Virus record (IMG/VR): IMGVR_UViG_3300049472_000168
Location: 32,001-96,000 of that record
Direction: 5' to 3' (one strand)
DNA: 64,000 nucleotides
Origin: a virus
Taxonomy: Duplodnaviria; Caudoviricetes
Shown one piece after another: positions 1 to 64,000 of this stretch. Below the pieces are notes generated by a model. It did no database searches. It was given only the letters and a program-made list of their open reading frames with translations, and had not been told where the DNA came from. The position numbers were made by a program, and so were the translations under genes. Within the stretch, counting starts at the first letter, position 1. The number at the start of each line of letters is the position of its first letter.

Positions 1-69
1 ATATGTGAGTCTGTATGCTACCGCGCCTACGCCCAACCCTACCGCTGCTGCTACTAGTAAGTTGTCCAT
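1..69 (-). CDS. partial hypothetical protein with hydrophobic N-terminus (runs off left edge)
   Basis: ATG at 69 (MDNLLVAAAVGLGVGAVAY...), purine-rich AAGGAA upstream, promoter at 101-130. Confidence 0.55.
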   Translation of the reverse strand, partial: MDNLLVAAAVGLGVGAVAYRLTY

Positions 70-100
70 TTTATTTCCTTTGTTGTTTTTGAGAAGACCC

Positions 101-130
101 AGATTAACAGTGAGATCATTTTGTTGTCAA
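101..130 (-). promoter_or_regulatory. sigma70-like promoter TTGACA-N18-TAATCT
   Basis: -35 at 125-130, -10 at 101-106; the -10 also matches the AATCT late motif. Confidence 0.6.
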
Positions 131-2208
131 CACATTAGGGAAGATACCGAAGATTTTCCATCAGATGAAACGATATCAATAGTCTGATTAAATAGACCCT
201 GGAACTCCGTGGCGTGATCGATGACAAGGACCAATCTATCTCCAGCATAGGAGCCCAGCATTTCGAGACAACTTTCCTTGGAGACCCTACCGAGTCCATC
301 AAACGATTCGTCCAATACAAGCCATCCCGGATAGGATCCGCGACGTTTCGCGATGACTTCACCTACGGCTAGGTCTACTGCTAGCTTCACAGCCGACTGC
401 ATACCTCCGCTGAGACCAGACCTGAAATCTACTATTTTGCCTCCACAGACGACAACAGGAGAAATCCTCCTCTGCGAATTCCCTGAAGCCGATTCCTTCT
501 CCGATACAAATCCAAAGGTCAGATGCCTGACATTTGCGACCTTAGCCAGGATGTCGTTTGTTGCCGCCGAGATTTCATCCAAGATTTCATCGAAGATGAC
601 CCCGAGAAATCCAGTCCTGCCGACTAGGTCGGATAAATCTGATTCAGCCGACATCTCCGCCGAGACCTCGCTGTACTCCAGACTTAGAATATCTCTGATC
701 CTTTTGACCTGTAGATTTCTGGCGAAGGTCTTCTCTGCTGAAGAAATCTGGAATCGAATTATTCCGATATCTGAGCTAATCTGAGATACTAGGTCCTCTC
801 CTGATCTGATCTGCTTCTCGATTTGAGCTATTGATTCCGTACCGCCCGCAGCAGTCGTGATTAGTTCGTTGTTATATTCCTGATTGATTATCTTGGATTC
901 TTCTCTTAGCTTAGCAATCTCGGAGTCCAAGATTTGTTTATGACTATCTCTGGTTTCTTTGATCTGATTCTCGATGTCTCTAATCTTGGATTCGACTGGA
1001 CCCGTATCGACTGTAGTCGTGGGACTGACCAATAATCCTTCAAGAATCGTAGAGGCCTCTCCCCCAAGGGCTGCCTTCTGGAGACACTCTTTGCCTTGTA
1101 ATTTAATCGATTCGATCTCGGAATTAATCTTCTCTAGTTCATTCTCCGTACCATGTAACCATGGGGCCTTACAGGTCGGACATTTAGCGGCAAGTATCTC
1201 TACCTTTTTAGCCTTCAAAAGAGTGAGAGTCGATTTGAGTTCTATCGCTTTTTTCTTGGCGGAGGTGCCATCCCAAATCTTGGATTGTAATTTAGCTTTG
1301 ATACCATGGAAGTCTTCTACGGCTTTCTTCTCTTCGGCCTGAAGTCGTTTTAATTCTGACCTGGCCTCAGCTAATCTGAACTCCAGATCTCCTAACGCAG
1401 GGGCCATTCTGAGAGTTGCTGAAATCTTCTCATTGACCTCGTTCAGCCTAGGAATAAACCGGGCTTTAACGTCCTCTTTCTCGGATTCGACTTGGACCTT
1501 TATTTTGTTCTTTTCTGTCGTAGCCGCTGCGATTGCAGCATTTGTATCTGACAGGCTCTTAGAAAGTCTAGCCATCTCAGAATTCAGAGCCGAGATATCT
1601 GGAGGCGTCTCCAGTGACTTGCAATTTTCCTCGGCTAGTTCTAGCTTTCCTTTGAGGACAGTCACCTGCTCTTTGAGAATTTTTGCCTTCTGTTGGGCGT
1701 CTGCGGAAATCTTCTCGTAGATCTCTAGCCCCAGGGTTTCGGTCAGAAACTCTTTTTTGTCGGCATCCGACATCGACAGGAACAAACCATCCTGACCCTG
1801 ACCTCGATAGGTCGTCAAGGCTCTTGTCTTGGCATCCATGCCGAATACTTTGTCTAGAACAGATTCTGCGGCCTTCCCTTTATGGACTTCTCCTCCTATT
1901 CTGACCTCAAGACCAGAACTACCCCTCTCTACTACGACCTCCCCAGAAGAGGTTTGAAGTATACCTCCGACTAGGATTGGCTCTTCTGAACCCCATGACT
2001 GTAGTTCTGTTCTAGGGAATGGGCAGCCTCCAAATAAATAGGAAAGAGCCAGGACTAGACTAGATTTTCCAGATGCCGAGGAATCTCCGGTATCCTTGTT
2101 GAGACCTCGGATCAGAGTCATTCCTGATTCAGGAAAAGAGACATCGAAAGGTTCCTGAAGGGAACGAAACGATCTGCCATATATTTTTGTGAGCTGGACC
2201 CAGTTCAT
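127..2208 (-). CDS. Rad50/SbcC-like ATPase (T4 gp46-like recombination nuclease subunit)
   Basis: Walker A SASGKSS, long coiled coil with central CPTC zinc hook, LSGG signature, Walker B LVLDE, H-loop IDH. Confidence 0.92.
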   Translation of the reverse strand: MNWVQLTKIYGRSFRSLQEPFDVSFPESGMTLIRGLNKDTGDSSASGKSSLVLALSYLFGGCPFPRTELQSWGSEEPILVGGILQTSSGEVVVERGSSGLEVRIGGEVHKGKAAESVLDKVFGMDAKTRALTTYRGQGQDGLFLSMSDADKKEFLTETLGLEIYEKISADAQQKAKILKEQVTVLKGKLELAEENCKSLETPPDISALNSEMARLSKSLSDTNAAIAAATTEKNKIKVQVESEKEDVKARFIPRLNEVNEKISATLRMAPALGDLEFRLAEARSELKRLQAEEKKAVEDFHGIKAKLQSKIWDGTSAKKKAIELKSTLTLLKAKKVEILAAKCPTCKAPWLHGTENELEKINSEIESIKLQGKECLQKAALGGEASTILEGLLVSPTTTVDTGPVESKIRDIENQIKETRDSHKQILDSEIAKLREESKIINQEYNNELITTAAGGTESIAQIEKQIRSGEDLVSQISSDIGIIRFQISSAEKTFARNLQVKRIRDILSLEYSEVSAEMSAESDLSDLVGRTGFLGVIFDEILDEISAATNDILAKVANVRHLTFGFVSEKESASGNSQRRISPVVVCGGKIVDFRSGLSGGMQSAVKLAVDLAVGEVIAKRRGSYPGWLVLDESFDGLGRVSKESCLEMLGSYAGDRLVLVIDHATEFQGLFNQTIDIVSSDGKSSVSSLMC

Positions 2209-2480
2209 TTAGTCCCTAATCCAGCAACACCACCAGCCAATGGGTCTGAATTCTTGACTCTCTCCTGAAAGAGCCTTTCCGCATCTGCCAGTCTCTCCAC
2301 AGCTCTGGCCATGCCTCCATTATCTAGTCGTTCCATTTTGGTTGCTCCAGGACCCGTACCAGACCGTATCATTTCTAGACCGCAGCTACAAGTTTTCTTT
2401 TCTTGAATGATATCATTCCATGTCGGAGCTAAGACTTTTGATGTCTTCCCGCATCCACAGACCAAATGGAAGAGAGCCAT
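2205..2480 (-). CDS. small zinc-ribbon protein
   Basis: CGCG...CSCG motifs; overlaps both neighbours. Confidence 0.6.
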   Translation of the reverse strand: MALFHLVCGCGKTSKVLAPTWNDIIQEKKTCSCGLEMIRSGTGPGATKMERLDNGGMARAVERLADAERLFQERVKNSDPLAGGVAGLGTK

Positions 2481-4291
2481 TACGGCCTTTCGTCAGCAAA
2501 GTTGTGGCCAATAGTTTTATTGAACTCTGCTGATTCCTTGGCTTCAGTCTTGTCTACTTCATGATCTCTGGGTTGAGCCACGACACCCCCTAAAGTACCG
2601 AAGAGGGTAGCAATAGAAATTGCATTCTTCAGAGCTTCACGGACAGCAGGAAAGCTGTCGTAGACCTCAAGGGCTTTTCCAGGAGCAACATTCCCTGTCG
2701 ATAACTCGACGATGAAGGCTTCGTCATTCATCGTTGCCGACTTCGACAATAATTTGACTGTATTTTCGATGGTATCCTCAGCAAAACCACAATTTCTCAT
2801 CAACCTCCGAGTCGGCTCGATCAAAGCAGGAACCAAGATTTCAGACAAAATTGAGTCTTCTCCGGATTCCTCGATAAGAGTCGAGGCCTTCAGCAGAGCC
2901 CAACCTCCACCGACTAGGACACCGGACTTAATTGCACCCCGAACGGCACAGACAGCATCTTCGGCGCGATCTCGTCGTTCCTTGACTTCGCCATTGCTGG
3001 ACCCAATCACCTTGAGCTTAGCGATACCTCCGGTCAGCTTGGCAAGTCTCTCGTCAATAAGGGTTCGTTCCAGTTCGGATTCTGCCTGGTCCCTTTGGGC
3101 CCTGACGACATCGGCTCTATCAATCAGGATGCCATCATCATAGATCCCAACCACCGTAGTTCGATATCTGGAGACCTCAATAGCTCTGACTCCACCCGGA
3201 TGCCAGAAAGAATCATCGCCTTCTGAAATGTTTCCGATACCATTAAATGTGGCTTCGTCCAGCGGGTTTGTAATCGGGTCATAGACCTCGGCTCCTACGA
3301 TTCCTCCTAGATCGTCCAGGAAATTTCGCTGAGCATTATGGACTGGTGAATTGTTCGGTACTAGTAGAGGAAATACATTGATGGACCCCGGAGATACCCA
3401 GTTGTTCATCAAACCAGCCAATACGGATTCACTGAATCCAGTAGCGACTACGACGAGATTTGGAGTCTTCAAATACTGAGTATCATAGGCCTCCTGGAGG
3501 CGCTGGAGGACCGGGACTAGAGTCTCGATGTCATTAACTCTTCCGAAATACAGCAAAAATGCAGGTTTCTCGATATGGACCTGTTGGAGATCTTGTCGGT
3601 TAATAAATGCCGAATAGAACCTCTGACAACTTTCCTCATATCCCATAGCGATGGGGTAGCCTTCGATCTTTTCGACCTCGTAGGAAGATACTCCGGACCC
3701 TTCTACGATTGTGACGTTGCCATCATCGCCACAGATATCAAAACATTTCATCACAGCATCGGCTAGGTCAGAATCTCCGTTACCGGAAATCTTAGCCACA
3801 GAACGCAGCAGAGATCTTCCTTCGTCAGATTCCAAATCGGCAGGAATAGCAAAGGACTTCAGTGCAGGGTCTAAGACCTCCCTAAAGGCCTTGTCGATCT
3901 TTCTGACAACGGACTGAGGACTGATCCTGGAATTAGACTCAGAGAATTTATAGGTCAGTCGAATCAAGGCTTCCGCCAGAACCGTTGCGGTTGTGGTTCC
4001 GTCGCCAGCCTCCGTAGCTGTACGAACCGAAGCATCTCGGGTTCCCTCCAGGATGCATTGTGCGATTGCGTCCTGGAATCCAAGATTCCTAAAAACCGTG
4101 ACGCCGTCCTTCGTGATGATCGGAGGTAGGTCATACTCCTGACGTTCGATCAGAACCGGATGTCCTCCAGGACCCAGAGTACCACCCACGATATTTGAAA
4201 TCGTGGCCATGGTGTCCAGGATTTTTGATTTCAGAGCAGGACCGCGACCCAGGATAATTTTTGAGGCAGATTTTGCCTTTACGTATTGCAT
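2480..4291 (-). CDS. groEL: GroEL-like chaperonin
   Basis: TLGPGG, ITKDGVTV, AGDGTTTATVLA, ERLAKLTGG, EDAVCAVRGA, VGGG motifs. Confidence 0.95.
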   Translation of the reverse strand: MQYVKAKSASKIILGRGPALKSKILDTMATISNIVGGTLGPGGHPVLIERQEYDLPPIITKDGVTVFRNLGFQDAIAQCILEGTRDASVRTATEAGDGTTTATVLAEALIRLTYKFSESNSRISPQSVVRKIDKAFREVLDPALKSFAIPADLESDEGRSLLRSVAKISGNGDSDLADAVMKCFDICGDDGNVTIVEGSGVSSYEVEKIEGYPIAMGYEESCQRFYSAFINRQDLQQVHIEKPAFLLYFGRVNDIETLVPVLQRLQEAYDTQYLKTPNLVVVATGFSESVLAGLMNNWVSPGSINVFPLLVPNNSPVHNAQRNFLDDLGGIVGAEVYDPITNPLDEATFNGIGNISEGDDSFWHPGGVRAIEVSRYRTTVVGIYDDGILIDRADVVRAQRDQAESELERTLIDERLAKLTGGIAKLKVIGSSNGEVKERRDRAEDAVCAVRGAIKSGVLVGGGWALLKASTLIEESGEDSILSEILVPALIEPTRRLMRNCGFAEDTIENTVKLLSKSATMNDEAFIVELSTGNVAPGKALEVYDSFPAVREALKNAISIATLFGTLGGVVAQPRDHEVDKTEAKESAEFNKTIGHNFADERP

Positions 4292-4311
4292 CGTTTCAAA
4301 CGATACCTAGC

Positions 4312-4593
4312 TCAGGCCTTGGTGTCAAGACCTTTTTGGAGGAGTCTTTCTTTTTCTTCAAACTCGGCAAAGAACGATTTCTTTCGGATCACAGCCGTCT
4401 CCGCTTCCTCACCGAGGTCAGATACCGCTTTGACGAAAACCTGGTCTAGCTTGTCCAGGGGATCAATTATTAATTTGACCTTCTCAAATACCTCTTCCTT
4501 CGTCGAGGCCTGAACCTCGAAAGCAGGAAGCTGACGACTGGACATCCAGCCGTTTGTTGTCGAGTTAATCTGAGCCTGAATCGTCCAGTACAT
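4312..4593 (-). CDS. hypothetical protein (leaderless)
   Basis: ATG 6 nt downstream of TTGACT-N16-TAAGGT (4600-4627). Confidence 0.6.
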   Translation of the reverse strand: MYWTIQAQINSTTNGWMSSRQLPAFEVQASTKEEVFEKVKLIIDPLDKLDQVFVKAVSDLGEEAETAVIRKKSFFAEFEEKERLLQKGLDTKA

Positions 4594-4699
4594 GACTTAA
4601 CCTTACCTGAATTAAAAATTAAGTCAAGAAGAACCTTGAGAGGAAAGGACTCCGGGTTCTCTTCTTTTCTTTCCGGATTCTTTTCTTCTATTAGAAGGT

Positions 4700-4883
4700 G
4701 GACATAATGTCCGCTTTTGAGGACATAATGTCCGCTTTTGAGGACATAATGTCCTACCCCATAGGACATCTTGTCCGCTTTTGAGGACATCTTGTCCGCT
4801 GTATATCTGTTCAGTAGAGGACAAGATGTCCGCTTTTGGAACATCGAGTCAAGGATTGAAGAGGACATAATGTCCGCTTTTGA
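4700..4883. repeat. iteron-like array, 7 copies of GGACAtaaTGTCCgcttttga; candidate replication origin
   Basis: copies start at 4700, 4721, 4742, 4764, 4785, 4819, 4863; palindromic core; at a strand switch upstream of initiator-like genes. Confidence 0.8.
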
Positions 4884-4921
4884 TTTGACATCAGACGGCA
4901 TCCGGATGTAATGTTTCTGTC

Positions 4922-5020
4922 ATGGTTGTTATCGTGATAGAGGTCTGCTTCGGCTGCAACCGAAGACGGTTCCGAATCAATACAAAATCCAAATGTCCTT
5001 GGTGCGGATTCCAGTGGTAA
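4922..5020 (+). CDS. 32-aa zinc-ribbon peptide
   Basis: MVVIVIEVCFGCNRRRFRINTKSKCPWCGFQW; TTGACA (4885)-N18-TAATGT, 7 nt before the ATG. Confidence 0.45.
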   Translation: MVVIVIEVCFGCNRRRFRINTKSKCPWCGFQW

Positions 5021-5111
5021 AAATCACAGAAGTCTGGGCTATGTGTATTGCTTGTGGAAAAGTATTTAACTGTATCTGCGACCGCAGCATACCTAAGAAG
5101 GTCATATCGGA

Positions 5112-5450
5112 ATGACGGCTCAAAAATGGTCCCCTTGGGGGGCTCCTCCTACTGAGGAATTCTTACAGGTACCTCATTTTTTGCCTCAAACCTTGCACAT
5201 CATGGGTTTCGGTCCAGCCGAAATCCTGGTAGTCTTTGCTATGGCTTCTGAGATCAGACCCGGAAAAAGTGAGGTCAAATCCTCCCAGAAACAATTGGCA
5301 AAATATGCAAATTGCACCTCTAGAACAGTACGAAGGGCTTTGACTAAGATGCAGACCCATGGTATGGTTACTAAAATCGGGGAATGCAATACCTATGACC
5401 TCAGGGACTTTTTCGATACCGTGTTAAAATTCAAGGAGACTCTAGATTGA
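5112..5450 (+). CDS. winged-HTH protein, replication-initiator N-terminal-like
   Basis: SQKQLAKYANCTSRTVRRALTKMQTHGMV HTH pattern; next to the repeat array. Confidence 0.7.
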   Translation: MTAQKWSPWGAPPTEEFLQVPHFLPQTLHIMGFGPAEILVVFAMASEIRPGKSEVKSSQKQLAKYANCTSRTVRRALTKMQTHGMVTKIGECNTYDLRDFFDTVLKFKETLD

Positions 5451-6487
5451 GTTTTGATGCCAAAGAAGCGTTTCAGGAGCTGGCGGATATCTGGCCTCTG
5501 AAAAGACGTAACAAAACCGTAGATTTTCAGATCTTCGAGTCCAGGGTTATGTCCCAGGAGGCATTTGAGAAGCTGCTCGAACGAGCAAAAATCGTTATCG
5601 AGGACGGTACGTCTCAGACATTGGCGATGTTTATCAGCTCGGAGACCAAGAAAGTATCCAAGAGTCCCGTTGCCTTGACCTCTCTGTATCCTACTGAACA
5701 GGATAGTCCTGAACTTCTCGAAGCCTTCGAGACCGTTTGGGCCCAATGGCCTCGCCATTTTTCGTGGCCAGAATCCAGGGAATCGGCTTTTTCGGGATTC
5801 CGTAGTTTTGTCAAGAAAAATGGTCTCTCCGGGGTTGTCGAGACCTGTAGCTTTTATGCTACAACGTTCAATGACCCGACATCAGGAATGATTCATCCCT
5901 ACCATCTTTCCAATTTCCTTGGAGACTCCTCGAAGTTTGCCGAATGGTCGGCCCGTGCTGTATTTGCACCGAGTCAGACTGATATCGAAGACTTCAATGC
6001 TGTCTGGGCCTGGTATCCGAGGGCAGGTGGTTCCGAAAAACAGAAGAAAGACGCCCTTCTTTTCTGGCTACGTCATGTCAAGCCGGAACAGAGATTTGAT
6101 TTCTTGGCTTCAGTGAAGTCCTACCACAGGGTCCTGAACGAGATCAAATATGCCAAGAATCTGATAGGATTCATCGGAGACTGGAAGACGTTTTTATCTT
6201 ACTCCAGTATTGCTGCGGATATCAGCAAAGGAATCCTGGAAATAGTTCCTGCCGAGGCCTGGAAGGGGCAGACTTTAATGAATCTGTCTTCTGGACTTAC
6301 CAATCAGGTCCTAGGACGGCTTCAATCTGGAACTACAAAAGGAAAGATCCAGGATACAATATCTGATATCTGTGCAGTCGTGGTCGAACAAAACAAAAAG
6401 CTGGGGTCAGACATAGTCTTGGACCCAGTCGAGGTCTACAATGCTGCATATCGACAGGCAGCGAAACCGCCTAAGACGGTAGCATGA
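5447..6487 (+). CDS. putative replication protein (replisome-organiser-like)
   Basis: three F-x-x-x-W-x-x-[WY]P-type repeats typical of phage replication protein C-terminal domains; coupled to the HTH gene. Confidence 0.55.
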   Translation: MSFDAKEAFQELADIWPLKRRNKTVDFQIFESRVMSQEAFEKLLERAKIVIEDGTSQTLAMFISSETKKVSKSPVALTSLYPTEQDSPELLEAFETVWAQWPRHFSWPESRESAFSGFRSFVKKNGLSGVVETCSFYATTFNDPTSGMIHPYHLSNFLGDSSKFAEWSARAVFAPSQTDIEDFNAVWAWYPRAGGSEKQKKDALLFWLRHVKPEQRFDFLASVKSYHRVLNEIKYAKNLIGFIGDWKTFLSYSSIAADISKGILEIVPAEAWKGQTLMNLSSGLTNQVLGRLQSGTTKGKIQDTISDICAVVVEQNKKLGSDIVLDPVEVYNAAYRQAAKPPKTVA

Positions 6488-6735
6488 AGTTTTCACAGGA
6501 TTGGATAGATGACTGCGTACGTTACTACGGCAAGGTCCTTGACGGAGATAAGGGGCATTGGTGTATGGATTGGGATGACCTCCCTATTGATGAGACATGT
6601 TCTGAATTCGATTGCTGTAATTGTGTTCTGCTGTCTCCGGAGTCAAAGGCTATTGTCGAAACTATGATCAGTAATCCTCCGGCTCCAACTGAAGCCTTGA
6701 TCGAGGCAGCCAGCCGTTTTAAGGAAACAAAATGA
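6484..6735 (+). CDS. hypothetical Cys-rich protein
   Basis: ORF overlapping neighbours; HWCxDWD...CxxFxCCxC. Confidence 0.55.
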   Translation: MKFSQDWIDDCVRYYGKVLDGDKGHWCMDWDDLPIDETCSEFDCCNCVLLSPESKAIVETMISNPPAPTEALIEAASRFKETK

Positions 6736-6904
6736 ACCAAACGACGAGTAAATCTGGAGGAATAATTCCAGTAGTAGTACAGAGTCCAGACGGGAAATAT
6801 AGGTTCAGTTGCTTCCACTGCGGAACCGGATATACAATCGAGGCTCCAGACGAAGAACCTCAGAAGCCTGAGCCGAAAAAGCGTAAACGCACCAAGAAAA
6901 AGAA

Positions 6905-7156
6905 ATGAGTTTAGAATCTCTAGACAGAAGACTCTTCCTACGAGGACTTACCCTGCTGAGTTCGGGGCTTGTCGTCCCTAGACCTTTCTTTAGTGTACCT
7001 CAGGTTCCGAAGACTGATGCAATGATATTTTTGGATTTGAAAGAAGCACTCATAGCAGGGGGTTGGATAAGTCGAGGTCAGATAGAGTATTTAGATCTCA
7101 GTAAAATGAGAAGAACAGTATTTGATTGCAGTGCCTTTGTTCTACTTTCTAAATGA
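6905..7156 (+). CDS. hypothetical protein with twin-arginine-like N-terminus
   Basis: DRRLFLRGL followed by a hydrophobic stretch. Confidence 0.5.
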   Translation: MSLESLDRRLFLRGLTLLSSGLVVPRPFFSVPQVPKTDAMIFLDLKEALIAGGWISRGQIEYLDLSKMRRTVFDCSAFVLLSK

Positions 7157-8655
7157 AACTAATTCTCAAGACTCCGGTCAAATTGCAACTCCCTCTGGAG
7201 TGGGTTGGGACCAAGGTAGAGCAAGACCTGAGAAAAGAACTCAGGTATGAAGACCTATCTGCCACCCACGAATGGAAACGCTGGAAAGAAATCCAGAAGG
7301 CCGACGACAAGAGACCAGGAACCCACTGGTTTGTGAGGAAAGAAGGACGTAAGGTCCTAGACGAGAAAGTAGAAGAACTCAATAGCCAAAGAATCAAAGA
7401 GGCTGTCTTTCTGGACAAATCCGGCAGACTCTATACCTATTCCGGACTGGCCAGGAGTCTATCCAAGAAATATGGCCTCCCGATAGCCAGAGAATATAAA
7501 TTGCCGGAACCCCAAATATTGGGGTGGGACAGGCCTCCACCTCCTCTTAGGCCTTACCAAAAGGAAGCAGTAGAACTTCTCTTAGCCGAAACTCATGCCG
7601 GAGTATCTCTGGCCACAGGCATGGGTAAGACCCTGTGTATCGCTGAGATCCTTAGAAGGATCGGAACCACTGGGGTAGTCGTAGTCCCTACCCTGTCGAT
7701 TGCCACCCAGATGTATGCCGACTTCTGCACCTGGTTCGGTAAAGGAAAGATCGGACGATTCTACGGAGGTAAAAAAGAATCGTCGAAGAGATTTGTTATC
7801 GCTGTATCCAAGTCTCTGACCGCCGTGGAGCCAGGTTCCAGAGAAGAGTCCGAACTGAAGTCAAAAGATGTCGTCTGTGGCGACGAATGTCATCTGCTTC
7901 CGGCTGAGACTCTGTCAAAAGTAATCCTTAGGCTCCTGTCAAAGGCTCCATATCGCTTCTTCTTTTCTGGGACCCATATCAGGTCTGACGGTCTCGATAC
8001 CGTATTGGAGGGAATCACAGGACCCGTAGTGATGTCCATGGATGTGGCCGACGGTGTCCGAGGAGGATTCCTGAGTGCTCCTCGATTTATCCAGTACAAG
8101 GTGTCCAGTCGTGAAAATTTTTATGCCACCGACAGCATAAAAATGAACCGGAGGCACCTCCACAGAAATCCTGTGGTCTATACCCATGTCGTAGCTCTGG
8201 TGAAGAAGGCAATAGAAAAGAAGAAGAGACCTCTAATCCTACTTGAGGAGATTTCTCAATTCCCTTATCTGGCTGAGCTGTCTGGGTTTAAACTAGGTTT
8301 TGCTCATGGCGGTCTTGATGCAAAGATGAAGACGAAGATCCCAGAAATCTACTGGAAGTCAGACCCCTTGGAAACCGTAAAGGCATTCGATGCCGGGGAG
8401 CTGGATATCCTTGTAGGCACCCAGTGTATCGGGACCGGAACAGATATTAAGACGGCTGACTTCATTGTTGACCTAGTTGGGCTTGCATCCGAGGTCAGAA
8501 TAAGGCAGAATGTAGGTAGGGGGACCCGTAGGTCACCTACAAAGGATTCATTTGTCTATATCGACTACGACATCCATAATATCAAGGTTTTGAGCCGTCA
8601 TGCCGAGAAGAGACGAAGCATTTTTGAATCAATTGGGCCAGTGAGAGTGATTTAA
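7153..8655 (+). CDS. SF2 DNA helicase (UvsW/XPB-like)
   Basis: LRPYQ, ATGMGKT, DECH, SGT, QNVGRGTR motifs. Confidence 0.92.
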   Translation: MKLILKTPVKLQLPLEWVGTKVEQDLRKELRYEDLSATHEWKRWKEIQKADDKRPGTHWFVRKEGRKVLDEKVEELNSQRIKEAVFLDKSGRLYTYSGLARSLSKKYGLPIAREYKLPEPQILGWDRPPPPLRPYQKEAVELLLAETHAGVSLATGMGKTLCIAEILRRIGTTGVVVVPTLSIATQMYADFCTWFGKGKIGRFYGGKKESSKRFVIAVSKSLTAVEPGSREESELKSKDVVCGDECHLLPAETLSKVILRLLSKAPYRFFFSGTHIRSDGLDTVLEGITGPVVMSMDVADGVRGGFLSAPRFIQYKVSSRENFYATDSIKMNRRHLHRNPVVYTHVVALVKKAIEKKKRPLILLEEISQFPYLAELSGFKLGFAHGGLDAKMKTKIPEIYWKSDPLETVKAFDAGELDILVGTQCIGTGTDIKTADFIVDLVGLASEVRIRQNVGRGTRRSPTKDSFVYIDYDIHNIKVLSRHAEKRRSIFESIGPVRVI

Positions 8656-9437
8656 TGATAGTAATTTTGTGCGGACAGGCCGGTTCAGGAAAGGATACTG
8701 TAGCCTCTATTTTGGCTAATAAAATAAATGGTGTCGCAATAGGTCAAGCAGATCCTCTGAAGTGGATTGCGGGGGACCTGTTCCCGTTTAATGATCAACA
8801 GCTATTCGGTCCTTCTGAGTGTAGGAATTTTGTTGACCCCGATCTAAAGGGGTTTGACTGTCTCAGCAAAAGGAAAGACGAAGCTAGATCTTGGTGTAAG
8901 AAGTTCTTTCCTGATCGTCTTGAAGAGGCCTGGGGAGGTCTCCAGGTCTGGAATCGTCAGATAATTGCACTATCTGAGAAGAAGAACGGGATCAGCCCCA
9001 GAATGGTTCTTCAGACACTAGGTACCGAATGGGGAAGAGCCCTTGATCCAGACGTATGGATACGGTTTGCTTGCGAACAAGCAACTCGTCTTACCTCCCC
9101 GGGGTTTCTTTACAGCCGGGAAGATGGAATGTGTGTGGTTCCGGAATTTGAAGGATTCAATATAGCCATCATTACAGATGGTAGATTCCGAAATGAAATA
9201 CAGGAAGTCAAATCCAGGGGCGGGATCGCAATTAGGGTGACGAGACAAGACCGAACCTTATCTGTTGCTGCCGATCTAGGCGGGCTCAAAGGACACGATT
9301 CAGAAGAGGACTTGAATCAAGTTGAGGATAGTTACTTTGATTCTGTTGTGATCAATAATTCGACAAAGCAACATCTCTACGAGGCCTCGATTGAGGCCTA
9401 TAACAGTGCGATGGGAAATAAATATAAATTAACATGA
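8655..9437 (+). CDS. deoxynucleoside monophosphate kinase (T4 gp1-like)
   Basis: GQAGSGKDT P-loop, ADPLK, RMVLQTLGTEWGR, ITDGRFRNE, HDSE. Confidence 0.9.
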   Translation: MIVILCGQAGSGKDTVASILANKINGVAIGQADPLKWIAGDLFPFNDQQLFGPSECRNFVDPDLKGFDCLSKRKDEARSWCKKFFPDRLEEAWGGLQVWNRQIIALSEKKNGISPRMVLQTLGTEWGRALDPDVWIRFACEQATRLTSPGFLYSREDGMCVVPEFEGFNIAIITDGRFRNEIQEVKSRGGIAIRVTRQDRTLSVAADLGGLKGHDSEEDLNQVEDSYFDSVVINNSTKQHLYEASIEAYNSAMGNKYKLT

Positions 9438-10495
9438 ATCAGCAAGACCTAGACTCCAATAGACACTTCAGACTCTTTGCGACATCCGTTGAAAGAGCGA
9501 TTGCAAAATACGGATATCTCCAGGAAACAGACATCACTGAGATGCAGAAGGCCCAGGTCGAAAAGCTTGTTGGTCTCGAATCAGAATGGAGGGATGCCTT
9601 AGTCAAAAGTGACAGAGGACAAGATATCTATGAGGCCTTTGTTTCTCATATCCTGGACGAGAGGAGAAATATCTTAGCCGCTAGGCCATTTTTCAGAGAG
9701 CGTCAAAAGATTTTTACGGTCTCCATCAGCCCCGCACTGAAGGCCAGGAATTGGGAGGAGATCCAAAAATTTCACGTCAACTGGACTTTCATCAGATTTG
9801 CGTCAAAACGAAACCTCGACAAGAAATCTGAGGTCTACAGATTGACCAAGGAAATCGAGAAGGCCAGGATGGAGTTGGTAGAGATGAATCTACCCCTAGC
9901 AATTTCGAGGTCAAGGATCTTCTGGTCCAGAACACCAAAATCTCACCTCACCTTCATGGACTTTGTATCCATTGCCACAGAGGGTCTCCTGGCAGCCGTG
10001 GATAAATTTGTTTTACCCTATTCAGAAGTCTTCAGGTCGGTTGCTATTGGTAGAATGGTCGGGAACTTTATCGAATCCTACTCTGATACCATGCTCCATT
10101 TTTACCCCAACGACCGTAGGAAGATTTACAGGGCCAATAAGTATATGTCGAAGAGGCCTACTGGAGATTACCAGACCTCCGAACTGGTCGATGTCGTCAA
10201 CAAAGGGGCAAAACTCCGACAACAGACCTCAGATCTCGAAATCAAAGAACTCGTCGCCGCCATTTCTATTTTGCCGTTCGACCTCAAGCCAGACACCGGG
10301 ATGTCAGATAGTCATGGCAACGATATCCAGGAAATCGGAGGTAAGATAGAAGCCAGTCCAGATTCGAGGCCAGATGTCAGAGCAGAAAAGACAGAGGCCT
10401 CCAGAATCGTTTTTGAGGCAATCAAAGATCTTCCTTTAATTGACCAAAAACTTCTGAGGCTGAAGGGGGTTGACATCAATGCTATGGCGTGGTAA
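9434..10495 (+). CDS. phage-encoded sigma70-family sigma factor
   Basis: region-2-like LVEMNLPLAISRS...DFVSIATEGLLAAVDKF; truncated region 4 (LPLIDQKLLRLKG). Confidence 0.75.
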   Translation: MNQQDLDSNRHFRLFATSVERAIAKYGYLQETDITEMQKAQVEKLVGLESEWRDALVKSDRGQDIYEAFVSHILDERRNILAARPFFRERQKIFTVSISPALKARNWEEIQKFHVNWTFIRFASKRNLDKKSEVYRLTKEIEKARMELVEMNLPLAISRSRIFWSRTPKSHLTFMDFVSIATEGLLAAVDKFVLPYSEVFRSVAIGRMVGNFIESYSDTMLHFYPNDRRKIYRANKYMSKRPTGDYQTSELVDVVNKGAKLRQQTSDLEIKELVAAISILPFDLKPDTGMSDSHGNDIQEIGGKIEASPDSRPDVRAEKTEASRIVFEAIKDLPLIDQKLLRLKGVDINAMAW

Positions 10496-10516
10496 ATTCC
10501 TACATTGGAGGATTTT

Positions 10517-10855
10517 ATGTTTAGAACTAGTCAGAACACTGTGGCGTGTAGGCCGTTCCCGGAGAAAATTCAGAAAACTGAGAAGAAGACTGGGTTGGCG
10601 TTTGGCAATTTGACCACAGCACTAGTAGAACTCGAAGTGGTTGCGGAGTGTTACGGACCTACAGGTCTTTCCTCTAACTTAAGAGTGAATGATCACGTAT
10701 TTGTCCGCCCCGACCGTTCGATTCAGCCCTGGGCCAAAGAAATCTGTAAAGCTCCGGGGATAGAGGGGGATTTTATCTTGGTCCCCATCAATGAGGTTCT
10801 GCTACATAGAAGCAGAGAGGAATTGCCGGAATTGCGAAAGGCGGAGGAAAAATAA
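10517..10855 (+). CDS. GroES/Cpn10-like co-chaperonin (putative)
   Basis: GGAGG SD; layout VACRP..EKKTGLAF (mobile loop)..EVVAE..VNDHVFV..FILVPINEVL matches Cpn10. Confidence 0.55.
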   Translation: MFRTSQNTVACRPFPEKIQKTEKKTGLAFGNLTTALVELEVVAECYGPTGLSSNLRVNDHVFVRPDRSIQPWAKEICKAPGIEGDFILVPINEVLLHRSREELPELRKAEEK

Positions 10856-10856
10856 A

Positions 10857-11597
10857 ATGGGATACACGACGGAATTTGAGGGAGCCTTCAGGGTCTCTCC
10901 AGCGTTTAGAGAGGTAGATGCGATATATCTACAAAGATTTTGTGAAACACGTCGAATGACGTGGAATGTGGACAAAATCTTTAATCGACTCGATTCAATT
11001 CGCGAGGCCGTATTGCTCCCAATTGGGGGGGATGGGGAATATTTTACCGGTGCTGTAGGATTCGCTGGTCAAGAAGACGGACCATGTGTACTAGACTTCA
11101 ATAGACCTCCAGGTTCTCAGCCTGGCCTTTGGTGTCATTGGGTACCGACGAAAGATAGGAAAGGTCTCGAATGGGACGGAGGAGAAAAATTCTATCATTA
11201 CGTCGAATGGCTTGAATATTTGATCGAACATTTTCTTACTCCGTGGGGTTATGTCGTTTCGGGTACCGTGAAGTGGAGTGGAGAGGAAGAAGAGGACAAC
11301 GGAACAATTTTCGTAGAAAATAATGTAGTGAAAACGACAACGGAAGAAGATGTCCCTGTTGTTGTCAAACCATATGAGCGTACGATTCGTCCTGAGTTCA
11401 ATTATCATCAACTCAACCAAGAAGGGGTAAGAAAGGCGAAGACGGTTTCGATTCTTTTTTCTAATCTTCTCGATGAACTCGAAGGCATTTGTGGTTCTGG
11501 CAGAGAAATTGCAATCGTCCGGACAAAACTGGAGGAGGCCTCGTTCTTTGCGAAAAAAGCTGTAGCTGTCAATCCAGATAACCAGCAACTCAAATGA
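10857..11597 (+). CDS. hypothetical domain fused to C-terminal Acb2/Tad1-like helical-hairpin (nucleotide sponge) domain
   Basis: C-terminal FNYHQLN...CGSGREIAIVRTKLEEASFFAKKAVA pattern. Confidence 0.65.
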   Translation: MGYTTEFEGAFRVSPAFREVDAIYLQRFCETRRMTWNVDKIFNRLDSIREAVLLPIGGDGEYFTGAVGFAGQEDGPCVLDFNRPPGSQPGLWCHWVPTKDRKGLEWDGGEKFYHYVEWLEYLIEHFLTPWGYVVSGTVKWSGEEEEDNGTIFVENNVVKTTTEEDVPVVVKPYERTIRPEFNYHQLNQEGVRKAKTVSILFSNLLDELEGICGSGREIAIVRTKLEEASFFAKKAVAVNPDNQQLK

Positions 11598-12583
11598 AGA
11601 TTCTTCTAGTCGGCGATGTCCATAGTAATCCTGACGAACTCCAGGACTGCGAGACTTTACTCGACCTAGTCGAAGTGACAGCATTTATGGAGCAAGTAGA
11701 TGCTGTTGTCTTCATGGGGGACCTCTACAATACTCACGACATCGTCAATGTGAGATGTATCGAGTTCTGGAATCGCAGATTTAGGTCTCTGAAGTCAAAG
11801 GTCAAGGAAGTATTTGCATTGGTCGGAAATCACGACCAGGTGACACCTACAAAAGCATTTCCTCATTCATTGGTGGCTCACCAGGATTTAATCAAGGTCG
11901 TAGATAAGCCTGGTATTTTTCTAGGAACTAAGCTAGACGGAGTCGCGATGATTCCGTATACCCATAGTCCTCAGGAATTTGTCGCTGCCGCAAACGATGT
12001 GGGCGGCAAGATCTTGTTATGTCATCAGACCTTTCAGGGGGCCACCTACGAAAATGGGTTCTACGCCAAGGATGCTGTTGAAACCAAAGATATTCCCCAC
12101 CCCGTAGTATTTAGCGGACACATCCACAGCCCTCAGAAGATTTCCCAGGTCCAGTATATTGGGGCTCCCAGATGGAGGACCCGTTCGGACGCCAATCTCG
12201 ATAGGCATCTATGGATTGTCAATACATCTACAGGGAAAGTAGAGTCAAAGGTCCCTACTGATGGATGTCGTAGAATCCACGTCTTTACCGATACTCCGGA
12301 GGCTCCTCTCATGGTGGTTGGATATAAGTCAGGAGACCGATTGTTGGTCGATGTCTATGGCAAGGATGCTAAAACAGTAAGAGACCGGGAATCCTACATC
12401 AAAACAGCATATCCGGGAGCAATTACCAGAGGATTCCCGGATAAAGCAAAGGTCTCGGCAGTTTCTGAATCCGAAGGAATCTCGGTAGCATTCAAGAAGT
12501 TTTCTGAGTCCTACAACCCTCCCCTCGGCACCTCTAGGCAGACACTATACCAAATGTTGGAGTCCAGACTTGGACAATCTTAG
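11594..12583 (+). CDS. Mre11/SbcD-like metallophosphoesterase nuclease (gp47-like)
   Basis: GDVH, GDL, GNHD, CHQ, SGHIH motifs; Rad50 partner in the window. Confidence 0.88.
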   Translation: MKILLVGDVHSNPDELQDCETLLDLVEVTAFMEQVDAVVFMGDLYNTHDIVNVRCIEFWNRRFRSLKSKVKEVFALVGNHDQVTPTKAFPHSLVAHQDLIKVVDKPGIFLGTKLDGVAMIPYTHSPQEFVAAANDVGGKILLCHQTFQGATYENGFYAKDAVETKDIPHPVVFSGHIHSPQKISQVQYIGAPRWRTRSDANLDRHLWIVNTSTGKVESKVPTDGCRRIHVFTDTPEAPLMVVGYKSGDRLLVDVYGKDAKTVRDRESYIKTAYPGAITRGFPDKAKVSAVSESEGISVAFKKFSESYNPPLGTSRQTLYQMLESRLGQS

Positions 12584-12959
12584 CAATGACGAACAAATCG
12601 CGGTTCTCCGAGGACTGACGAAGAGAACCGAGATCTTGCATGAGGCCCAGGTCCTCCAACTCAGGCTGTGGCCGTTTGCTGTAGATCCTAGCCTCTCCAA
12701 TTCGGAGGCTTCAATAGACTTCCCAACACACCAGGTATCTTTTGCCTGGAAGGATACCGATAAATCACAGACATGGAAGGCAACATCGAAATATCTATCA
12801 GGGATCGATAGACTCCAGGAATCGGTCAGGTTCCTGCTCGGTAACGGCTGGAAGATTTCAGTTTCCATGAATGGTAAGAAATTCTTTCCTCCGACAAAGA
12901 AATCGAAACCAAAGAAGACCAAGAAGAAGCCAGATGTCAGAAGAACTAGACGTAAGTAG
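12570..12959 (+). CDS. hypothetical protein
   Basis: ORF within operon; start uncertain. Confidence 0.5.
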   Translation: MDNLSNDEQIAVLRGLTKRTEILHEAQVLQLRLWPFAVDPSLSNSEASIDFPTHQVSFAWKDTDKSQTWKATSKYLSGIDRLQESVRFLLGNGWKISVSMNGKKFFPPTKKSKPKKTKKKPDVRRTRRK

Positions 12960-13536
12960 AGATCTGTCCTGGCTCCAGGAGTCGGAGAGGTTTGCTTTAT
13001 CCTACTTCGAGTCGAAACAGGGCGTCGGAAGCTCTCAGTATTCGCCTATTTCTCCTCTGGCCGCCGAGGCCATGTATCCTTTATTCCTCCAGGGCAGGAC
13101 GTTTGACGAAATCCGAAAACTAAATCCGCACTTCAGCCTGGGTCAAATCGTATCTGCCGCAGTAAATGCTAATTGGTTTGATCGTAGACAGGCCCATTCC
13201 CATGCTGCTGTTTCGAGGGCAAGGGCTAGGGCCATTCTTGCTGCTGCCGATGGAGTCGAGCTGGCCTCGGATATCATCGCAGCTCTGAGGGCCCAGCATG
13301 GTGACGCTATTGCGAAGTATCTCCAGACCGGAGATGTCAATGTCCTGAATCAGGCGACTTCCATTGATACTATCAGGAAGATCAAGGAGGCCGGAGAAGT
13401 CCTGATGAAACTGACAGGACAGGACCAGATCAAGAGGGTTTCGGTATCCGGTACTGTGGATTTTAAACAACAAGAGGAGAATTCTTCTTCAAAAATTCGA
13501 GACTGGGCAAGATCTAAAAAAGAAGCCGAAAGATGA
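12934..13536 (+). CDS. putative terminase small subunit
   Basis: helical protein immediately upstream of and overlapping TerL; positional call. Confidence 0.5.
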   Translation: MSEELDVSRDLSWLQESERFALSYFESKQGVGSSQYSPISPLAAEAMYPLFLQGRTFDEIRKLNPHFSLGQIVSAAVNANWFDRRQAHSHAAVSRARARAILAAADGVELASDIIAALRAQHGDAIAKYLQTGDVNVLNQATSIDTIRKIKEAGEVLMKLTGQDQIKRVSVSGTVDFKQQEENSSSKIRDWARSKKEAER

Positions 13537-15536
13537 TTGCTGGACTGGACCTGGATAGGAGGCGAGAACTATTTAGGATTTGTAGATCTAAGTCTGAATT
13601 GAAGGACTGGATCTATTTTTTCTTAGACCTCGAACTGCCTGATGTTATCGTAGACCCCCAATCCAACACAACTCCTATGGATATGGCATGGGACACCTAT
13701 GCTCATTTTACGGGTCAGATCACTGATGCAGAAGTTTCTCGAATTCTTTATTACGCAGCAAGAGATGCAGGAAAAACTTTAACTCAAAGTGTTATCGAAG
13801 TTCTAGCTCTTCTTCACCTCGATGTCAACGTTGTACATCTTGCTGCTATTATCCAGCAAAGCCAAAATGCTCAAAAATATTTAAAAGCGTTTTTAAATCG
13901 AAGCGACACCATAGGGTTTCTTGAGGGCAACAATATAAGGGTAACAGAGGTGTGCCTATACCGTCCAGAAGATCCGACCGATGACGGAATAGTGCTGACA
14001 GAAAAGGAGTGGTTAACATTAAATCAGAATCAACAGCGGGGGTATTATAGAGTTCAGAATAGAGCTGAAATCATAGTGGCGACGATGCAGTCTACCAATG
14101 GTCTCCACGCCGGAATAGTTTGCTTGGACGAAATCGATGTCTTGTCCAACCCAGCGGCTTATGCCGAATCCGTCAATATTCCTACAGCAGTGAAGCGTAG
14201 GGACGGTAAAACTCAGATGCCTTTAACTATTCTCACTTCGACTAGGAAGTCAGCATTCGGTTTGGTCCAGGATGAAATCAACAAGGCACCTCTGACTGGT
14301 CTGCGGGTTAAACATTTCAACATCCTCGACGTGACCGAGAGGTGCCCTCCTCAGAGACATCGTCCAGACCTACCGGAAGCACAGATGTGGGTATCAACAG
14401 ACGAACTGAGACATGTTGATGACGCCACATATCGGCAGATGTCCTTCAAGGAAAAAGAGTCGTTTTCTTTAGCTACCGGTTTTAGCGGTTGCCAGAATTG
14501 CAGACTCTTCGTCGCTTGTCGAGGTCGTCTTGCTACGGCCCAGACTTCGACCTCGAAGTTCTTGAAACCGATCCAACACGTCATCAATCAATTCAAGAAT
14601 AATTCAATTGATATGGCGAAGGCCCAATTACTTTGTCTCAAGCCTAGCTCTACAGGTTTGGTCTACTCCAGACTGGACCGGATGAAACACGTCATCACTC
14701 CTGCTGAGGCCTACTACAAGGTTTTTGGTGAAGAGGTCCAGGATCCCCAGAATTTTTCAAAAGCCCAACTGATGGATGCCTTGGCTGCCAGAGATGTGGG
14801 TTGGTTCGGTGGGCTCGACTGGGGTAGTACTCATAATTTTGCCTACGTCCATGGCTTCAAAGACCATAACAGAGGTTTTGTAACTCATTGTGTCAGTATC
14901 GCAGAACTAGACCCAGACCAGATGTTGGATGTCTGCGCCCCGTTTAAGAGATTTGATCCCCAGATCTATCCGGATACTGCGGATCCCAAGATGAATAAGC
15001 TGTTCAAGAAAAACGGCTACAGGATGATGAAGTGGAAGAAGGGTCCAGGCTCCGTGATCGGAGGCATCAATATCGTGAGATGGATGCTGAACCCTCCTAT
15101 GGGGGACCCAAACCTATTTATTGTCAGAGACCTCGGAGATGACCCCCAGATCGATTTGCTCTGGGATAACCTGTCTCAGTACCACTGGAAGCTAGATGCA
15201 GCGAGGAAGCCTACAGCGGTGCCGTCAGAAGACAAAGACGACGAGCCCGATGCCTTCAGATACGCCATTATGAATGTATTCGACCCCAGTGCTGGACAGA
15301 TCGTCACCTCCACGATGAGGACAGAGGATACCGAGGCCCAGGAGTTCTCGGCTCCAGGGAACGGCGGACTCTACGACCCCAAACACTGGATGACCCAAGT
15401 CATTTCGGAGAGGACCGGACAGGCTCCGAATTTTGTCCAGACCCGACCCCCGATGGAAACCTCTAAACCACAGTCATATTATGGGGAAGAGGTTCCGACC
15501 AAAGGGAAGAAGGGTCGCCTGATATTCGATATCTAG
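13533..15536 (+). CDS. terminase large subunit
   Basis: AARDAGKT Walker A, CLDEID Walker B, TST, nuclease motifs GLDWG and DDEPDAFRY. Confidence 0.9.
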   Translation: MIAGLDLDRRRELFRICRSKSELKDWIYFFLDLELPDVIVDPQSNTTPMDMAWDTYAHFTGQITDAEVSRILYYAARDAGKTLTQSVIEVLALLHLDVNVVHLAAIIQQSQNAQKYLKAFLNRSDTIGFLEGNNIRVTEVCLYRPEDPTDDGIVLTEKEWLTLNQNQQRGYYRVQNRAEIIVATMQSTNGLHAGIVCLDEIDVLSNPAAYAESVNIPTAVKRRDGKTQMPLTILTSTRKSAFGLVQDEINKAPLTGLRVKHFNILDVTERCPPQRHRPDLPEAQMWVSTDELRHVDDATYRQMSFKEKESFSLATGFSGCQNCRLFVACRGRLATAQTSTSKFLKPIQHVINQFKNNSIDMAKAQLLCLKPSSTGLVYSRLDRMKHVITPAEAYYKVFGEEVQDPQNFSKAQLMDALAARDVGWFGGLDWGSTHNFAYVHGFKDHNRGFVTHCVSIAELDPDQMLDVCAPFKRFDPQIYPDTADPKMNKLFKKNGYRMMKWKKGPGSVIGGINIVRWMLNPPMGDPNLFIVRDLGDDPQIDLLWDNLSQYHWKLDAARKPTAVPSEDKDDEPDAFRYAIMNVFDPSAGQIVTSTMRTEDTEAQEFSAPGNGGLYDPKHWMTQVISERTGQAPNFVQTRPPMETSKPQSYYGEEVPTKGKKGRLIFDI

Positions 15537-15540
15537 CCCC

Positions 15541-15546
15541 AATCTT
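15541..15546 (+). promoter_or_regulatory. late-promoter motif AATCTT
   Basis: 9 nt before ATG 15556, no SD; same motif at 19748, 28687, 30041, 45225, 52003, 59147, 60017, 61262. Confidence 0.7.
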
Positions 15547-15555
15547 GTTCAACAG

Positions 15556-16521
15556 ATGTCTACACTAAATCGAAGCTCTCAGGTCATCATTTTTGATGAC
15601 TACCAGGTGTCCAACAATCCTCAGCTAAGAGTTGTCGATTGGAGACGAAAAATCGAATCAATTCCGGTATCTAACCCGAAAACGACGGTTCTTCAGATCG
15701 ATCCATCAGCAGAGGTCCAGGTATTTAATGGGACCAGGTCCATTACCTTAGACAATACGACTCAAATCGCGTTATCTCTGACGACTGTTGACCCTACTCG
15801 ATATCGATTGGCCTGGACCGGAACCGGAACGACCCCTGGATTCCGAACCTCTAGATCGGTATCATCCAGCGGTGGCAGCATCACAATTGTATTAAATGCA
15901 AATCAGACCGTGACTATTACCCACAGCGCCGGGGCGATTTTCGGCGCCGTCCAGGTCGGAGATACCTGCTATATCCCGGGTCCTTCAACGGGAGATGCTT
16001 CAGTTTTTAATCCCCTCAACGAGGGATACTGGAACGTATTGAGTGCTAGTTCTACGACTGTAGTCCTAAGTCGGGCATCGGGAGGTGTCTTTTCCGGTGC
16101 TTCTCAGGTTGTGGCAATTTCTAATAATTCACAATTCCAGGTCTTCTCCACTACTGGGGTCCAGGTCGGGGATGTCTTGGATATCTCTGCTGGCTTCAGC
16201 GTCTCCACCAGGGCTTCATATCGAGTCCTGGCGGTTACTGCGTCTCAGGTTGATATCATGTCAACCATCCCTCTAGGGGCCGAAACTGTACTTCCTGGGG
16301 CCACTGGAATCTCTATCTACAGCAGCGCGAAACGTTTCGTCTATGTCGAATCGGACCAAGCCGTTGCGGTTAAATTCAATGGCACCTCGGATGAATCGAA
16401 CCGGCTCGAACCCGTGGGCTCTACTCCTGGTGTTTTCGAGAAATGGGGAACAGCGTTTTCTCTATCGATTAAGAACAAGACTACATCGAGAGCCAGCGTG
16501 ATGGTCATCACGGCGGAATAA
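15556..16521 (+). CDS. beta-rich virion structural protein
   Basis: S/T/G/V-rich; lies between TerL and portal. Confidence 0.6.
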   Translation: MSTLNRSSQVIIFDDYQVSNNPQLRVVDWRRKIESIPVSNPKTTVLQIDPSAEVQVFNGTRSITLDNTTQIALSLTTVDPTRYRLAWTGTGTTPGFRTSRSVSSSGGSITIVLNANQTVTITHSAGAIFGAVQVGDTCYIPGPSTGDASVFNPLNEGYWNVLSASSTTVVLSRASGGVFSGASQVVAISNNSQFQVFSTTGVQVGDVLDISAGFSVSTRASYRVLAVTASQVDIMSTIPLGAETVLPGATGISIYSSAKRFVYVESDQAVAVKFNGTSDESNRLEPVGSTPGVFEKWGTAFSLSIKNKTTSRASVMVITAE

Positions 16522-16522
16522 C

Positions 16523-18595
16523 ATGGCACCCAGAAAAAAAGTTTCCAATATCACGTTTGGTCTTTCTGAGACCGAACAGCAATCCGCAGATCTAGCAAAA
16601 TCGGAAGCCGACCGAAGGTCTGGTTCCGAGGGGCCGACTCTGGTCAAGTCTATCGTTAACATCCTGAATGGGTCCCCGGATTCAATCGAGAGACTGGCCT
16701 TTGAGTCTAATCCGACTCTGAATAATAGGTACTCCGGTATCTACAGAACCAAGACCAGACTTGTTCCAGATGATGTCTGTAAACGAATTGCAATCCAGGA
16801 TTCCTTGGTTTCCAATATCGTTAGAGCCCGTCAGAACCACGTCTCTATGTTCGGGAGACCTCGTCCAAATCGATTTTCGACTGGATACGTAATTGAGCCA
16901 GAAGTAGGTATTCTTGACGACCTCGACGAGGCAGGGAAAAAGGAACTCAACGAGCAAATCGAAAGGGCTGTCAGGCTTCTGAATTTCTGCGGCCATACTG
17001 AAGGTCTGCCCGAACCTGACAGAGTTACTTTTGCTGAATACCTCAGCTTAAGTGCGAGGTCGGGTGTAGTCGTAGGTAGGTTAGCTACAGAAATTATTTA
17101 TGTCCAGGACCCAGCGGGAAATAAGAAATTCCACCACTTCGCCGCGACTGATGCTGGTACTATTTATAAGGCAACTACCGATACTCAGTCACAGGAGTCA
17201 GTACGACAGGAGGCCTTCAATCTGCTTGTCGAGGTCACTGGCAAAAAGAACCTGAAACGGGAGAGATTTGAAAAGAATGAGTACGCCTGGATCCAAGTAA
17301 TAGAAGGCACCCCTCGTCAGGTCTTTACCTCTGATGAGATGAAGGTCTACAACTTCTATGCGGTTCCTGATGTCGAGCTAGATGGATATCCGGTTACTCC
17401 TATTGATACCGTGATCACTGCGATCACAACCCATATCAATATTGTAACCCATAACAAGTTGTACTTTCAGAGCGGCAGAGCTGCCAAAGGTATGGTTGTC
17501 ATCAAGTCGGATGATGCCACACCTACGATGATCCACAACGTCAAGCAGCAGTTCAATAACTCGATTAATAGCGTCAACAATTCCCATAGGCTCCCAGTAT
17601 TTGGTTGCGGTGTTGATGAATCGGTGACGTGGCAACCTATTGATGGTGGCGGCTCCAAAGATATGGAGTTTCAGTACCTCACCGACATGAATGCTAGAGA
17701 AATTCTCACAGCATTCATGATGTCTCCGGATGAATTGCCTGGCTGGAGCTATCTCAGCAGAGGTACTAATTCTCAATCGCTGTCTGAATCGAACAACGAG
17801 TACAAGCTGACAGCCGCACGAGATGTCGGGCTCAAGCCACTAATCCTTGGGTTTGAAGACTTCATCAATACCCACCTGTTGCCTCTGATTGACCCCGACC
17901 TAGCCAAGAAGGCAAAGGTTCGTCTGGCAGGCCTCGATGCTGACAATGCAGAAAAAGAAGCCGTCAGAATCCAGCAAGACATGAATATCTGGGAGACCTA
18001 TGATGGTATCCTGGAACGAGTCGAGAAGAAGCCAATAGGCATCGAGTTTGGTGGCTCCATTCCTCTGAACCAGGCGATTAAATCGTACTGGGATCAGTAT
18101 TTCACTGTTGGCGAAATCCTGGAAAAATGGTGTGGTCGTCAGGGCGCATCAAAAGACCCCCAATTGGCCTATCGCAGAGATCCGTTTTGGTTCCAGTGGG
18201 TCCAGCTCCAGCAACAGGCCCAGCAGCTCCAGCAACAGGCCCAGATGCAGCAACAGCAAGCTGCCCAGGGTGGTCAGCCAGGCGGTGGACAAGGTCAATC
18301 GGACCAACCCAAAGAACAGACCGAAAATCAAAAATCCGCAGCAGTAGACGAGGCCTCAGCCAAAGGATCTACTCAGGGCCAAGGAGCATCCGAAGCCACA
18401 GACTTGGCTAGGTCCATCGATGTCGCCATGGAATATCTGACGAAATCAGAAGGCCAGTTGCCTCCGGAGAAACGCAGAATCCTAGCAAGACAAAGAAAGA
18501 CTGTAGACCACTTCATGAGGGGCTTCGTCGAAGACAGTAAAGAGACCATCGACGAAATCCTTTCCATTGCGCGTCACCACGCACCGAAGAAATAA
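16523..18595 (+). CDS. portal protein
   Basis: position; GYPVTPID, NKLYFQSG, DMEFQ, AFMMSPDELP, DVGLKPLI motifs; Q-rich C-terminal tail. Confidence 0.88.
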   Translation: MAPRKKVSNITFGLSETEQQSADLAKSEADRRSGSEGPTLVKSIVNILNGSPDSIERLAFESNPTLNNRYSGIYRTKTRLVPDDVCKRIAIQDSLVSNIVRARQNHVSMFGRPRPNRFSTGYVIEPEVGILDDLDEAGKKELNEQIERAVRLLNFCGHTEGLPEPDRVTFAEYLSLSARSGVVVGRLATEIIYVQDPAGNKKFHHFAATDAGTIYKATTDTQSQESVRQEAFNLLVEVTGKKNLKRERFEKNEYAWIQVIEGTPRQVFTSDEMKVYNFYAVPDVELDGYPVTPIDTVITAITTHINIVTHNKLYFQSGRAAKGMVVIKSDDATPTMIHNVKQQFNNSINSVNNSHRLPVFGCGVDESVTWQPIDGGGSKDMEFQYLTDMNAREILTAFMMSPDELPGWSYLSRGTNSQSLSESNNEYKLTAARDVGLKPLILGFEDFINTHLLPLIDPDLAKKAKVRLAGLDADNAEKEAVRIQQDMNIWETYDGILERVEKKPIGIEFGGSIPLNQAIKSYWDQYFTVGEILEKWCGRQGASKDPQLAYRRDPFWFQWVQLQQQAQQLQQQAQMQQQQAAQGGQPGGGQGQSDQPKEQTENQKSAAVDEASAKGSTQGQGASEATDLARSIDVAMEYLTKSEGQLPPEKRRILARQRKTVDHFMRGFVEDSKETIDEILSIARHHAPKK

Positions 18596-19387
18596 ATGCC
18601 AGCCCATGCCTTAGGAGCCAGAGCTGTCTCCAAAATTCATGCCGCAGTTGAAGCCCTCTTCGACAGGGCCAAGGCCAGATTCCTAGGGAGAAGGCCTCCG
18701 AAGGAAATCAGGATAGGCATCAGGACTCCTCCAGTAGGTGTCAGAGATGACTTGACCCTAGGCGGAGTCTTTGACCACAGCGCCCAATCCGAAGGCTTCA
18801 AGCCATCGGAGAATCTCAGGGAATCCCTGAACCGAGTCGCTTCCGGATATCTCGATGCCCATAAAGAACTAGCCAAAGTCAAGGCAGTCAATGCCGTGCA
18901 TAACTGGTTACAGGAAGCCGCCGCGAAGAAGACCAAAACAGATGTCGATACCGTCCTAGGTGGCGAACTCACAGACCTGATGAGAGAGGTTACGGCTAAT
19001 GTCAAGAAAATCGCAGAAGCCGAAACGAATCGAGCCAAGAATTCCGGGACCATCGACGGCATCGCTAAGATCGCAGCGGTTACGGGGCAGGACGATCCGC
19101 TGGTCTACTTCGTAATCGTCAGAGACGGCCACGTCTGTGATGAATGCCTAAGACTCCATCAAGTAACTGGGACTATTTCGGGACCACCGAAGGTCTACAA
19201 ACTATCCGAAGTCGGCCACGGCTATCACAAAAAAGGCCAAGAAAATCCGAAGGTTACCGGACTTCATCCTCATTGTAGGTGTAGTCTTGTCTACATCGGC
19301 AAAGGCTTCGGATTTAATGACGAAGGAAAGCTGACCTATATCTCAAATGACCACGACGAGTGGTCGGCTCAGAGAGATCAAGGATAA
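18596..19387 (+). CDS. MuF/gp7-like head morphogenesis protein
   Basis: follows portal; CDEC...LHPHCRC. Confidence 0.7.
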   Translation: MPAHALGARAVSKIHAAVEALFDRAKARFLGRRPPKEIRIGIRTPPVGVRDDLTLGGVFDHSAQSEGFKPSENLRESLNRVASGYLDAHKELAKVKAVNAVHNWLQEAAAKKTKTDVDTVLGGELTDLMREVTANVKKIAEAETNRAKNSGTIDGIAKIAAVTGQDDPLVYFVIVRDGHVCDECLRLHQVTGTISGPPKVYKLSEVGHGYHKKGQENPKVTGLHPHCRCSLVYIGKGFGFNDEGKLTYISNDHDEWSAQRDQG

Positions 19388-19707
19388 AGAGTTGGGCGGG
19401 TCAGGATCGCTAGTCCTTGTCTGGTCCTAGCCAGACCTACGTCCAGGCCAAACAACTCCTCCTGTTCGTGTAGCTTCCGCATTTCTTGCTCTAGAAAAAA
19501 ACCTTCTAACTTCCTCGTAATTCCATATCTCGGATACCATCCAAGCATGTCCTTTACCTCATCAAATTGAGGTAACTGATTGAATAATTCATCGTCTAGG
19601 AGAAAATCTTTGACTTCGTCAAGGCTCCACGGAACGTAGGGGCGATTCCTCTCCACAGCCGCCGCCATCGCCATTTTGTTATTAAAACTATGTCTCCAGT
19701 TCGTCAT
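19378..19707 (-). CDS. hypothetical early protein (leaderless)
   Basis: TTGACT(19737-42)-N17-TATCAT(19714-19)-6 nt-ATG. Confidence 0.65.
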   Translation of the reverse strand: MTNWRHSFNNKMAMAAAVERNRPYVPWSLDEVKDFLLDDELFNQLPQFDEVKDMLGWYPRYGITRKLEGFFLEQEMRKLHEQEELFGLDVGLARTRQGLAILTRPTLYP

Positions 19708-19713
19708 TTCGAT

Positions 19714-19753
19714 ATGATATCTGGGTTCCTTCTACGAGTCAAGGCCCAATCTT
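19714..19753. promoter_or_regulatory. back-to-back sigma70 early (-) and AATCTT late (+) promoters
   Basis: -35 at 19737-19742; AATCTT at 19748-19753, 7 nt before ATG 19761. Confidence 0.7.
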
Positions 19754-19760
19754 TGGGGTA

Positions 19761-20327
19761 ATGGGTATTATTTATGGGTTATTGGACCCCCGGACCAAGG
19801 AACTCCGATATGTAGGGAAGACAGAAGGAACTCTCAAAAAGAGACTCCGGGAACATCTTTCTAGGGCCCGACATGGGTCTAGGAGGGGTCACGTTTATGC
19901 GTGGCTTCGGGCTATCGATCTGAATCCACTTACAGAGATTTTAGAAGAAAATCTGAGCGGAGGAGATCTTGATGACGCCGAAAAATTTTGGATTTCATCC
20001 GCCCTTTCTTCTGGAGCCAAGCTGGTCAACCACACCTTTGGAGGAGAGGGTTGCAAGGGATATAAACACACTGAAGAGACAAGAAAAAAGATGTCCGGAA
20101 GCAAGGCAGGTAAGTTGAGAGGACCTAGATATGATATTCGTAAATTGACTGACAGTGAGGTCCAAAAAGTGGTCTCTTTGTATTCCGAAGGAAAAAGCAG
20201 CAGGGCAATAGCGGAGATTTTAGGCAATTTTAGCCAAACTGGAATCAGAAAAGTTCTCGCCAGAGAAGGAGTTCAGCTCCGTAAGGCAGTTGTCGGACGG
20301 TGGTTAACTGAGAAGGGGTCGAAATAA
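19761..20327 (+). CDS. GIY-YIG homing endonuclease with NUMOD3 and HTH
   Basis: IYGL...YVGKT...KRLREH, EKFWI, N-x-T-x-GGEG, HTEETRKKMS. Confidence 0.85.
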   Translation: MGIIYGLLDPRTKELRYVGKTEGTLKKRLREHLSRARHGSRRGHVYAWLRAIDLNPLTEILEENLSGGDLDDAEKFWISSALSSGAKLVNHTFGGEGCKGYKHTEETRKKMSGSKAGKLRGPRYDIRKLTDSEVQKVVSLYSEGKSSRAIAEILGNFSQTGIRKVLAREGVQLRKAVVGRWLTEKGSK

Positions 20328-23300
20328 TGGATATTAAAAGCATTAAATCCAGGACCGGAATGATAATCGACGGTGTTGCTGCGTCGCAGTGTATTGATAG
20401 TTCTGGAGAAATCCTAGATATCGAAGGAGTAGACTGCGCTCAAATGGAGGAGGCGGGCGGAATTCTCTTGAACTGGGAACACAAGGACGGGAGCGAAGGT
20501 GCCGATACCATTGTAGGTAAGGTGACTTATCTCAAGAAGATTCTGTCGGCTTCGGACTGTGAAAACGACCGTCAGCGGATGTACTGGGATAAGATAAAGC
20601 AAAATCCGTTTATTTACGTTACCTGTAGGCTGTTTGATGGTAGCGGTCATAAGAAGGCTGAAGCTATTGCAGCTATCATCAGAGACAATGTAGCCCACGA
20701 TGAGCCTCTGGCTTGTAGATTTTCCATTGAAGGTTCTACCACCTCTAAGGAGGGAAACACCTTAAAGGCCTCTATTTTCAAGAGACTCGCCATAACACTT
20801 GCTCCTTGTAATAAGACCGCAATATCTGGCCTTCTGAAGGACAATGCTATTGATACTCAAAAAAGTGAAGACCAGTTTGTCAACCCCGAATTCCGTCGTC
20901 TTGGCGGCTCAGTAGAACTGAATTACAATCCCGTTGTTGATTCTCAGACGGAGGCCTCGCTGCGTCTGATTTCGGCGGCAACTGCGATCAGGACTCTGAG
21001 GAAAGCAATATCCCCGATTAAAGATAAAGTCAAGTGTCCAAGTTGTGAGGATGGGGAGTCTTTCCACTATGTGTCTAGAATTGGGTTTGATGCCAAGAAA
21101 GGATACACACCTCCTAAGAAGCCTCTGTATATGTGTGATTCTTGTGGAGACATCCACGAAGATCCCGACATCAAAAAGGCTATCGAAGCCGGTAGTCTTG
21201 ACGGTGCCCCAAGCTCTAGGACCCAGGGAGCCGCGCTCCAACGTGAGGATGCGAGAAATACAGCTAAAGCCGTTCTCAGGGACTATGGTTGGGGACGGAA
21301 TTTTAAGAGGTCTGAATTCAGGGCGTTCTCCAAAGCCAAGCTACCAGAGATGTCTGATGACTTCCTGGACCACTTCACAGATATCGCAGAATCCTATGCG
21401 GTGAAGAAGGCTCTGCAAAAGGCTTCTTCTTTGATCAAAAAGGATACCTCTGAGGTAGAATCTGTCCAGGCTCCAGAGGCTGTCCCTGTAGAAGCCAAAC
21501 CGAAGTCTCCTAAACCTGCTGGTACCTTCAGAGGTAAAAAACTGAAGCCTAATGAAGGCCTGATATCTTCTAGCTTCGACGAAAAGAAGGGTGTCCTGAG
21601 AACCCCTATAGGGAATTTTAAGGCCTATCTCCCGAGTCATGACGGTCCCGAGGCTGCTGAGAACTACCAGAAGATCTTGAGCCATCCCGATATCGAGGAT
21701 GCCATGGATCACGCCATGACGAACTGGAGCAAGGTCCACAAGCTGACCAAGGCCGGAAAGCTGCCTCCGGAAGTCTTGATGCACGCCGTTCTTTTTGCTC
21801 AGCTTAGTCCAAACAAGCCGGTTCCAACTCAAGAGATCCAATACGCCAGACTCGTCGATGCCATGAACCAGTCTGGATTGGACCCGAGAAAGCCCGGATT
21901 CGAGGCAATCCTCCCCCACATCAAAGCCCTGGATTCCGCAACGGTTCCTCCTGTTACTGGAGGCCAAACCATTGCAACCCATCCGGCGTATAGACAGAGA
22001 AATGACTCAGATGTTACAGGTCGTAAGGCCGGAGATCTTCTGTCTACCAGTCCTTTGCTATCCGATGGCGTCAAAAATATGTCGCAATACTACAAGCTCC
22101 ATGACGGCCTACTAGATGTGATGTCGAGGCATCGTCACAACATGATGGGCGCCGTTTCCGAACTGATGGATGCCAAAACGGCCAAAACCAATTTTGACAA
22201 CGTCAATAGAGCAAGAGCCAAAGCAGGACTTCCTCCGAAGGAAGGCAACCCTGTATCGATTCCCGGAATCAAAGTCGAAACAGGCCTCTACACCTGGGGT
22301 ATGTTGGGCGGCGGAAATTCAGTAGTCCCAGACACACATTTTATCAGGAATGCCTTCGGTCTCGATATGCATAAGGATTCCGATACCTTATCTAGATTGA
22401 AAGATATCATGTGGTCCCCGACCAACATGCAGAGCATTATGGGTCCGTATAATCGCTGGTACCAGAAGAATCATCCCGCGATGAAATATACCCTGGAGCA
22501 TCCGAAGTGGGGCTCCATCTTCGAGAAACCCGAGGATGCCACGTTCCCGGCATTCTGGCGTCATTGGTTGACAATCAGGCCTCATGAAAAGTTCTTGGGG
22601 ATGCCAAATCTTGCCATGCAGGAAGGTACCAACCATGCTCCGTTCTGGGAGTCGATTGCACCTATGTTAAATAAGGCAGACATCCATGATTCCACAGTCC
22701 CCTACAGGACAGCCATGGTCCATCAGCAATATGTCAAGGATTTTGGTGAGATCCCTGCAATGTTTCTCTACTACCACCACTTGGTTCCTCATCTTCTCGA
22801 TGCCGCCAGACATCGGGAATCGACAGGGCGAGACCTCCAGTTCCTGGCTAAGTCTAGACAGATTGAAGCCGAATTAATTGAACTAAGAAAGACTGTAGAT
22901 TCAGTCATTTCAGGTTATGCCTTCGAGCCTCCAGAGGTCCACGAAGTCAATCTCAGTATCGGTGGACGCCGTCACCCTGCGGGTCGTTTCATGATTCATA
23001 ACGGCAGACTCCATCACCTGGAGGACTACCACGGCGTCCTGGATGCAATGATTCCTGAGGGCGATGTCGATACCACTACGATCAGCAGATTGCATGGTAT
23101 TAAATGGAGTCCTAACTTCAGGGTCCAGAGACACTACCACGAGGATCCAGCAGAACCCGAACAGATTCCAGTTGAGGTCAAACCGCAACCACTGCCTCAG
23201 AGGCCCCCTGTATTTGAATACCACAGACCAGGGATGGCTAGACCTCATACCGTTGAGTTCAGCAACGGCAAGGCAGCTTTGGATGGCAGAGAACTGTCCG

Positions 23301-24049
23301 ATGCCGAGACCAAACTGCTCCTCAGCAATGCTGATAAAGGTCTCGCTACTCTTCGATATAAGTCGCAGCCTACACCTCTCAATAAGACAGAAGAAGACCT
23401 AGATCCAGAAGGTGCTCTACAACATATCCGAAATGCTGTAGCTGCCGGTCATATCCATCCCGATGTCGAAAGGGCTCTGACCCGTCACATCTACGAAGAC
23501 AAAATGACTCCCGGATTAGGCAATAAATATGCTTATCAGCAATTCAGAGCCAAGAATAAGCCAGGAGTCTACATCAGTGCAGATAGCAACGACTTCAAGG
23601 CAATTAATGATACCTATGGTCACGATGCCGGAGACCAAGCCATCATGGGTGTCGGTAACGCTCTTAGATCTGCTGCCGAAAAGGTAGGTACCGTGAAACT
23701 CTTCAGGCCGGGAGGCGACGAATTCGTAATTCATGCCCCTAGTTATGAAGAGGCCTCAAAATTCATGAGACATGCCACGAAGCATCTGGACCAGGTTCCC
23801 GCTGTTGGTGGTGTCCATAAACACTCGATGAGTTTCGGTCTAGGCAACGACTTCGCCACTGCTGATAAGGCCCTGTATCATGCCAAGGAACAGAAGAAAG
23901 ATCCTACCACTGGTGGTAGAATGTTTCCCGTAGGAAAGACCCCACACATGGCCCATTCCTTGGTTCCTGATAACGCAGGAGCTATCAAGCTCCACGACGA
24001 GTCGCCTCCGGTTCAGACCCTACCTAAGCAGGCAGCGGCTCCGGTTTAG
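20327..24049 (+). CDS. prohead protease polyprotein: HK97-type protease + Zn ribbon + MCP N-arm copy + HhH-GPD-like domain + GGDEF domain
   Basis: LNWEH and RFSIEG protease motifs; VVPDTHFIR; DFKAINDTYGHDAGD...RPGGDEF...ADKALYHAK. Confidence 0.85.
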   Translation: MDIKSIKSRTGMIIDGVAASQCIDSSGEILDIEGVDCAQMEEAGGILLNWEHKDGSEGADTIVGKVTYLKKILSASDCENDRQRMYWDKIKQNPFIYVTCRLFDGSGHKKAEAIAAIIRDNVAHDEPLACRFSIEGSTTSKEGNTLKASIFKRLAITLAPCNKTAISGLLKDNAIDTQKSEDQFVNPEFRRLGGSVELNYNPVVDSQTEASLRLISAATAIRTLRKAISPIKDKVKCPSCEDGESFHYVSRIGFDAKKGYTPPKKPLYMCDSCGDIHEDPDIKKAIEAGSLDGAPSSRTQGAALQREDARNTAKAVLRDYGWGRNFKRSEFRAFSKAKLPEMSDDFLDHFTDIAESYAVKKALQKASSLIKKDTSEVESVQAPEAVPVEAKPKSPKPAGTFRGKKLKPNEGLISSSFDEKKGVLRTPIGNFKAYLPSHDGPEAAENYQKILSHPDIEDAMDHAMTNWSKVHKLTKAGKLPPEVLMHAVLFAQLSPNKPVPTQEIQYARLVDAMNQSGLDPRKPGFEAILPHIKALDSATVPPVTGGQTIATHPAYRQRNDSDVTGRKAGDLLSTSPLLSDGVKNMSQYYKLHDGLLDVMSRHRHNMMGAVSELMDAKTAKTNFDNVNRARAKAGLPPKEGNPVSIPGIKVETGLYTWGMLGGGNSVVPDTHFIRNAFGLDMHKDSDTLSRLKDIMWSPTNMQSIMGPYNRWYQKNHPAMKYTLEHPKWGSIFEKPEDATFPAFWRHWLTIRPHEKFLGMPNLAMQEGTNHAPFWESIAPMLNKADIHDSTVPYRTAMVHQQYVKDFGEIPAMFLYYHHLVPHLLDAARHRESTGRDLQFLAKSRQIEAELIELRKTVDSVISGYAFEPPEVHEVNLSIGGRRHPAGRFMIHNGRLHHLEDYHGVLDAMIPEGDVDTTTISRLHGIKWSPNFRVQRHYHEDPAEPEQIPVEVKPQPLPQRPPVFEYHRPGMARPHTVEFSNGKAALDGRELSDAETKLLLSNADKGLATLRYKSQPTPLNKTEEDLDPEGALQHIRNAVAAGHIHPDVERALTRHIYEDKMTPGLGNKYAYQQFRAKNKPGVYISADSNDFKAINDTYGHDAGDQAIMGVGNALRSAAEKVGTVKLFRPGGDEFVIHAPSYEEASKFMRHATKHLDQVPAVGGVHKHSMSFGLGNDFATADKALYHAKEQKKDPTTGGRMFPVGKTPHMAHSLVPDNAGAIKLHDESPPVQTLPKQAAAPV

Positions 24050-24303
24050 ATATCATAGATCTGATCATCCATCAAAATCTGGGAGAATTTATCTTCCAGA
24101 AATCCAATTAGTTTCTCTCCATCTCCTCCAAGTTTTTCGAGGAGGTCTGAAATCTGTCGGTCTGTGTATCCATGCTTTCGAGCAGGTCTGAAGAGTTCCT
24201 GTCTAACATTATTCAATGCAGACACATAGCTAGCTGCATTGCAACAGGCTTTGAATTCTTCGTTTTCTTCAGGCAGGTTGAATTCTAGTGTAACTTTAGG
24301 CAT
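24046..24303 (-). CDS. hypothetical protein
   Basis: MPKVTLEFNLPEE start with purine-rich SD. Confidence 0.6.
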   Translation of the reverse strand: MPKVTLEFNLPEENEEFKACCNAASYVSALNNVRQELFRPARKHGYTDRQISDLLEKLGGDGEKLIGFLEDKFSQILMDDQIYDI

Positions 24304-24641
24304 TTGGTCCCCTTTTGGCAATTTTTACAGGTCCTAGACCTGCCATAAAATTTGAGGTAGAGAGGCAGGACCTCTCCGCATTTCAAGCATTGTCGCAGTC
24401 CGCTGGCCTCATTACAGGCCTTGCAGCTCAGGTTAACATCTAGCTCCCTAGATTTCAAGCAGCAGGCGCATTTAGTCAAATATTTTGATTCGTAGTAGGC
24501 CTCAGATCTACAGGCTTTACATCTAGAGGTTACAGGTCTGGTCCTGTCCTGTCCTCTGAACTCGTGAAATCTAGATCTAGGCAGTACTGATCCACATCCT
24601 GCACATTTGTAGTCATCCATATCTACAAGATTGTTGGTCAT
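24285..24641 (-). CDS. multi-zinc-finger protein
   Basis: six CxxC motifs; no nuclease motif seen. Confidence 0.65.
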   Translation of the reverse strand: MTNNLVDMDDYKCAGCGSVLPRSRFHEFRGQDRTRPVTSRCKACRSEAYYESKYLTKCACCLKSRELDVNLSCKACNEASGLRQCLKCGEVLPLYLKFYGRSRTCKNCQKGTKCLKLH

Positions 24642-24733
24642 TTTTTGTCTCGAATTAATAACAATCTCTTGTATTAACCAAAAAAGCTCTAAACGTTGGG
24701 GCTTTTTGAATTTAACTCAAGGAGATTTTAGAT

Positions 24734-25210
24734 ATGGCTACTACTTACAAAGCTATCGCCGCAATGCGTGAGCTGGTCGATTCGATCAAACTTCAGGTTG
24801 CTGCTACGTTGCCTGTTGTCGTTGAATCCAATGATGCAAACGGCCACCCCGTTGTGACGCTGAGCGCAGATGCGACGCCTATTGCTGGTGAAAAGGTCAT
24901 TGTTATCCGTATGAAGCCGATTGGCGCCATCGGTGCTCAGAACATCATCGGTCAGACTGCGGAACAGTTCAGCCATCATGTTATCCAGGTCTGCACGGAA
25001 AAGAACTTTGAAGGTGCCACGGATAACGTCAATGATATCCTTAGCCCAGCGGAATTGCTCCCGGTCCTGATTGAGTGTGGCCGTCGTGGTTCGTTCGTTG
25101 AGTGGTACCGTACGGCTAACACCACGGTTCCTTCGACCTCGGCCATGGTTGAAGCAAATCTGGCCTCGACATGGCGTAACCTCTACTGGAACGTTTTGGC
25201 TGCTGGCTAA
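24734..25210 (+). CDS. probable abundant head structural/decoration protein
   Basis: AAGGAG SD, AATCTC motif at 24663, codon style like the MCP, first gene of the scaffold-MCP unit. Confidence 0.6.
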   Translation: MATTYKAIAAMRELVDSIKLQVAATLPVVVESNDANGHPVVTLSADATPIAGEKVIVIRMKPIGAIGAQNIIGQTAEQFSHHVIQVCTEKNFEGATDNVNDILSPAELLPVLIECGRRGSFVEWYRTANTTVPSTSAMVEANLASTWRNLYWNVLAAG

Positions 25211-25240
25211 TTTTTGACCCAATTGACTTAGGAGGTCAAA

Positions 25241-26125
25241 ATGAAGTTGAACAAAACTCAAATGGATCAGTTGCTGGCTCAGGTAACTGATGATATTGCC
25301 GAACTGCTGAAGTCGGAAGACCTCAGCAAGGCGGACCCCGGTGAGCAGGCTCCTGCGGAGGAAACTCCGGAAGGCAGCTCTGCTGAGCCTCAGGCTCCGG
25401 GTCCCGAGGCGTCGGCCTCGCCCGAAGACGACGGTCAGATTCCTCCTGGTTCTCCTGAAGGACCCGAGGCTTCTCCCGAAGGCCAAGATGCACCCCAAGA
25501 CCCGAGTACGGAACAACAGGTAACTCCTGAAGTTCTCCAGGCCGAATACGCCAAGCTCGATGTTGAGGAACTCAAGATGCACTTCCTGGCTGCTAAGGCA
25601 GCTTTGGCTCAGGCTCTTGGTGGTCAAGATCCTGAGCAAGGCCAAGCTCCTGCTCCTGGTCCCGAGGCATCGGCCCCGGCTCCCGGTCCGGAAGCTTCTG
25701 CTGGCCCCCCGCAAGGGGACCCAATGATGGGCAAGAAGGAGTTCGGTGGTGAAGGTAACGGAGGCAAAATCTCCAAAGCCGAATCCATCGAGCGAGATCT
25801 AAAGGAGCTGAAGAAATCACTTACTGACAAGGACCTCACCATCGCAACGATGGAGGAACAGCTCGGTAAATTGGTGGAAGGGTTCCAGAAGATCTTGACC
25901 CAGCCCATGCGTAAGGCGGTGACATCGGTACAATCGATGCAGTTCGTCGGTAAGCCTGGTTCTGAGACCAATCCTATCCAAGGATTGTCGAAGGCCGAAA
26001 TCATTCAGAAACTCAACGAGGCTACACGCTCGGACACTTTGACGAAGTCTGATAGGGATCTCATCAATAAGTTCGTGGTCTCGGGTAACGTGCCGGTAGA
26101 AGCCGTCGCGAAATTTTGCAAGTAA
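25241..26125 (+). CDS. scaffolding protein
   Basis: upstream of MCP; acidic P/E-rich with coiled coil; PGPEASA repeats; about seven xxK[SA] motifs. Confidence 0.75.
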   Translation: MKLNKTQMDQLLAQVTDDIAELLKSEDLSKADPGEQAPAEETPEGSSAEPQAPGPEASASPEDDGQIPPGSPEGPEASPEGQDAPQDPSTEQQVTPEVLQAEYAKLDVEELKMHFLAAKAALAQALGGQDPEQGQAPAPGPEASAPAPGPEASAGPPQGDPMMGKKEFGGEGNGGKISKAESIERDLKELKKSLTDKDLTIATMEEQLGKLVEGFQKILTQPMRKAVTSVQSMQFVGKPGSETNPIQGLSKAEIIQKLNEATRSDTLTKSDRDLINKFVVSGNVPVEAVAKFCK

Positions 26126-26146
26126 TTTTAGGAGAAAGTAATTAAA

Positions 26147-27544
26147 ATGTCAACACTAGATTCGGTTCAGGCTCTTATTAAAGCATTGGAGGCAGGCAGC
26201 TATGATGCCGCTCCCGGTACGCTGACTCAAGGCTCAGCTCTTCAGATCGAGGATCTCAGCTCGGTGATGAATAACGTCACCTTCGAGAATTCTCACATCA
26301 AGCTCCAAAAGCTGGTGTCTGTGGAGTCCTGCAAGTCTACGACTGCCCAATTCACTCGTCAGTTGTCGTACGGCATCACTGGTGGTTCCGCACAGCTTGA
26401 GGGCAACATCGGTCAGGAAGAGACTTCGGATTACGTCCGTTGTACTGTTCCGATGTCGTTCTACAGCCACGCTCGTAGAGTCACGGTGGCATCGACGATG
26501 GTCGCAACGGTGGACGGCAAGAAGTCGGATGAGCGGGCTGCTGCTGACGCTGCCCTGAAGCTGGCTGCTGATATCGAGAATGATATCTTCCGTGGCCTCG
26601 ACGACTACTCTAATGCTGGCGTCTTCGATGGCAATCCGATGATTGTTCCTTCGATGCCGAATATCCATGGCCTCGGCCTCCAGGTCCGTCAGTCGGACTT
26701 CCAGGTCAACGCACGGGATCGCATGTTCGCTGAATACGGCTCTGATGAGTCCGTGGTTCTCAGCGGCGGTGGTGTTGCTCTGACGCAGGACAAGATCGAG
26801 GACGGCGCTCTGCGCTCGGCCCTGAACTTTGGTAATGCCGAAAAGCTCATCGTGGATCCGGTCGTGTTGGCTGCGTACAACAAGATCACGTTCGGCAAAG
26901 AGCGTATCGTGTTGGCTGGTTCGGCACAGGATGCAACTGGTGGCACCCTGCGTAAGCAGTGGGTCAGCGGTGGCACCGTGACGCTTGAGGCCTCGCAGTT
27001 CTTGCGAGGCAAGTACAAGCCCGCCCCAGCTCGCCCCAATGGTCCTGGCGCCCCGACAATCGCTGCTGCCAACGCTGTTGGTGGTGCGCTTCCTGCTGGT
27101 GTATATACCTACTACGTCTCAGCCTTCAACGAGGTTGGTGAGTCGGTGGGTTCGCCCAGCGGTTCGGCAACGGCATCGCTGAACGACAAGATCACGCTGA
27201 CGATTACGCACAGCGGTTCTGGCACCACGGCTCGTGGCTTCAATGTCTATCGCTCGGCAGCGGGTGGTACGGCGGCATCGGCCAAGTTCATTGGTCGCTG
27301 CGCCATTACGCCGAACTCGGCTACCACGTTGTTCGTCGATCTTGGCAACAAGACCCCGGCATTCAGCACTGGCTACTTCGTCCAGCCCGATACGATGGAG
27401 TTCCGAGAACTCGCACCGTACAGCCGGATCAAGTTGGCAACGACTGACCTCAGCACCCCTGAAGGTCACTTCCGGTTCACCTGCTTGGCTGTGACCCAGC
27501 CCCGCAAGAACGTCTTGATCGATAACCTCAAAGGTACGATCTAA
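26147..27544 (+). CDS. major capsid protein with FN3/Ig-like insertion
   Basis: LIKA-LEAG...SALQIEDL N-arm; YTYYVSAFNEVGES..FNVYRS insertion; strong SD; followed by terminator. Confidence 0.9.
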   Translation: MSTLDSVQALIKALEAGSYDAAPGTLTQGSALQIEDLSSVMNNVTFENSHIKLQKLVSVESCKSTTAQFTRQLSYGITGGSAQLEGNIGQEETSDYVRCTVPMSFYSHARRVTVASTMVATVDGKKSDERAAADAALKLAADIENDIFRGLDDYSNAGVFDGNPMIVPSMPNIHGLGLQVRQSDFQVNARDRMFAEYGSDESVVLSGGGVALTQDKIEDGALRSALNFGNAEKLIVDPVVLAAYNKITFGKERIVLAGSAQDATGGTLRKQWVSGGTVTLEASQFLRGKYKPAPARPNGPGAPTIAAANAVGGALPAGVYTYYVSAFNEVGESVGSPSGSATASLNDKITLTITHSGSGTTARGFNVYRSAAGGTAASAKFIGRCAITPNSATTLFVDLGNKTPAFSTGYFVQPDTMEFRELAPYSRIKLATTDLSTPEGHFRFTCLAVTQPRKNVLIDNLKGTI

Positions 27545-27574
27545 TTAGCCTAGACTGAGAGGCTTCGGTCTCGG

Positions 27575-27616
27575 AACCCCGTAGTGGCTCCTCTCCACTG
27601 CGGGGTTTTTATTTTT
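27575..27616 (+). terminator. intrinsic terminator
   Basis: AACCCCGTAGTGG-loop-CCACTGCGGGGTT plus T tract; preceded by a TTCG-loop hairpin. Confidence 0.85.
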
Positions 27617-27929
27617 GCTCTACACCGGAAACCTTACTCAATCGCTCCTGCAATTCGCGGCGTTCAGCGAGCAGGGCAGGTAGGGCGTTGATTGCTAGTT
27701 TTATAAATTCCCGGTCTACTTCACATGGGTGAATGCCTTTGCCGATGGTGCTTACGCATAATATTTCAACGCCGCCGTCATACTGTAAATAAGTCTCCCC
27801 GTTGAGAATAGCCCAATCAACAGGGAGCCTTGGGACGCATTGCAGCATGTTTTCTAGCTCAGCCACAATTTCATCGATGTCATTCACGACCCCTCCGCGT
27901 CCGAAGGCTGGGTAGGGCACGAGTTGCAT
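27609..27929 (-). CDS. hypothetical protein
   Basis: ends in EFIKLAINALPALLAE, a common phage (Ead/Ea22-like) motif. Confidence 0.55.
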   Translation of the reverse strand: MQLVPYPAFGRGGVVNDIDEIVAELENMLQCVPRLPVDWAILNGETYLQYDGGVEILCVSTIGKGIHPCEVDREFIKLAINALPALLAERRELQERLSKVSGVEQK

Positions 27930-28381
27930 CGATCCTGCTCTTTGGATCTGAACTCCTCAGCCAATTGTTGCAATCTGCTAGGTGGCAGTATTTCGGGGAA
28001 CTCTCTGAATCCCGGAAGGTCCTCCATCGCCCTGAGGCCGTCATAAATTTCTCTTGAATCGATTAGATCAAATCCGGTTCGGCTCCGGAAGCTACGGATG
28101 AAGTCTAGAGATCTGCCGTTGCGAACGGCTTCCATCTCATCTGGTGTCATTTCTCCTGCGAGCCCGATGCCGATCTTTTTTCGGCGTCTTGTCTCTGCGA
28201 TAGACTCCAGGATACTGTGATCATAACATACATGATATGCTTGCTTCTGGACTTCCTCCAAAGGAGCCCAGCCTTCACCTAGAGTCTTTTCACCGATCCC
28301 ACTCTTGGTGAGCTGTGACGCAACCCAATAGACTCGCTCTGGGTCGCGATCTTCAAAATGAATTTCAATTTTGTAAGGCAT
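27884..28381 (-). CDS. MPYKIEI-domain protein with ribosomal L7/L12 CTD-like domain
   Basis: NGRSLDFIRSFRSRTGFDLIDSREIYD resembles KIxAIKxVRxxTGLGLxEAK. Confidence 0.5.
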   Translation of the reverse strand: MPYKIEIHFEDRDPERVYWVASQLTKSGIGEKTLGEGWAPLEEVQKQAYHVCYDHSILESIAETRRRKKIGIGLAGEMTPDEMEAVRNGRSLDFIRSFRSRTGFDLIDSREIYDGLRAMEDLPGFREFPEILPPSRLQQLAEEFRSKEQDRCNSCPTQPSDAEGS

Positions 28382-28383
28382 CG

Positions 28384-28602
28384 TTACTTCCCTTCTTCTT
28401 TCATTTTTGGTCTCATTGAGAGACTGTGGTCCCAACACAGAAAAGTAGCCTCCGTATGTGCTTTTTCAGCAGAGTCTGCGAAGCCTTGCCCCAGAGTCTG
28501 CGAAGCCTTGCCCCAGAGTCTTTTGGTGAGATGTGACGCAACCCAGGAGATTCGGTCTGAACCAAAAGAGTCAAAACAGATTTCAATTTTGTAAGGCATC
28601 AT
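28384..28602 (-). CDS. paralogue of the N-terminal domain of 27884-28381
   Basis: MPYKIEI..WVASxLTK..TLG.G..C.DHS shared by both. Confidence 0.6.
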   Translation of the reverse strand: MMPYKIEICFDSFGSDRISWVASHLTKRLWGKASQTLGQGFADSAEKAHTEATFLCWDHSLSMRPKMKEEGK

Positions 28603-28640
28603 TTCCTTCTTTCCTTTTATGTGTGATTTGCCATAAATAA

Positions 28641-28692
28641 ACAATATCGGATTTAATCGTAGTTGTCAAACACTAAATCTCGGAGTAATCTT
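28641..28692. promoter_or_regulatory. back-to-back sigma70 (-) and AATCTT (+) promoters
   Basis: TTGACA(28664-69)-N17-TATTGT(28641-46); AATCTT 28687-92, 7 nt before ATG 28700. Confidence 0.7.
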
Positions 28693-28699
28693 AGGCTAT

Positions 28700-28918
28700 A
28701 TGGGTATCCTCCAAGAAGATTCCAAGTTCCGAGACCTAGTCCAAGCCAATAGCCTGAAGTTAATCCAGAAGGCGATGGACGATGCCGAGGGGCTTTCTGC
28801 AGTGGCTGTAGTTTCGCTCGTTGTAGCAGCAGGCAGGGCCGTAGGAATGGCGAATCATCCCGTTGCAGCAGCGATTGAATTGTTTTGCTCCCAATACCTA
28901 AGGGGTGGTAGAATCTGA
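28700..28918 (+). CDS. hypothetical protein (leaderless, late motif)
   Basis: ATG 7 nt after AATCTT. Confidence 0.55.
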   Translation: MGILQEDSKFRDLVQANSLKLIQKAMDDAEGLSAVAVVSLVVAAGRAVGMANHPVAAAIELFCSQYLRGGRI

Positions 28919-28966
28919 AGATATTGAAGTGGACCCAAATCCAGACCCACCAGACAAAGGGAATTA

Positions 28967-29527
28967 GTGAATCGTATCTTCGTTTGTAGCCAGCTCAGAG
29001 GAAGTCCTGCTAACCCAGGATATGCCGAAAAATATTGCAGGTATGTTGTCGAGAAAGGCGGAGCCGCTTTTGCCCCTCACCTGTTGTATCCTAGGTTCCT
29101 GGATGATTCCGATGCAGACCACAGAGCCAAGGGGATAGCGGCCGGAATCAGCTTTCTCTCGGTTTGCGACGAGGTCTGGGTATTTGTCAGGAATCGGACG
29201 ATTTCTGATGGAATGCAGCAGGAGATTGATATCGCAATTATGCAGGGGATTCCGATCAGATGGTTTGCTGTTGAGGGCGATGTAATCGCAGAACTCAAAC
29301 ATCTGCCTCCAGACGAGGTCCCCGAGGCCCAGATGTTGGCATTTCCTCAACAGTTCTCTGACCTGACCCAGAAGACCTTTGCGTCTATGGTGGCAAAGCT
29401 GAAGGCTGGTGATATCTTTTACGAGGACCTCGAAGACGAACTGGACCAAGTCTTAGGTACGATGAAAACAAGAGACAAAGACCTAGAAGAGGAATGGACA
29501 AATGGAAGAACTCCTGATATTGACTGA
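28967..29527 (+). CDS. DUF4406/nucleoside-deoxyribosyltransferase-like protein
   Basis: IFVCS..APHLLYPRFLDD..CDEVWVF..ISDGMQQEI..GIPI. Confidence 0.7.
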   Translation: MNRIFVCSQLRGSPANPGYAEKYCRYVVEKGGAAFAPHLLYPRFLDDSDADHRAKGIAAGISFLSVCDEVWVFVRNRTISDGMQQEIDIAIMQGIPIRWFAVEGDVIAELKHLPPDEVPEAQMLAFPQQFSDLTQKTFASMVAKLKAGDIFYEDLEDELDQVLGTMKTRDKDLEEEWTNGRTPDID

Positions 29528-29780
29528 AACCTGTAAATCGGCTGGAATCTCAGGAACCAGTCTTACCGATGCCAGACTGAACCTTGTTCTCGATAAAATA
29601 GAACAGAACCTGGCCTCAGAGGCTGTAGAGATTCTGTCAGCTATCGGACTCGAAGAGATCAAGGGAGCCTCCTACCGTATGCTGTATCTGGTGTCTGAGG
29701 CTCTCCTGGACTCTGGGATCGTGTCGGATTCCGGGGTTGATCTGACTCAGATCTATGGGGTGAACGGTGTCAATAATTGA
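29502..29780 (+). CDS. hypothetical protein
   Basis: overlapping operon ORF. Confidence 0.5.
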   Translation: MEELLILTETCKSAGISGTSLTDARLNLVLDKIEQNLASEAVEILSAIGLEEIKGASYRMLYLVSEALLDSGIVSDSGVDLTQIYGVNGVNN

Positions 29781-30030
29781 AGAGGAACAGATGAAGTACA
29801 AAATCAAAGACTGGCTCAGTATCTACACCTTGATGTCATTTTGCTGTGTGGTCGGAGGTACCTTTAATCTGGCCTTTCTACTAGAACTCTGGCGAATGAT
29901 TGATGGTCCCTCCGCATTTGTTATTGCAGGGGCTGCTGTCGTATTTTTTCTAGCCGGATTCCTCAATTTTAAATCAGCAGAACTCCTAGCACAGGCTAAC
30001 AGATGTGCTAGGTCCTGGCCTGGATATTAG
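29767..30030 (+). CDS. small two-TM membrane protein
   Basis: two hydrophobic segments. Confidence 0.5.
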   Translation: MSIIEEEQMKYKIKDWLSIYTLMSFCCVVGGTFNLAFLLELWRMIDGPSAFVIAGAAVVFFLAGFLNFKSAELLAQANRCARSWPGY

Positions 30031-30064
30031 GATTCGTCCTAATCTTTAGGTCCGGAGGCCTCCA

Positions 30065-30472
30065 TTGATTACTGCTAGGATTCTGGATTCTGTTCTTTCT
30101 GTAAATAGCTACGACCCTGTCGTTGCCAAATCGGCAACTTCTGGGGATGCCTTCGATGTCTACTTCCAGCTCGTTGACAATTCCAAACACAAGGCCACTC
30201 ACGGCTACTATCCAGAAGGTCTCAGGTATATCCCAGCCACTGGGGCCAGTGTCGAGGTCACGGTTCTGAATCTTGACTCGTCTCGTCAATTTGTAAGGGC
30301 GGCGACGCAACCATTTTCCCAGGATGCTTCGATCTGGAAGATCAGTATTCTCTCCACAGACCCTGTGGCCGGTACCGTCAGCCTCAAAATCAAACTGACC
30401 GAATCTGGCCAGACCAAGACTTTTATCCTGAACGGTGCGTTAAGGCTGGATGGTATCCAGGAGACCTGCTAA
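30065..30472 (+). CDS. putative virion protein
   Basis: AATCTT at 30041, GGAGG at 30054, TTG start; beta-rich. Confidence 0.55.
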   Translation: MITARILDSVLSVNSYDPVVAKSATSGDAFDVYFQLVDNSKHKATHGYYPEGLRYIPATGASVEVTVLNLDSSRQFVRAATQPFSQDASIWKISILSTDPVAGTVSLKIKLTESGQTKTFILNGALRLDGIQETC

Positions 30473-31315
30473 ATGGGAGACTACTCCAAAACAAAATCAG
30501 GGCTAGGAGCCCAGATTCCTGATGGAGCCGTTGAGACCTCCTGGGATGACTGCGGCCCTCTGATTACCCCAGAGGAAGTCCGCAGGATTCATCTCTGGGG
30601 CATCCCCTTGGTTTCTGCTATCAAAAATCCGATGACGGGTAAGGCCGATGTCATGGATGACGGCCTGTTGAGTCGTTTTATTGAGGAAGCCGTGTCTCTG
30701 GCTGAGATGGAGGCCCATATCGAGATCTTTCCTAGGATCCACGACGAGCGTCATCCCTATGACCAGAAGGCGATGGATAGTTTCGGTTACATGGTTGTGA
30801 GACATCGCCCTGTCCAGTCTATCGAAAAGCTTAGCATCACGTCGTCCGACAACGTCCATATCTGGGATGTTCCTCTGGCCTGGGTCGATACCGGATATCT
30901 ACATCAGGGTCAAATCCAAATGATGCCTTTTGCTGTTGGTACCCAAAGTGGTGGTACGATCCCAATTATCTCTCCTACGGGCCAAGGCCTGTTGCCGTCT
31001 CTGTTCCGATTTAATTGGGTCCCTGGACTCTGGAATGTCAGCTATACCACGGGATTCAGGAATGGGTCGATTCCTAAGATCGTGAATCATTTGATCGGGG
31101 TCGTCGCCGCCATGGAAACGCTATCCATGCTGGCTACAACCTATGCCAGGTCTCAGTCCAGCTCTCTGGGTATTGATGGTCTCTCTCAGTCCATTTCGAC
31201 TCCTGGACCCCAGCTATTCGACACCCGCCTAGGTGTCCTGGCTGAGAAGCGTAAATGGTTGATCAGAAAAATCCAGAGGACCTGTGGTCTAGGATTCTGG
31301 TCGGATAACGTCTAA
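30473..31315 (+). CDS. head-tail adaptor/neck protein
   Basis: [31 protein letters not shown] resemble herellevirus-type neck proteins. Confidence 0.65.
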
Positions 31316-31316
31316 G

Positions 31317-34300
31317 ATGCGAGAAGTAGCTCTAATCCAGGTCCACGACTCCAAGGGTCGTTTGCTACTCGGCAAGAGGCGAGATGTAGGCAAGTGGACT
31401 TTGCCGGGTGGCCACATGGAGCCAGGAGAAACCCCGGAGCAAGGTGCTAGAAGGGAACTCAAAGAGGAAACTGGGCTAACCCCAGAGTCTTTGACCTTTC
31501 ATCGTACTGTTCAAGGTAACGACGTAATTCTGCACTGTTTCACTGCGCTATGCTTCGGAACTCCTAGTTCCCATCTAGATCCTGATCAAGAGGTATCGAA
31601 GTGGGAATGGATCGATATTGGTGATGGCATCCCGGTTAAGATCTGGGACAACCTCCACGGCCCCAAAGGTGACGAGAACGTCGTCAGACAGATGTTTGAG
31701 GCCGAAGATCTACATAAGGCTGAGCCCGGTGTCTGGTGGCACGGCACCCCTAGTGGAGAACTAGTGGGGTCCCACTACGGGCTACATGTAGGAACCCAAG
31801 AAGCAGCACGCCAAGCTCTAACTGCCAAAATAGGGCACCCTGTTGAAGGCAGTTGGGATGGCACCAGGACACATAAGGATACCCTTCTAGCCGGTCAAAA
31901 TACATTAAAAGCTAGAGGAATCTTCCCGACTGGATATAACTGTCGTGCTCCTGACTTCGATTTTTATTCACATCAGCATCCCGAAGGTGCTCCGACTTTT
32001 TCAGATGGTACCCCTATCCTAGATCACCACAAACCAGACATCTTCCCTGTTGAAATCACAGGACCCATGACAAACAGGCCACATACGCCTCATGAGGATT
32101 TCAGGGCAAATGGATACATGAAAGCAGCGGTAAAGAAGGGCAATCCCAAGAGGGGATACTACTATCGTAATGTCGGCGAAGACTCAGGCTCTATTTCTGC
32201 TGTGGTTCCTCCTGGTGGGGCCCATCTTAGAAGGCTAGATAGATCCCTGAGCAAGGCCGAATCTAAACCCAAAACACCCAAAATCCCGAAACCTCCGGAA
32301 CTTGTCGTTACCCACAATCTGAGCGAAGACAAACTAAAACATGCCTCTGAGATAGGTGGTTTGATTGCTCCGTCTATTGCGATCCACCACAAAGAATACG
32401 GCCACGACGGATTTGGAGAAATCTCCTTAATCGCTCCTCCCCATGTCGTAGACCCCAAGACAACCCCTGTTTTTGATGCCGATATCTATAGTCCACGACA
32501 TCCTAGAGTTTTTCATAGTCTGAAGCCTAAGGAAGCCAAGGAATTCCTGACCTGGATCCGCCCCCACCAAAAAGAAGTCTCTAAGCATTACGCCAGCTTC
32601 GATTCATTCGGCATCCACTTTAATTCGGACCAGATAAGCAAAGGCTTCGAGGATGGCCTGAGGCATAGCTTCCTTTCCGAGAAGGCTCCCGAAGTACTTA
32701 GCAAAATTAAGGAGTCCGCAAAACCAACAACCATCGGGACGTATGAATACGACACCGACTGGGGAGCAATTCGGTATGGTATTCGCCAGCACATCGAGGA
32801 TAGCGGACTCAAACCAGAATACGAGAAATATGCCAAAGAAAAAATAGCCCCAATACTGGGTGACAGATACTTCCTCAAGAACGGGAAGAAGAAGCCCTAT
32901 ACCACGGAAAATGTTCTCAAAGAACTAACTTCTACGATAAGAAACGGCGAAGGCGGCATGTCTGGAGGCATGGGTCAGATCAGAGCTGCAGGGGCCAAGA
33001 AGTTCCGTTCCTTTGATCAACTCAAAGGCCATCAGGACAAATTGGGCAGGTATGGGGACAGCAATTTTCCATCCGAGATAGTTTCTGGGGACGGTAGACA
33101 GGTTAAATCCGTCAAATCTGCTAATTCAAAGAACTTCGAGGATATCTCTGATGCCCTGAAAACCGCCAATGATTCTGGATTTTCGACATGGGGCAGTTTA
33201 GACCAAACCTCTGATGTCATCAAACATCTGTATAAAACAAAAAATATCGATTCCGCCCTCAGAGCTGGAGGATTCAATCCAGAAAAGGTCAGTGCCGAGA
33301 CCAAAGCTAAGATCAGACAGTTAGCAGCAGACCTCGTAATGAGCCCTACCGAATACTTCGAGGCGAAACCTCAACGAGTCGTCGGAATCAATGAATTCAA
33401 AGCCGCCGCTATCCCTCATAACGCATCTCCTGATGTTGTGGGGCTCCTCAATCGTCATGGTATCCGACACATCGAGAGATACCAAAAGGACGACCCCATA
33501 GACCGAAAAAGGGCTGTACAGAGGGCGGCTGAGGCCAATGACTTGATGCTATCAGAGGATGACTTCTGGGAAGCTCTAGAATTTGAAGAACTCAAGAAAT
33601 CAAGAGATTCCGAGGTCCAGTCACTACTTAGACATCCGGACCCCGTAGAACGAAGTCTTGCCCTCAAGTTAGATAGCTGTAGTTCTCATGATATCCTGGA
33701 GGCTTCGCTAGACCCTCATCCGGATGTCTGGGCAGAGGCTCTGAATCATCCCGAAGCCAAACATGCTAGATCTGTTTTGTTGGCCTCTGCCAGGGCCCAT
33801 GACGGTACCGACCTCTGGGACCGACATCTTCACATCCTGAGCAATCCTGACCTCCCCGCAGCTCACGTCCATAAGCTGTACGACACCGTTCTGGGCGATA
33901 ACTCCCTGGAACCAGATATCAGGGCATCTCGACTCTACCAGATTTCGAGGCATCCTAGCTTTGGTGATGTCGAGATTCCCGAAGACCTCCACAAAGCTGA
34001 ATATCTGCTACCAGACCTCCACGGCGATGTCAATGAGCCTACTAGACCAGAGCTGGAGCCGCTAAAGGCTGCGTTTGGTACAGCTAAAACTGACAGGACA
34101 CCCAGTAGTAAGCAAATTACAAAGACCGGTGTCGAATCTGGAAAGAAGGTCGTCAACATCACGACCCCAGATGGGCCCCAGAGGCTACTGCTGAAGCCCT
34201 ATAAGACACTTTATAACACGGGTTGGCAGGAATTAAATTCCCAAGCTCTATATCACGCCGCTGGGATCGGAGACCTCCATCAAAAATCCTTCGTTACCCA

Positions 34301-37300
34301 TTACGAAGGCGAGCCCCATGTCGCAGTTCTGATTGAGCCCGGACATACTGCTGGATCTATGAATGATCTGATGCCTGGCCCAAAAACCAGAGCAGACGCA
34401 TCTGTGAGGAAGGCCTATGCCTGGGATCTGATTAAGCCACATCTTGGAGATGTCTCGAAGATCCATGTCATGGATTATATCCAGGACAACATCGACAGAC
34501 ATGATGAAAACCTACTGATTAGACCCGATGGCAGGCCTCTAGCCATAGATAATTCGGGGTCGGAAATACTCTGGGATCAACCTCATCATGGCTTCGAGTA
34601 CTTCTCCAGGAACCAAGGCAATTCCTTGACAGATGGAAGACTTGACGATCACATTGACACAATCAAATCGTGGTGGCCTCAGGTCGGACCCAAAATCCGA
34701 AGGGCCCTTTCCGATAGACTGAGGGACCTGCCTGAGGACAGAAGGAATTCTGTTATCAAACATTTTGGGGTCAGATTAAATCACCTCGACGACATCGCCA
34801 GTGGCAAGCTCCAGAAAGCCATCAAAGGCGCTGACCACCTCAAGGGTCCTGCCGCTGCGGTATCGGACGCCCTAGAAGACAAGCAATACAAGACGACGAA
34901 AGCGATTTCACCTCTGGACCTGTCATATTTTGCGGGTCAGGCCAAATTAGCAGAAAACAGAAACCATAGGATAGAATCATTCGAGGAACTCAACACAGCT
35001 CCTCATGATATTCAGCCAGAATCCCATACTCTAGACGGCATCGAGCCCAAAACGGTATACAGGAATCCTCAGACCCAGTCTCGGCACATGGTGAAGTCGG
35101 CACATTCTCCATTTTTGATGGGAGTGTTTCGCCAGATCCCTACATTCGAGGATTCCGAAGGATTCAAGCAAAACAAAGACTATTTCTACGAGGCCAATCT
35201 AAATTCTGGATGGTCAGAGGCCACGACTCAGGAATTGTATAAGGCAGGAGGGATTTCTGGTCTCTGCCAGTCGTCTCATATCGCTGATGTCGGAGGAAAA
35301 CCAGCACTAGTCATCCATATGGCTCATCACAGCTATGAGCCTATAGCTGATGTCCCGGCTACGGCAATAAATTCTTCGGTTGGTAATCCGGAGGGTGCCG
35401 AAGCATTTCGCCGGATTGGGTGGATGGATCGGCTGACCTTCAACTCAGACCGCCACGCCGGAAATCTCATGTTGAGCCGCAGCGGTGGCAGGCCTCTGGC
35501 CATAGATCACGGCAGATCTTTTTATGTCCCACACAGAGCAACACATGACGGGACCAAAACAGAAGATGTCGGACCTTTTCGTGCCAGTAAAAGTGAAGCC
35601 GAAAAATGGGGAAGACATTCGGCTCAGGTTCTTGGAGATAATTCCAGAGGATATCCAGACAAATTCTGGTGGGATTCGACCAAAGATGCAATGAAGGCTA
35701 GGTTTCATGAAATCGTCGATGCCACTGCTGGAGAGCATAGAGATACCTATATTAGCCATTTCGACCACAACCTAAGTCTGATGGATGCTGAGATTCAGGC
35801 CCATTATGCCAAGGAAAAAGAGAAAGCCGAGGCCTATGCCAGGGCTAAGCCTCAACGAGATGCTGAGAACGATGCGCTATTTGCGGAGTTAAATAAATCA
35901 GATTCTGGAACCGCTATGGCCCAGAACTTGGCTCGGCTCATCTCTGGACGGACTCGATCTGTAGAAAACAAACAGGCCTACGATATTCTTTCTGATCCCA
36001 AGCATACCGATGAAGTGATAGAGGCCATTAAGTCCAGGCCCGCTTTGGCTACAGATATCCTAGACCTAGGAGCTGAGGTCGGTGGATATAGAGATCTATT
36101 GAAGAGGATGCCCGATCCTGTAGTCAATGCTGTAGCTGATCATATCGATAAAGACCATCCCAACTCTAGTGTTTTCCTATACCAAATGGCGAGGCAGGGG
36201 GTTCTTAGTAGACTGACTCCAGATGTGTTGTCCCGGTACATATCCCATCCCAAGGCTGGGCCGGAAATGATGTCTGCGGTAAATGGAGCAAAAAACTCCG
36301 GATTCGACGGATCAAAGGTTTCAGAGAAGGACTGGGAGAACTATCTCAAATCTCCGACTACAACTGGTTCTCCTAATAATGCCTCTAAGGTATATAGGTT
36401 AAGAGTCCTTCATGAACTGGGAGGAAACGTATCTGATTCCGCTATCTCTAATGTTGTAGCGGAAATAAATCAAGACCTAGGCCCCTCTGCTCGCCAGAAT
36501 ATTTACAATAATATAGCAGCATACTCCAGAATTCCGGATTCGGTCTGGCCCGAAATGGTCGAAAACGCCCCCGGTGCCCTGCTACAAAATCCGAGACACC
36601 AAAACAATACCCCAGAACAAGACGCAGCCATTCTTAGGTCTGCTGTGGTGAAAAGGCAGTCTACTGAGATAGATGAAAACGACGCCCTTCGATATCCACA
36701 TGGCGAAATCAAAGGTAGGATAGAGAGAGCCTTCCTGAATTCAAGCCATTTGTTTGGGCAAGAGGAAAAGGCTAATCTGAATCAACTATTCAGAATGCAT
36801 CGGCTCGACCCCGATACCTTTAAACACCCAGACCTAAGCACCCAGGATGATATTCGATTAAGAGGAGGAAAGAAACACGGTGCTATTGACGTAAGAACTA
36901 ATACAATGAGACTTCGTCGTCTCAGAGACCACATCCTTCAGACCGGTAAAACAGAACTGAGCCCGAAGCACTTTACCCCAGACCTCAAGCCGCTACTTGA
37001 ACAGATTCCTTTTGCTAGGACTAAGTCTGGAGACATCTCGGCTGACCTAATACAGAAAGCGATTGACTCCACGCCTTCAACAAAATTCAATTGGGGCACG
37101 TCTGAATGGGATGGTGTCCAGAGACATAGTGTAGATCCATCTCACGTCTTCCAGCTCGATGTCTCCACAGATCACATCAAAAAAATGCACGAAGCCGGGG
37201 TTCTGGATTCTTTTTGGAAAAGACAAAAGATATCAGAAACCCATCCCATAAATACTCACACTGTGGGATGGGTCAGATATACCGGAAGACTTCCTATTCC

Positions 37301-37820
37301 TGCCTATCATGATCCCGGCAGTATCTTTATTGACGAGATCCAGAGCGATCACGCCGTACCTTATGTGAAGCAAATCGAATCCGAGACTCGTAGAGAATAT
37401 CCAGACGATCCAGCAGCAGTTGCTTACGCAGTAGACCGGGCCCAAAAACACTTACCCCTAGAACACCAGAAAAAGATCAACGAAATTATATTCGGTAGTG
37501 TTCATCCCAACAAGGTAGTAGCTGAGGCATTCTTGCAACATCTCAGAAACCTGGGAGATGGCAACACCTCAATCAGAACCCATACCGTGGAGTCTAAACT
37601 GCCGATTTCATTTAGCCACAAAGACGACAGCGACCGACCTACCCCACAGACGGCTCCTGTTCACTTCAAGGATACCTACGAAAAGATGCCCAAGGAATGG
37701 GGCATGAAACCGGCAACCTATGGAGATTCTCCAAGGATCCATAATACCGAGACCGGACCAGAAATGAAAGGCAAGCCGATTCAGGCCGGGGTGGTCCGCA
37801 AGACGGAAGACGTTGAATAG
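31317..37820 (+). CDS. large polyvalent protein: Nudix + ART-like + polyvalent domain + helical repeats + 2 PI3/4K/HipA-like kinases + DEIQSD domain
   Basis: intact Nudix box [24 protein letters not shown]; [18 protein letters not shown]; HNL..PSIA..YFEAKP; DRHDEN..IDN; DRHAGN..IDHG. Confidence 0.8.
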
Positions 37821-37840
37821 ACCAACAGACCTGGTATAAT
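37813..37840 (+). promoter_or_regulatory. sigma70-like promoter, extended -10 TGGTATAAT
   Basis: TTGAAT-N16-TATAAT, 6 nt before ATG 37847. Confidence 0.65.
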
Positions 37841-37846
37841 AAAACT

Positions 37847-38047
37847 ATGCAAGTCACAATCACACACCTTCACAACTCTGCGGTCGAAAACTTCAGGGGT
37901 GAGCCAAACCAAATCGGCCAGCAACTGTTGACACGGTTTCCATGGCTCTCCTACGACCCCTATAACCCGAATCACAGCCCCAGTAATTTCCCCGATATCA
38001 TTGCGAGACTAGCGGCTCAGCAGAATATCCATGTCAAAGTGATGTAA
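37847..38047 (+). CDS. small protein homologous to the N-terminal module of 38047-39345
   Basis: both read I.[HN]LH......F.G...........RFPWL. Confidence 0.65.
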   Translation: MQVTITHLHNSAVENFRGEPNQIGQQLLTRFPWLSYDPYNPNHSPSNFPDIIARLAAQQNIHVKVM

Positions 38048-39345
38048 TGCGTCTAGAGATCAAGAACCTCCATAGCGAGACCTCGCAAGTTTTCGAGGGC
38101 ACCGAATCTGAAGTCAAGCGAGACCTCTTCTACAGGTTTCCTTGGCTGGCGAAGAAATTTGGCCTTCACGCCTCTGTAGGTATTTTGATTCACTCCCTGA
38201 ATCAGACCCAAGCTGTTGAGGTCATAGAGGAACCCGGAGATATCGAGGTTTCTGATATCTCGAAATCTGAAGTCATCAAAGCGCATCTGGGCCATTCCGA
38301 CACGTTGGAATCCGCACTTAGAGCAGCGGCTTTTCTCAGTGGGAAGGCAATAAATCCCGAAGCCATCAGAGCGGCTAGAAACACCACAGACGATCCCCAC
38401 GAGGTTGCTCTGATTGCTGCTGGACTCGGTATCGACAAGTTGAAGGCCCTCAAGGCAGTAATGACCTGGGACGAAGCCAAGAAATCAGAGACCAAGCCCT
38501 ATAAACCAGAAAACGTCCAGGCCGTGACTCCGGCAGGTAAAGAATTTGCAGATGCCGTCAGGGCGGCTGCGGAGTCTGGGGATATTTCTGAGGTCGATTT
38601 AGGTGGAGTCCACAGCGGAGGAAGCCTCCTGGCCAAGACTCCGGAGAACTCCACGATTCTGCTGAAACCGGGTAAGGGTCAGAACTCTCAGAGAGGTGCT
38701 CAGGATTCTTCGGGATCCCAGCCAAAGAGGGAATCTGCATTTTATGCGGCTTCCAAGATTTTAGGAATCCAGGATTTCATCCCGGAAACCCATCTTCTCC
38801 TGATCGATGGCGTCGAGTATTCAGCCATCCAGTTGCTGCCCTGGGACTTCCACGACATGAACGAGATGAAGGCAAAGGACCCCAGCGGTCCCAGGAGACT
38901 GCTTTCGCTCTACCTCAGCAGAGGAGACCTCCACAAATGGGCAGCAGCGGACTACATCTTGGGCAACCCAGATCGTAATGCTGGGAACATCATGATCAGA
39001 GGAGATATCCTCAATCTGATTGACCACGGCTCAGCTTTTGATGGAGAAAACTTCGACCCCGTCCATGATAACAAGAGCTTTGTCCCATATTACCTCAGAG
39101 TCTTTGTACCGAACTGGGCAGATCTCGACCAGGAATCGAGGTTTAAGGCGGCTCCACGAGTTTCTACAGAGATGGCAGCGGAACTGGGGGCCTGGGTCCA
39201 GTCCATCGATACCGATGCCTTAGCTCATGAGATATCGAGATACGGCATCGACCCGACCCCAGCCGTTATCAGACTTCAGAGATTGAAGGAAATCTGCTAC
39301 ACCATGGCCCCAGACCTAGCGATCAATTCGCTTTGGACTCTTTAG
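38047..39345 (+). CDS. PI3/4-kinase/HipA-like kinase
   Basis: LLKP, RESAFY, DYILGNPDRNAGNIM, LIDHG. Confidence 0.8.
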   Translation: MRLEIKNLHSETSQVFEGTESEVKRDLFYRFPWLAKKFGLHASVGILIHSLNQTQAVEVIEEPGDIEVSDISKSEVIKAHLGHSDTLESALRAAAFLSGKAINPEAIRAARNTTDDPHEVALIAAGLGIDKLKALKAVMTWDEAKKSETKPYKPENVQAVTPAGKEFADAVRAAAESGDISEVDLGGVHSGGSLLAKTPENSTILLKPGKGQNSQRGAQDSSGSQPKRESAFYAASKILGIQDFIPETHLLLIDGVEYSAIQLLPWDFHDMNEMKAKDPSGPRRLLSLYLSRGDLHKWAAADYILGNPDRNAGNIMIRGDILNLIDHGSAFDGENFDPVHDNKSFVPYYLRVFVPNWADLDQESRFKAAPRVSTEMAAELGAWVQSIDTDALAHEISRYGIDPTPAVIRLQRLKEICYTMAPDLAINSLWTL

Positions 39346-39898
39346 CTATCTTGGTGTAGTCTGTCTTCTTTTTGGACGCATGACAAGTCTTCATGCATTT
39401 CTCAGCATGTAGCCTGGCTCTGATCGCGGTTATTTTCTTCCGAGTCGATACGACTTTATGGGCATACCCCGAGACCTCTTTCTTCTGGGCGACAAAACGA
39501 GTCGGCCCCTTGTTATAGGCCGTCAAAGCATGGGTCCACTTCCCAAACCTTTTATGGAGGTCGGCTAGGTATCGGGCCCCGATTCTGATGTTGTGCTCGA
39601 TTCGACCCGAATCGTAGTAACCCATACCAAGGGATGTAGCCACAGCTTTAGCGGTAATAGGATGGAGCTGGAGTAATCCGACGCAGGCCATATGGGATTT
39701 AGCCGAGACAGTATATCCTGATTCTACCTCAACAGTAGCTATCAGGAGGTCCTCTGGCACCCCGGATTCAACACTAGCAGTCGTTATTGCTGTAGCCAAC
39801 CTACGAACTTTACTGGACTCCATCTCAAATCCACCAGACTTGATAACAGCAGACAGGTCATGGGGCGATATCGCCAGGATCAGAGCTGCCCAGATCAT
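39323..39898 (-). CDS. SLT-family lytic transglycosylase
   Basis: VESGY catalytic Glu, GLLQL, NIRIGARYL, AYNKG; hydrophobic N-terminus. Confidence 0.88.
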   Translation of the reverse strand: MIWAALILAISPHDLSAVIKSGGFEMESSKVRRLATAITTASVESGVPEDLLIATVEVESGYTVSAKSHMACVGLLQLHPITAKAVATSLGMGYYDSGRIEHNIRIGARYLADLHKRFGKWTHALTAYNKGPTRFVAQKKEVSGYAHKVVSTRKKITAIRARLHAEKCMKTCHASKKKTDYTKIAKESKAN

Positions 39899-40107
39899 TT
39901 GGACTCCATTCGGCTGGTGTCGAAGGGATTCTTCGGGAAGTATCCTTTGTCATTCCTGCTGACCAGCCAGTCCATGATTGGGATCGCGACATACTTATCA
40001 GCCCGAACCAATGTCGCCCTTTCTTTAGAGAAGGTTTCAAAAATGGCCTCGCCTGTACGTAGACTTACAACAACCCACGACGACGGATTTTTCCAAGGAT
40101 TCGACAT
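39895..40107 (-). CDS. hypothetical early protein (leaderless)
   Basis: TTGACA(40137-42)-N17-TATATT-6 nt-ATG. Confidence 0.65.
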   Translation of the reverse strand: MSNPWKNPSSWVVVSLRTGEAIFETFSKERATLVRADKYVAIPIMDWLVSRNDKGYFPKNPFDTSRMESK

Positions 40108-40121
40108 ACCTCAAATATAAA

Positions 40122-40883
40122 TTATTTGGGTCCAGTTGTCAAGTCTACGGGATCTACTTCTACACAGAATCCTGGATTGAAATGGATATTCTCCCCTTGG
40201 TATCCCGCAGGATTGCACACAACCATAGTCTTTCTAGCGATATAACTGAAGCTGTCGTGAGTATGGCCATGGGCCCAGTATGAGGCCTCCTGGAGTTCAA
40301 CGATATCTCTGATATCATGGAGGAAGTATCGATTCAGAGGATTTCCGAAATATCTCCGATGAATACTTCCGGGATGTGGCAGATGATGGGTGACGACAAA
40401 ATCCCCTTTCTTTACCGTCTCTTTGAGATAGGAGAAAGAGCCCTCAGCGACAGGATAGATCCAGGAGTAGATGTCCTTGATCTGAGAAAAATCGGAGAGA
40501 TTGAGGTCTCCGAATTCAGGATATGGCGCATGGCGAAACCACAGTGTACATCCTACAAACCTGATGCCTCCTAGTGTGACCGTTTCGTTCTCCAAGACAT
40601 GGAGCCAAGGGCATTTATCAGCCACGCCTCGGACCCTCCATAGGACACGGTCTCTGGTCTCGCCATAAAACTCGTGATTGCCCAAGACATAGACTATTTC
40701 TTTGCCTCTGAATCGATTACAGATGTCTTCTAGGATGTCTACCTTTGAACAGATGTCTCCTGCCATCACTAAGACATCAAAAGACCCCTCAGCGATGGAT
40801 TCTAGGACTGCCTTGTAGCTGAAGTAATCCAAAAACTCCAGATGGAGGTCTGATACTACTTTTACTCTCATCGATTTTCCCAT
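40122..40883 (-). CDS. calcineurin-like metallophosphoesterase
   Basis: SDLH, AGD, GNHE, THH, HGHTH. Confidence 0.9.
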   Translation of the reverse strand: MGKSMRVKVVSDLHLEFLDYFSYKAVLESIAEGSFDVLVMAGDICSKVDILEDICNRFRGKEIVYVLGNHEFYGETRDRVLWRVRGVADKCPWLHVLENETVTLGGIRFVGCTLWFRHAPYPEFGDLNLSDFSQIKDIYSWIYPVAEGSFSYLKETVKKGDFVVTHHLPHPGSIHRRYFGNPLNRYFLHDIRDIVELQEASYWAHGHTHDSFSYIARKTMVVCNPAGYQGENIHFNPGFCVEVDPVDLTTGPK

Positions 40884-42253
40884 AGCAATCCCAAGGCTTC
40901 CTGGATACAGACTTCCTGGAACTGAGCCGGAGTCATCTCGGTTCCTTGTACTCTATTTAATAGGGCATCTACGATTTGGGGATCCTGGATGATTCTTGAC
41001 GCAATTTTTAGACGACCATCACGATTCAGGCTGTCCGGCATCTTGAAGACCTTATCGATACGTCCGGGACGGCTCGCATTGGCTGCGGCCAAGGCGGGGT
41101 CTACGTTATCGATGTGGTTTGTTGTGATCACAACAACGATGCCATTGGTTTTTTCGACCCCATCGATACAGTTCAATAAGGCGTCATAGGTCAATCCGTT
41201 GACCAATGACTTTCTCAGATTAAAAACTGCATCGATATCCTCGATCAGGATGATGCAGGGAGACCGAGTCGCCACGATTTTGGACCACGTCGAGGTTAGG
41301 TCTTCGTTGTCCATTGAGGTCAGGTCAGGGATACAAATCGGCAGACCTAAGGACTCCCCAACGGCTCTGACAATTGATGTTTTGCCAGTACCAGGAAGAC
41401 CATGGAGGAGGTATCCACGACGCCAGGGCACCGCTCTGTCTGTATACCAGGATTCATTTGCAGACCAGAAGTCAATATCCCTGATGAACCCAGCTAGGTC
41501 TGGATGGATATACAAGGAATCGGCTTCTTTGTTGGTGAGTGGAGGGGCTCCGATGTCAGATTCCTTCCATCCCAGAGGTTCCCTGCCAAGACTTTCGTCG
41601 TCATCCAGGGAATCTTGTTTAAGCCTTAGCTCTGTCTGCTCCGACCTCTCTTTTGAGGAACCATAAAACCTCCAGACACAGAATCTAGTTGGTTTGTTCT
41701 GTTTCGATGTAATCTGGTTGTAATGAATCGCGGCTTCAGCCATCAAGGTATCGATATCAAGCATCCCTCTCAGATATCTGAGGGCGGGGTCCGTGGTGTT
41801 ATTCTCCTCTTGTCTAGATCTGGCGACTACAACTGGGATCCAGCCTTTGTAGAAGAAGACGCGGTCACCCTCAGATAGGGTCCGGAAGATGACGTGATAT
41901 CTGGCTTTGAGTGATTTGATCCAGACAGGGTCTGCGATGAATCTTTCTGAGCCACCGATAATAGACCTATTACAACTGGCCTTCAAGTAGGTCAGAATCA
42001 TGTCGGCAGCGTGAGAACTCATCGACTTCTTCGGGACCACTGTTTCAGCGATGAAGGCAAAAACGGTCCCAATTGCATTTAAGACCGCCTTCAGAAAGCC
42101 GGAATAGATAAATGCCCAGATCGCCACTCCGATCCCGACACCAAGACCGAGTTCTACATACGAGATATTCAAAACGGAATCCTTTGTGGTGAAATAATGT
42201 CTTCTTTGATCGTACGGAGCGAGGCCATCGCATGGAAGTTGGACCCTGACCAA
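40868..42253 (-). CDS. membrane-anchored BCS1-like AAA+ ATPase (start uncertain)
   Basis: N-terminal TM; WY...PWRRGYLLHGLPGTGKTS, IEDID, LLNCIDG, TTNH, RPGRID. Confidence 0.8.
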   Translation of the reverse strand: MVRVQLPCDGLAPYDQRRHYFTTKDSVLNISYVELGLGVGIGVAIWAFIYSGFLKAVLNAIGTVFAFIAETVVPKKSMSSHAADMILTYLKASCNRSIIGGSERFIADPVWIKSLKARYHVIFRTLSEGDRVFFYKGWIPVVVARSRQEENNTTDPALRYLRGMLDIDTLMAEAAIHYNQITSKQNKPTRFCVWRFYGSSKERSEQTELRLKQDSLDDDESLGREPLGWKESDIGAPPLTNKEADSLYIHPDLAGFIRDIDFWSANESWYTDRAVPWRRGYLLHGLPGTGKTSIVRAVGESLGLPICIPDLTSMDNEDLTSTWSKIVATRSPCIILIEDIDAVFNLRKSLVNGLTYDALLNCIDGVEKTNGIVVVITTNHIDNVDPALAAANASRPGRIDKVFKMPDSLNRDGRLKIASRIIQDPQIVDALLNRVQGTEMTPAQFQEVCIQEALGLLWENR

Positions 42254-42603
42254 GGAATCCTGACCTCCGGCCTGTCCTTCGGCTTGAAAAGCCGGGAGTA
42301 GCCCTCGACTCTTGATAACGCCCTGAAGACATCAAAGGCCGATCTCTTCAGGTCTGAACCCAGCATAGATTGTAGATTAATAACTTGGGATCTGAACTCG
42401 ATATCTGATTTCAGGTAAACCATGACATGCAGTCTAGGACTATTTGGAGTCGAGGACTTCGAGTGCCAGACCACGAGATGATCGATATCGATAATTCCGA
42501 GTTCAGAAGCAAATCTGATCTGAGAATTGAAGGTTTTGATGGCTTCTTCGACCCTAGCTTTATCGGCCTCTAAACTGTAGTTCTGGTATTTTTCATTGGT
42601 CAT
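42169..42603 (-). CDS. hypothetical protein
   Basis: operon ORF. Confidence 0.55.
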   Translation of the reverse strand: MTNEKYQNYSLEADKARVEEAIKTFNSQIRFASELGIIDIDHLVVWHSKSSTPNSPRLHVMVYLKSDIEFRSQVINLQSMLGSDLKRSAFDVFRALSRVEGYSRLFKPKDRPEVRIPWSGSNFHAMASLRTIKEDIISPQRIPF

Positions 42604-42849
42604 TTAATTATTCCTTATTCCTTGCAGAGCGAGCAGTCGGTCGTGATAAAATATCTTTCTGTCAGCTAGGGTGCAGTCTGGATTCTGGAGCAGGACCCAA
42701 CCTTCGGAGGTCTGGACGTAAGTGGAGCCGTCTGAGCTATAGGCGAAAAGCTCGTAAGGTCCCAGAGGCTTAACATTTCTGGTCCAACGCTTGTAGTCCT
42801 CGCCACGGATACAAAAAGGAAATCGGTCCGTGATATGAATAAAACTCAT
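42604..42849 (-). CDS. hypothetical protein
   Basis: operon ORF. Confidence 0.5.
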   Translation of the reverse strand: MSFIHITDRFPFCIRGEDYKRWTRNVKPLGPYELFAYSSDGSTYVQTSEGWVLLQNPDCTLADRKIFYHDRLLALQGIRNN

Positions 42850-42973
42850 CGACGATACCTAGATTTGAATAGTTCCCATCCGGATTCCCAGGAATCAGCT
42901 TTTACCGCAGCATCCACTATATCAATAGTGGTAGGAATCGCAAGAATAATCAGGATGACGAGTCCCAAGGTTT

Positions 42974-43267
42974 TCATGTTTTGATCTCACCAGTTATCCA
43001 GTCAATTCTTGTTTTTTTTGCCGTAGGTATCAATTACAGCATTGACATAAACCAGGCTGGCTTCGGCATAGAGCCTGAGGCCTTCGGCCAAGAGTATTCT
43101 TCCTTCGATCCAGAGCTTATCGCCTTCGATTGCCGAAGCGTTGAAGTCAACCCAGAGTTTTTCGGCTTCGGTCTTGAGTTTATGGCCTTCGCCACAAATC
43201 CTTTTGCTTTCAGCATAGATTTTTTGTATTGGTCCCAGGCCGCTTCAATTTTTGGATGTTTTTCCAT
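42974..43267 (-). pseudogene. doubly frameshifted paralogue of 58937-59110 with EG-x-K-L-W heptad repeats
   Basis: A6 and A8 tracts; setting both to A7 gives one ORF ending VIDTYGKKTRIDWITGEIKT. Confidence 0.65.
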
Positions 43268-43298
43268 TTGTTTAATATATCGGAAATCCAGAACAGAG

Positions 43299-43697
43299 TC
43301 AACTCTCGATCAGACCTAGAGCAGATTTCTTTTTTTCGACTTCTGCCAGATTTTTGATTCCCTTTGGATGTGGGGTCTTGAACCCCCAGAAGATTCCAGT
43401 AAAGCAGCCTAACCCGACCTCTACACAGGCCAGGAGCCATCCTAGATGGCCTCCGAAATAGATCGTAGGTATCGCTGCCAGTAATCCAACAGCAGATGTC
43501 AATCCCAGCTTGAGTTCAACAGATCTCAGATATCTGGGGTAGTCAGGAGAGACATCATTTACACATCTATCGCAGAGGGTCCAAGTATGGGGTTTTTCTG
43601 GATCCAAGGAACGCAGGTCTCTGGCATCGCTGTAGCCACAGATTTCACATCGTATCTTGTAGATCTGGTTCCATGTCTCAATTTTTACGTGTTTCAT
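43299..43697 (-). CDS. zinc-finger plus TM protein
   Basis: CEIC..CDRC then hydrophobic segments. Confidence 0.55.
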   Translation of the reverse strand: MKHVKIETWNQIYKIRCEICGYSDARDLRSLDPEKPHTWTLCDRCVNDVSPDYPRYLRSVELKLGLTSAVGLLAAIPTIYFGGHLGWLLACVEVGLGCFTGIFWGFKTPHPKGIKNLAEVEKKKSALGLIES

Positions 43698-45174
43698 GTT
43701 TCCCTTCCACCCAGGTCAGGTGGGATTTGGCACGAGTGATTCCGACGTATGCAATATTCTGCTCCTCATTCACATCAGGACCCCAGCTATGCTTGAAGGT
43801 GTGTTGAATCAGGTAGACACGGTCCCATTCAAGCCCCTTCGCCTTGTGAACCGAACTCAGAACAACAGCAGGCCTCGGATTGTTGTCGGAGTCCTCGAAC
43901 AATGAGGACAGTCTAGTACCGATTTCAGATGTAGAGGTTGACACCTCGGCAAGGGCTTTCAAGGTCTGGGCCTGGTCCTCGATCAAGTTGATCTTGTCCC
44001 GGTACTGATCCGAATCCGGGTTGCCATGGGTTTTGCTGATCTTATTTGCTGCCCAGGTATCCAGAGCCAGGATATAGCTTTCGATTTCCTTGGCATTGAT
44101 TTTGCCGTGGATGGCCCCAAGAGTCTTCCCGATATCCCGGCCCTCGATGTAGGCTCGCTTGCCGCTACGGATGAACTCCAGACACAGCGTCATCAGAGGG
44201 GCATTTTTGCGACTAACAATGGCCTCTCCAGGCTTTGCTGTGATCGAGACCTTAGAGATATCGAGACTATCTACAGTACCATCCGGAGCCGAATCCGCTG
44301 CGCGATAATCAGGGACCAAGATCTTAGCCAAATTAACCACCGCCTTAGGGCATCGATAGGTCGTGGTCAGAGGAAAGACCTTCGCCTTCAACGTGGCCTT
44401 GAGGCGCTCCATGCCACGGACATCGGCTCCACGGAAGCTGTAGATGGCTTGGCGAGGGTCACCGATCAAAACGATGCGGCCACGGGGCTTGCAGGCCCTC
44501 TGGGCCATGAGAAGCTGCGTCGAATTCATGTCCTGGGCCTCATCGACGACGACCAAGTCAAACCACGGTCGCACCCACTTCATAACAACTGGCAACCAGA
44601 GCTGGTCGTCAAAGCTGATTCGGCCCCGAGGGTCTTGCTTCTTCGAGGCTTCCAGAACCTTGGCAGCAATGACGCAACACATCTCGGTGGTCCAGCCTTC
44701 GCGTTCTGCGTTTCCTTCTGGTTCCAATCCACGAGCATTGGCCATGTTGACCAGGTCCTGGTATGACGCAAAGGCGCAGGTGTTCTTTGCGAAGCTGACG
44801 ATATCCTTGATGACAACCGTTGGCTTCGTATTGAAGCGACGGAAGCCATCGGATTTAAGGGCCTCCTCGATTCGGTCAAAATCGATGGAGTCATCAGGTT
44901 TGGCATTCTTCCAGTTCTGGAGAACAAAGCGGTAGCCGAGACCGTTCAGAGACAGAACCTGAGTCTTGGGGTCTTTGATCTTGAGCTTGGCTTCATTTAC
45001 ATTTTTTCGGTTGAATGCGAGGTAGACCTTTTTCTCTTCAGGAGCCAGGCCCATACCTTCTTTTACGGTAGTCGTCTTGCCGGTACCAGCACGGGCCTCG
45101 ACCATGAAATGGGAGGTTCCTGTTCGGAATTCCTCGAAAATGGCGTTTTGCTCATCAGACCACATCGTTTTCAT
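43678..45174 (-). CDS. UvrD/Rep-like SF1 helicase
   Basis: ARAGTGKT, VDEAQD, GDPRQAIYSFRGAD, YRCP, HKAKGLEW, YVGITRAK. Confidence 0.93.
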   Translation of the reverse strand: MKTMWSDEQNAIFEEFRTGTSHFMVEARAGTGKTTTVKEGMGLAPEEKKVYLAFNRKNVNEAKLKIKDPKTQVLSLNGLGYRFVLQNWKNAKPDDSIDFDRIEEALKSDGFRRFNTKPTVVIKDIVSFAKNTCAFASYQDLVNMANARGLEPEGNAEREGWTTEMCCVIAAKVLEASKKQDPRGRISFDDQLWLPVVMKWVRPWFDLVVVDEAQDMNSTQLLMAQRACKPRGRIVLIGDPRQAIYSFRGADVRGMERLKATLKAKVFPLTTTYRCPKAVVNLAKILVPDYRAADSAPDGTVDSLDISKVSITAKPGEAIVSRKNAPLMTLCLEFIRSGKRAYIEGRDIGKTLGAIHGKINAKEIESYILALDTWAANKISKTHGNPDSDQYRDKINLIEDQAQTLKALAEVSTSTSEIGTRLSSLFEDSDNNPRPAVVLSSVHKAKGLEWDRVYLIQHTFKHSWGPDVNEEQNIAYVGITRAKSHLTWVEGKHETRKN

Positions 45175-45180
45175 GAAATA

Positions 45181-45230
45181 ATTATATCGATTCTACCGAA
45201 TGTTGTCAACAATAAATGGGCCCCAATCTT
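45181..45230. promoter_or_regulatory. back-to-back consensus sigma70 (-) and AATCTT (+) promoters
   Basis: TTGACA(45204-09)-N17-TATAAT(45181-86)-6 nt-ATG 45174; AATCTT 45225-30, 6 nt before ATG 45237. Confidence 0.85.
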
Positions 45231-45236
45231 TTAGGC

Positions 45237-45536
45237 ATGAATATTCCTAGTGGTCAGGTGTCATATCGTAAGAAGATAGGTAGATCTGCGTCTGGAGATG
45301 TCTTCGGTATCGGAACTATAGGCGGATTGCACCTCGTCGTAGCGGCTAGGTCTGGGTCCAAAATGGAAACCCTCGGCGCAGGTAGCCATCCCGGTATTGC
45401 CAGGCATCTTGCTAAAAAGTTCGATACCACAGTTGAATTTACCGAACTCAATAAATCCGAAACTTTAGAACTGCGTCATTTCGAGGATTTATTGCCGGGG
45501 TACGAAGAACTCACCCTACAGCTTCGCAATGGATAA
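45237..45536 (+). CDS. small late protein with LNKS motif
   Basis: leaderless after AATCTT. Confidence 0.6.
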   Translation: MNIPSGQVSYRKKIGRSASGDVFGIGTIGGLHLVVAARSGSKMETLGAGSHPGIARHLAKKFDTTVEFTELNKSETLELRHFEDLLPGYEELTLQLRNG

Positions 45537-46365
45537 AGTCAAGACTGAGATCCAAGATGTCCTGACGATGGATATCCCGTCAGGGCTATCTAGCGCATTT
45601 GATATCGATGCGTTTGACGACGCCATCGAGGCCCACGGGGTCAGGTTTGTCCATTACCGTGGGATGCGTAACCCCGTAGGGATGATCGATAAATTCGATT
45701 CCAGACGACCTGATGCCGATCATAGTGGCGCCTCCAACGGATTGATTTATACCAAAGCCGGATGTTTCAGCGCCTTATTCACCGGCAATTCCAAGACTCT
45801 GAGGTCTATGGAAGGTGGCTACATCAATGCGGCAACAGCCCAGTTGACACCGACCCGGAAATACAGGAACTGTGAAGATTTTGTTTACTTGGCCCCGATG
45901 GACAGGCTCTACCTCGAAGAGGAAACCGTATTAGTTAGTCACCAGCAACTGGTAGATGCCCATGAGACCGGGGTCGATAAATTGAAGTTCCCTGCTGAAC
46001 GGGTCCAGGACATCGTAGACGCCACCAATACCAGATATAGTTCCTCTGACTACGTACTGGAAAATGGTCAGATCCGATGGACAACCCAGAACAGGCCGGG
46101 AACCAACCCAGAGACCGGCAAAGGCAAGGTCTATGCGGTTAGATACCTTTACCGCCCGTTTTGGTATATCGATAGACTGATTCACGAGGTCAGGGTCTCT
46201 CAGCAGGAGAATCCAATTACAGGAGAAACCAGAGCGGTAAGAATGCCGCAATCCGCTGTTGTCCAGCGGGAATACGTGTATGAATCGGAGCCCCAAGATC
46301 CTGAGGCTCCAGAATCTCCACGACAACAGAAGTCCCCTCGTTCAGGAGGCTTCGGTCCACGATAA
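45529..46365 (+). CDS. putative head-completion/neck protein
   Basis: late operon; HGVRFVHY, DY.LENGQIRW..RP, YAVRY.YRPFW. Confidence 0.55.
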   Translation: MDKVKTEIQDVLTMDIPSGLSSAFDIDAFDDAIEAHGVRFVHYRGMRNPVGMIDKFDSRRPDADHSGASNGLIYTKAGCFSALFTGNSKTLRSMEGGYINAATAQLTPTRKYRNCEDFVYLAPMDRLYLEEETVLVSHQQLVDAHETGVDKLKFPAERVQDIVDATNTRYSSSDYVLENGQIRWTTQNRPGTNPETGKGKVYAVRYLYRPFWYIDRLIHEVRVSQQENPITGETRAVRMPQSAVVQREYVYESEPQDPEAPESPRQQKSPRSGGFGPR

Positions 46366-47144
46366 TGACAGACAAAGATAAATTCTTGGCCGCCACCATC
46401 GGGCTCAGAGGTCTGAGTGCTTTAGAGACTTTGTCCAAGGCGTCACCAGACCTCGAAGCCTATTTGCCGGTCAGAACAGTTATTTCTTGGATCCAAGAGG
46501 TCCAGGACTGGTCTGGTCCGATTCCTGGTACCGATTCCGTTGCTGACTTCAAGAAATCCTTAGGGGCCTGGTACGGCACCGTTGGAGTCGGAGATTCTAG
46601 TTACCTCCTCGATAGCTCCGATATCGGTTCAGTGGCTGCGGCTATTTGTTGCAGTATCGGGGCGGCCCCGGGTAGACCCGAACTCAGGGATATCGATATC
46701 GCTAGACTAGGCAAAACCATTGATGCCTTGGTTAAGGCCACGTCTGGAGCCAAAGGACTAGCCGCCGCTCCTCTGGGACACACCGACAAAATTCCTCCGA
46801 CTCTGAAGGCCCCTGATACCGATAACAAAAAATCTGACAAAAAGAAACCAAAGAAACCCGTGATTCCAAAACCACAGGCCCCAAAGGTTCCTCTAGACCT
46901 GACCGCTGAGGTCGAAGTCGCCAAGACCCCAAAGATGAAGCTGACTCTGTCCGAGGCTAAAACCAGGTGTCAGCTCTGCAATATCCCCCAGTTTGTTTCC
47001 AATAAATTTGTCGGCTGCTACTGCTTCAGAGACCTAGCCAAATCCGTACGGACTACCGAGATCCCCGGAGGCCTAGAAATTACACTAAAGGGCTGGGACG
47101 AGGACGCCACGATTACTTTGAGAGAGGCCCTAAAACATGAGTAA
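46365..47144 (+). CDS. late protein with four xxK[SA] motifs and C-terminal Zn site; probable internal head protein
   Basis: LSKA, FKKS, LVKA, LAKS; CQLC..GCYC. Confidence 0.55.
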   Translation: MTDKDKFLAATIGLRGLSALETLSKASPDLEAYLPVRTVISWIQEVQDWSGPIPGTDSVADFKKSLGAWYGTVGVGDSSYLLDSSDIGSVAAAICCSIGAAPGRPELRDIDIARLGKTIDALVKATSGAKGLAAAPLGHTDKIPPTLKAPDTDNKKSDKKKPKKPVIPKPQAPKVPLDLTAEVEVAKTPKMKLTLSEAKTRCQLCNIPQFVSNKFVGCYCFRDLAKSVRTTEIPGGLEITLKGWDEDATITLREALKHE

Positions 47145-47613
47145 TGACACGGCTTTGGTGTGGAACAAGAGATTTCCGATTCTAGATGAATCGCATCAAC
47201 ACGACCTGGATGCCAGGGCGGCGGTGAACGAGTTCAAGAACAGGCTTCCTCGACAGGTTGCCGAGGAACGAGCCCACAAGGATTATATGAGGGAGCACGC
47301 CATTGCGGCAGCGGCCCATCATCTTCTTGGTGTCAGGGCTAGTCATGCCAGTGGCCACGACGAAGCCGCAGCGAAGCATGGCGAGGCTTATGCTGGAGCA
47401 ATGAAGGCAGCGGGGCTAGACCCTTTCGGTGCTCCCCATGAGGATATCTTGAATCATATCAAGGCGAATAAGCCCGAAGTCTACAGCTTTAAGGCACATC
47501 CGGCAGATCAGCTCTTTACCCCAGAACACAGGGAACCGGACGAAGCCGATACCCATATCCAGAAACTGCTGGAGGGGCTAGGGTCTCTACGACAGAGACT
47601 TACCTCTAAATAG
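47137..47613 (+). CDS. His/Ala-rich late hypothetical protein
   Basis: coupled to upstream gene. Confidence 0.6.
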   Translation: MSNDTALVWNKRFPILDESHQHDLDARAAVNEFKNRLPRQVAEERAHKDYMREHAIAAAAHHLLGVRASHASGHDEAAAKHGEAYAGAMKAAGLDPFGAPHEDILNHIKANKPEVYSFKAHPADQLFTPEHREPDEADTHIQKLLEGLGSLRQRLTSK

Positions 47614-47802
47614 AGGGCATCTCTTGATATCAAGGTCCGTGGTTATCTGATATTTGCCACCGACCAAATCGATATTAGCAGACATCTTTTTTCCACAGAC
47701 CCGACACCTGCAACAGACTATGCCTTGTTGCGGTTGGGATCTAACGAATTCGACAAAGACCGAATCATCGACGACATGACCGAACTCTAAGGTCTGAGAC
47801 AT
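47587..47802 (-). CDS. small Cys-containing protein
   Basis: CRVCG motif; start uncertain. Confidence 0.45.
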   Translation of the reverse strand: MSQTLEFGHVVDDSVFVEFVRSQPQQGIVCCRCRVCGKKMSANIDLVGGKYQITTDLDIKRCPLFRGKSLS

Positions 47803-47821
47803 GATGAGGTCTCTGATGTAT

Positions 47822-48232
47822 TCAGGAGACTTTTTCACTTTGTCGGGCTTCCGCTTTGATCTGGGTGTCAACCATCCATTCGCCGCAGTACTTCACGATG
47901 TCTGCCATGGCTTCAATCATAAGTGCTCTTGAAGCAAAGACATCGGTTTCGACAACCTTGCCCATGACGTTGTCACAGACAGCCCTAATGCTGGATGCCT
48001 GTCTATTGGCTTCTTTTAGGACCCAGCTCGGATTCTTTCCGATGACGCAACAGATCACAGATGCCGTATCTCGTTGGAATTCCTCTAGTCTGTAGTCTAT
48101 CTTTTCGTTCAGCGCAATCATGATTTCGAGGTAATCCTTTTTAAACCCCTCCTGTTTTGAGGCCGGAATTTCTGCTGCCAGTCGTTCGGCATTGGCTTCA
48201 AGGATTTTGACTTTTTCTGGGTCTAGTGGCAT
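47822..48232 (-). CDS. hypothetical protein
   Basis: AGGAG SD; TTGACA(48273-78)-N18-TATGTT promoter. Confidence 0.65.
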   Translation of the reverse strand: MPLDPEKVKILEANAERLAAEIPASKQEGFKKDYLEIMIALNEKIDYRLEEFQRDTASVICCVIGKNPSWVLKEANRQASSIRAVCDNVMGKVVETDVFASRALMIEAMADIVKYCGEWMVDTQIKAEARQSEKVS

Positions 48233-48306
48233 CTGGCTCCTGTTATAGAACATACCAAATAATCGCGTAGTGTGTCAAGTGGTGTACGGCTTGATGAGGA
48301 GGGCGA

Positions 48307-48543
48307 TCATTTCCAGACGCCTCCGGTTGTGAGTTCAATTTTGTCGTCTGTCTCCCTGAAGAATCCAATATTGGGGTCATTTGTATAGGTCGGGAGGTTT
48401 GGATCCAGATTAGCAGGTTCTACATACCAGAAGACCGGTCCCCAAGGGGTTGGAATGTACTTAGGAGCGGGGGTAGGAGCAGGGGCGACTTTGCCCGCAA
48501 CAAAAACCGCAGCCAGCCGACTGAAAAGACTTCGACGATTCAT
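48307..48543 (-). CDS. small protein with twin-arginine-like N-terminus
   Basis: MNRRSLFSRLAAVFVA. Confidence 0.55.
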   Translation of the reverse strand: MNRRSLFSRLAAVFVAGKVAPAPTPAPKYIPTPWGPVFWYVEPANLDPNLPTYTNDPNIGFFRETDDKIELTTGGVWK

Positions 48544-48782
48544 AGCATTTCCTCCGGCAATATCGCCCTTGCCACCGCAACCAGCGTATCGATAGCTTTA
48601 TCGAGAGTAGCGGAATTCTCCCTACATCTGTAGATATTGCAATCGGCCTTGGTTTTCTTGTACTGCATGGCTCGTGATAAAAGTTCGTAACGTACAGCTT
48701 CGCGTTCAGAACGAGGTCTTTTCAGGATTTCTCTGAATTCATCGACTCCGTATTCTTCTTGTTCTGGTGTTAACTGATCCAT
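48540..48782 (-). CDS. hypothetical protein
   Basis: operon ORF. Confidence 0.55.
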   Translation of the reverse strand: MDQLTPEQEEYGVDEFREILKRPRSEREAVRYELLSRAMQYKKTKADCNIYRCRENSATLDKAIDTLVAVARAILPEEML

Positions 48783-48784
48783 GG

Positions 48785-49987
48785 CTACCCCTGATAATCT
48801 CTAATTGCCTTGCCGATTGGGAGATAAGGAATATTGTCGGAGGTCATCCTCTTGTAGGTGACTGTAAGCTGCTTGCCCTTCCACAGTTCTGGCTTCTCCA
48901 GAAGCTCCCTGCGATATGCATAGGTACCTTTTAGTCTTGGATAGAACTCTTTGCCTTCTGAGGTCACACAAGTAAAGGTCCCTGCGGTTCCAGCATCTTT
49001 GCCTCTGCCCTCGTTGACACCAACGATCTTGAATTCGTCATCCTGGAACGGCTTCATCTTTTGGAGGTTCTTCGACCTCTTGTCACATTCGTAGGGAGCC
49101 GCAGAATTACGGGCCATGGCCCCTTCGTATTCTTGGTCCAAAAAGTTGTCATAGAATTTCACTAGAGTTTCTAGGTCCTGGACTCTGTGAGTTCTGACGA
49201 GCTGGACAATGTCGTCGTCGCTGGGCAGGATGTGAGTTGAGGTGCGACGAGGAATAATATCAATCAAGGCCGCAAATCTTGACTTAAATGGAGTCGTCTC
49301 AGTTACGACGTGGTTCTCAGTCGAGATGTCGATACAGTCATAGACGTGGTACTGCATCACCTTGTAAAGCCCCTCGGCATCAGGAGCATCCTTACGTAGA
49401 ATCGAGATCAAATCCTCGAAGCTATTTCGGTAGTCGTGGTTGTAGAGTTCGCCATCCAGGACAACTATGCCACCAGGAAATCTGGCTTCCAGCTCCGCAA
49501 CGATATGAGGAACCGTTTTGATCGGCTTCCTCGTCCTGGACCACAACGTACATTTGCCGTTGTCAATAACAGCGATGCACCTCATACCATCTAACTTGGG
49601 CTGGACGTAACAAGGAAACTCGATGCGCTTCTCCAGTTCGTCATCCTTAGGGAACGACTTGTTCGGAGCCAGCATGGGGGCGTAGCCGCCCAGAATCACG
49701 GTATCATCGACTTTGTCCGATACCGCGTCATCGATATTCTCGACGTAGCCTTTCTTCTTCTGCTTTAACCAGCGGGATTGTGCTTCGTTGGCGGCTTGTT
49801 CTTCTGCTGATGTCGAATTCTTTTTATTTAGGTTTTTGCCTGTAGTAATGGTTTCCTTGAGATACTGCTTCTTGCCGTCGATGTGACCGAATTCGACGTG
49901 AATCGTGGAGTCTGTGACCCAAATCTTCCACTCCTGAATAGCCGAGGTCTGGGTTTTTTGGAATAGAACAGGGAATGACAATTTCAT
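48785..49987 (-). CDS. ATP-dependent DNA ligase with WGR-like N-terminus
   Basis: QPKLDGMR motif I, DGELY, EGAMAR, KMK, C-terminal OB fold. Confidence 0.92.
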   Translation of the reverse strand: MKLSFPVLFQKTQTSAIQEWKIWVTDSTIHVEFGHIDGKKQYLKETITTGKNLNKKNSTSAEEQAANEAQSRWLKQKKKGYVENIDDAVSDKVDDTVILGGYAPMLAPNKSFPKDDELEKRIEFPCYVQPKLDGMRCIAVIDNGKCTLWSRTRKPIKTVPHIVAELEARFPGGIVVLDGELYNHDYRNSFEDLISILRKDAPDAEGLYKVMQYHVYDCIDISTENHVVTETTPFKSRFAALIDIIPRRTSTHILPSDDDIVQLVRTHRVQDLETLVKFYDNFLDQEYEGAMARNSAAPYECDKRSKNLQKMKPFQDDEFKIVGVNEGRGKDAGTAGTFTCVTSEGKEFYPRLKGTYAYRRELLEKPELWKGKQLTVTYKRMTSDNIPYLPIGKAIRDYQG

Positions 49988-50265
49988 CAGCAATTACCTT
50001 TGCATTGGACAGAATTGAAACCGACATAGGCCGGTCCTTTACACTTCGGACATGTATGTGGAAACTCAGGATCGACTGTGGATGTCGGACTCATATCGAC
50101 ATCAATCTTGATGAATTTAATAGGGGTAGGGAGGGATATCTTGTACCAACCCTTCTCCATAGCATCGATGAGGTCCTGCATTGTGTTGATTGCCATTTTA
50201 GGTCTTTCTAAGAATTTGCCACCACTGTAGGTATATATTTTGTATGGGACGCCAGAGATTAGCAT
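49987..50265 (-). CDS. hypothetical protein with C-terminal Zn ribbon
   Basis: CPKC..C..C; start uncertain. Confidence 0.5.
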   Translation of the reverse strand: MLISGVPYKIYTYSGGKFLERPKMAINTMQDLIDAMEKGWYKISLPTPIKFIKIDVDMSPTSTVDPEFPHTCPKCKGPAYVGFNSVQCKGNC

Positions 50266-50274
50266 TGTGGGTCT

Positions 50275-50877
50275 TTATTCCCGAAAGGATACGTCTACAA
50301 CAAAGATACAACGGATATCAACAGGCAGCTCAAGATACCATTCATCAAATCTGTCCAGTAGGGCTGTGGCTTCTAGATCTCCGAGTGATGTCGGAATGCT
50401 TATCCTAAGTTCCCTGCCGCCTTGTACGATCTCAAGCTTGGGTCTTTCCTGTAATTCAAACAACGAGTAAATCCGTTTTGCAGCTTCAAAAAGGGCGTCC
50501 AGTAGTTTGTCGTTCGGGAAAAACCCCCACAAATCCCTGATATCGGATGGGGCGATGTTGTAGAAGTACCAAAACTCATGGAATTGACGTAAGCTAAGGG
50601 CTAAGGTACCGTTTGTAGTCAGGGTTACGGGATCTTTGGTGATGAACCCTCCGTCATAATTAGGAACGATATACTCTTCTTTAGGAGGACTCAGGCACCC
50701 AATGGACGCCACAAGAGTCGCCTCGTATTCATCAGGAGACATAAAATCAACCCAAGGCCTTTTGAATTTTTCCTTGACCAACTCTGCTCCTTGCCTGATG
50801 TGTTCCTCGGTTAGAGCGACTCCCTCCATTGGCTTGGGGTCTGTTGTCGTCCTGTCTATTCCTGAAAAATCATCCAT
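50275..50877 (-). CDS. hypothetical protein
   Basis: operon ORF. Confidence 0.5.
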   Translation of the reverse strand: MDDFSGIDRTTTDPKPMEGVALTEEHIRQGAELVKEKFKRPWVDFMSPDEYEATLVASIGCLSPPKEEYIVPNYDGGFITKDPVTLTTNGTLALSLRQFHEFWYFYNIAPSDIRDLWGFFPNDKLLDALFEAAKRIYSLFELQERPKLEIVQGGRELRISIPTSLGDLEATALLDRFDEWYLELPVDIRCIFVVDVSFRE

Positions 50878-51608
50878 GTTTCACCTGCTCGAATGTTACT
50901 TCACCGGTCCTCAGATCCTCGATATAAGCTGTTAACCTGCCGCCGAAGCAGCATCCTGTATCGATACCAAAGGTGTTGTTTGAAATAACAGGATTCTCCA
51001 GGCTACCGACGTTGTGGCCATAGACCACTCTACCAATGTTATTGGTTTCTGTCCAGAATACTGAGTCCTTTGGCTGCTCGAAATCCTCTCCCAAGCTGGC
51101 AGGAACCCAGACTCCATTCTTCTGTTTTAGATATCTGTTATGGACTAGGTTGATGACTTTTTGATCCAGAGGGTCCTTGGGCAGAAACCCGGCATGAGTA
51201 ATCCAGGTGCCGTTGACATTTATTACGCCGTGGCCGTTGCCCATCCATTCGATGTGTTCTGGAGTCAGGCCAAAATGCATCCTATTAAATTCGGTCCCTC
51301 TCCAAAAAACACCAGTTCTACGGTATCTGACATGCTTCATGTCGTGATTCCCGACGCAGAACAACGTGCTTCCTGGAGGTCTATTAGACTCCATTTCCAT
51401 CAGCAAACTGATGACTTCGGCAGATTTTGGACCCCTATCGACGTAGTCTCCTGCAAAAACGACCAAATCAGTATCAGCCACTACGAGATTGGTGATGAGA
51501 TCGATGGTTTCGATTAAGCCAGCCATGGATATCCCCTATCACTATAAGTCTGGAGTATTCCTGGGCCCCTACATATTTGACTACTGGTGGTGAATTAAAA
51601 GAGGTCAA
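50870..51608 (-). pseudogene. PPP/ApaH-like metallophosphoesterase with a +1 frameshift near 51519
   Basis: RLIVIGDIHG lies in another frame (from TTG 51608) than GDYVDRG, GNHD, HAG, GH, DTG. Confidence 0.75.
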
Positions 51609-51611
51609 TCA

Positions 51612-51959
51612 TTATTCTCCACGAAGATAGTCGTCATAGCTGTAGTCTTCTTCGAGGTACTGATGACGGTCTACAGCTTCCATCTGGGTCTTGAAATCTT
51701 CAAGATTGCTGGAGTCCAGGCTCCAGCGGGTTTCATCTAGGGCTGAGACAACCTCTCTCTTGAAATTTTCGGCGTAGAGGTCGGCAAAACTAGGCCCGAA
51801 CTCGGCGGTCAGGATAGACCTAGAGAGGTGTTCCGGCTCGGACCCGTTGTAGCCCCAATCAAAAGGCTCCCCGCGCTCCATAGGTGTCAAAGGCCTCCCA
51901 TTGATGGTTACGACTGCTTTGCCGTAGATCCTGCGACCGGTATAAGTATTCGATGACAT
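51612..51959 (-). CDS. hypothetical protein (FDWGYNGS motif), leaderless
   Basis: TTGACT(51989-94)-N17-TATTTA-6 nt-ATG. Confidence 0.65.
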   Translation of the reverse strand: MSSNTYTGRRIYGKAVVTINGRPLTPMERGEPFDWGYNGSEPEHLSRSILTAEFGPSFADLYAENFKREVVSALDETRWSLDSSNLEDFKTQMEAVDRHQYLEEDYSYDDYLRGE

Positions 51960-52015
51960 GATTCATAAATACCACGATTTATTAATGAAGTCAAGGGATA
52001 CCAATCTTTCCTGGG

Positions 52016-52651
52016 ATGGATCTAAGAAAAATCATTGTATATGCGCTGCTAGACCCCAGAGATAGCACGATGCGTTATATTGGTAAGACCAAGCAGAGAC
52101 TCAAGACAAGGATATGTCGGCACCAAAGAGACGCTCTGATGAAAATTGATGATAGGTGGGAGGATACAACCCATCGGGCCAATTGGCTTAGAACTATCTA
52201 TAAGGAAGATCTGACTCCTGAGGTGTTAGAGCTTGAGACAGTAGAAGAACAAGAAGGGAACGAATCAGAAAGATTTTGGATCTCTTATTTTAGAGGTATT
52301 GGATGTGACCTCACCAACTCTACAGAGGGAGGTGATGGCGGTATCATCAGTCGGGTTTCGCTTGTGTCGGATGAGGAAATATGTGCTCTCTATTCTTCAG
52401 GGGTGAAAAACAGTAAGGCTATCGCCAAGAATTTGCATACCTGCGCAAAAAGAGTAGTGAAGGTCCTTCGGAGGAACAATATATCCCTCTGTACGATTGG
52501 AAAGAGGATCAAAGATGATCTAGGGAATGAGTTCCGTTCCATAACTGAAGCGTCTGTTAAATAATATGGAGTTTCGATGGGTGCTGTAAGTAATGTATTG
52601 AGAGGTTATAATAAGACCTCTGCTGGGAGAAAGTTTAGCTATGTCGATTAA
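52016..52651 (+). pseudogene. GIY-YIG homing endonuclease with an in-frame TAA (52562) inside the C-terminal NUMOD1-like HTH
   Basis: VYAL..YIGKT..N.TEGGDG; FRSITEASVK*YGVSMGAVSNVLRGYNKTSAGRKFSY. Confidence 0.75.
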
Positions 52652-55600
52652 TATTTTTCTTTCTTTCGATGGCGATCACATTGGTAGGATGGTTGGTCGG
52701 GCCAGACTTTCCGACGAAGTCGAAGAGGTAAGAAGAATAGATCATGCGATCAAAATGGGTAATGAGGTGTTTAGATCGTGGGCTGTGACTAGCGGTGGCT
52801 CTATTACTGAAATTAGTGGCGATGAGGGTACCATCGAGATCCCCGCCGATGTCTTGGAAGACCTCCCCAGCATCTGCCATACCTATAAAACAGCCGTTGG
52901 AGCCACGGTAAGCGTTGGGTTAGGTAAGACCCTTTCTGAATCCGCAAAAAGTCTTATGGCGGCAAAGCTCAGGGGTGGTTCCAGGGCTGTATTCTATGGC
53001 CCCGATGTCGAAGAGACCATATCTGCCCGCAAGGAGCCGACAGAGGCCGAGAAGATCCAAGACGAATACCTCAACAAAGCTGAAGGTTCGGCTCAGGTCA
53101 GTCCCGATGCCATCGGAGGGTCCCCACACGAATCCTCGGAGCATACCGAAGCCGAAACCGCTAGAGCCGTTGCCGAAGGTGCCCCTCCCCAACAGGACTA
53201 TGAGACTAGTTTTCATAGTGCCGCGACGCATCAGGAAACCAAGGACAGGGCCAGGAATCTACAGAATTCAGAGGACATGTCCCAACTCAAGGCCAAGGTC
53301 GCAGCTTCCCTGGAGTCTTTGCGTCAGCAGTTGCCGGTTCTGAACCAGTTGAAATCGGCTTACCCCGACAGCTACAAGGCGGTTACTTCCTTGGTTCAGT
53401 CCGTCATCGGGCTGTCCAGAGGAATCCAGGCTGCTGATGAGCAGCTAGAAAACGTCCAGAAATCGGAGAGACCCCGATTTGCCGATATCAAGCCTAAAAA
53501 AAAAGAGGAAAACGAGTTCGACTATAGCCACCTGTTGCCGCCTCAGATCCAATCGCAGGGTTACAAGATTAGAGTAAAAATGAAGTCGTCTGTAACCGGT
53601 AATCCCGGAGATAGCTTTCTCTCCAGTACCGTAATTTCTCCTAGCGGTTCGCCCAAGGGCAGAGTATCGGGATATTTCTATAACGGAGCCGTAGAGCCTC
53701 ATTCAGGACTAGATCTTGACCTCCAAGGTAAAGGTATAGGAAAGGCCTTATACGAGGCCCTCTATGCCCATGCAAAAAACAAGCATGGTGTCAATACGGT
53801 AAGGGGTGAAGGTGCCAGCAAATCAGCCCATCATGTCCATTTGTCCTTGGCCAAGAAGTATGGATTCAAGATAAAATCACAGGACCCCGATGAAGATGTG
53901 GGTCCAGATGTTCCCTATCATTACCAGATCAAATCAGAACTCCAAAAAACAGAGGACATCGGTCTTCATGACGTAGGTCCAGAGGAATTTTCTGCTGCTA
54001 TAGCTCCTAGCTTCCGGGGCCATGGAGCCGAAAATCTGACACAGCATCCGGTGGAGCATTATAGAAAAGCGAAAAAGCTCGTAATCAGTTCAGATGGTCA
54101 TTCCGGATACGCCATATTCGACGACGGCGAATTCGGCAACCTATTCTCCAGGGTCAAAGGCAGAGGCGACGCCTTAGTTTCCCATGCCTCTGCAAACCAC
54201 CCAGGAGCCCATCTCAATGTCCTGGATAGCCCACACCTAGTCGGACTCTATTCTAGACATGGGGCAGTTGAAACCCACAGGGAACCGAACTGGACCCCAG
54301 GTGGGCCCGATGTCGTCCATATGAAGTTTGGTAACTTGCAGAAAGCGATTCCAAAGAAACACTGGGTAGAGAATACCGGAGGCTTCGGGAATCCTCTTCG
54401 GATTCCAGTATCCAGCAATCCAGACCGCAAGGCCTGGGACCAGGAGTTCCTTCGTGGTGTAGAAGATAGGTTTCCTGGTGTAAAGGAACTCAGGGATATC
54501 GATATCGACAAAATCGTCGGAGGAAATAGCAGAGGGGTAGCGAATAAAGACAGATTCCAGCTTTATTCCAAAATAGCGGGGTCCGATAGACTTCCTCCTG
54601 TGGTTGTCAGGCCTCTAGGAGATAAGTACGAACTCCTCGACGGCACCCACAGAACTGAAGCCGCTAAAGCAAAAAAGCTGAAGACGATTCCTGGTGTCGT
54701 GATGAAGGCCGATTTGGAGAAGGCCTTTGATTTAAAGCCTATAGGCTCCCCGGAACCCGGAGAGCATCGAGGCTACAAATTTAATGCCCACGACTATACC
54801 CATCTCCTTCCTCAAGGAATGGAAGGACATAAGCTCAAGGTAACATCCTACGAGCCTACCGATGAAGACCCCGGAATCATCAGGGCTTCACTACTAAATC
54901 ACAACGATGAAGAAGTAGGCCGCGTCTCTGGATTCAAATCCAGCAAAGGTGATAACGCCATAGAACCCCACAGTTTCGTTGATGAAAAATACAGAGGCAA
55001 AGGATTTGGGAAGCTATTATACAGCATTCTCTATTCTCATGCTCTCGGAGAGGGTTACAATAGGGTATCGGGAGACTACCACAGTGAGTCTGCTCATAGG
55101 GTTCATGATGCTTTAGCCAGACAGCATGGTTTTACGATTGAAGGTGCCGAAAAAAGGAAACTTCAGGTCTCGAAGCCCTATTCCCCGTATAGCTACGATC
55201 TGGGTAAGGAACAACTCTCAGATACCGAGGATGAAGTAGGTCACGTTCCTGTATTTAGTTCAACAGATCCCTTGGACGAGCTTCATCCAGTATTTTTTCA
55301 CCACAACGATTTAGTCAAAGGTGCGATGCAGAGGCTGTATCCTATAGATCCTAGAAAGATCAAGCAACAAGAGATCGGCACCAGATGGGATAAATTCAAC
55401 AACAAGGTACTCCCTGCCACTACGGAGGATTTCATTGGTCAACGAATGTCGGGACATGATAGTGCCCGCGAAGCACTAGCAGAACAAGGCAACTCGCCAG
55501 CTTTGGAGCCCGCCAGACAGAGGGCGCTTCACCGACTTCACGGACTGACCCAGGTCAGAAAAAACAGCAACGGGAAAAGAGAGTTTTTGTTGCATCGCGG

Positions 55601-56819
55601 CTACGGACCCGACGAAGATTCTATAGCAAATGGGGTCAAAAATAAATACAGCAATTCGACCTCTTCCTCTTCTTGGACTCCTCATCTAGAGGTAGCAAAT
55701 AAATTCTCGGACTGGAGTAAAGGTGGAGGCGGAGTGTCGGCATGGATACCAGAAGACTCCATTCGTTTCTCTATGCCTCAATTAGGCGGAATCGACAACA
55801 AAGACCAGGTTCCGAATCAGACAAAATATGAGCACGAAATAATCGTGGCTCCAGGGGAATATGACAAACATATCGTTGTAAGAAAAGCAGAAGATCTCGA
55901 AAAGGCCAGCTTCAAGGACATCAAGTCCCAGAACTCAGCGATTAAACCTGAGGCACCCGATGGTCCGAGGTCGCAGTTCTTCGATTATACCCATCTCCTG
56001 CCTCAAGCCTACCAGAAAACACACAGCCTGGAAGTCTTCCATTCCAAAACGGCCCCTTCCTACATGAAGAGGGGTCGTCTTATCGCGGTTCTTCGCAGCA
56101 AGTCGGATCCCGGATATCCAGCCCATGGAGTTGTTGTCCCCAGTCTCAAAGACCCCGAACTAGGCTACGTCGATGTCGCCGGAAGCTACTCCAATGGAGA
56201 CGGCAACGGAGTCGAAGGTCTAGTCCATGGCATCCTGGGCGAAGAGGTTCCTCGCCAAAAAACGATGACTCCCCACAGCTTCCTTAAGGAAAAACACCAC
56301 GGCAAAGGTGTAGGTAAGGCCATGTACGAAGCCCTCTATGCCAGAGCTATGGCTCAAGGCATCGATCAGATCCACGGCGGCGTCCATAGTCCTCAAGCCT
56401 CTGCCGTTCACCAGTCATTGGCCCAGAAGTACGGATTCAAGGTCGAAGGCGGGAAAAAAGTCCCGTTCGGTCATGATAGATATAAATATACTATCAAAGA
56501 CGAGATCAAAGACTTCCATCTCGAACCCCATCCCGACAACGACCCGGTCTTTGTCGTAAAGTCTGAACTCGCCCCAGAACAATCCGTACCGGAATCCAGT
56601 GACCTCGATAAGATCGCTTTGGATTCGGCTCATGCCAAGAAGAATCTCAAGCTACCTCCTGGAACTCTCCTCAACGGAAAGCTGAAGGTCCAGCATAACG
56701 ACGGGACCAAAGGATGGAAGGGCGTCAGGGCAGGCCTCATCGCTTCCCAAGAATCACACACACCTTTGCTAGGCAGCAATTCTCATCCGGTATCGTCTAG
56801 AGAGCCTAGCTCGAAATAA
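52641..56819 (+). CDS. large polyvalent protein: mCpol-like nucleotide cyclase + 4 GNAT + ParB/Srx-like + ADP-ribosyltransferase-like
   Basis: FDGDHIG..SGDEG..TVSVGLG..AAKLRG; QGKGIG, KGRG, RGKGFG, HGKGVG; LLDGTHR; LHRG..SSWT..EHE. Confidence 0.8.
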   Translation: MSINIFLSFDGDHIGRMVGRARLSDEVEEVRRIDHAIKMGNEVFRSWAVTSGGSITEISGDEGTIEIPADVLEDLPSICHTYKTAVGATVSVGLGKTLSESAKSLMAAKLRGGSRAVFYGPDVEETISARKEPTEAEKIQDEYLNKAEGSAQVSPDAIGGSPHESSEHTEAETARAVAEGAPPQQDYETSFHSAATHQETKDRARNLQNSEDMSQLKAKVAASLESLRQQLPVLNQLKSAYPDSYKAVTSLVQSVIGLSRGIQAADEQLENVQKSERPRFADIKPKKKEENEFDYSHLLPPQIQSQGYKIRVKMKSSVTGNPGDSFLSSTVISPSGSPKGRVSGYFYNGAVEPHSGLDLDLQGKGIGKALYEALYAHAKNKHGVNTVRGEGASKSAHHVHLSLAKKYGFKIKSQDPDEDVGPDVPYHYQIKSELQKTEDIGLHDVGPEEFSAAIAPSFRGHGAENLTQHPVEHYRKAKKLVISSDGHSGYAIFDDGEFGNLFSRVKGRGDALVSHASANHPGAHLNVLDSPHLVGLYSRHGAVETHREPNWTPGGPDVVHMKFGNLQKAIPKKHWVENTGGFGNPLRIPVSSNPDRKAWDQEFLRGVEDRFPGVKELRDIDIDKIVGGNSRGVANKDRFQLYSKIAGSDRLPPVVVRPLGDKYELLDGTHRTEAAKAKKLKTIPGVVMKADLEKAFDLKPIGSPEPGEHRGYKFNAHDYTHLLPQGMEGHKLKVTSYEPTDEDPGIIRASLLNHNDEEVGRVSGFKSSKGDNAIEPHSFVDEKYRGKGFGKLLYSILYSHALGEGYNRVSGDYHSESAHRVHDALARQHGFTIEGAEKRKLQVSKPYSPYSYDLGKEQLSDTEDEVGHVPVFSSTDPLDELHPVFFHHNDLVKGAMQRLYPIDPRKIKQQEIGTRWDKFNNKVLPATTEDFIGQRMSGHDSAREALAEQGNSPALEPARQRALHRLHGLTQVRKNSNGKREFLLHRGYGPDEDSIANGVKNKYSNSTSSSSWTPHLEVANKFSDWSKGGGGVSAWIPEDSIRFSMPQLGGIDNKDQVPNQTKYEHEIIVAPGEYDKHIVVRKAEDLEKASFKDIKSQNSAIKPEAPDGPRSQFFDYTHLLPQAYQKTHSLEVFHSKTAPSYMKRGRLIAVLRSKSDPGYPAHGVVVPSLKDPELGYVDVAGSYSNGDGNGVEGLVHGILGEEVPRQKTMTPHSFLKEKHHGKGVGKAMYEALYARAMAQGIDQIHGGVHSPQASAVHQSLAQKYGFKVEGGKKVPFGHDRYKYTIKDEIKDFHLEPHPDNDPVFVVKSELAPEQSVPESSDLDKIALDSAHAKKNLKLPPGTLLNGKLKVQHNDGTKGWKGVRAGLIASQESHTPLLGSNSHPVSSREPSSK

Positions 56820-56878
56820 TTCGCCAGAAACGACGATTTACATCCATGGCTCTATAGATATTCGCCATATCAGGCGAC

Positions 56879-57247
56879 TTAGCTCTCATGCGAAAGAGAC
56901 CTAGCACAGACCTTGGCCAGATCCAGCCCCAATGCTGTCGGCACGAATCTGGCCACGATACCACTGTTGGGATCAAAATGGGGATCCAGAAAGCCTTTAC
57001 TTAGGGCCTCAGCCAAACTTTCTCTGGTCATAACCAAGATCTTGACCCCTTCGTAGTTCTTGCAATTTGGATACAGAACTTGCACGACAACATATCCCGT
57101 GTCTCGGTCTCCGAACCAGACGGTACCAATGATCTTAAAGTCATAGGGATCCGGATTCCCAGAAATAACCGGAGTCGTATCCGACTCAGACCTACTGCTA
57201 GACATAATTCCCATTCCCATGTTGTTTTTTCCTCGCGCCTCCGACAA
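56879..57247 (-). CDS. hypothetical protein (true start probably near 57220)
   Basis: GNPDP..YPNCKNYEGVKILV..LDPHF..ARFVPT. Confidence 0.6.
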   Translation of the reverse strand: MSEARGKNNMGMGIMSSSRSESDTTPVISGNPDPYDFKIIGTVWFGDRDTGYVVVQVLYPNCKNYEGVKILVMTRESLAEALSKGFLDPHFDPNSGIVARFVPTALGLDLAKVCARSLSHES

Positions 57248-57309
57248 GGGTCGAACTTGTAACCCCCGGCTTAGAAGGCCGGTGCTCTATCCAGTTGAGC
57301 TACGGAAGC
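57236..57309 (-). tRNA. tRNA-Arg(TCT)
   Basis: cloverleaf, CCGGC-CT TCT AA-GCCGG, TTCGA loop; no encoded CCA. Confidence 0.93.
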
Positions 57310-57777
57310 AAAGGCCGGTCAAAGAATCGATTCCAACCGGCCCGTATATACTGCATCGTCGCAGAGTGGAATGATTCCGCACCCACTAACGGTCCTAAAC
57401 ACCAGAGGCTGGGGTGGTGTCTAGATCTAATTATCCCAACATTCATAAGTGGCTCCTAGCCGACTACCTTCAGGAGGGACATCGGCATCAGACCTCTTAG
57501 GTGGAGAAGGTGGACTTGCACCACAACTTTAGAGAATTCCAAGAGACCTCTAATATTCTCCCAGAAAACAATCCAATCCAGACATGGGTCGATTCGGTTG
57601 ATTGCTCCGAACAATGGATATCTGTTGAGGTAATCGGTCTCATCAGGATGTCCGCCATGTCTCCGGCACTCTGCCGGTTCATCTCCATATGATCGGATTA
57701 CGTTCACTCTATCCGATCTACTCTTCTCCCTGAACGCTATGACAGGAACTGAATCCTGACTACCTAGAAGAGTTTTG

Positions 57778-57848
57778 AGCCCGCTAGAGAAATCGAACCT
57801 CTGTCACCTGTTTACAAAACAGGGGCTCTGCCATTGAGCTAAGCGGGC
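57778..57848 (-). tRNA. tRNA-Thr(TGT)
   Basis: GCCCGCT/AGCGGGC acceptor stem, CCTGT-TT TGT AA-ACAGG. Confidence 0.92.
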
Positions 57849-57854
57849 TTATAG

Positions 57855-57927
57855 AGCTACTGGAGCGGATCGAACGCCCTCCCTAGACATTACCAATGTC
57901 TTGTTCACCCATATGAACTTCAGTAGC
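57855..57927 (-). tRNA. tRNA-Thr(GGT)
   Basis: GCTACTG/CAGTAGC acceptor stem, AGACA-TT GGT AA-TGTCT. Confidence 0.88.
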
Positions 57928-57959
57928 AAATTACGCCTTATATTTTTGAACACGATTTG

Positions 57960-58031
57960 AGCACCGTGCGAGATTTGAACTCGCGTGAGACTGCTTGGAA
58001 GGCAGCCGCCTGGCCTCTAGGCTAACGGTGC
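57960..58031 (-). tRNA. tRNA-Gly(TCC)
   Basis: GCACCGT/ACGGTGC acceptor stem, GCTGC-CT TCC AA-GCAGT. Confidence 0.9.
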
Positions 58032-58039
58032 AATTTTTG

Positions 58040-58112
58040 TTGGGCCAGCGAGCTATGCTCTCGCCACCTCTCGCTTATCAAGCGAGTGCTCTTCTGAATG
58101 AGCTATGGCCCA
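58040..58112 (-). tRNA. tRNA-Ile(GAT) with atypical T-loop
   Basis: TGGGCCA/TGGCCCA, CTCGC-TT GAT AA-GCGAG, T-arm GCGAG-AGCATAG-CTCGC. Confidence 0.75.
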
Positions 58113-58139
58113 ATATATGGGGTCTTGTCCCCTTTTTAT

Positions 58140-58217
58140 TCAGTCGCTCCCGAATCGTTCTCGATCAGGGTCGAACCGATCCTTGATTAACACCACATAT
58201 CGTCGTTTGTTGTCCAT
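58140..58217 (-). CDS. 25-aa leaderless ORF heading the tRNA operon
   Basis: TTGACA(58247-52)-N17-TATATT-6 nt-ATG. Confidence 0.4.
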   Translation of the reverse strand: MDNKRRYVVLIKDRFDPDRERFGSD

Positions 58218-58248
58218 GAATCAAATATAAATCAAATCCCTAAAAATG

Positions 58249-58548
58249 TCAATCCTTGATTTGAAGAATTTTTATTTCAAGTTCTCTGATATCCTCGTAG
58301 GCCTTATCCATGACCCCTACAGAATAGGCTACGGACCTCTTCGCCTTTGTTGTTGCATCGATGTAGAATCCTTTCCTGAAGGACTCCTGAGCCTCGCCCC
58401 GAAGCATCTCTCCACTAGGACACGGCTTAGTCCTGGGAACGCCGTAGGGCAGCATCATTTCTGATCTGATTGCGATGTCAATGGCTTCTGCTGCGATTTG
58501 TTTAGCTTCCATTGGTCCTTTTCGAGATCTTATATCTGATCTCAGCAT
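58249..58548 (-). CDS. hypothetical protein
   Basis: operon ORF; start uncertain. Confidence 0.5.
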   Translation of the reverse strand: MLRSDIRSRKGPMEAKQIAAEAIDIAIRSEMMLPYGVPRTKPCPSGEMLRGEAQESFRKGFYIDATTKAKRSVAYSVGVMDKAYEDIRELEIKILQIKD

Positions 58549-58708
58549 TCTTCATACCGGGGTCTGGATGTGTTTTGACCCATTGCTTGACTAAATCTAT
58601 AGCATCTCCAACGCTAGGTGCCCAGTCCGACAGTTGAACTCTTGTCTTAGCTCCCGTAATTACAAATTCTACCAGCAACCGACCCAACCTGCCTTGCTTA
58701 TGGTCCAT
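58502..58708 (-). CDS. hypothetical protein
   Basis: operon ORF. Confidence 0.45.
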   Translation of the reverse strand: MDHKQGRLGRLLVEFVITGAKTRVQLSDWAPSVGDAIDLVKQWVKTHPDPGMKNAEIRYKISKRTNGS

Positions 58709-58723
58709 GGCTTTGCTATTTCT

Positions 58724-58760
58724 AAAAAAGAACCCCGCCAGAACTGTTCTGACGAGGTCT
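58724..58760 (-). terminator. intrinsic terminator
   Basis: GACCTCGTCAGAA-CAG-TTCTGGCGGGGTT followed by T tract on the minus strand. Confidence 0.75.
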
Positions 58761-58764
58761 CTCT

Positions 58765-58935
58765 TTACTGAGCCGCCTTGAGGTCGCGGGCACGATATTC
58801 CGTATCCCCGACTACGAAATATGTCGTCGGTCGGCCCTTGTTTCCGGTCTTGTGGATTCGGACTCCGCTTACAACAGCGGTAGTTCCATTAGGGGTCTTT
58901 ACTGTGATACCTTGTTTTACGTCTTGTGTTCGCAT
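58765..58935 (-). CDS. small basic SH3/KOW-like protein
   Basis: MRTQDVKQGITVKTPNG...; AAGGA SD; followed by terminator. Confidence 0.6.
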   Translation of the reverse strand: MRTQDVKQGITVKTPNGTTAVVSGVRIHKTGNKGRPTTYFVVGDTEYRARDLKAAQ

Positions 58936-58936
58936 G

Positions 58937-59110
58937 TTATTCCTTTTCTTTTGTTTCGATCTCACCAGTCATCCAGTCAATCTCTAAGTCCTTACCATAA
59001 CCATAGGTATCGATTACGGCAATAATATAAGGCCTTCGGTCGAGTCTGCCTTTGGCCAGGAGCTGCTTGTATTGGTTCCAGGCTGCTTCTAGTTTTGGAT
59101 GTTTCGCCAT
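58937..59110 (-). CDS. 57-aa protein MAKHPKLEAAWNQYK..., paralogue of 42974-43267
   Basis: manual translation; TTGACA(59143-48)-N17-TATATT promoter. Confidence 0.65.
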   Translation of the reverse strand: MAKHPKLEAAWNQYKQLLAKGRLDRRPYIIAVIDTYGYGKDLEIDWMTGEIETKEKE

Positions 59111-59160
59111 TTGTTTTAAAATATATCGAAAAGGTCCAGGGATGTCAATCTTTTAATTAA

Positions 59161-60012
59161 ATGTTCAGCATCAATCTCGACCTTTCTCAGATCCAGGAGT
59201 TATCGAAAGACATCCAGACCTCCCTGGAAGCAGCAGCAAAACAGGCTGGAGAAGAGCTGGCACAGCGCACCAGAGCCAAAGCCATTGAGCTAGCCTCAGA
59301 ACGGCTGAATTCGAGGCGTAAGAAATTTATCGATGCCTTAAGTCTAAATTTCGAGGAGGGCGTCTGGGTCCTTAAACTAGATGAATCCATGGCTTGGATC
59401 GATGACGGCATCGAACCCCATAACATGATAGAGAACCTCCTGAAATCGCCAAAGGCGAAGAGATCGAAGGACGGGTCATCATACCTCGTGGTTCCATTTG
59501 ACCACAGCCCAGGACACGGAGCCACTAATTCGACCCCGGCCCAGCTAGACCTAGTCGATACAGTCAAAGCCGAGATGAAGCGTAGAAAGATTCCTTGGGC
59601 CACTGTTGAGAGAGATTCTCAGGGCAGACCCAAAACAGGAAAACTTCACAGTTTCCATATCAAGAATACCCCCCTAAAAACCGGGGAAGGTCCTGGTCAG
59701 GGCTGGGGGCCTAAAGGCGATGTCAAGCAGGGTCCGAATCAGGCCCAGATCAAAGGTGGCAAATCCAAACCAGGTGGAGGCGGTATCCCTTTCCTTCAAG
59801 GGGTATCGGTTTATCAGACACCGGATGGTGGCGGCGGCACCAAGAGGTCTGTGATGACCTTTAGGGTCGTCAGTTCTAAACAAAGTTCGCCTCGATGGGA
59901 CCACCCCGGCCTCCAGCCGACCCATCTTTTTTTGGATACAGAAAAATGGATGTGGGAAGAATTCAAGAAGATGGAACCAGAAATTATCCAGTCCGTTTTA
60001 GACAAGCTCTAG
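59161..60012 (+). CDS. putative neck/tail-completion protein (HK97 gp10-like)
   Basis: late motif; WIDDG..HNM, TFRVVSSK..WDHPG. Confidence 0.55.
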   Translation: MFSINLDLSQIQELSKDIQTSLEAAAKQAGEELAQRTRAKAIELASERLNSRRKKFIDALSLNFEEGVWVLKLDESMAWIDDGIEPHNMIENLLKSPKAKRSKDGSSYLVVPFDHSPGHGATNSTPAQLDLVDTVKAEMKRRKIPWATVERDSQGRPKTGKLHSFHIKNTPLKTGEGPGQGWGPKGDVKQGPNQAQIKGGKSKPGGGGIPFLQGVSVYQTPDGGGGTKRSVMTFRVVSSKQSSPRWDHPGLQPTHLFLDTEKWMWEEFKKMEPEIIQSVLDKL

Positions 60013-60028
60013 AATCAATCTTCTAGAC

Positions 60029-60343
60029 ATGAATTTTGTAGATCTCAATCCGCAGTTCCTAGGTACCGGTGGTGAAGGGGTCTTTAATTCCTCCGATGGT
60101 AGCCCGGTACCGTATAGACCGGATATCGGTGTCAGATTCGACTGTCCCTGTGGTTGTGACAGCCCCGTAGTCATTCTGTTCCAGAACCCTCCGGATGGCG
60201 GTCCCTGTTGCGATGCGACACGGCAGCACTGGACCCGAACCGGAACTTCTTTTGAGGACATGTCGCTGACCCCAAGTATCCAGAGAATCCAGCCATGTCG
60301 ATGGCACGGCTACATCACTGCTGGTAAGGTCATTACCTGCTAG
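60029..60343 (+). CDS. DUF6527-like Zn-binding protein
   Basis: CPCGC..W..SLTPSI..CRWHGYITAG; leaderless after AATCTT. Confidence 0.6.
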   Translation: MNFVDLNPQFLGTGGEGVFNSSDGSPVPYRPDIGVRFDCPCGCDSPVVILFQNPPDGGPCCDATRQHWTRTGTSFEDMSLTPSIQRIQPCRWHGYITAGKVITC

Positions 60344-60927
60344 TGGCCATAGTTGAATCCGAATAAATAGGTCTGTCCGTTTATTTTTACTTCGGAGTCA
60401 AAACTGCCACAACATCCTCTTTGTTGCGCTTTGCGATATCTCCTGCGGTCTGGAGAATTGCTCTTCAGGGCCCATCTCCAGTTATCGACGCATTTCTTGT
60501 CTGCTGATGCGTCTAGGATTGCTGCTTCGATTTGGTGTCCAATCTCAAACCCGTATTGATTTATTGGAGAACTCAGCCTTCTCCTGTGGACAGCATCCCT
60601 GGCATCAAATCTGGCCTGTTTTACAATAGACCTCGCCAGGGCCTTATTTTTTGAGTCAATGACTTGGAGAGGCTTCCTCATCGAGCCGATGCCCTTTTCC
60701 TCCATGTCCTTAAAGACCTGTTTCCAGTACTGCTTATCATAAGAGCCGAAAAATAGCGATTTCAGGTAATTCCGTACCTCAAGCCTACAGGTATTGAAAT
60801 GCTCGCCCTCCGGCATCTCGCCACAGGCGCAGATTTCCACAGCTCCCTCTCCTGGTCGAAAGAATCCTGCCCAGCCCGGAAGGATTCTAGGATCTGAAGG
60901 ATGCATGAATCTGTAATTATGTCTCAT
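60340..60927 (-). CDS. hypothetical protein
   Basis: operon ORF; GCCGS..FGFNYGH. Confidence 0.55.
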   Translation of the reverse strand: MRHNYRFMHPSDPRILPGWAGFFRPGEGAVEICACGEMPEGEHFNTCRLEVRNYLKSLFFGSYDKQYWKQVFKDMEEKGIGSMRKPLQVIDSKNKALARSIVKQARFDARDAVHRRRLSSPINQYGFEIGHQIEAAILDASADKKCVDNWRWALKSNSPDRRRYRKAQQRGCCGSFDSEVKINGQTYLFGFNYGH

Positions 60928-61219
60928 TTCCTGCTCGACGCCTGGTGCGCTCGTTCTGAATGGTCTTCAGGTTGTAATAGATCGTCCGGATATCTTCTTC
61001 CATGGCTCCAAGACTCAACATACGCTCGGTATGCTCGTCTTCGGCGGCAGCGAAAGCCTCATTTCCCAGGGGATAATAATCCCTAACATGAGGAGCACAT
61101 TGACGCAGGGCCTTCTCCAGATTCCGGATGGCATCCAGGGCGTCTGAATAGGTCTCTGTCAAATAATCCAGACCGCTTCCGTTGAGGTGAATCGCTGGCA
61201 TCGTTGGTGTTTTGCTCAT
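60917..61219 (-). CDS. hypothetical early protein
   Basis: TTGACG(61250-55)-N17-TATTTA-7 nt-ATG; P.IHLNG..PHVRDYYP. Confidence 0.65.
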   Translation of the reverse strand: MSKTPTMPAIHLNGSGLDYLTETYSDALDAIRNLEKALRQCAPHVRDYYPLGNEAFAAAEDEHTERMLSLGAMEEDIRTIYYNLKTIQNERTRRRAGNET

Positions 61220-61317
61220 GCATTTATAAATACCAGGGTTTCGGGCTGGCGTCAAGACCTTAATCTTACAGGCTGGAAGGAAATCCCTTTTGAGGGGGAT
61301 TCAAAAGGAGAACAACC

Positions 61318-61725
61318 ATGGCGAACGCGATTTATACGGCAGCAAAAAAGGCACTTCTGGACGGCGATATTGACCTCTTGGTCAACGATATCAAGGCCGT
61401 ATTGGTAGATACCAACGATTACACCCATAACATCGCTACCAACGATTTTCTCGATGATATCAGTGCTGGTGTAGTCGCGACCTCGGCCAATCTCGCAAAC
61501 AAGACCTCTACAGGTGGAGTCTTCGATGCCGATGATGTCGTTTTTTCGACCGTTACCGGGGATGTCTGCGAGGCCGTTGTTCTCTATGTTGATACCGGGG
61601 TGGCTTCTACTTCTAGACTGATTGCCTTTTTCGATACCGGAGTAGGATTGCCGGTGACTCCTGGTGGCGGCAATATCACGATTACGTGGTCCAATGGGGC
61701 CAACAAGATTTTCTCGTTGACATAA
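61318..61725 (+). CDS. virion (tail/baseplate-associated) protein
   Basis: AGGAG SD, AATCTT at 61262; DIDL..DIKAVLV..FDADD..PGGGNITITW. Confidence 0.65.
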   Translation: MANAIYTAAKKALLDGDIDLLVNDIKAVLVDTNDYTHNIATNDFLDDISAGVVATSANLANKTSTGGVFDADDVVFSTVTGDVCEAVVLYVDTGVASTSRLIAFFDTGVGLPVTPGGGNITITWSNGANKIFSLT

Positions 61726-61744
61726 TCCCTTTGGGGTCCAATAA

Positions 61745-62284
61745 ATGCCCACTCGTACTTATGCTATTTATGTTGGCCGTAAAAGTAACGGAAGCATCGT
61801 CTATTCGTCTTTTACGCAGCCAACACCTACGGCTGAACAGGCCCTCACTTCAGTAGTGAGACGACTCGGCGGGGCCCCCGAGGACTACGCCGTAGTCCTG
61901 CTTACGGATGAGACCTTATTTAATAGGATTAGCGCCAAAGAACTCGTCACTCTCCGAGTACAGGAGACCAACGGAACCTGGGACCTGGTTGCTGACTTTA
62001 GTCAAGAAGACAATGTTGTTGTTCTGAGTCCGAGTTTTTCTAGCAATATGATCCAGTACGGGAATAACGTTACTATAACTGTAACTGCCTCTAGGTCAGT
62101 AAATGTGTCTGCTAAGATCCCGATCAATACTCCAATCGGGAATGCTTTGCTTCATCTAGATTTCGTCGATGGAATTGCGACTAGAACCATCAATCTTTCC
62201 CATTTCGGTAGATGGATTATTCCTGCCTCTAGAACAAATACTTGGAAAATTACTGAGGACGCTACAGTAAACGCGTTTATCTAA
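61745..62284 (+). CDS. hypothetical virion-associated protein
   Basis: late operon ORF. Confidence 0.55.
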   Translation: MPTRTYAIYVGRKSNGSIVYSSFTQPTPTAEQALTSVVRRLGGAPEDYAVVLLTDETLFNRISAKELVTLRVQETNGTWDLVADFSQEDNVVVLSPSFSSNMIQYGNNVTITVTASRSVNVSAKIPINTPIGNALLHLDFVDGIATRTINLSHFGRWIIPASRTNTWKITEDATVNAFI

Positions 62285-62287
62285 AAC

Positions 62288-64000
62288 GTGGCAATTGTTT
62301 CAATACAGCGAGGATTCTCTTCTCTAACAGAGTCTCCTGACAACGTAGCAGTACATGCACTTTCGTCTGTTACCCTCGCAAATACAGTAGTATTCTGGCA
62401 GCTTAGGGCTGACTCCTACAATCCAAGAGCAAGAGCAGCAATAGTTCGTCTTACAGATGTAGACGAGCTTACGGTCGAAATCTTTGGTGCTTCAGGCGTA
62501 GACACCACGATTCAGTGGTGGGTTGTAGAGTTTGACGATGTCACGGTACAGGCAGCAGTATATGCGGCATCAGGCAGTAACACATCGCAAACCGAAACAA
62601 TAAGCACTGTAGACCTAGACGAATCGTTCCCGATATCGTCAAATATATCGTCCTTGACTAGCTGGTCTTACGGTGAAGGTATTCGCGTACTGCTACCGTC
62701 AACTACGCAGATAAGATGGCGAGCGGCTTGGTTTCTAGATGGACGTAATTTAAGCTATCAGGTCGTCTCATGGCCAGGGGCATCGGTACAACATGCTTTA
62801 TTGGGGCTCAACGACGCAAGCACAGATAGCGACACCGCCTCGATAACTGCTGTAGATCTAGACCGAACATTCGTTATCTCTTCGTCATATATCGAAGCGG
62901 CTGTAGGTGTTACAGCGGGTAGCGATGTCCCATTGGTGTCATTTGACGACACCGACACGATCAGGATTCAGCGTCCCTCTGGTGGGTCTACTGCGTTTTA
63001 CGACGATGGATCTGAAAAGGGTTGGGGTGCAGAAATCGTCGAATTGCCGACCGGATATACTGTTCAGTATATATCCGGAACAATTGCAAACGGAGATTTA
63101 TCAGAAGACGTATCGATTACAGCGGTCGATCCAGACTCAGTCGTTATCGGTGCCGGTCTCTGGAGCTGGGCAAGCGGGCACAGCTCATCTGGCGATGCCG
63201 GTGATTCTTGGAGCACGGCAACACTATTTGATACCGATACACTTAGAGTTGAGCGTGATTCGTCTGGCACAGATGCTAGTTATGCATTCTTCGTTATTTC
63301 ACAGGATAGCGCAGATCTCGTAGTTGAACCCAACGGCATAGCCCAAGGAACAGCTCTGGGAGATCCTTCGGTAGCTCTAGATCTGTCTCCAGGCAGTATT
63401 AGTCAGAGCATCGCTCTGGGTAGCCCGTCTGTAGTTCTCGATCTGTCTCCAAGCAGTATAACTCAAGGAGTAGTTCTAGGGGACCCGTCAGTAGCTCTGG
63501 ATCTGTCTCCAGGCAGTATCGCTCAAGGAACCGCTCTAGGAAGCCCTTCGGTGTCTCTAGCCCTGTCTCCGGACAGCATTGGTCAGGGAATAGCTTTAGG
63601 TAACCCTGGGGTCAGTCTCGAAATTTCCCCAGAGGGAATCGGCCAAGGAACAGCCTTAGGTAGTCCGTCGATATCCCTAGACATATCTCCTGCTAGTATC
63701 GTTCAGGGCATCGGCCTGGGTAGCCCTTCCATAGCGGCAGGACTAAATATTTCTCCAGACAGCATTGGTCAGGGAATCGTCCTAGGCAGCCCCTCGGCAG
63801 GACTAAGTGTTTCTCCAAATAGCATCGTTCAATCAATCAATCTGGGAGAACCCACAGTAGTTGGACCCGGAGGAATCTCTCTAGGAAGCATCCAGATTCA
63901 GATCGTCCTAGGCAGTCCCGAAGTCTCTGCCCAGGTAGCTTTTAGTTCTCAGCAAAATAATGAACTTCCCCGTAGACCTAATCTATTGGTCAGGGCTCTA
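62288..64000 (+). CDS. partial fibre-like protein with two repeat types (absent from the ORF track; runs off right edge)
   Basis: GTG 62288, open to 64000; four ~80-aa beta modules then ~10 copies of a 20-aa repeat. Confidence 0.8.
   Translation, partial: MAIVSIQRGFSSLTESPDNVAVHALSSVTLANTVVFWQLRADSYNPRARAAIVRLTDVDELTVEIFGASGVDTTIQWWVVEFDDVTVQAAVYAASGSNTSQTETISTVDLDESFPISSNISSLTSWSYGEGIRVLLPSTTQIRWRAAWFLDGRNLSYQVVSWPGASVQHALLGLNDASTDSDTASITAVDLDRTFVISSSYIEAAVGVTAGSDVPLVSFDDTDTIRIQRPSGGSTAFYDDGSEKGWGAEIVELPTGYTVQYISGTIANGDLSEDVSITAVDPDSVVIGAGLWSWASGHSSSGDAGDSWSTATLFDTDTLRVERDSSGTDASYAFFVISQDSADLVVEPNGIAQGTALGDPSVALDLSPGSISQSIALGSPSVVLDLSPSSITQGVVLGDPSVALDLSPGSIAQGTALGSPSVSLALSPDSIGQGIALGNPGVSLEISPEGIGQGTALGSPSISLDISPASIVQGIGLGSPSIAAGLNISPDSIGQGIVLGSPSAGLSVSPNSIVQSINLGEPTVVGPGGISLGSIQIQIVLGSPEVSAQVAFSSQQNNELPRRPNLLVRAL
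63330..63925 (+). repeat. degenerate 60-bp tandem coding repeat (P-x-S-I-x-Q-G-x-x-L-G-x-P-S-V-x-L-x-x-S)
   Basis: 60-nt period visible in successive sequence lines. Confidence 0.85.

Follow-up and report, generated by a model that had tools for sequence, protein, structure and literature searches.

Three giant late proteins of this phage, G1, G2 and G3, read from their sequences as chains of about 20 swappable modules, mostly enzymes, joined by the same short lysine motif as the maturation site of the capsid protein, and the head protease probably cleaves these chains into individual enzymes. With somewhat better than even confidence, we favour a scheme in which the prohead protease dices G1, G2 and G3 at Φ-x-K (Φ being L, I, V or M) into injectable enzymes. 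We infer cleavage, packaging and injection, and the link between motif and protease is indirect but coherent. Polyvalent proteins and head-protease processing are both known, and the novelty lies in their combination. The window, the whole stretch of 64,000 nucleotides that was analysed (IMGVR_UViG_3300049472_000168:32001-96000), contains the late region of a myophage related to Myxococcus phage Mx1; its head module is of the herellevirus (SPO1) type. The features described in it lie on the + strand, and the ORF set was built over the whole 138-kb genome.

The portal protein (690 aa, 16523..18595; Pfam Phage_portal and PHROG portal matches) contains LAK|SE (K26) and LVK|S (K42) in a variable N-terminal extension and a conserved C-terminal LTK|SE (K641). 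In Mx1, the N-extension of the portal carries LQK|A, LAK|SE and LTK|S, and ISK|SE occupies the aligned C-terminal position. No [LIVM]xK[SAT] match was found in the stand-alone MuF-like minor head protein (263 aa, 18596..19387), which is recognized by PHROG minor head/portal matches and a weak Pfam Phage_Mu_F match under threshold (E 2e-4) and is 43% identical to its Mx1 orthologue. The scaffold (294 aa, 25241..26125), encoded between the protease and the major capsid protein (MCP) in synteny with Mx1 and SPO1, holds eight copies of this basic motif (1.05 expected). Five of these are extended, with D or E following ([LIVM]xK[SAT][DE]), and three sites are conserved among relatives. The scaffolds of SPO1 and phi812 are also dense in [LIV]xK|S, as were the scaffolds of all phages compared. 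The MCP (465 aa, 26147..27544; PHROG major head protein, E 3.8e-42; 55.7% identical to that of Mx1) has its predicted site at LIK12|ALEAG. In the MCPs of four phages, a variable leader of 11-14 residues precedes a conserved L-x-K|A-[LM]-EAG, and the N-terminal sites of other MCPs are ALNK|ALEAG in SPO1, VVK24|S in phi812 and ALK23|S in Listeria phage LMTA-34. In PDB entries 9row, 9rox and 9roz, the phi812 MCP is present as residues 25-463, the chain starting at Ser25, right after VVK24. Sequence comparison supports a match between the motif of the giants and this conserved maturation-type site.

A preliminary description of the window had listed motif copies in the MCP (LIKA), the scaffold (LLKS, LSKA, ISKA, LKKS, MRKA, LSKA and LTKS), the portal (LAKS, LVKS and LTKS) and the giants. 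Every one of them was found, the stated positions agreeing to within 6 nt with the codon that opens the motif or with the Lys codon, and LNKT in the scaffold and IYKA and VIKS in the portal were added. Expected counts were calculated from the composition of each protein over the ORFs of the whole genome. For the basic motif, observed and expected counts were 14/4.05 in head proteins, 38/15.7 in G1, G2, G3 and the 432-aa kinase-like protein encoded downstream of G2, 10/7.6 in five large tail-side late proteins and 136/96.7 in all other ORFs. Relative to composition, the excess is 2.4-3.5x for head proteins and giants versus 1.3-1.4x elsewhere. For the extended motif, they were 8/0.53 (15x), 14/2.12 (6.6x), 1/0.62 (1.6x) and 19/12.2 (1.55x), respectively. 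The Poisson p of ~5e-10 for head proteins and giants, given the background ratio, is optimistic because the [DE] position was added after the sites had been inspected. In the suggested comparison of late with early proteins, enrichment was thus confined to head proteins and giants and did not extend to tail or early proteins. We take the 1.4x excess of the basic motif across the genome as general sequence bias. The earlier caveat about the helicase is valid for the basic motif (7 observed versus 2.1 expected); this protein has at most one extended copy.

Scaffold, NUDIX giant and portal also top the genome-wide motif ranking in Mx1. Among 150 metagenomic protease-led homologues, the best 150 of 772 cluster representatives, the cargo parts contain the extended motif 123 times versus 30.3 expected (4.1x), with controls at 0.47-0.88x (Arg at P1, 0.47x; reversed motif, 0.56x). 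In the protease domain of these homologues the motif is depleted, with 1 observed versus 12.6 expected. The 19 G2/G3-like polyvalent proteins contain 43 extended copies (9.9 expected; controls 0.3-0.7x), six of the 19 having none. The Mx1 G1 orthologue likewise has no extended motif and five basic copies versus 3.1 expected. The motif is specific, with Lys and not Arg at P1, a small P1' residue and dependence on orientation. Three basic matches that had not been listed (G3 K96, K368 and K1226) lie within the cores of folded domains, and some matches are therefore not junctions. The copies are partly non-independent, many being conserved ends of one repeated GNAT-type module.

G1 (1240 residues) begins with a head-maturation serine protease (residues 1-179, 20327..20863) that has His52, His108 and Ser133 in FSIEG and ends at TQK179|SE. 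It aligned with SPO1 gp3.2 in hhalign (96% probability, E 4.6e-9), His52 and Ser133 included, and H52, H108 and S133 are invariant across 46 homologous sequences. The proposal that G1 bears a head protease with the FSIEG serine thus holds, and the enzyme is of the SPO1/assemblin type. In the AF2 model, pLDDT exceeds 95 at residues 11-172, followed by a disordered stretch that holds K179. The top fold matches of the domain are herpesvirus assemblins, T4 gp21 also being among the matches. The release-type site TQK179|SE is kept as LLR|SE, IEK|SE and IEK|TE in three relatives. A protease paralogue elsewhere in the genome is, judging by its sequence, catalytically dead, having lost exactly H52 and S133.

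Behind the protease, residues 284-308 of G1 (21176..21250) are a copy of the mature N-terminus of the capsid protein (KAIEAGSLDGAPSSRTQGAALQRED), with Φ-x-K ahead (68% identity to MCP 12-36 over 25 residues, E 1e-7). The copy was found by alignment in all four relatives, in the proteases of SPO1, phi812 and Listeria phage, and in 98 of 151 family proteins, where P3 is always L, M, I, V or F under a search pattern that left P3 free. No description of it was found in the searchable literature. The copy occurs only in MCP and G1, and a capsid-targeting element sought in G2 and G3 was not found. Standing at the start of the G1 tail, it may be the element that brings G1 into the prohead.

The G1 cargo is divided by further copies of the motif. 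A double-CxxC, zinc-ribbon-like insert (residues 227-284, 21005..21178) between LRK226|A and IKK284|A is present in this phage only, being absent from Mx1 and the records L005 and L006 in a four-way alignment. A large conserved module (366-842, 21422..22852) lies between VKK|A/LQK|A and LAK|S and has a conserved LNK783|AD inside. The L005 orthologue lacks this entire block, and the limits of the gap coincide with motifs. It had no match in Pfam or PDB; as a lead only, an Atlas feature search connected it with DUF7178 viral clusters (score 0.94). The next module (856-1020, 22892..23386) follows LRK855|T, a site conserved in all four relatives, and is a separate 150-aa gene in Mx1 (BLASTP of residues 882-1020, E 1.4e-8). 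A GGDEF nucleotide cyclase (1021-1240, 23387..24049; Pfam E 5.5e-17) starts directly after LNK1020|TEED. The Mx1 gene boundary falls exactly at LNK1020|T, and L005 and L006 have LSK|SD and LRK|AD at the same place. Across the family, Φ-x-K-[SATGM] occurs near the start (-15 to +10 residues) of 25 of 29 GGDEF modules.

G2 (2167 aa, 31317..37820) is a polyvalent protein with Pfam matches to NUDIX, PBECR5 and, twice, PI3_PI4_kinase. It consists of NUDIX (1-134), a unit (135-313), a PBECR5 RNase region (314-761), a helical unit (762-893), two kinase-like domains (894-1167 and 1168-1527) and a 640-residue tail, with junctions at LHK134|AE, LSK313|AE, LKK761|S, LHK893|AE, LQK1167|A and LNK1527|SD. 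The L005 orthologue retains NUDIX with LKK|SE behind it, and residues 141-741, an insertion bracketed by motifs in G2, are absent from it. In Mx1, NUDIX is found mid-chain in a differently composed 1479-aa giant, and the G2-counterpart gene lies within the head-neck block; both G2 and G3 are syntenic with the contiguous head-neck-tail late block of that phage. Downstream of G2, the 432-aa kinase-like protein (38047..39345; Pfam PI3_PI4_kinase E 1e-5, just under threshold) has ISK73|SE and AKK|SE ahead of its kinase domain, to which LAK|TE and LAK|SE correspond in its L005 orthologue.

G3 (1392 residues, 52641..56819) has a conserved N-module (1-274, 52641..53462) made of an mCpol-like cyclase (1-146; Pfam mCpol E 3.9e-8), terminated by LNK|AE, and a helical unit that terminates in VQK274|SE. 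The end of this module is VQK|SE in the 468-aa Mx1 orthologue and IEK|AE in the 696-aa L005 orthologue. Residues 275-1307 (53463..56561; Pfam GNAT families and a weak ParB_N match) are absent from both orthologues and form an insertion between the conserved VQK|SE and the C-module. This cargo runs as GNAT repeat 1, a unit, a ParB-like unit, GNAT repeat 2, an R-S-E-like unit and GNAT repeat 3, with junctions at LQK436|TE, LQK568|A, VMK689|AD/LEK694|A, LVK893|G, VRK1082|AE/LEK1088|A and VVK1307|SE. Homologues of its GNAT and ParB modules are located in the other giant of Mx1. In homologues, GNAT modules are preceded by a conserved L-x-K|[AMS]-[AI]-x-D-I-x-P-G. The C-module (1308-1392, 56562..56819) is common to the short orthologues in a three-way alignment; in BLASTP, residues 1291-1392 matched residues 369-468 of the 468-aa Mx1 protein.

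Placement of the motif at domain boundaries, claimed from this sequence alone, was borne out among the four relatives, where gene boundaries and cassette gains and losses fall at it, as do gene splits; modules are shuffled between these relatives. Homology breakpoints in 151 metagenomic protease-led giants were 2.5x denser within 12 residues of sites (permutation null 1.0±0.16, with 0 of 2000 permutations reaching the observed value; control motifs 0.6-1.55x). The expectation that sites lie in predicted linkers was correct for K179 and for the junctions beside the three folded GNAT modules of G3, which are in low-pLDDT AF2 linkers, and incorrect for the matches within folded cores. As for the predicted enzymes, Pfam recovered GGDEF, mCpol, NUDIX, the GNAT repeats, two kinase-like domains in G2 and one in the next gene, as well as PBECR5, which had been overlooked. 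The ParB_N match is under the Pfam threshold, and the ART-like and glycosylase-like units had no sequence match in Pfam or PDB, so the figure of about 15 injectable enzymes is an estimate and not a count.

The polyprotein reading of the preliminary description is partly supported: it retains a motif that is real, specific, enriched, located at junctions and like the capsid site, together with a genuine protease; cutting itself is probable. The most likely cleavage site of the protease is the Lys of Φ-x-K|[A/S/T], with an acidic residue (Asp or Glu) often following. Cleavage at this site would remove the 12-residue leader of the capsid protein and dice the scaffold, and would probably trim the portal ends and free the protease from its own tail. 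It would likewise separate the folded modules of G1, G2, G3 and the kinase gene after G2. Inside the prohead, into which G2 and G3 would also be packaged, the chains would become single enzymes (cyclases, NUDIX, RNase, kinases, acetyltransferases and a ParB-like unit), which would remain in the capsid, reach the host together with the DNA and function there. With so short and portable a signal at the junctions, modules could be inserted, lost, moved between giants or split into genes with the scheme intact.

Alternatively, Φ-x-K-[A/S/T] might mark junctions without being cut, as a conserved structural end-piece or linker such as a helix cap or docking peptide, and the giants would work as intact polyvalent proteins, like the virion RNA polymerase of phage N4. 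The motif does lie within longer module ends (Y-x-Y-T-L-K-S-E-x-P-L-x-K before, [AM]-[AI]-x-D-I-x-P-G after), its Lys is often followed by Met, and certain polyvalent proteins are packaged uncut (PMC5512222). We nevertheless consider this unlikely, since the same P3/P1/P1' preferences occur at the capsid leader, the scaffold, the portal ends and the protease release point, all non-homologous to the cargo modules. In addition, the motif flanks the unrelated folds NUDIX, GGDEF, kinase and mCpol, it is depleted in the protease domain, and modules that are separate genes in relatives imply that separate products are functional.

The giants resemble phage polyvalent proteins, giant late proteins chaining unrelated enzymatic domains, with which they share GGDEF, NUDIX-type, PBECR RNase, ParB-like, GNAT and kinase domains (Iyer, Burroughs, Anand, de Souza and Aravind 2017, PMC5512222). 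Polyvalent proteins are encoded beside virion genes, and their delivery together with the DNA has been predicted; their auto-processing was attributed to zincin-like metallopeptidase domains, prohead proteases appearing in the reference list only (PMC5512222). Here, by contrast, the junctions bear the head protease's own site, one giant starts with the protease, and MuF is a separate gene. Cutting by something other than the head protease in the capsid, be it a zincin-like HExxH protein, a host enzyme or cytoplasmic G1, would make the products ordinary late intracellular enzymes or leave processing until after injection. A 668-aa protein (L014, 65145-67151) with HELAH, a zinc ribbon and four extended motifs adjoins the sheath gene just beyond the window, zincin-like peptidases have been proposed as processing enzymes of polyvalent proteins (PMC5512222), and G2 and G3 yielded no targeting signal. 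We regard such cutting as improbable, because the motif equals the maturation-type site of capsid and scaffold in this head-module lineage and the G1 cargo is fused to the protease itself, so that at least this cargo must enter proheads. The HExxH protein, moreover, has no Pfam peptidase match and contains the motif, as a substrate would. Chance or composition, a short K/A/S/L-rich pattern being frequent in helical charged late proteins, is a very remote explanation and already disfavoured by the controls: the genome-wide and helicase excess of the basic motif would fit it, but in the same proteins Arg at P1, the reversed motif and the other controls do not rise above expectation, tail proteins lack enrichment, sites coincide with breakpoints and gene boundaries, and P3 is hydrophobic in 100% of 98 aligned sites.

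Processing of the giants by the head protease has partial parallels. The T4 head protease recognizes L/I-x-E. T4 gp21 (acting on internal proteins and Alt), phiKZ gp175 and SPN3US gp245 (ejection proteins) are assemblin/gp21-fold head proteases whose substrates (capsid protein, scaffold, portal and proteins that are packaged and injected) share one short cleavage motif, A-x-E in SPN3US (PMC10052503). All cleavages found in SPN3US remove N-terminal propeptides, which are degraded, except for the C-terminal self-cleavage of the protease; that head proteases in characterised systems strip propeptides rather than release several enzymes from one chain counts against our main reading (PMC10052503). 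Unlike in these phages, the sites here lie between many folded enzyme modules per chain, with Lys at P1, and an N-terminal targeting peptide looked for in G2 and G3 was not seen. The Herelleviridae (SPO1 gp3.2 protease, gp3.3 scaffold and gp6.1 MCP; phi812; Listeria A511-like phages) have a protease and an MCP homologous to those of this phage and share with it scaffolds dense in the motif, the K|[A/S] site at the N-terminus of the MCP and the MCP-N-terminus copy behind the protease. Their proteases are cargo-free and ~256 residues long, whereas that of this phage and most of the best 150 of 772 representatives carry 400-1800 cargo residues. An assemblin-fold protease (by fold match) at the N-terminus of a longer chain also recalls the protease-scaffold fusions of the herpesvirus pUL26 type. 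In these, the chain is internal to the capsid and the protease is freed by self-cleavage at release and maturation sites. The herpesvirus tail is scaffold, whereas the tail here is enzyme cargo and the scaffold is encoded separately.

Among homologues, the Met that is common after the Lys could be left over from an earlier start codon and need not reflect what the protease prefers. Two EDLHKAE copies show five synonymous differences over 21 nt, indicating that selection acts on the peptide.

The analysed sequence, bases 32001-96000 within the 138,265-bp phage record, encodes a major capsid protein (MCP, 26147-27544) with 55.7% identity to that of Myxococcus phage Mx1 and about 25% to SPO1-group capsid proteins. 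More closely related than Mx1 are the IMG/VR contigs L005 and L006, whose MCPs are 66% identical. The late gene order matches that of Mx1: terminase, portal, MuF-like protein (its Phage_Mu_F match lies below the Pfam threshold), protease protein, scaffold, MCP, neck genes, giant NUDIX protein and kinase. By synteny with this Mx1 block, from terminase to tail sheath, three giant plus-strand proteins are encoded among virion and packaging genes: G1 (20327-24049, 1240 aa), G2 (31317-37820, 2167 aa) and G3 (52641-56819, 1392 aa). Their Mx1 orthologues lie at 13002-16721, 24404-28843 and 33963-35369, in this order. G1 lies between the portal and the scaffold/MCP, in the order portal, MuF-like protein, homing endonuclease, G1, a 158-aa ORF, scaffold and MCP, and the portal-protease-scaffold/MCP order is identical in Mx1 and SPO1. 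The contiguous late structural block of Mx1 (30724-36247) corresponds here to plus-strand islands split by blocks of mostly minus-strand genes (39323-45174, 47822-51959 and 56879-58987). Because the late block is broken up in this way, G3 appears isolated, yet it keeps synteny with genes of the neck and tail.

The preliminary description had proposed that the giants are head polyproteins cut by the prohead protease at [LIVM]-x-K↓[S/A/T] into injectable enzymes (↓ marks the presumed cut; Φ below stands for L, I, V or M). Each chain combines several unrelated domains: a protease and a GGDEF domain in G1 (the latter from Pfam); NUDIX, PBECR5 (E 3.6e-18) and two kinase-like domains in G2; and mCpol, GNAT repeats and ParB_N in G3, where ParB_N falls below the Pfam threshold. 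The domains of the giants and their genomic surroundings agree with the published class of polyvalent proteins; of the signature domains of this class (MuF, PBECR, ART, DdrB-like ParB and zincin-like peptidase), PBECR5 is the clear one. Nine inter-motif segments gave nothing convincing in Pfam, and PDB sequence searches with two supposedly 'ART-like' units and the middle module of G1 found nothing; an Atlas search yielded DUF7178 as a lead only. The initial interpretation is supported in part: the motif, its placement at junctions and the identity of the protease hold, and its 'ART-like' and 'glycosylase-like' labels were not confirmed by these searches.

The processing of polyvalent proteins has been ascribed to zincin-like peptidases by Iyer et al. 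(PMC5512222), and a candidate for such an alternative cutting protease is encoded just past the window. It is a 668-residue zincin-like protein (L014; window-scale positions 65145-67151, plus strand), located just after a putative sheath gene, with a HELAH motif, four extended lysine motifs (LQK↓SE, LNK↓SD, IEK↓SD and others), a CxxC...CxxC zinc ribbon and a Lys/Pro-rich tail. Its HExxH signature was recognized by motif only, as no Pfam peptidase matched. This protein could be a polyvalent-type metallopeptidase or a further cargo protein.

The predicted head protease forms the N-terminus of G1. Residues 1-179 retrieved no Pfam or PHROG match (Pfam was tried up to E 10), and its identity was therefore drawn from hhalign comparisons, invariant residues and fold. 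Aligned with the SPO1 head maturation protease gp3.2, a three-sequence profile reached 96% probability (E 4.6e-9, 141 columns), with His52 and Ser133 (FSIEG) of G1 matching the His and Ser of the SPO1 FNFDH and FSVEG motifs. H52, H108 and S133 are invariant across 46 homologous sequences. The AF2 model is confident over residues 11-172, and the top Foldseek matches in the PDB were nearly all herpesvirus proteases or assemblins (probability 0.9-1.0, at E values of only about 1e-3). T4 gp21 was among the matches (TM 0.51 by target); TM scores by query were 0.25-0.3 because the modelled chain includes a 160-residue tail. The G1 N-terminus fits the SPO1/assemblin/gp21 protease class. From the conserved sites and the phi812 MCP chain, which starts at S25, we infer that G1 is proteolytically active with this lysine specificity.

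In the four relatives (the phage analysed here, Mx1, L005 and L006), the MCP carries a variable leader of 11-14 residues followed by a conserved L-x-K↓A-[LM]-EAG. The equivalent site reads ALNK↓ALEAG in SPO1, VVK24↓SFQTGYG in phi812 and ALK23↓SFTTGYG in a Listeria A511-like phage, and when the SPO1 MCP is compared with other herelleviruses by tblastn, the alignments start at residues 19-23. Loessner and Scherer are reported to have found in 1995 that Cps of Listeria phage A511 loses 23 residues. No paper found by our literature search gives the sequence at the N-terminus of a mature capsid protein from a herellevirus, so the chain boundary of the phi812 MCP in the PDB was used as a stand-in: the 439-residue chain of entries 9row, 9rox and 9roz comprises residues 25-463, and hence begins directly after the Lys of VVK24. 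The scaffolds of the four relatives, SPO1, phi812 and the Listeria phage are all dense in the motif.

Directly behind the protease domain of G1, a basic residue followed by [ST]-E is kept in the four relatives (TQK179↓SE here, LLR↓SE, IEK↓SE and IEK↓TE), and K179 lies within a segment that the AF2 model leaves disordered. About 100 residues past K179, G1 copies the mature N-terminus of the MCP, with 68% identity over 25 residues (E 1e-7) from the Lys on. This copy is present in G1 of all four relatives, in the short SPO1, phi812 and Listeria phage proteases, and in 98 of 151 family proteins. In these 98, L, M, I, V or F invariably stands two residues ahead of the Lys, a position unconstrained by the search pattern, and the Lys is followed by Ala in 66, Thr in 31 and Gly in one. 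The resemblance suggests that the site before the copy is a self-release site mimicking the capsid maturation site, and the peptide after it possibly docks the G1 chain in the prohead. Searched genome-wide for a capsid-targeting peptide shared with G2 and G3, an HMM of the copy matched only the MCP N-terminus (E 4e-17) and G1. What G2 and G3 share with the capsid maturation site, at the level of sequence, is the predicted cleavage motif. The short herellevirus head proteases (SPO1, phi812 and Listeria LMTA-34) each copy the mature N-terminus of their own MCP after the catalytic domain, behind Φ-x-K↓S, an arrangement of which we found no description in the literature searched.

Homologue alignments among the four relatives and 151 family proteins bore out that cargo modules are gained, lost and moved at motif sites. 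G1 of L005 (727 residues) lacks residues 366-842, with break points at VKK↓A/LQK↓A and LAK↓S/LRK↓T. LRK↓[TAS] (LKK↓A in L006) is retained at this break point in four of four relatives and is directly followed by differing insertions in Mx1 and L006. The GGDEF module is preceded by LNK1020↓TEED in the window, LSK↓SD in L005 and LRK↓AD in L006, and a gene boundary of Mx1 falls exactly at the GGDEF start position. Across the family, Φ-x-K-[SATGM] occurs between -15 and +10 residues from the GGDEF start in 25 of 29 proteins, the flanking sequence being variable. In G2, the NUDIX domain is followed by LHK134↓AE (LKK↓SE in L005), and residues 141-741, PBECR5 included, are missing from L005, with motif copies on both sides. 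The G3 orthologues span 468 residues in Mx1, 696 in the L005 record and 1392 here; common to all three are an N-module with VQK↓SE, VQK↓SE or IEK↓AE at its end and a C-module about 60 residues long, between which the window protein holds 1030 residues of additional cargo. The Mx1 homologues of this cargo (GNAT, ParB-like) reside in the other giant of Mx1. Breakpoints of BLAST homology in the cargo regions of the 151 family proteins were 2.5 times denser within 12 residues of motif sites (null 1.0±0.16; value reached in 0 of 2000 permutations; control motifs 0.6-1.55x). Φ-x-K as a protein C-terminus was uninformative (4 of 151 in the G1 family).

The expected position of the motif in predicted linkers was seen in part. 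An AF2 model of G3 residues 260-1392, built on a 20-sequence mosaic alignment (mean pLDDT 54.7), folded three GNAT modules only, so linker placement could be judged beside these alone. The sites flanking the three modules lie within low-confidence linkers of this partial model, while two motif matches that had not been listed fall inside a GNAT helix. Many motif copies belong to a single GNAT-type module that recurs with conserved ends, which means that the sites are not independent. Met-Ala-Ile-x-Asp-Ile, which resembles a former protein start, often comes after the Lys in homologues, so some sites may be fusion scars. Recombination sites at the DNA level and recent duplications were both rejected as explanations of the repeats: two identical EDLHKAE peptides in G2 differ in their codons at five positions, and the constraint thus acts on the peptide.

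Every motif instance listed in the preliminary description was found in the window, and an excess in head proteins and giants over other proteins emerged when ORFs were called over the whole genome and expectations derived from each protein's own composition. [LIVM]xK[SAT] occurs 14 times against 4.05 expected in the portal (16523-18595), scaffold (25241-26125) and MCP, and 38 times against 15.7 in G1, G2, G3 and the following kinase; the figures are 10 against 7.6 for five large tail-side late proteins and 136 against 96.7 for all other ORFs. As Asp or Glu comes next after many sites, an extended form, [LIVM]xK[SAT][DE], was adopted, with counts for the same four groups of 8 (0.53 expected), 14 (2.12), 1 (0.62) and 19 (12.2). 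This form was picked after the sites had been inspected, and it was consequently tested on other data sets. The cargo parts of 150 metagenomic G1 homologues contained 123 extended motifs against 30.3 expected (controls 0.47-0.88x), and the protease domains of the same proteins only one against 12.6. In 19 G2/G3 homologues, 43 were observed against 9.9 (controls 0.3-0.7x), the motif being absent in six of them. Ranking the Mx1 genome by extended motif placed the scaffold, the NUDIX giant and the portal on top; the Mx1 orthologue of G1 has just five basic matches against 3.1 expected. With Arg for Lys, or reversed, the motif was at or below expectation in the whole-genome ORF set. On the evidence of the control motifs, composition or chance was rejected as its origin.

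Taken as sequence evidence, these patterns make it moderately probable that head-protease sites serve as inter-module linkers of predicted capsid cargo polyproteins. More tentatively, and with somewhat greater doubt, Φ-x-K↓[A/S/T] could be a portable linker code providing for swappable cargo, prohead entry, release and injection across hundreds of uncultured lineages, with Mx1 as a culturable model. Any enzyme domain placed between copies of the motif could then be spliced into a head polyprotein. The G1 chain would enter the prohead as the protease itself, aided by its copy of the capsid N-terminus, and each domain would be freed inside the prohead as a single enzyme and injected with the DNA.

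The proposed processing would work like that of the internal proteins and Alt by T4 gp21 and of the ejection proteins of phiKZ and SPN3US. It differs from these in that P1 is Lys, that the sites lie between many folded modules and not behind a propeptide, and that the protease is fused to cargo. The protease domain is matched by 772 cluster representatives (50% identity), and most of the best 150 of these 772 carry long cargo tails of 400-1800 residues, often with GGDEF at the end. In SPN3US, the head-protease cuts found all remove N-terminal propeptides, save the C-terminal self-cleavage of the protease (PMC10052503); compared with this, cutting one chain into several enzymes would be a new behaviour. 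We found no description of a protease-cargo arrangement with Lys junctions in the literature searched.

If correct, head-protease cutting would explain how polyvalent phage proteins are converted into working single enzymes, and why domains turn over so fast between relatives, the junction being a short recognition signal for a protease that all these phages need in any case. It would also widen the role of the head protease from propeptide removal to polyprotein dicing, and allow capsid-borne, injected effectors of uncultured phages to be predicted by a rule based on sequence. Among the predicted cargo are cyclic-nucleotide synthases, NUDIX proteins, kinases and acetyltransferases, which probably act on signalling or defence of the host within the first seconds after infection. 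Since cleavage after Lys is indistinguishable from tryptic cleavage, such cuts would have gone unnoticed in standard virion proteomics. The idea is directly testable because Mx1 can be grown and has an identical gene layout.

Several smaller features accompany the giants. The conserved C-module of G3 (residues 1308-1392; window 56562-56816, plus strand) is kept in the 468-, 696- and 1392-residue orthologues regardless of cargo, with the pattern P-x-G-T...G-K-x-K-V-x-H...G-W-x-x-V-[RK]-A-G...S-x-[RK]-x-P-x-x-K, and could be a packaging or ejection signal. A double-CxxC insert bracketed by two motif copies (G1 residues 227-284; 21005-21178, plus strand) is present only in the protease protein of this phage and may be the smallest example of cassette insertion. 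A GIY-YIG/NUMOD3 homing-endonuclease-like gene (19761-20327, plus strand) lies directly upstream of G1, with an ATGA start/stop overlap at 20327; small minus-strand genes occupy this spot in Mx1. Outside the window, among minus-strand genes, a stand-alone paralogue of the G1 protease domain (L015, 154 residues; genome positions 11938-12402, window-scale -20062 to -19598, minus strand) shows 55% identity to it, with both catalytic residues replaced (H52Y and S133G). This protein may be a pseudoprotease, perhaps one that regulates head maturation or acts as its decoy.

Follow-up and report, generated by a model that had tools for sequence, protein, structure and literature searches.

All study of the minimal CRISPR polymerase (mCpol) to date has concerned its role in bacterial defence, in two Nature papers of 2025 and in follow-ups of 2026. 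In Panoptes, the mCpol synthase OptS is a stand-alone bacterial protein, and its gene and that of a 2TM-beta or CARF-TM effector together form the two-gene defence operon, which typically lies near CBASS (PMC12657218, PMC12657230, PMC13577387). Residues D6 and D57 of KpOptS are catalytic (PMC12657218), and 295 mCpol loci have been surveyed (PMC12657230). According to the Panoptes papers the system is triggered by Acb2, and these papers make no mention of phage-borne mCpol. In phages, GGDEF and RelA/SpoT domains are found in injected polyvalent proteins, where they are predicted to interfere with host nucleotide signals (Iyer et al., 2017, PMC5512222). The main text of that study does not list mCpol among polyvalent-protein domains, and its sole mention of a CRISPR polymerase concerns CRISPR systems.

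The locus described here is ORF 52641–56819, located on the + strand of a 64,000-nucleotide window. Unlike the mCpol of Panoptes, the one in this ORF is encoded by a 138-kb virus record and not by a bacterial host. It also differs from OptS in that it heads a 1392-aa late protein and has no adjoining effector gene.

The mCpol domain and its protein family

Positions 52641–53081 correspond to residues 1–147 of the ORF and translate without a stop. They begin MSINIFLSFDGDHIG, contain the motifs ISGDEG, TVSVGLG and AAKLRG, and end in LNKA, exactly as the original prediction had read them. The ATG at 52641 is taken as the true start, because relatives share the motif M-x-x-[FVY]-[VIL]-x-[FW]-D-G-D at residues 1–10 and a GGGAG lies ~10 nt upstream. 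The public gene call for this ORF (P0003, 1376 aa) begins at Met17 and loses the first strand, which carries D10 and D12. Scans for promoters and terminators around the gene gave no excess over chance. The ORF is divided as follows:

52641..53081, + strand: mCpol-type palm domain, aa 1–147 (Pfam PF18182, AF2, Foldseek), in which D10/D12 and G60-D61-E62 are predicted to bind metal; the junction motif Y-L-N-K-A closes the last helices
53082..53465, + strand: disordered linker and conserved helical module, aa 148–275, part of the chassis (phmmer with this segment finds 140 of ~150 family members)
53466..53951, + strand: GNAT acetyltransferase-like cargo 1, aa 276–437 (phrog_13728 acetyltransferase, aa 359–427; segment matches 26 family members)
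53952..54347, + strand: cargo with no assigned function, aa 438–569 (phrog_2563, unknown function, E 1.7e-21, aa 447–562; no Pfam match when scanned alone)
54348..54725, + strand: ParB/Srx-like cargo, aa 570–695 (phrog_3264 ParB-like, E 3.3e-7, aa 616–695; segment matches 21 family members)
54726..55322, + strand: GNAT acetyltransferase-like cargo 2, aa 696–894 (Pfam Acetyltransf_1, best stretch aa 752–822, 53.4 bits for the whole protein)
55323..55907, + strand: cargo with no assigned function, aa 895–1089 (common to two family members, P0092 and P0096)
55908..56564, + strand: GNAT acetyltransferase-like cargo 3, aa 1090–1308 (Pfam Acetyltransf_10, aa 1207–1268; phrog_1249 acetyltransferase, aa 1214–1272)
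56565..56819, + strand: conserved C-terminal beta tail, aa 1309–1392, then the stop codon (seen in family tails; segment matches 112 members)

Matches to Pfam Acetyltransf_1, _7 and _10 fall in three stretches of the ORF, while the Pfam ParB_N score of 21.9 bits is under the cut-off of 26.3. Residues 895–1089, for which an ART-like identity was considered, match no Pfam family when scanned alone and gave nothing informative in an Atlas search, and an ART match is likewise absent in P0092 and P0096.

Profile, predicted fold and catalytic residues all identify residues 1–147 as an mCpol-type palm domain. Pfam PF18182 (mCpol) aligns with aa 6–119 over its full length (profile 1–114 of 114), a match well beyond chance that scores 39.2 bits (E 1e-9) when the domain is taken by itself and 34.1 bits over the whole protein, against a curated cut-off of 26.4. 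The NCBIfam mCpol model NF033576 gives 27.4 bits (E 4.2e-6), under its cut-off of 40, which points to a divergent member and fits the label "hypothetical protein" on the homologue in Myxococcus phage Mx1 (WNM70340.1). PHROGs holds no family for the domain, PADLOC returned only a weak CARF_HEPN_mCpol match (16 bits) for the protein, and Pfam GGDEF (PF00990) has no match in the ORF at E≤1. The AF2 model of residues 1–147 has a pLDDT of 92.9, and Foldseek ranks 1–6 with this model are all OptS/mCpol structures (9pd0, 9mnr, 9nwn; E 3.6e-7 to 1e-5, TMt ≤0.84, rmsd 1.9 Å), with GGDEF domains ranking below. VIA-align of the family member P0038 likewise gives 9mnr a Z of 17.4 versus 13.6 for the next best structure. 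D10 and D61 align with the KpOptS residues D6 and D57. Sequence identity to OptS is ~22% (phmmer E 0.1), and the base-contact positions S30 and N34 of KpOptS are D34 and K38 in the phage domain. The original prediction of an mCpol palm domain at the head of a long multi-domain protein is thus borne out, by the above-cut-off HMM match, the predicted fold and the catalytic residues on the one hand and the 1392-aa ORF on the other.

The phage mCpol family comprises 801 representatives of 50% identity clusters at E≤1e-3. Among the best 150 of these, nearly all have the mCpol domain within their first 40 residues, and protein lengths range from 135 to 1376 aa; Pfam mCpol matches every family member scanned (69/69). 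Across 153 cluster representatives that are otherwise only 29–62% identical to this mCpol domain, D10 is kept in 148, D12 in 151, G60 in all 153, D61 in 152 and E62 in 151, which argues for selection on catalysis. The first Asp is absent from the mCpol domain of two loci (L022 and L023). The family consensus at the catalytic hairpin is GGDEG, and the SGDE that the original prediction had noted in place of GGDE is a rare variant, with S59 standing where 140 of the 153 have Gly. Most of the 153 have Asp, Glu or Asn at the position of K38, and the position matching KpOptS S30, an adenine contact, is Ser in 94. Judged from these alignments and the model, residues 1–147 are apparently a working mCpol copy, a predicted nucleotidyl cyclase or oligomerase, and the family appears to be a large, conserved and catalytic clade built into late multi-enzyme proteins.

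The chassis common to family members consists of an N-terminal mCpol, a helical module and a small beta tail. Between the last two of these parts stands swappable cargo, such as GNAT and ParB-like domains. The minimal member P0038 was modelled with AF2, and its helical module consists of long helices at pLDDT ~90 with disordered linkers on both sides, and the beta tail of short strands at pLDDT 70–84. The tail consensus is L-P-x-G-[ST] ... K-V-x-H-x-D-G ... W ... G ... S-S-R-x-P. One family member carries Pfam ART-PolyVal (E 4e-21), which is absent from ORF 52641–56819. A tail HMM was run on this genome, on 28 loci and on 50 kb of Mx1, and found 24 frames, of which 23 are mCpol ORFs and the last is the tail half of an mCpol gene that is split in L004; searching a database with the tail, within the limits of the word index, gave two matches. 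The tail was considered as a shared packaging signal and rejected, as its HMM matched mCpol ORFs only; not being common to other proteins, it does not evidently signal packaging in general.

A megablast search of 50,697 phage records with the ORF gave no match, and Mx1 was the sole match in a tblastn search with the mCpol domain. A search of genome contigs with this one mCpol protein recovered no host or prophage copy. The late gene-start call and the NCBIfam score under cut-off together make an annotation gap, and the family is large and unannotated.

Late-gene context and junction motifs

The source record is an uncultured virus, 84% complete, with terminase, portal, capsid and sheath genes, and is syntenic with Myxococcus phage Mx1. 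The mCpol gene lies in a late block that is conserved, with head-associated giant proteins on one side of it and neck/tail-sheath genes on the other. The order common to Mx1 is a NUDIX giant, a kinase, three small genes, the mCpol protein and a 283-aa gene, followed by neck and sheath genes. The upstream neighbour of the mCpol ORF in this record is a 182-aa ORF with no assigned function, and downstream are small ORFs on the opposite strand and tRNAs. Two more giant proteins are encoded by the same phage, a 2167-aa NUDIX-PBECR5-kinase-like protein and a 1240-aa protein that ends in GGDEF:

23534..23899, + strand: canonical GGDEF domain, aa 1070–1191 of the 1240-aa head-module giant protein 20327–24049 (PF00990, 62.4 bits; TIGR00254, 46.3 bits; motifs D-F-K-A-I-N-D and G-G-D-E-F)

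This C-terminal GGDEF domain is a second palm-type cyclase of the phage.

A short motif, L-x-K-[AST], recurs at the domain joints of the mCpol proteins. Across the family it was observed 335 times versus 128 ± 12 in shuffles, with control motifs near expectation, and in 133 of 153 members a copy directly follows the mCpol domain. Junction motifs in ORF 52641–56819 are at aa 144, 272, 434, 566, 692, 891, 1086 and 1305; the enrichment inside this ORF alone is modest, at 6 sites versus ~2.7 expected from the genome-wide rate. The motif also occurs in a scaffold-like protein, at the N-termini of the portal and capsid proteins, and frequently in head-module proteins. HMM searches of the genome for a head protease gave no match, and the leads are the Mx1 annotation and an Atlas score of 0.82. 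The latter concerns the 1240-aa giant protein, which was rejected as the head protease since its N-terminal part has no Pfam, PHROG or PDB sequence match beside the Atlas lead.

The late-block position and the junction motifs favour packaging of the mCpol protein, and make its injection and cleavage plausible. The best explanation, to which we assign a probability of roughly one half, is that ORF 52641–56819 encodes a polyvalent late protein of an Mx1-like myophage, headed by a catalytically competent mCpol, that would be packaged, cut and ejected and would disturb host nucleotide signalling. The protein would be loaded into the capsid, where a head protease would cut it at the Lys motifs, and would be ejected into the cell with the DNA. 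Once released, the mCpol would pair up, as OptS must for its shared active site and possibly with the help of the helical module, and would make a cyclic di- or oligonucleotide from NTPs. This product could then disturb host nucleotide second-messenger signalling, whether immune or physiological, alongside the conserved GGDEF cyclase.

The sponge-like domain and alternative readings

The original prediction had proposed that an injected mCpol could replenish the Panoptes signal or jam other nucleotide signalling, and had pointed to an Acb2/Tad1-like sponge at 11380–11597 of the same window. The sponge-like domain is present, and a genome search for the Acb2/Tad1 hairpin gave 40.6 bits. The proposed gene start did not hold, as there is no in-frame ATG at 11380 and the hairpin forms the C-terminal domain of a longer frame, ORF 10791–11597:

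11403..11567, + strand: Acb2/Tad1-hairpin (sponge-like) domain, aa 205–259, at the C-terminus of ORF 10791–11597 (PF24729, 37.3 bits, cut-off 27; PDB 9ptq, "Acb2 homolog 43", E 6.5e-6)

The syntenic ORF of Mx1 is unrelated to this one. Co-occurrence was assessed in 10 related phage records, all chosen for their mCpol gene and seven of them complete. A sponge domain was found in one of the 10 and a GGDEF domain in eight, including all seven complete records, so the mCpol is a clade-wide late gene that is independent of the sponge. On this co-occurrence result the proposed link to Panoptes is not supported.

In its specific form, a counter to Panoptes would have the delivered mCpol make the decoy nucleotide of the host system (2′,3′-c-di-AMP, 3′,2′-cGAMP or cA3), so that the guard effector stays off while the phage sponge mops up immune signals. 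The phage domain has the fold and catalytic residues of OptS, Ser is the most frequent match to KpOptS S30 in the family, and a genome with an Acb2/Tad1-hairpin domain would carry the kind of protein that triggers Panoptes; none of the papers searched considers such a counter-move. Against this reading, the sponge was found in a single one of the 10 relatives and is absent from five of the seven complete genomes, and the mCpol pairs more consistently with the GGDEF domain, which suggests a broader role. This copy, moreover, carries D34 and K38 at the positions of base contact, and its low identity to OptS indicates that it was not captured recently from a Panoptes synthase of a host. We therefore consider this counter very improbable, and take an equally sceptical view of the more general proposal that Mx1-like phages deliver a working mCpol whose product is a guard-type nucleotide or one that antagonises immune effectors. 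Were that proposal true, the phages would have moved one step beyond sponges and phosphodiesterases, either by keeping Panoptes-like "loss-of-signal" guards silent or by jamming the receptors of CBASS and type III CRISPR, and the 801 clusters would hold new signal nucleotides in an unexplored reservoir that exceeds the set of loci surveyed in PMC12657230. The phage may make an immune-type nucleotide itself, but no result ties this to the defeat of Panoptes.

The enzyme could also be active and yet be directed elsewhere than at host immunity. Its product could serve phage regulation or act against rival phages (superinfection exclusion, lysis timing, control of the cargo enzymes), or the protein could be a cytoplasmic late enzyme that is never packaged. 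This is possible, since packaging is a step that we infer, but on balance unlikely. The gene position and junction motifs speak against an unpackaged enzyme. A role in phage regulation is also disfavoured by the failure to find a known cyclic-nucleotide receptor domain in the 84% complete genome, in which PilZ was not found by a search whose control worked; searches for SAVED and Cap15 CD-recognition domains gave no match in the genome and none in their controls. A further alternative is that the palm domain owes its retention chiefly to a structural or assembly role, in which it would, for example, oligomerise the cargo protein or anchor it in the head, and that it makes no nucleotide signal. 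The domain always lies at the extreme N-terminus, together with the helical module and tail, like the constant virion-anchoring parts of polyvalent proteins, and both the rare S59 and K38 of this copy and the two loci that lack the first Asp are in keeping with such a role. The retention of D12, G60, D61 and E62 in at least 151 of 153 such divergent sequences is nevertheless hard to explain without catalysis, and as all four are intact here, a purely structural function seems improbable.

If the enzyme of the preferred reading, a packaged and catalytically competent mCpol, is both active and delivered, phages would make immune-type nucleotides of their own, beyond destroying or soaking up those of the host, and the family would offer a testable route to new signal molecules and counter-defence logic. 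Mx1 is cultivable and has the homologue WNM70340.1, which makes the question addressable at the bench.

Comparison with known systems

The closest relatives of the phage domain are the Panoptes OptS/mCpol enzymes (KpOptS, 9mnr and 9pd0; mCpol, 9nwn; PF18182; PMC12657218, PMC12657230, PMC13577387), with which it shares the same minimal RRM-like palm fold (rmsd 1.9 Å over ~118 residues), a metal-binding aspartate pair at the same spacing and a size of ~120–145 residues. The GGDEG of the phage family is closer to the motif of GGDEF domains and Cas10, and is described as "nearly absent" from OptS in the OptS paper. GGDEF diguanylate cyclases have a related palm fold (Foldseek E ~1e-4; VIA Z 12–13.6) and, like the phage mCpol, a G-D-E catalytic hairpin. 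The phage mCpol is shorter, however, and is without the nucleotide-binding motif D-x-F-K-x-x-N-D that is present in the true GGDEF domain of the same phage.

Alt and the internal proteins of phage T4 are packaged in the capsid, where the head protease trims them at a short motif, and are injected together with the DNA, acting on the host immediately. The same logic is proposed for the mCpol protein, whose packaging is a prediction; the two have no sequence relation, and the motif and targeting signal of T4 are different.

Like polyvalent proteins (PMC5512222), ORF 52641–56819 combines unrelated enzyme domains in one polypeptide (mCpol, three GNAT, one ParB-like and two unassigned) and is encoded among late and virion genes, and one of its relatives carries ART-PolyVal. 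A nucleotide-generating domain predicted to tamper with host signalling, and predicted processing and injection, are further points of likeness. Unlike the polyvalent proteins of that study, it has no MuF, zincin peptidase or PBECR domain, PBECR5 being located in the neighbouring 2167-aa giant protein, and it is built on a fixed chassis of mCpol head, helical module and beta tail. ORF 52641–56819 extends the phage polyvalent proteins with a defined chassis-plus-cargo family that is headed by mCpol.

The mCpol head of a 1392-aa phage protein

Window 52641-53081 (+) translates into 147 stop-free codons and contains every motif cited in the original prediction of an mCpol-like domain (FDGDHIG, ISGDEG, TVSVGLG, AAKLRG and the terminal LNKA). 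As proposed, this domain heads a long protein, being the opening of a 1392-aa ORF. The mCpol assignment is borne out by the Pfam profile PF18182, which is covered in full by residues 6-119 (39.2 bits when the domain is scored alone; cut-off 26.4), and the fold and the catalytic aspartates concur. The NCBIfam mCpol model scores 27.4 bits, under its cut-off of 40, which marks the domain as a divergent member. In a phmmer search against the sequences of solved structures, the only matches are the two mCpol/OptS sequences (E ~0.1). The alignment is gapless over the catalytic residues and places D10 and D61 on D6 and D57 of KpOptS, the metal-holding residues required for activity of that Panoptes synthase (PMC12657218). 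The best six PDB fold matches of an AlphaFold model built from 30 relatives (pLDDT 92.9) are all OptS/mCpol chains (TMt up to 0.84, rmsd 1.9 Å, 118 columns, 22% identity), followed by GGDEF domains. On a second model, built for P0038, a minimal member of the family, VIA-align scores KpOptS (PDB 9mnr) at Z 17.4 and the best GGDEF domain at 13.6. Based on profile, sequence alignment, fold and independent aligner, the mCpol fold is near certain.

The ATG at 52641 is the correct start: relatives share the N-terminus M-x-x-[FVY]-[VIL]-x-[FW]-DGD and a GGGAG lies ~10 nt upstream. The public gene call (P0003, 1376 aa) begins at Met17 of the ORF, so the annotation loses the opening beta strand, which holds D10 and D12 (window 52641-52688). 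Automated annotation may hide the catalytic strand of the mCpol family.

Among 153 family sequences, the catalytic positions are strongly conserved: D10 (148 sequences), D12 (151), G60 (all 153), D61 (152) and E62 (151). The hairpin reads GGDEG in the consensus; the window copy has S59 where 140 of the 153 have Gly. It also has K38 at the position of KpOptS N34 (Asp, Glu or Asn in most of the 153), and Asp at that of KpOptS S30 (Ser in 94). The nucleotide product cannot be predicted from the sequence of the window domain, which is itself probably catalytic. Two related contigs, L022 and L023 (locus coordinates 10001-10441), carry K-T-D or S-A-D in place of the first Asp motif, D-G-D, and have NGDEG as the hairpin; these may be weakened copies.

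Family architecture and genomic setting

Searched exhaustively with HMMER, 1.84 billion cluster representatives yielded 801 relatives of the domain at E<=1e-3 (626 of them at E<=1e-10), a comparatively large phage clade beside the 295 mCpol loci surveyed in all by PMC12657230. The domain starts within 40 residues of the N-terminus in almost every one of the best 150 of the 801, and the proteins in this set range from 135 to 1376 aa. When ~150 members were compared, the helical module was common to 140 and a small C-terminal beta tail to 112, while the cargo between them varied (GNAT in ~26, ParB-like in 21). DUF5661 occurs in 9 of 69 members and ART-PolyVal in one. The P0038 model comprises three folded modules with disordered linkers between them (pTM 0.42). 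A tail HMM matched 24 frames, 23 of which are mCpol ORFs; the last holds the tail half only and comes from a split mCpol gene in an IMG/VR relative (L004:1262-2621), where the mCpol head (1262-1846) and tail (1776-2621) lie in overlapping frames, owing to a frameshift, sequencing error or genuine gene split. The sole close viral fold match in BFVD is an uncharacterised protein, and the homologue in Myxococcus phage Mx1 is annotated 'hypothetical protein'. Relatives occur on 28 IMG/VR contigs, many of 160-180 kb.

The virus record (138,265 bp, 48.9% G+C, estimated 84% complete) is syntenic in gene order with Mx1.

Giant proteins of the window
52641-56819 (+), 1392-aa mCpol protein: mCpol, helical module, GNAT-like, phrog_2563, ParB-like, GNAT, unknown domain, GNAT, tail
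31317-37820, 2167-aa protein: NUDIX (aa 3-103), PBECR5 nuclease (aa 328-467), PI3/PI4-kinase-like (aa 1375-1424)
20327-24049, 1240-aa head-module protein: canonical GGDEF at the C-terminal end (aa 1070-1191)

Order of genes in common with Mx1
1: helicase, sigma factor, phosphoesterase
2: terminase, portal, MuF-like protein
3: 1240-aa giant protein, then capsid protein
4: NUDIX giant protein, kinase
5: mCpol protein, 283-aa protein, tail sheath

The late block, contiguous in Mx1, is split by two opposite-strand blocks (39323-45174 and 47822-51959, -) carrying a helicase, a DNA ligase, a NinI-like phosphatase and small ORFs. Just downstream of the mCpol ORF, the opposite strand holds a cluster of five tRNA genes (Arg-tct, Thr-tgt, Thr-ggt, Gly-tcc, Ile-gat; 57235-58112, -); in Mx1, too, a large tRNA cluster follows the sheath gene.

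Junction motifs and further polyvalent proteins

The motif L-x-K-[AGST] marks domain borders of the mCpol protein at aa 144, 272, 434, 566, 692, 891, 1086 and 1305. Its enrichment within this single protein is modest; family-wide, 335 occurrences compare with 128 +/- 12 in shuffles, control motifs being near expectation, and 133 of 153 members carry it directly after the mCpol domain. Frequent occurrences are likewise seen in the scaffold-like protein, at the N-terminus of the portal, in the capsid protein (aa 10) and in the other giant proteins. This pattern fits cutting by a head protease, and packaging of the mCpol protein is predicted as slightly favoured. For the protease, no HMM match is shown; the leads are the Mx1 annotation and an Atlas match (0.82) at the N-terminus of the 1240-aa protein.

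Two further giant proteins of the window are also polyvalent. The 2167-aa protein contains 15 [LIVM]-x-K-[AGST] motifs, and the next ORF (38047-39345) has a weak kinase-like match. In the 1240-aa protein, the GGDEF and DFKAIND motifs of the cyclase domain are intact. Its Mx1 counterpart is annotated 'putative prohead protease', with GGDEF as a separate gene ('nucleotide cyclase'). Outside the window but in the same genome, a 154-aa ORF (L034:11938-12402, -) shares 37% identity with the first ~160 residues of the Mx1 'prohead protease', duplicating the N-terminal module of the 1240-aa protein.

The sponge domain, Panoptes and the proposed role

The original prediction proposed that the phage mCpol may counter Panoptes, a bacterial anti-phage guard, and pointed to an Acb2/Tad1-like sponge (11380-11597) in this genome. 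The sponge domain is present (Pfam Acb2_Tad1_hairpin, 37.3 bits; PDB 9ptq, E 6.5e-6), but as the C-terminal domain (aa 205-259) of ORF 10791-11597, behind a ~180-aa N-terminal domain (phrog_38666), rather than as a 72-aa gene of its own. The Mx1 ORF at this position is unrelated; in the related phage G005, a 71-aa open frame (L038) holds the hairpin. The co-occurrence check suggested with the prediction came out against it: in a search that recovered the window's own copy, the hairpin was found in one of ten related records, all mCpol-carrying, whereas GGDEF was found in eight, including all seven complete ones. The mCpol gene therefore belongs to the core late genes of the clade, independent of the sponge and accompanied by a second cyclase. 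Nor was the domain recently copied from a host OptS. No effector gene adjoins the mCpol gene, and searches of the genome for the known receptor domains PilZ, SAVED and Cap15 (with a working control for PilZ only) found none. Phage-borne mCpol is not mentioned in the Panoptes papers (including PMC12657218 and PMC12657230) or a 2026 review. The polyvalent-protein paper (PMC5512222) lists GGDEF and RelA/SpoT as nucleotide-generating domains, not mCpol. An anti-Panoptes role is thus without support here and is judged very improbable.

In the favoured reading, a polyvalent late protein specific to this clade has as its constant head an mCpol synthase that is probably active. This protein would be packaged in the particle, cut at its Lys-motif joints and delivered along with the DNA, and the mCpol would then disturb host nucleotide signalling jointly with the phage GGDEF. 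The chain as a whole is given a probability of about 0.5. PMC5512222 predicts interference with host signals for the nucleotide-generating domains that it lists. Polyvalent proteins are already known, and mCpol is known from bacterial defence only.
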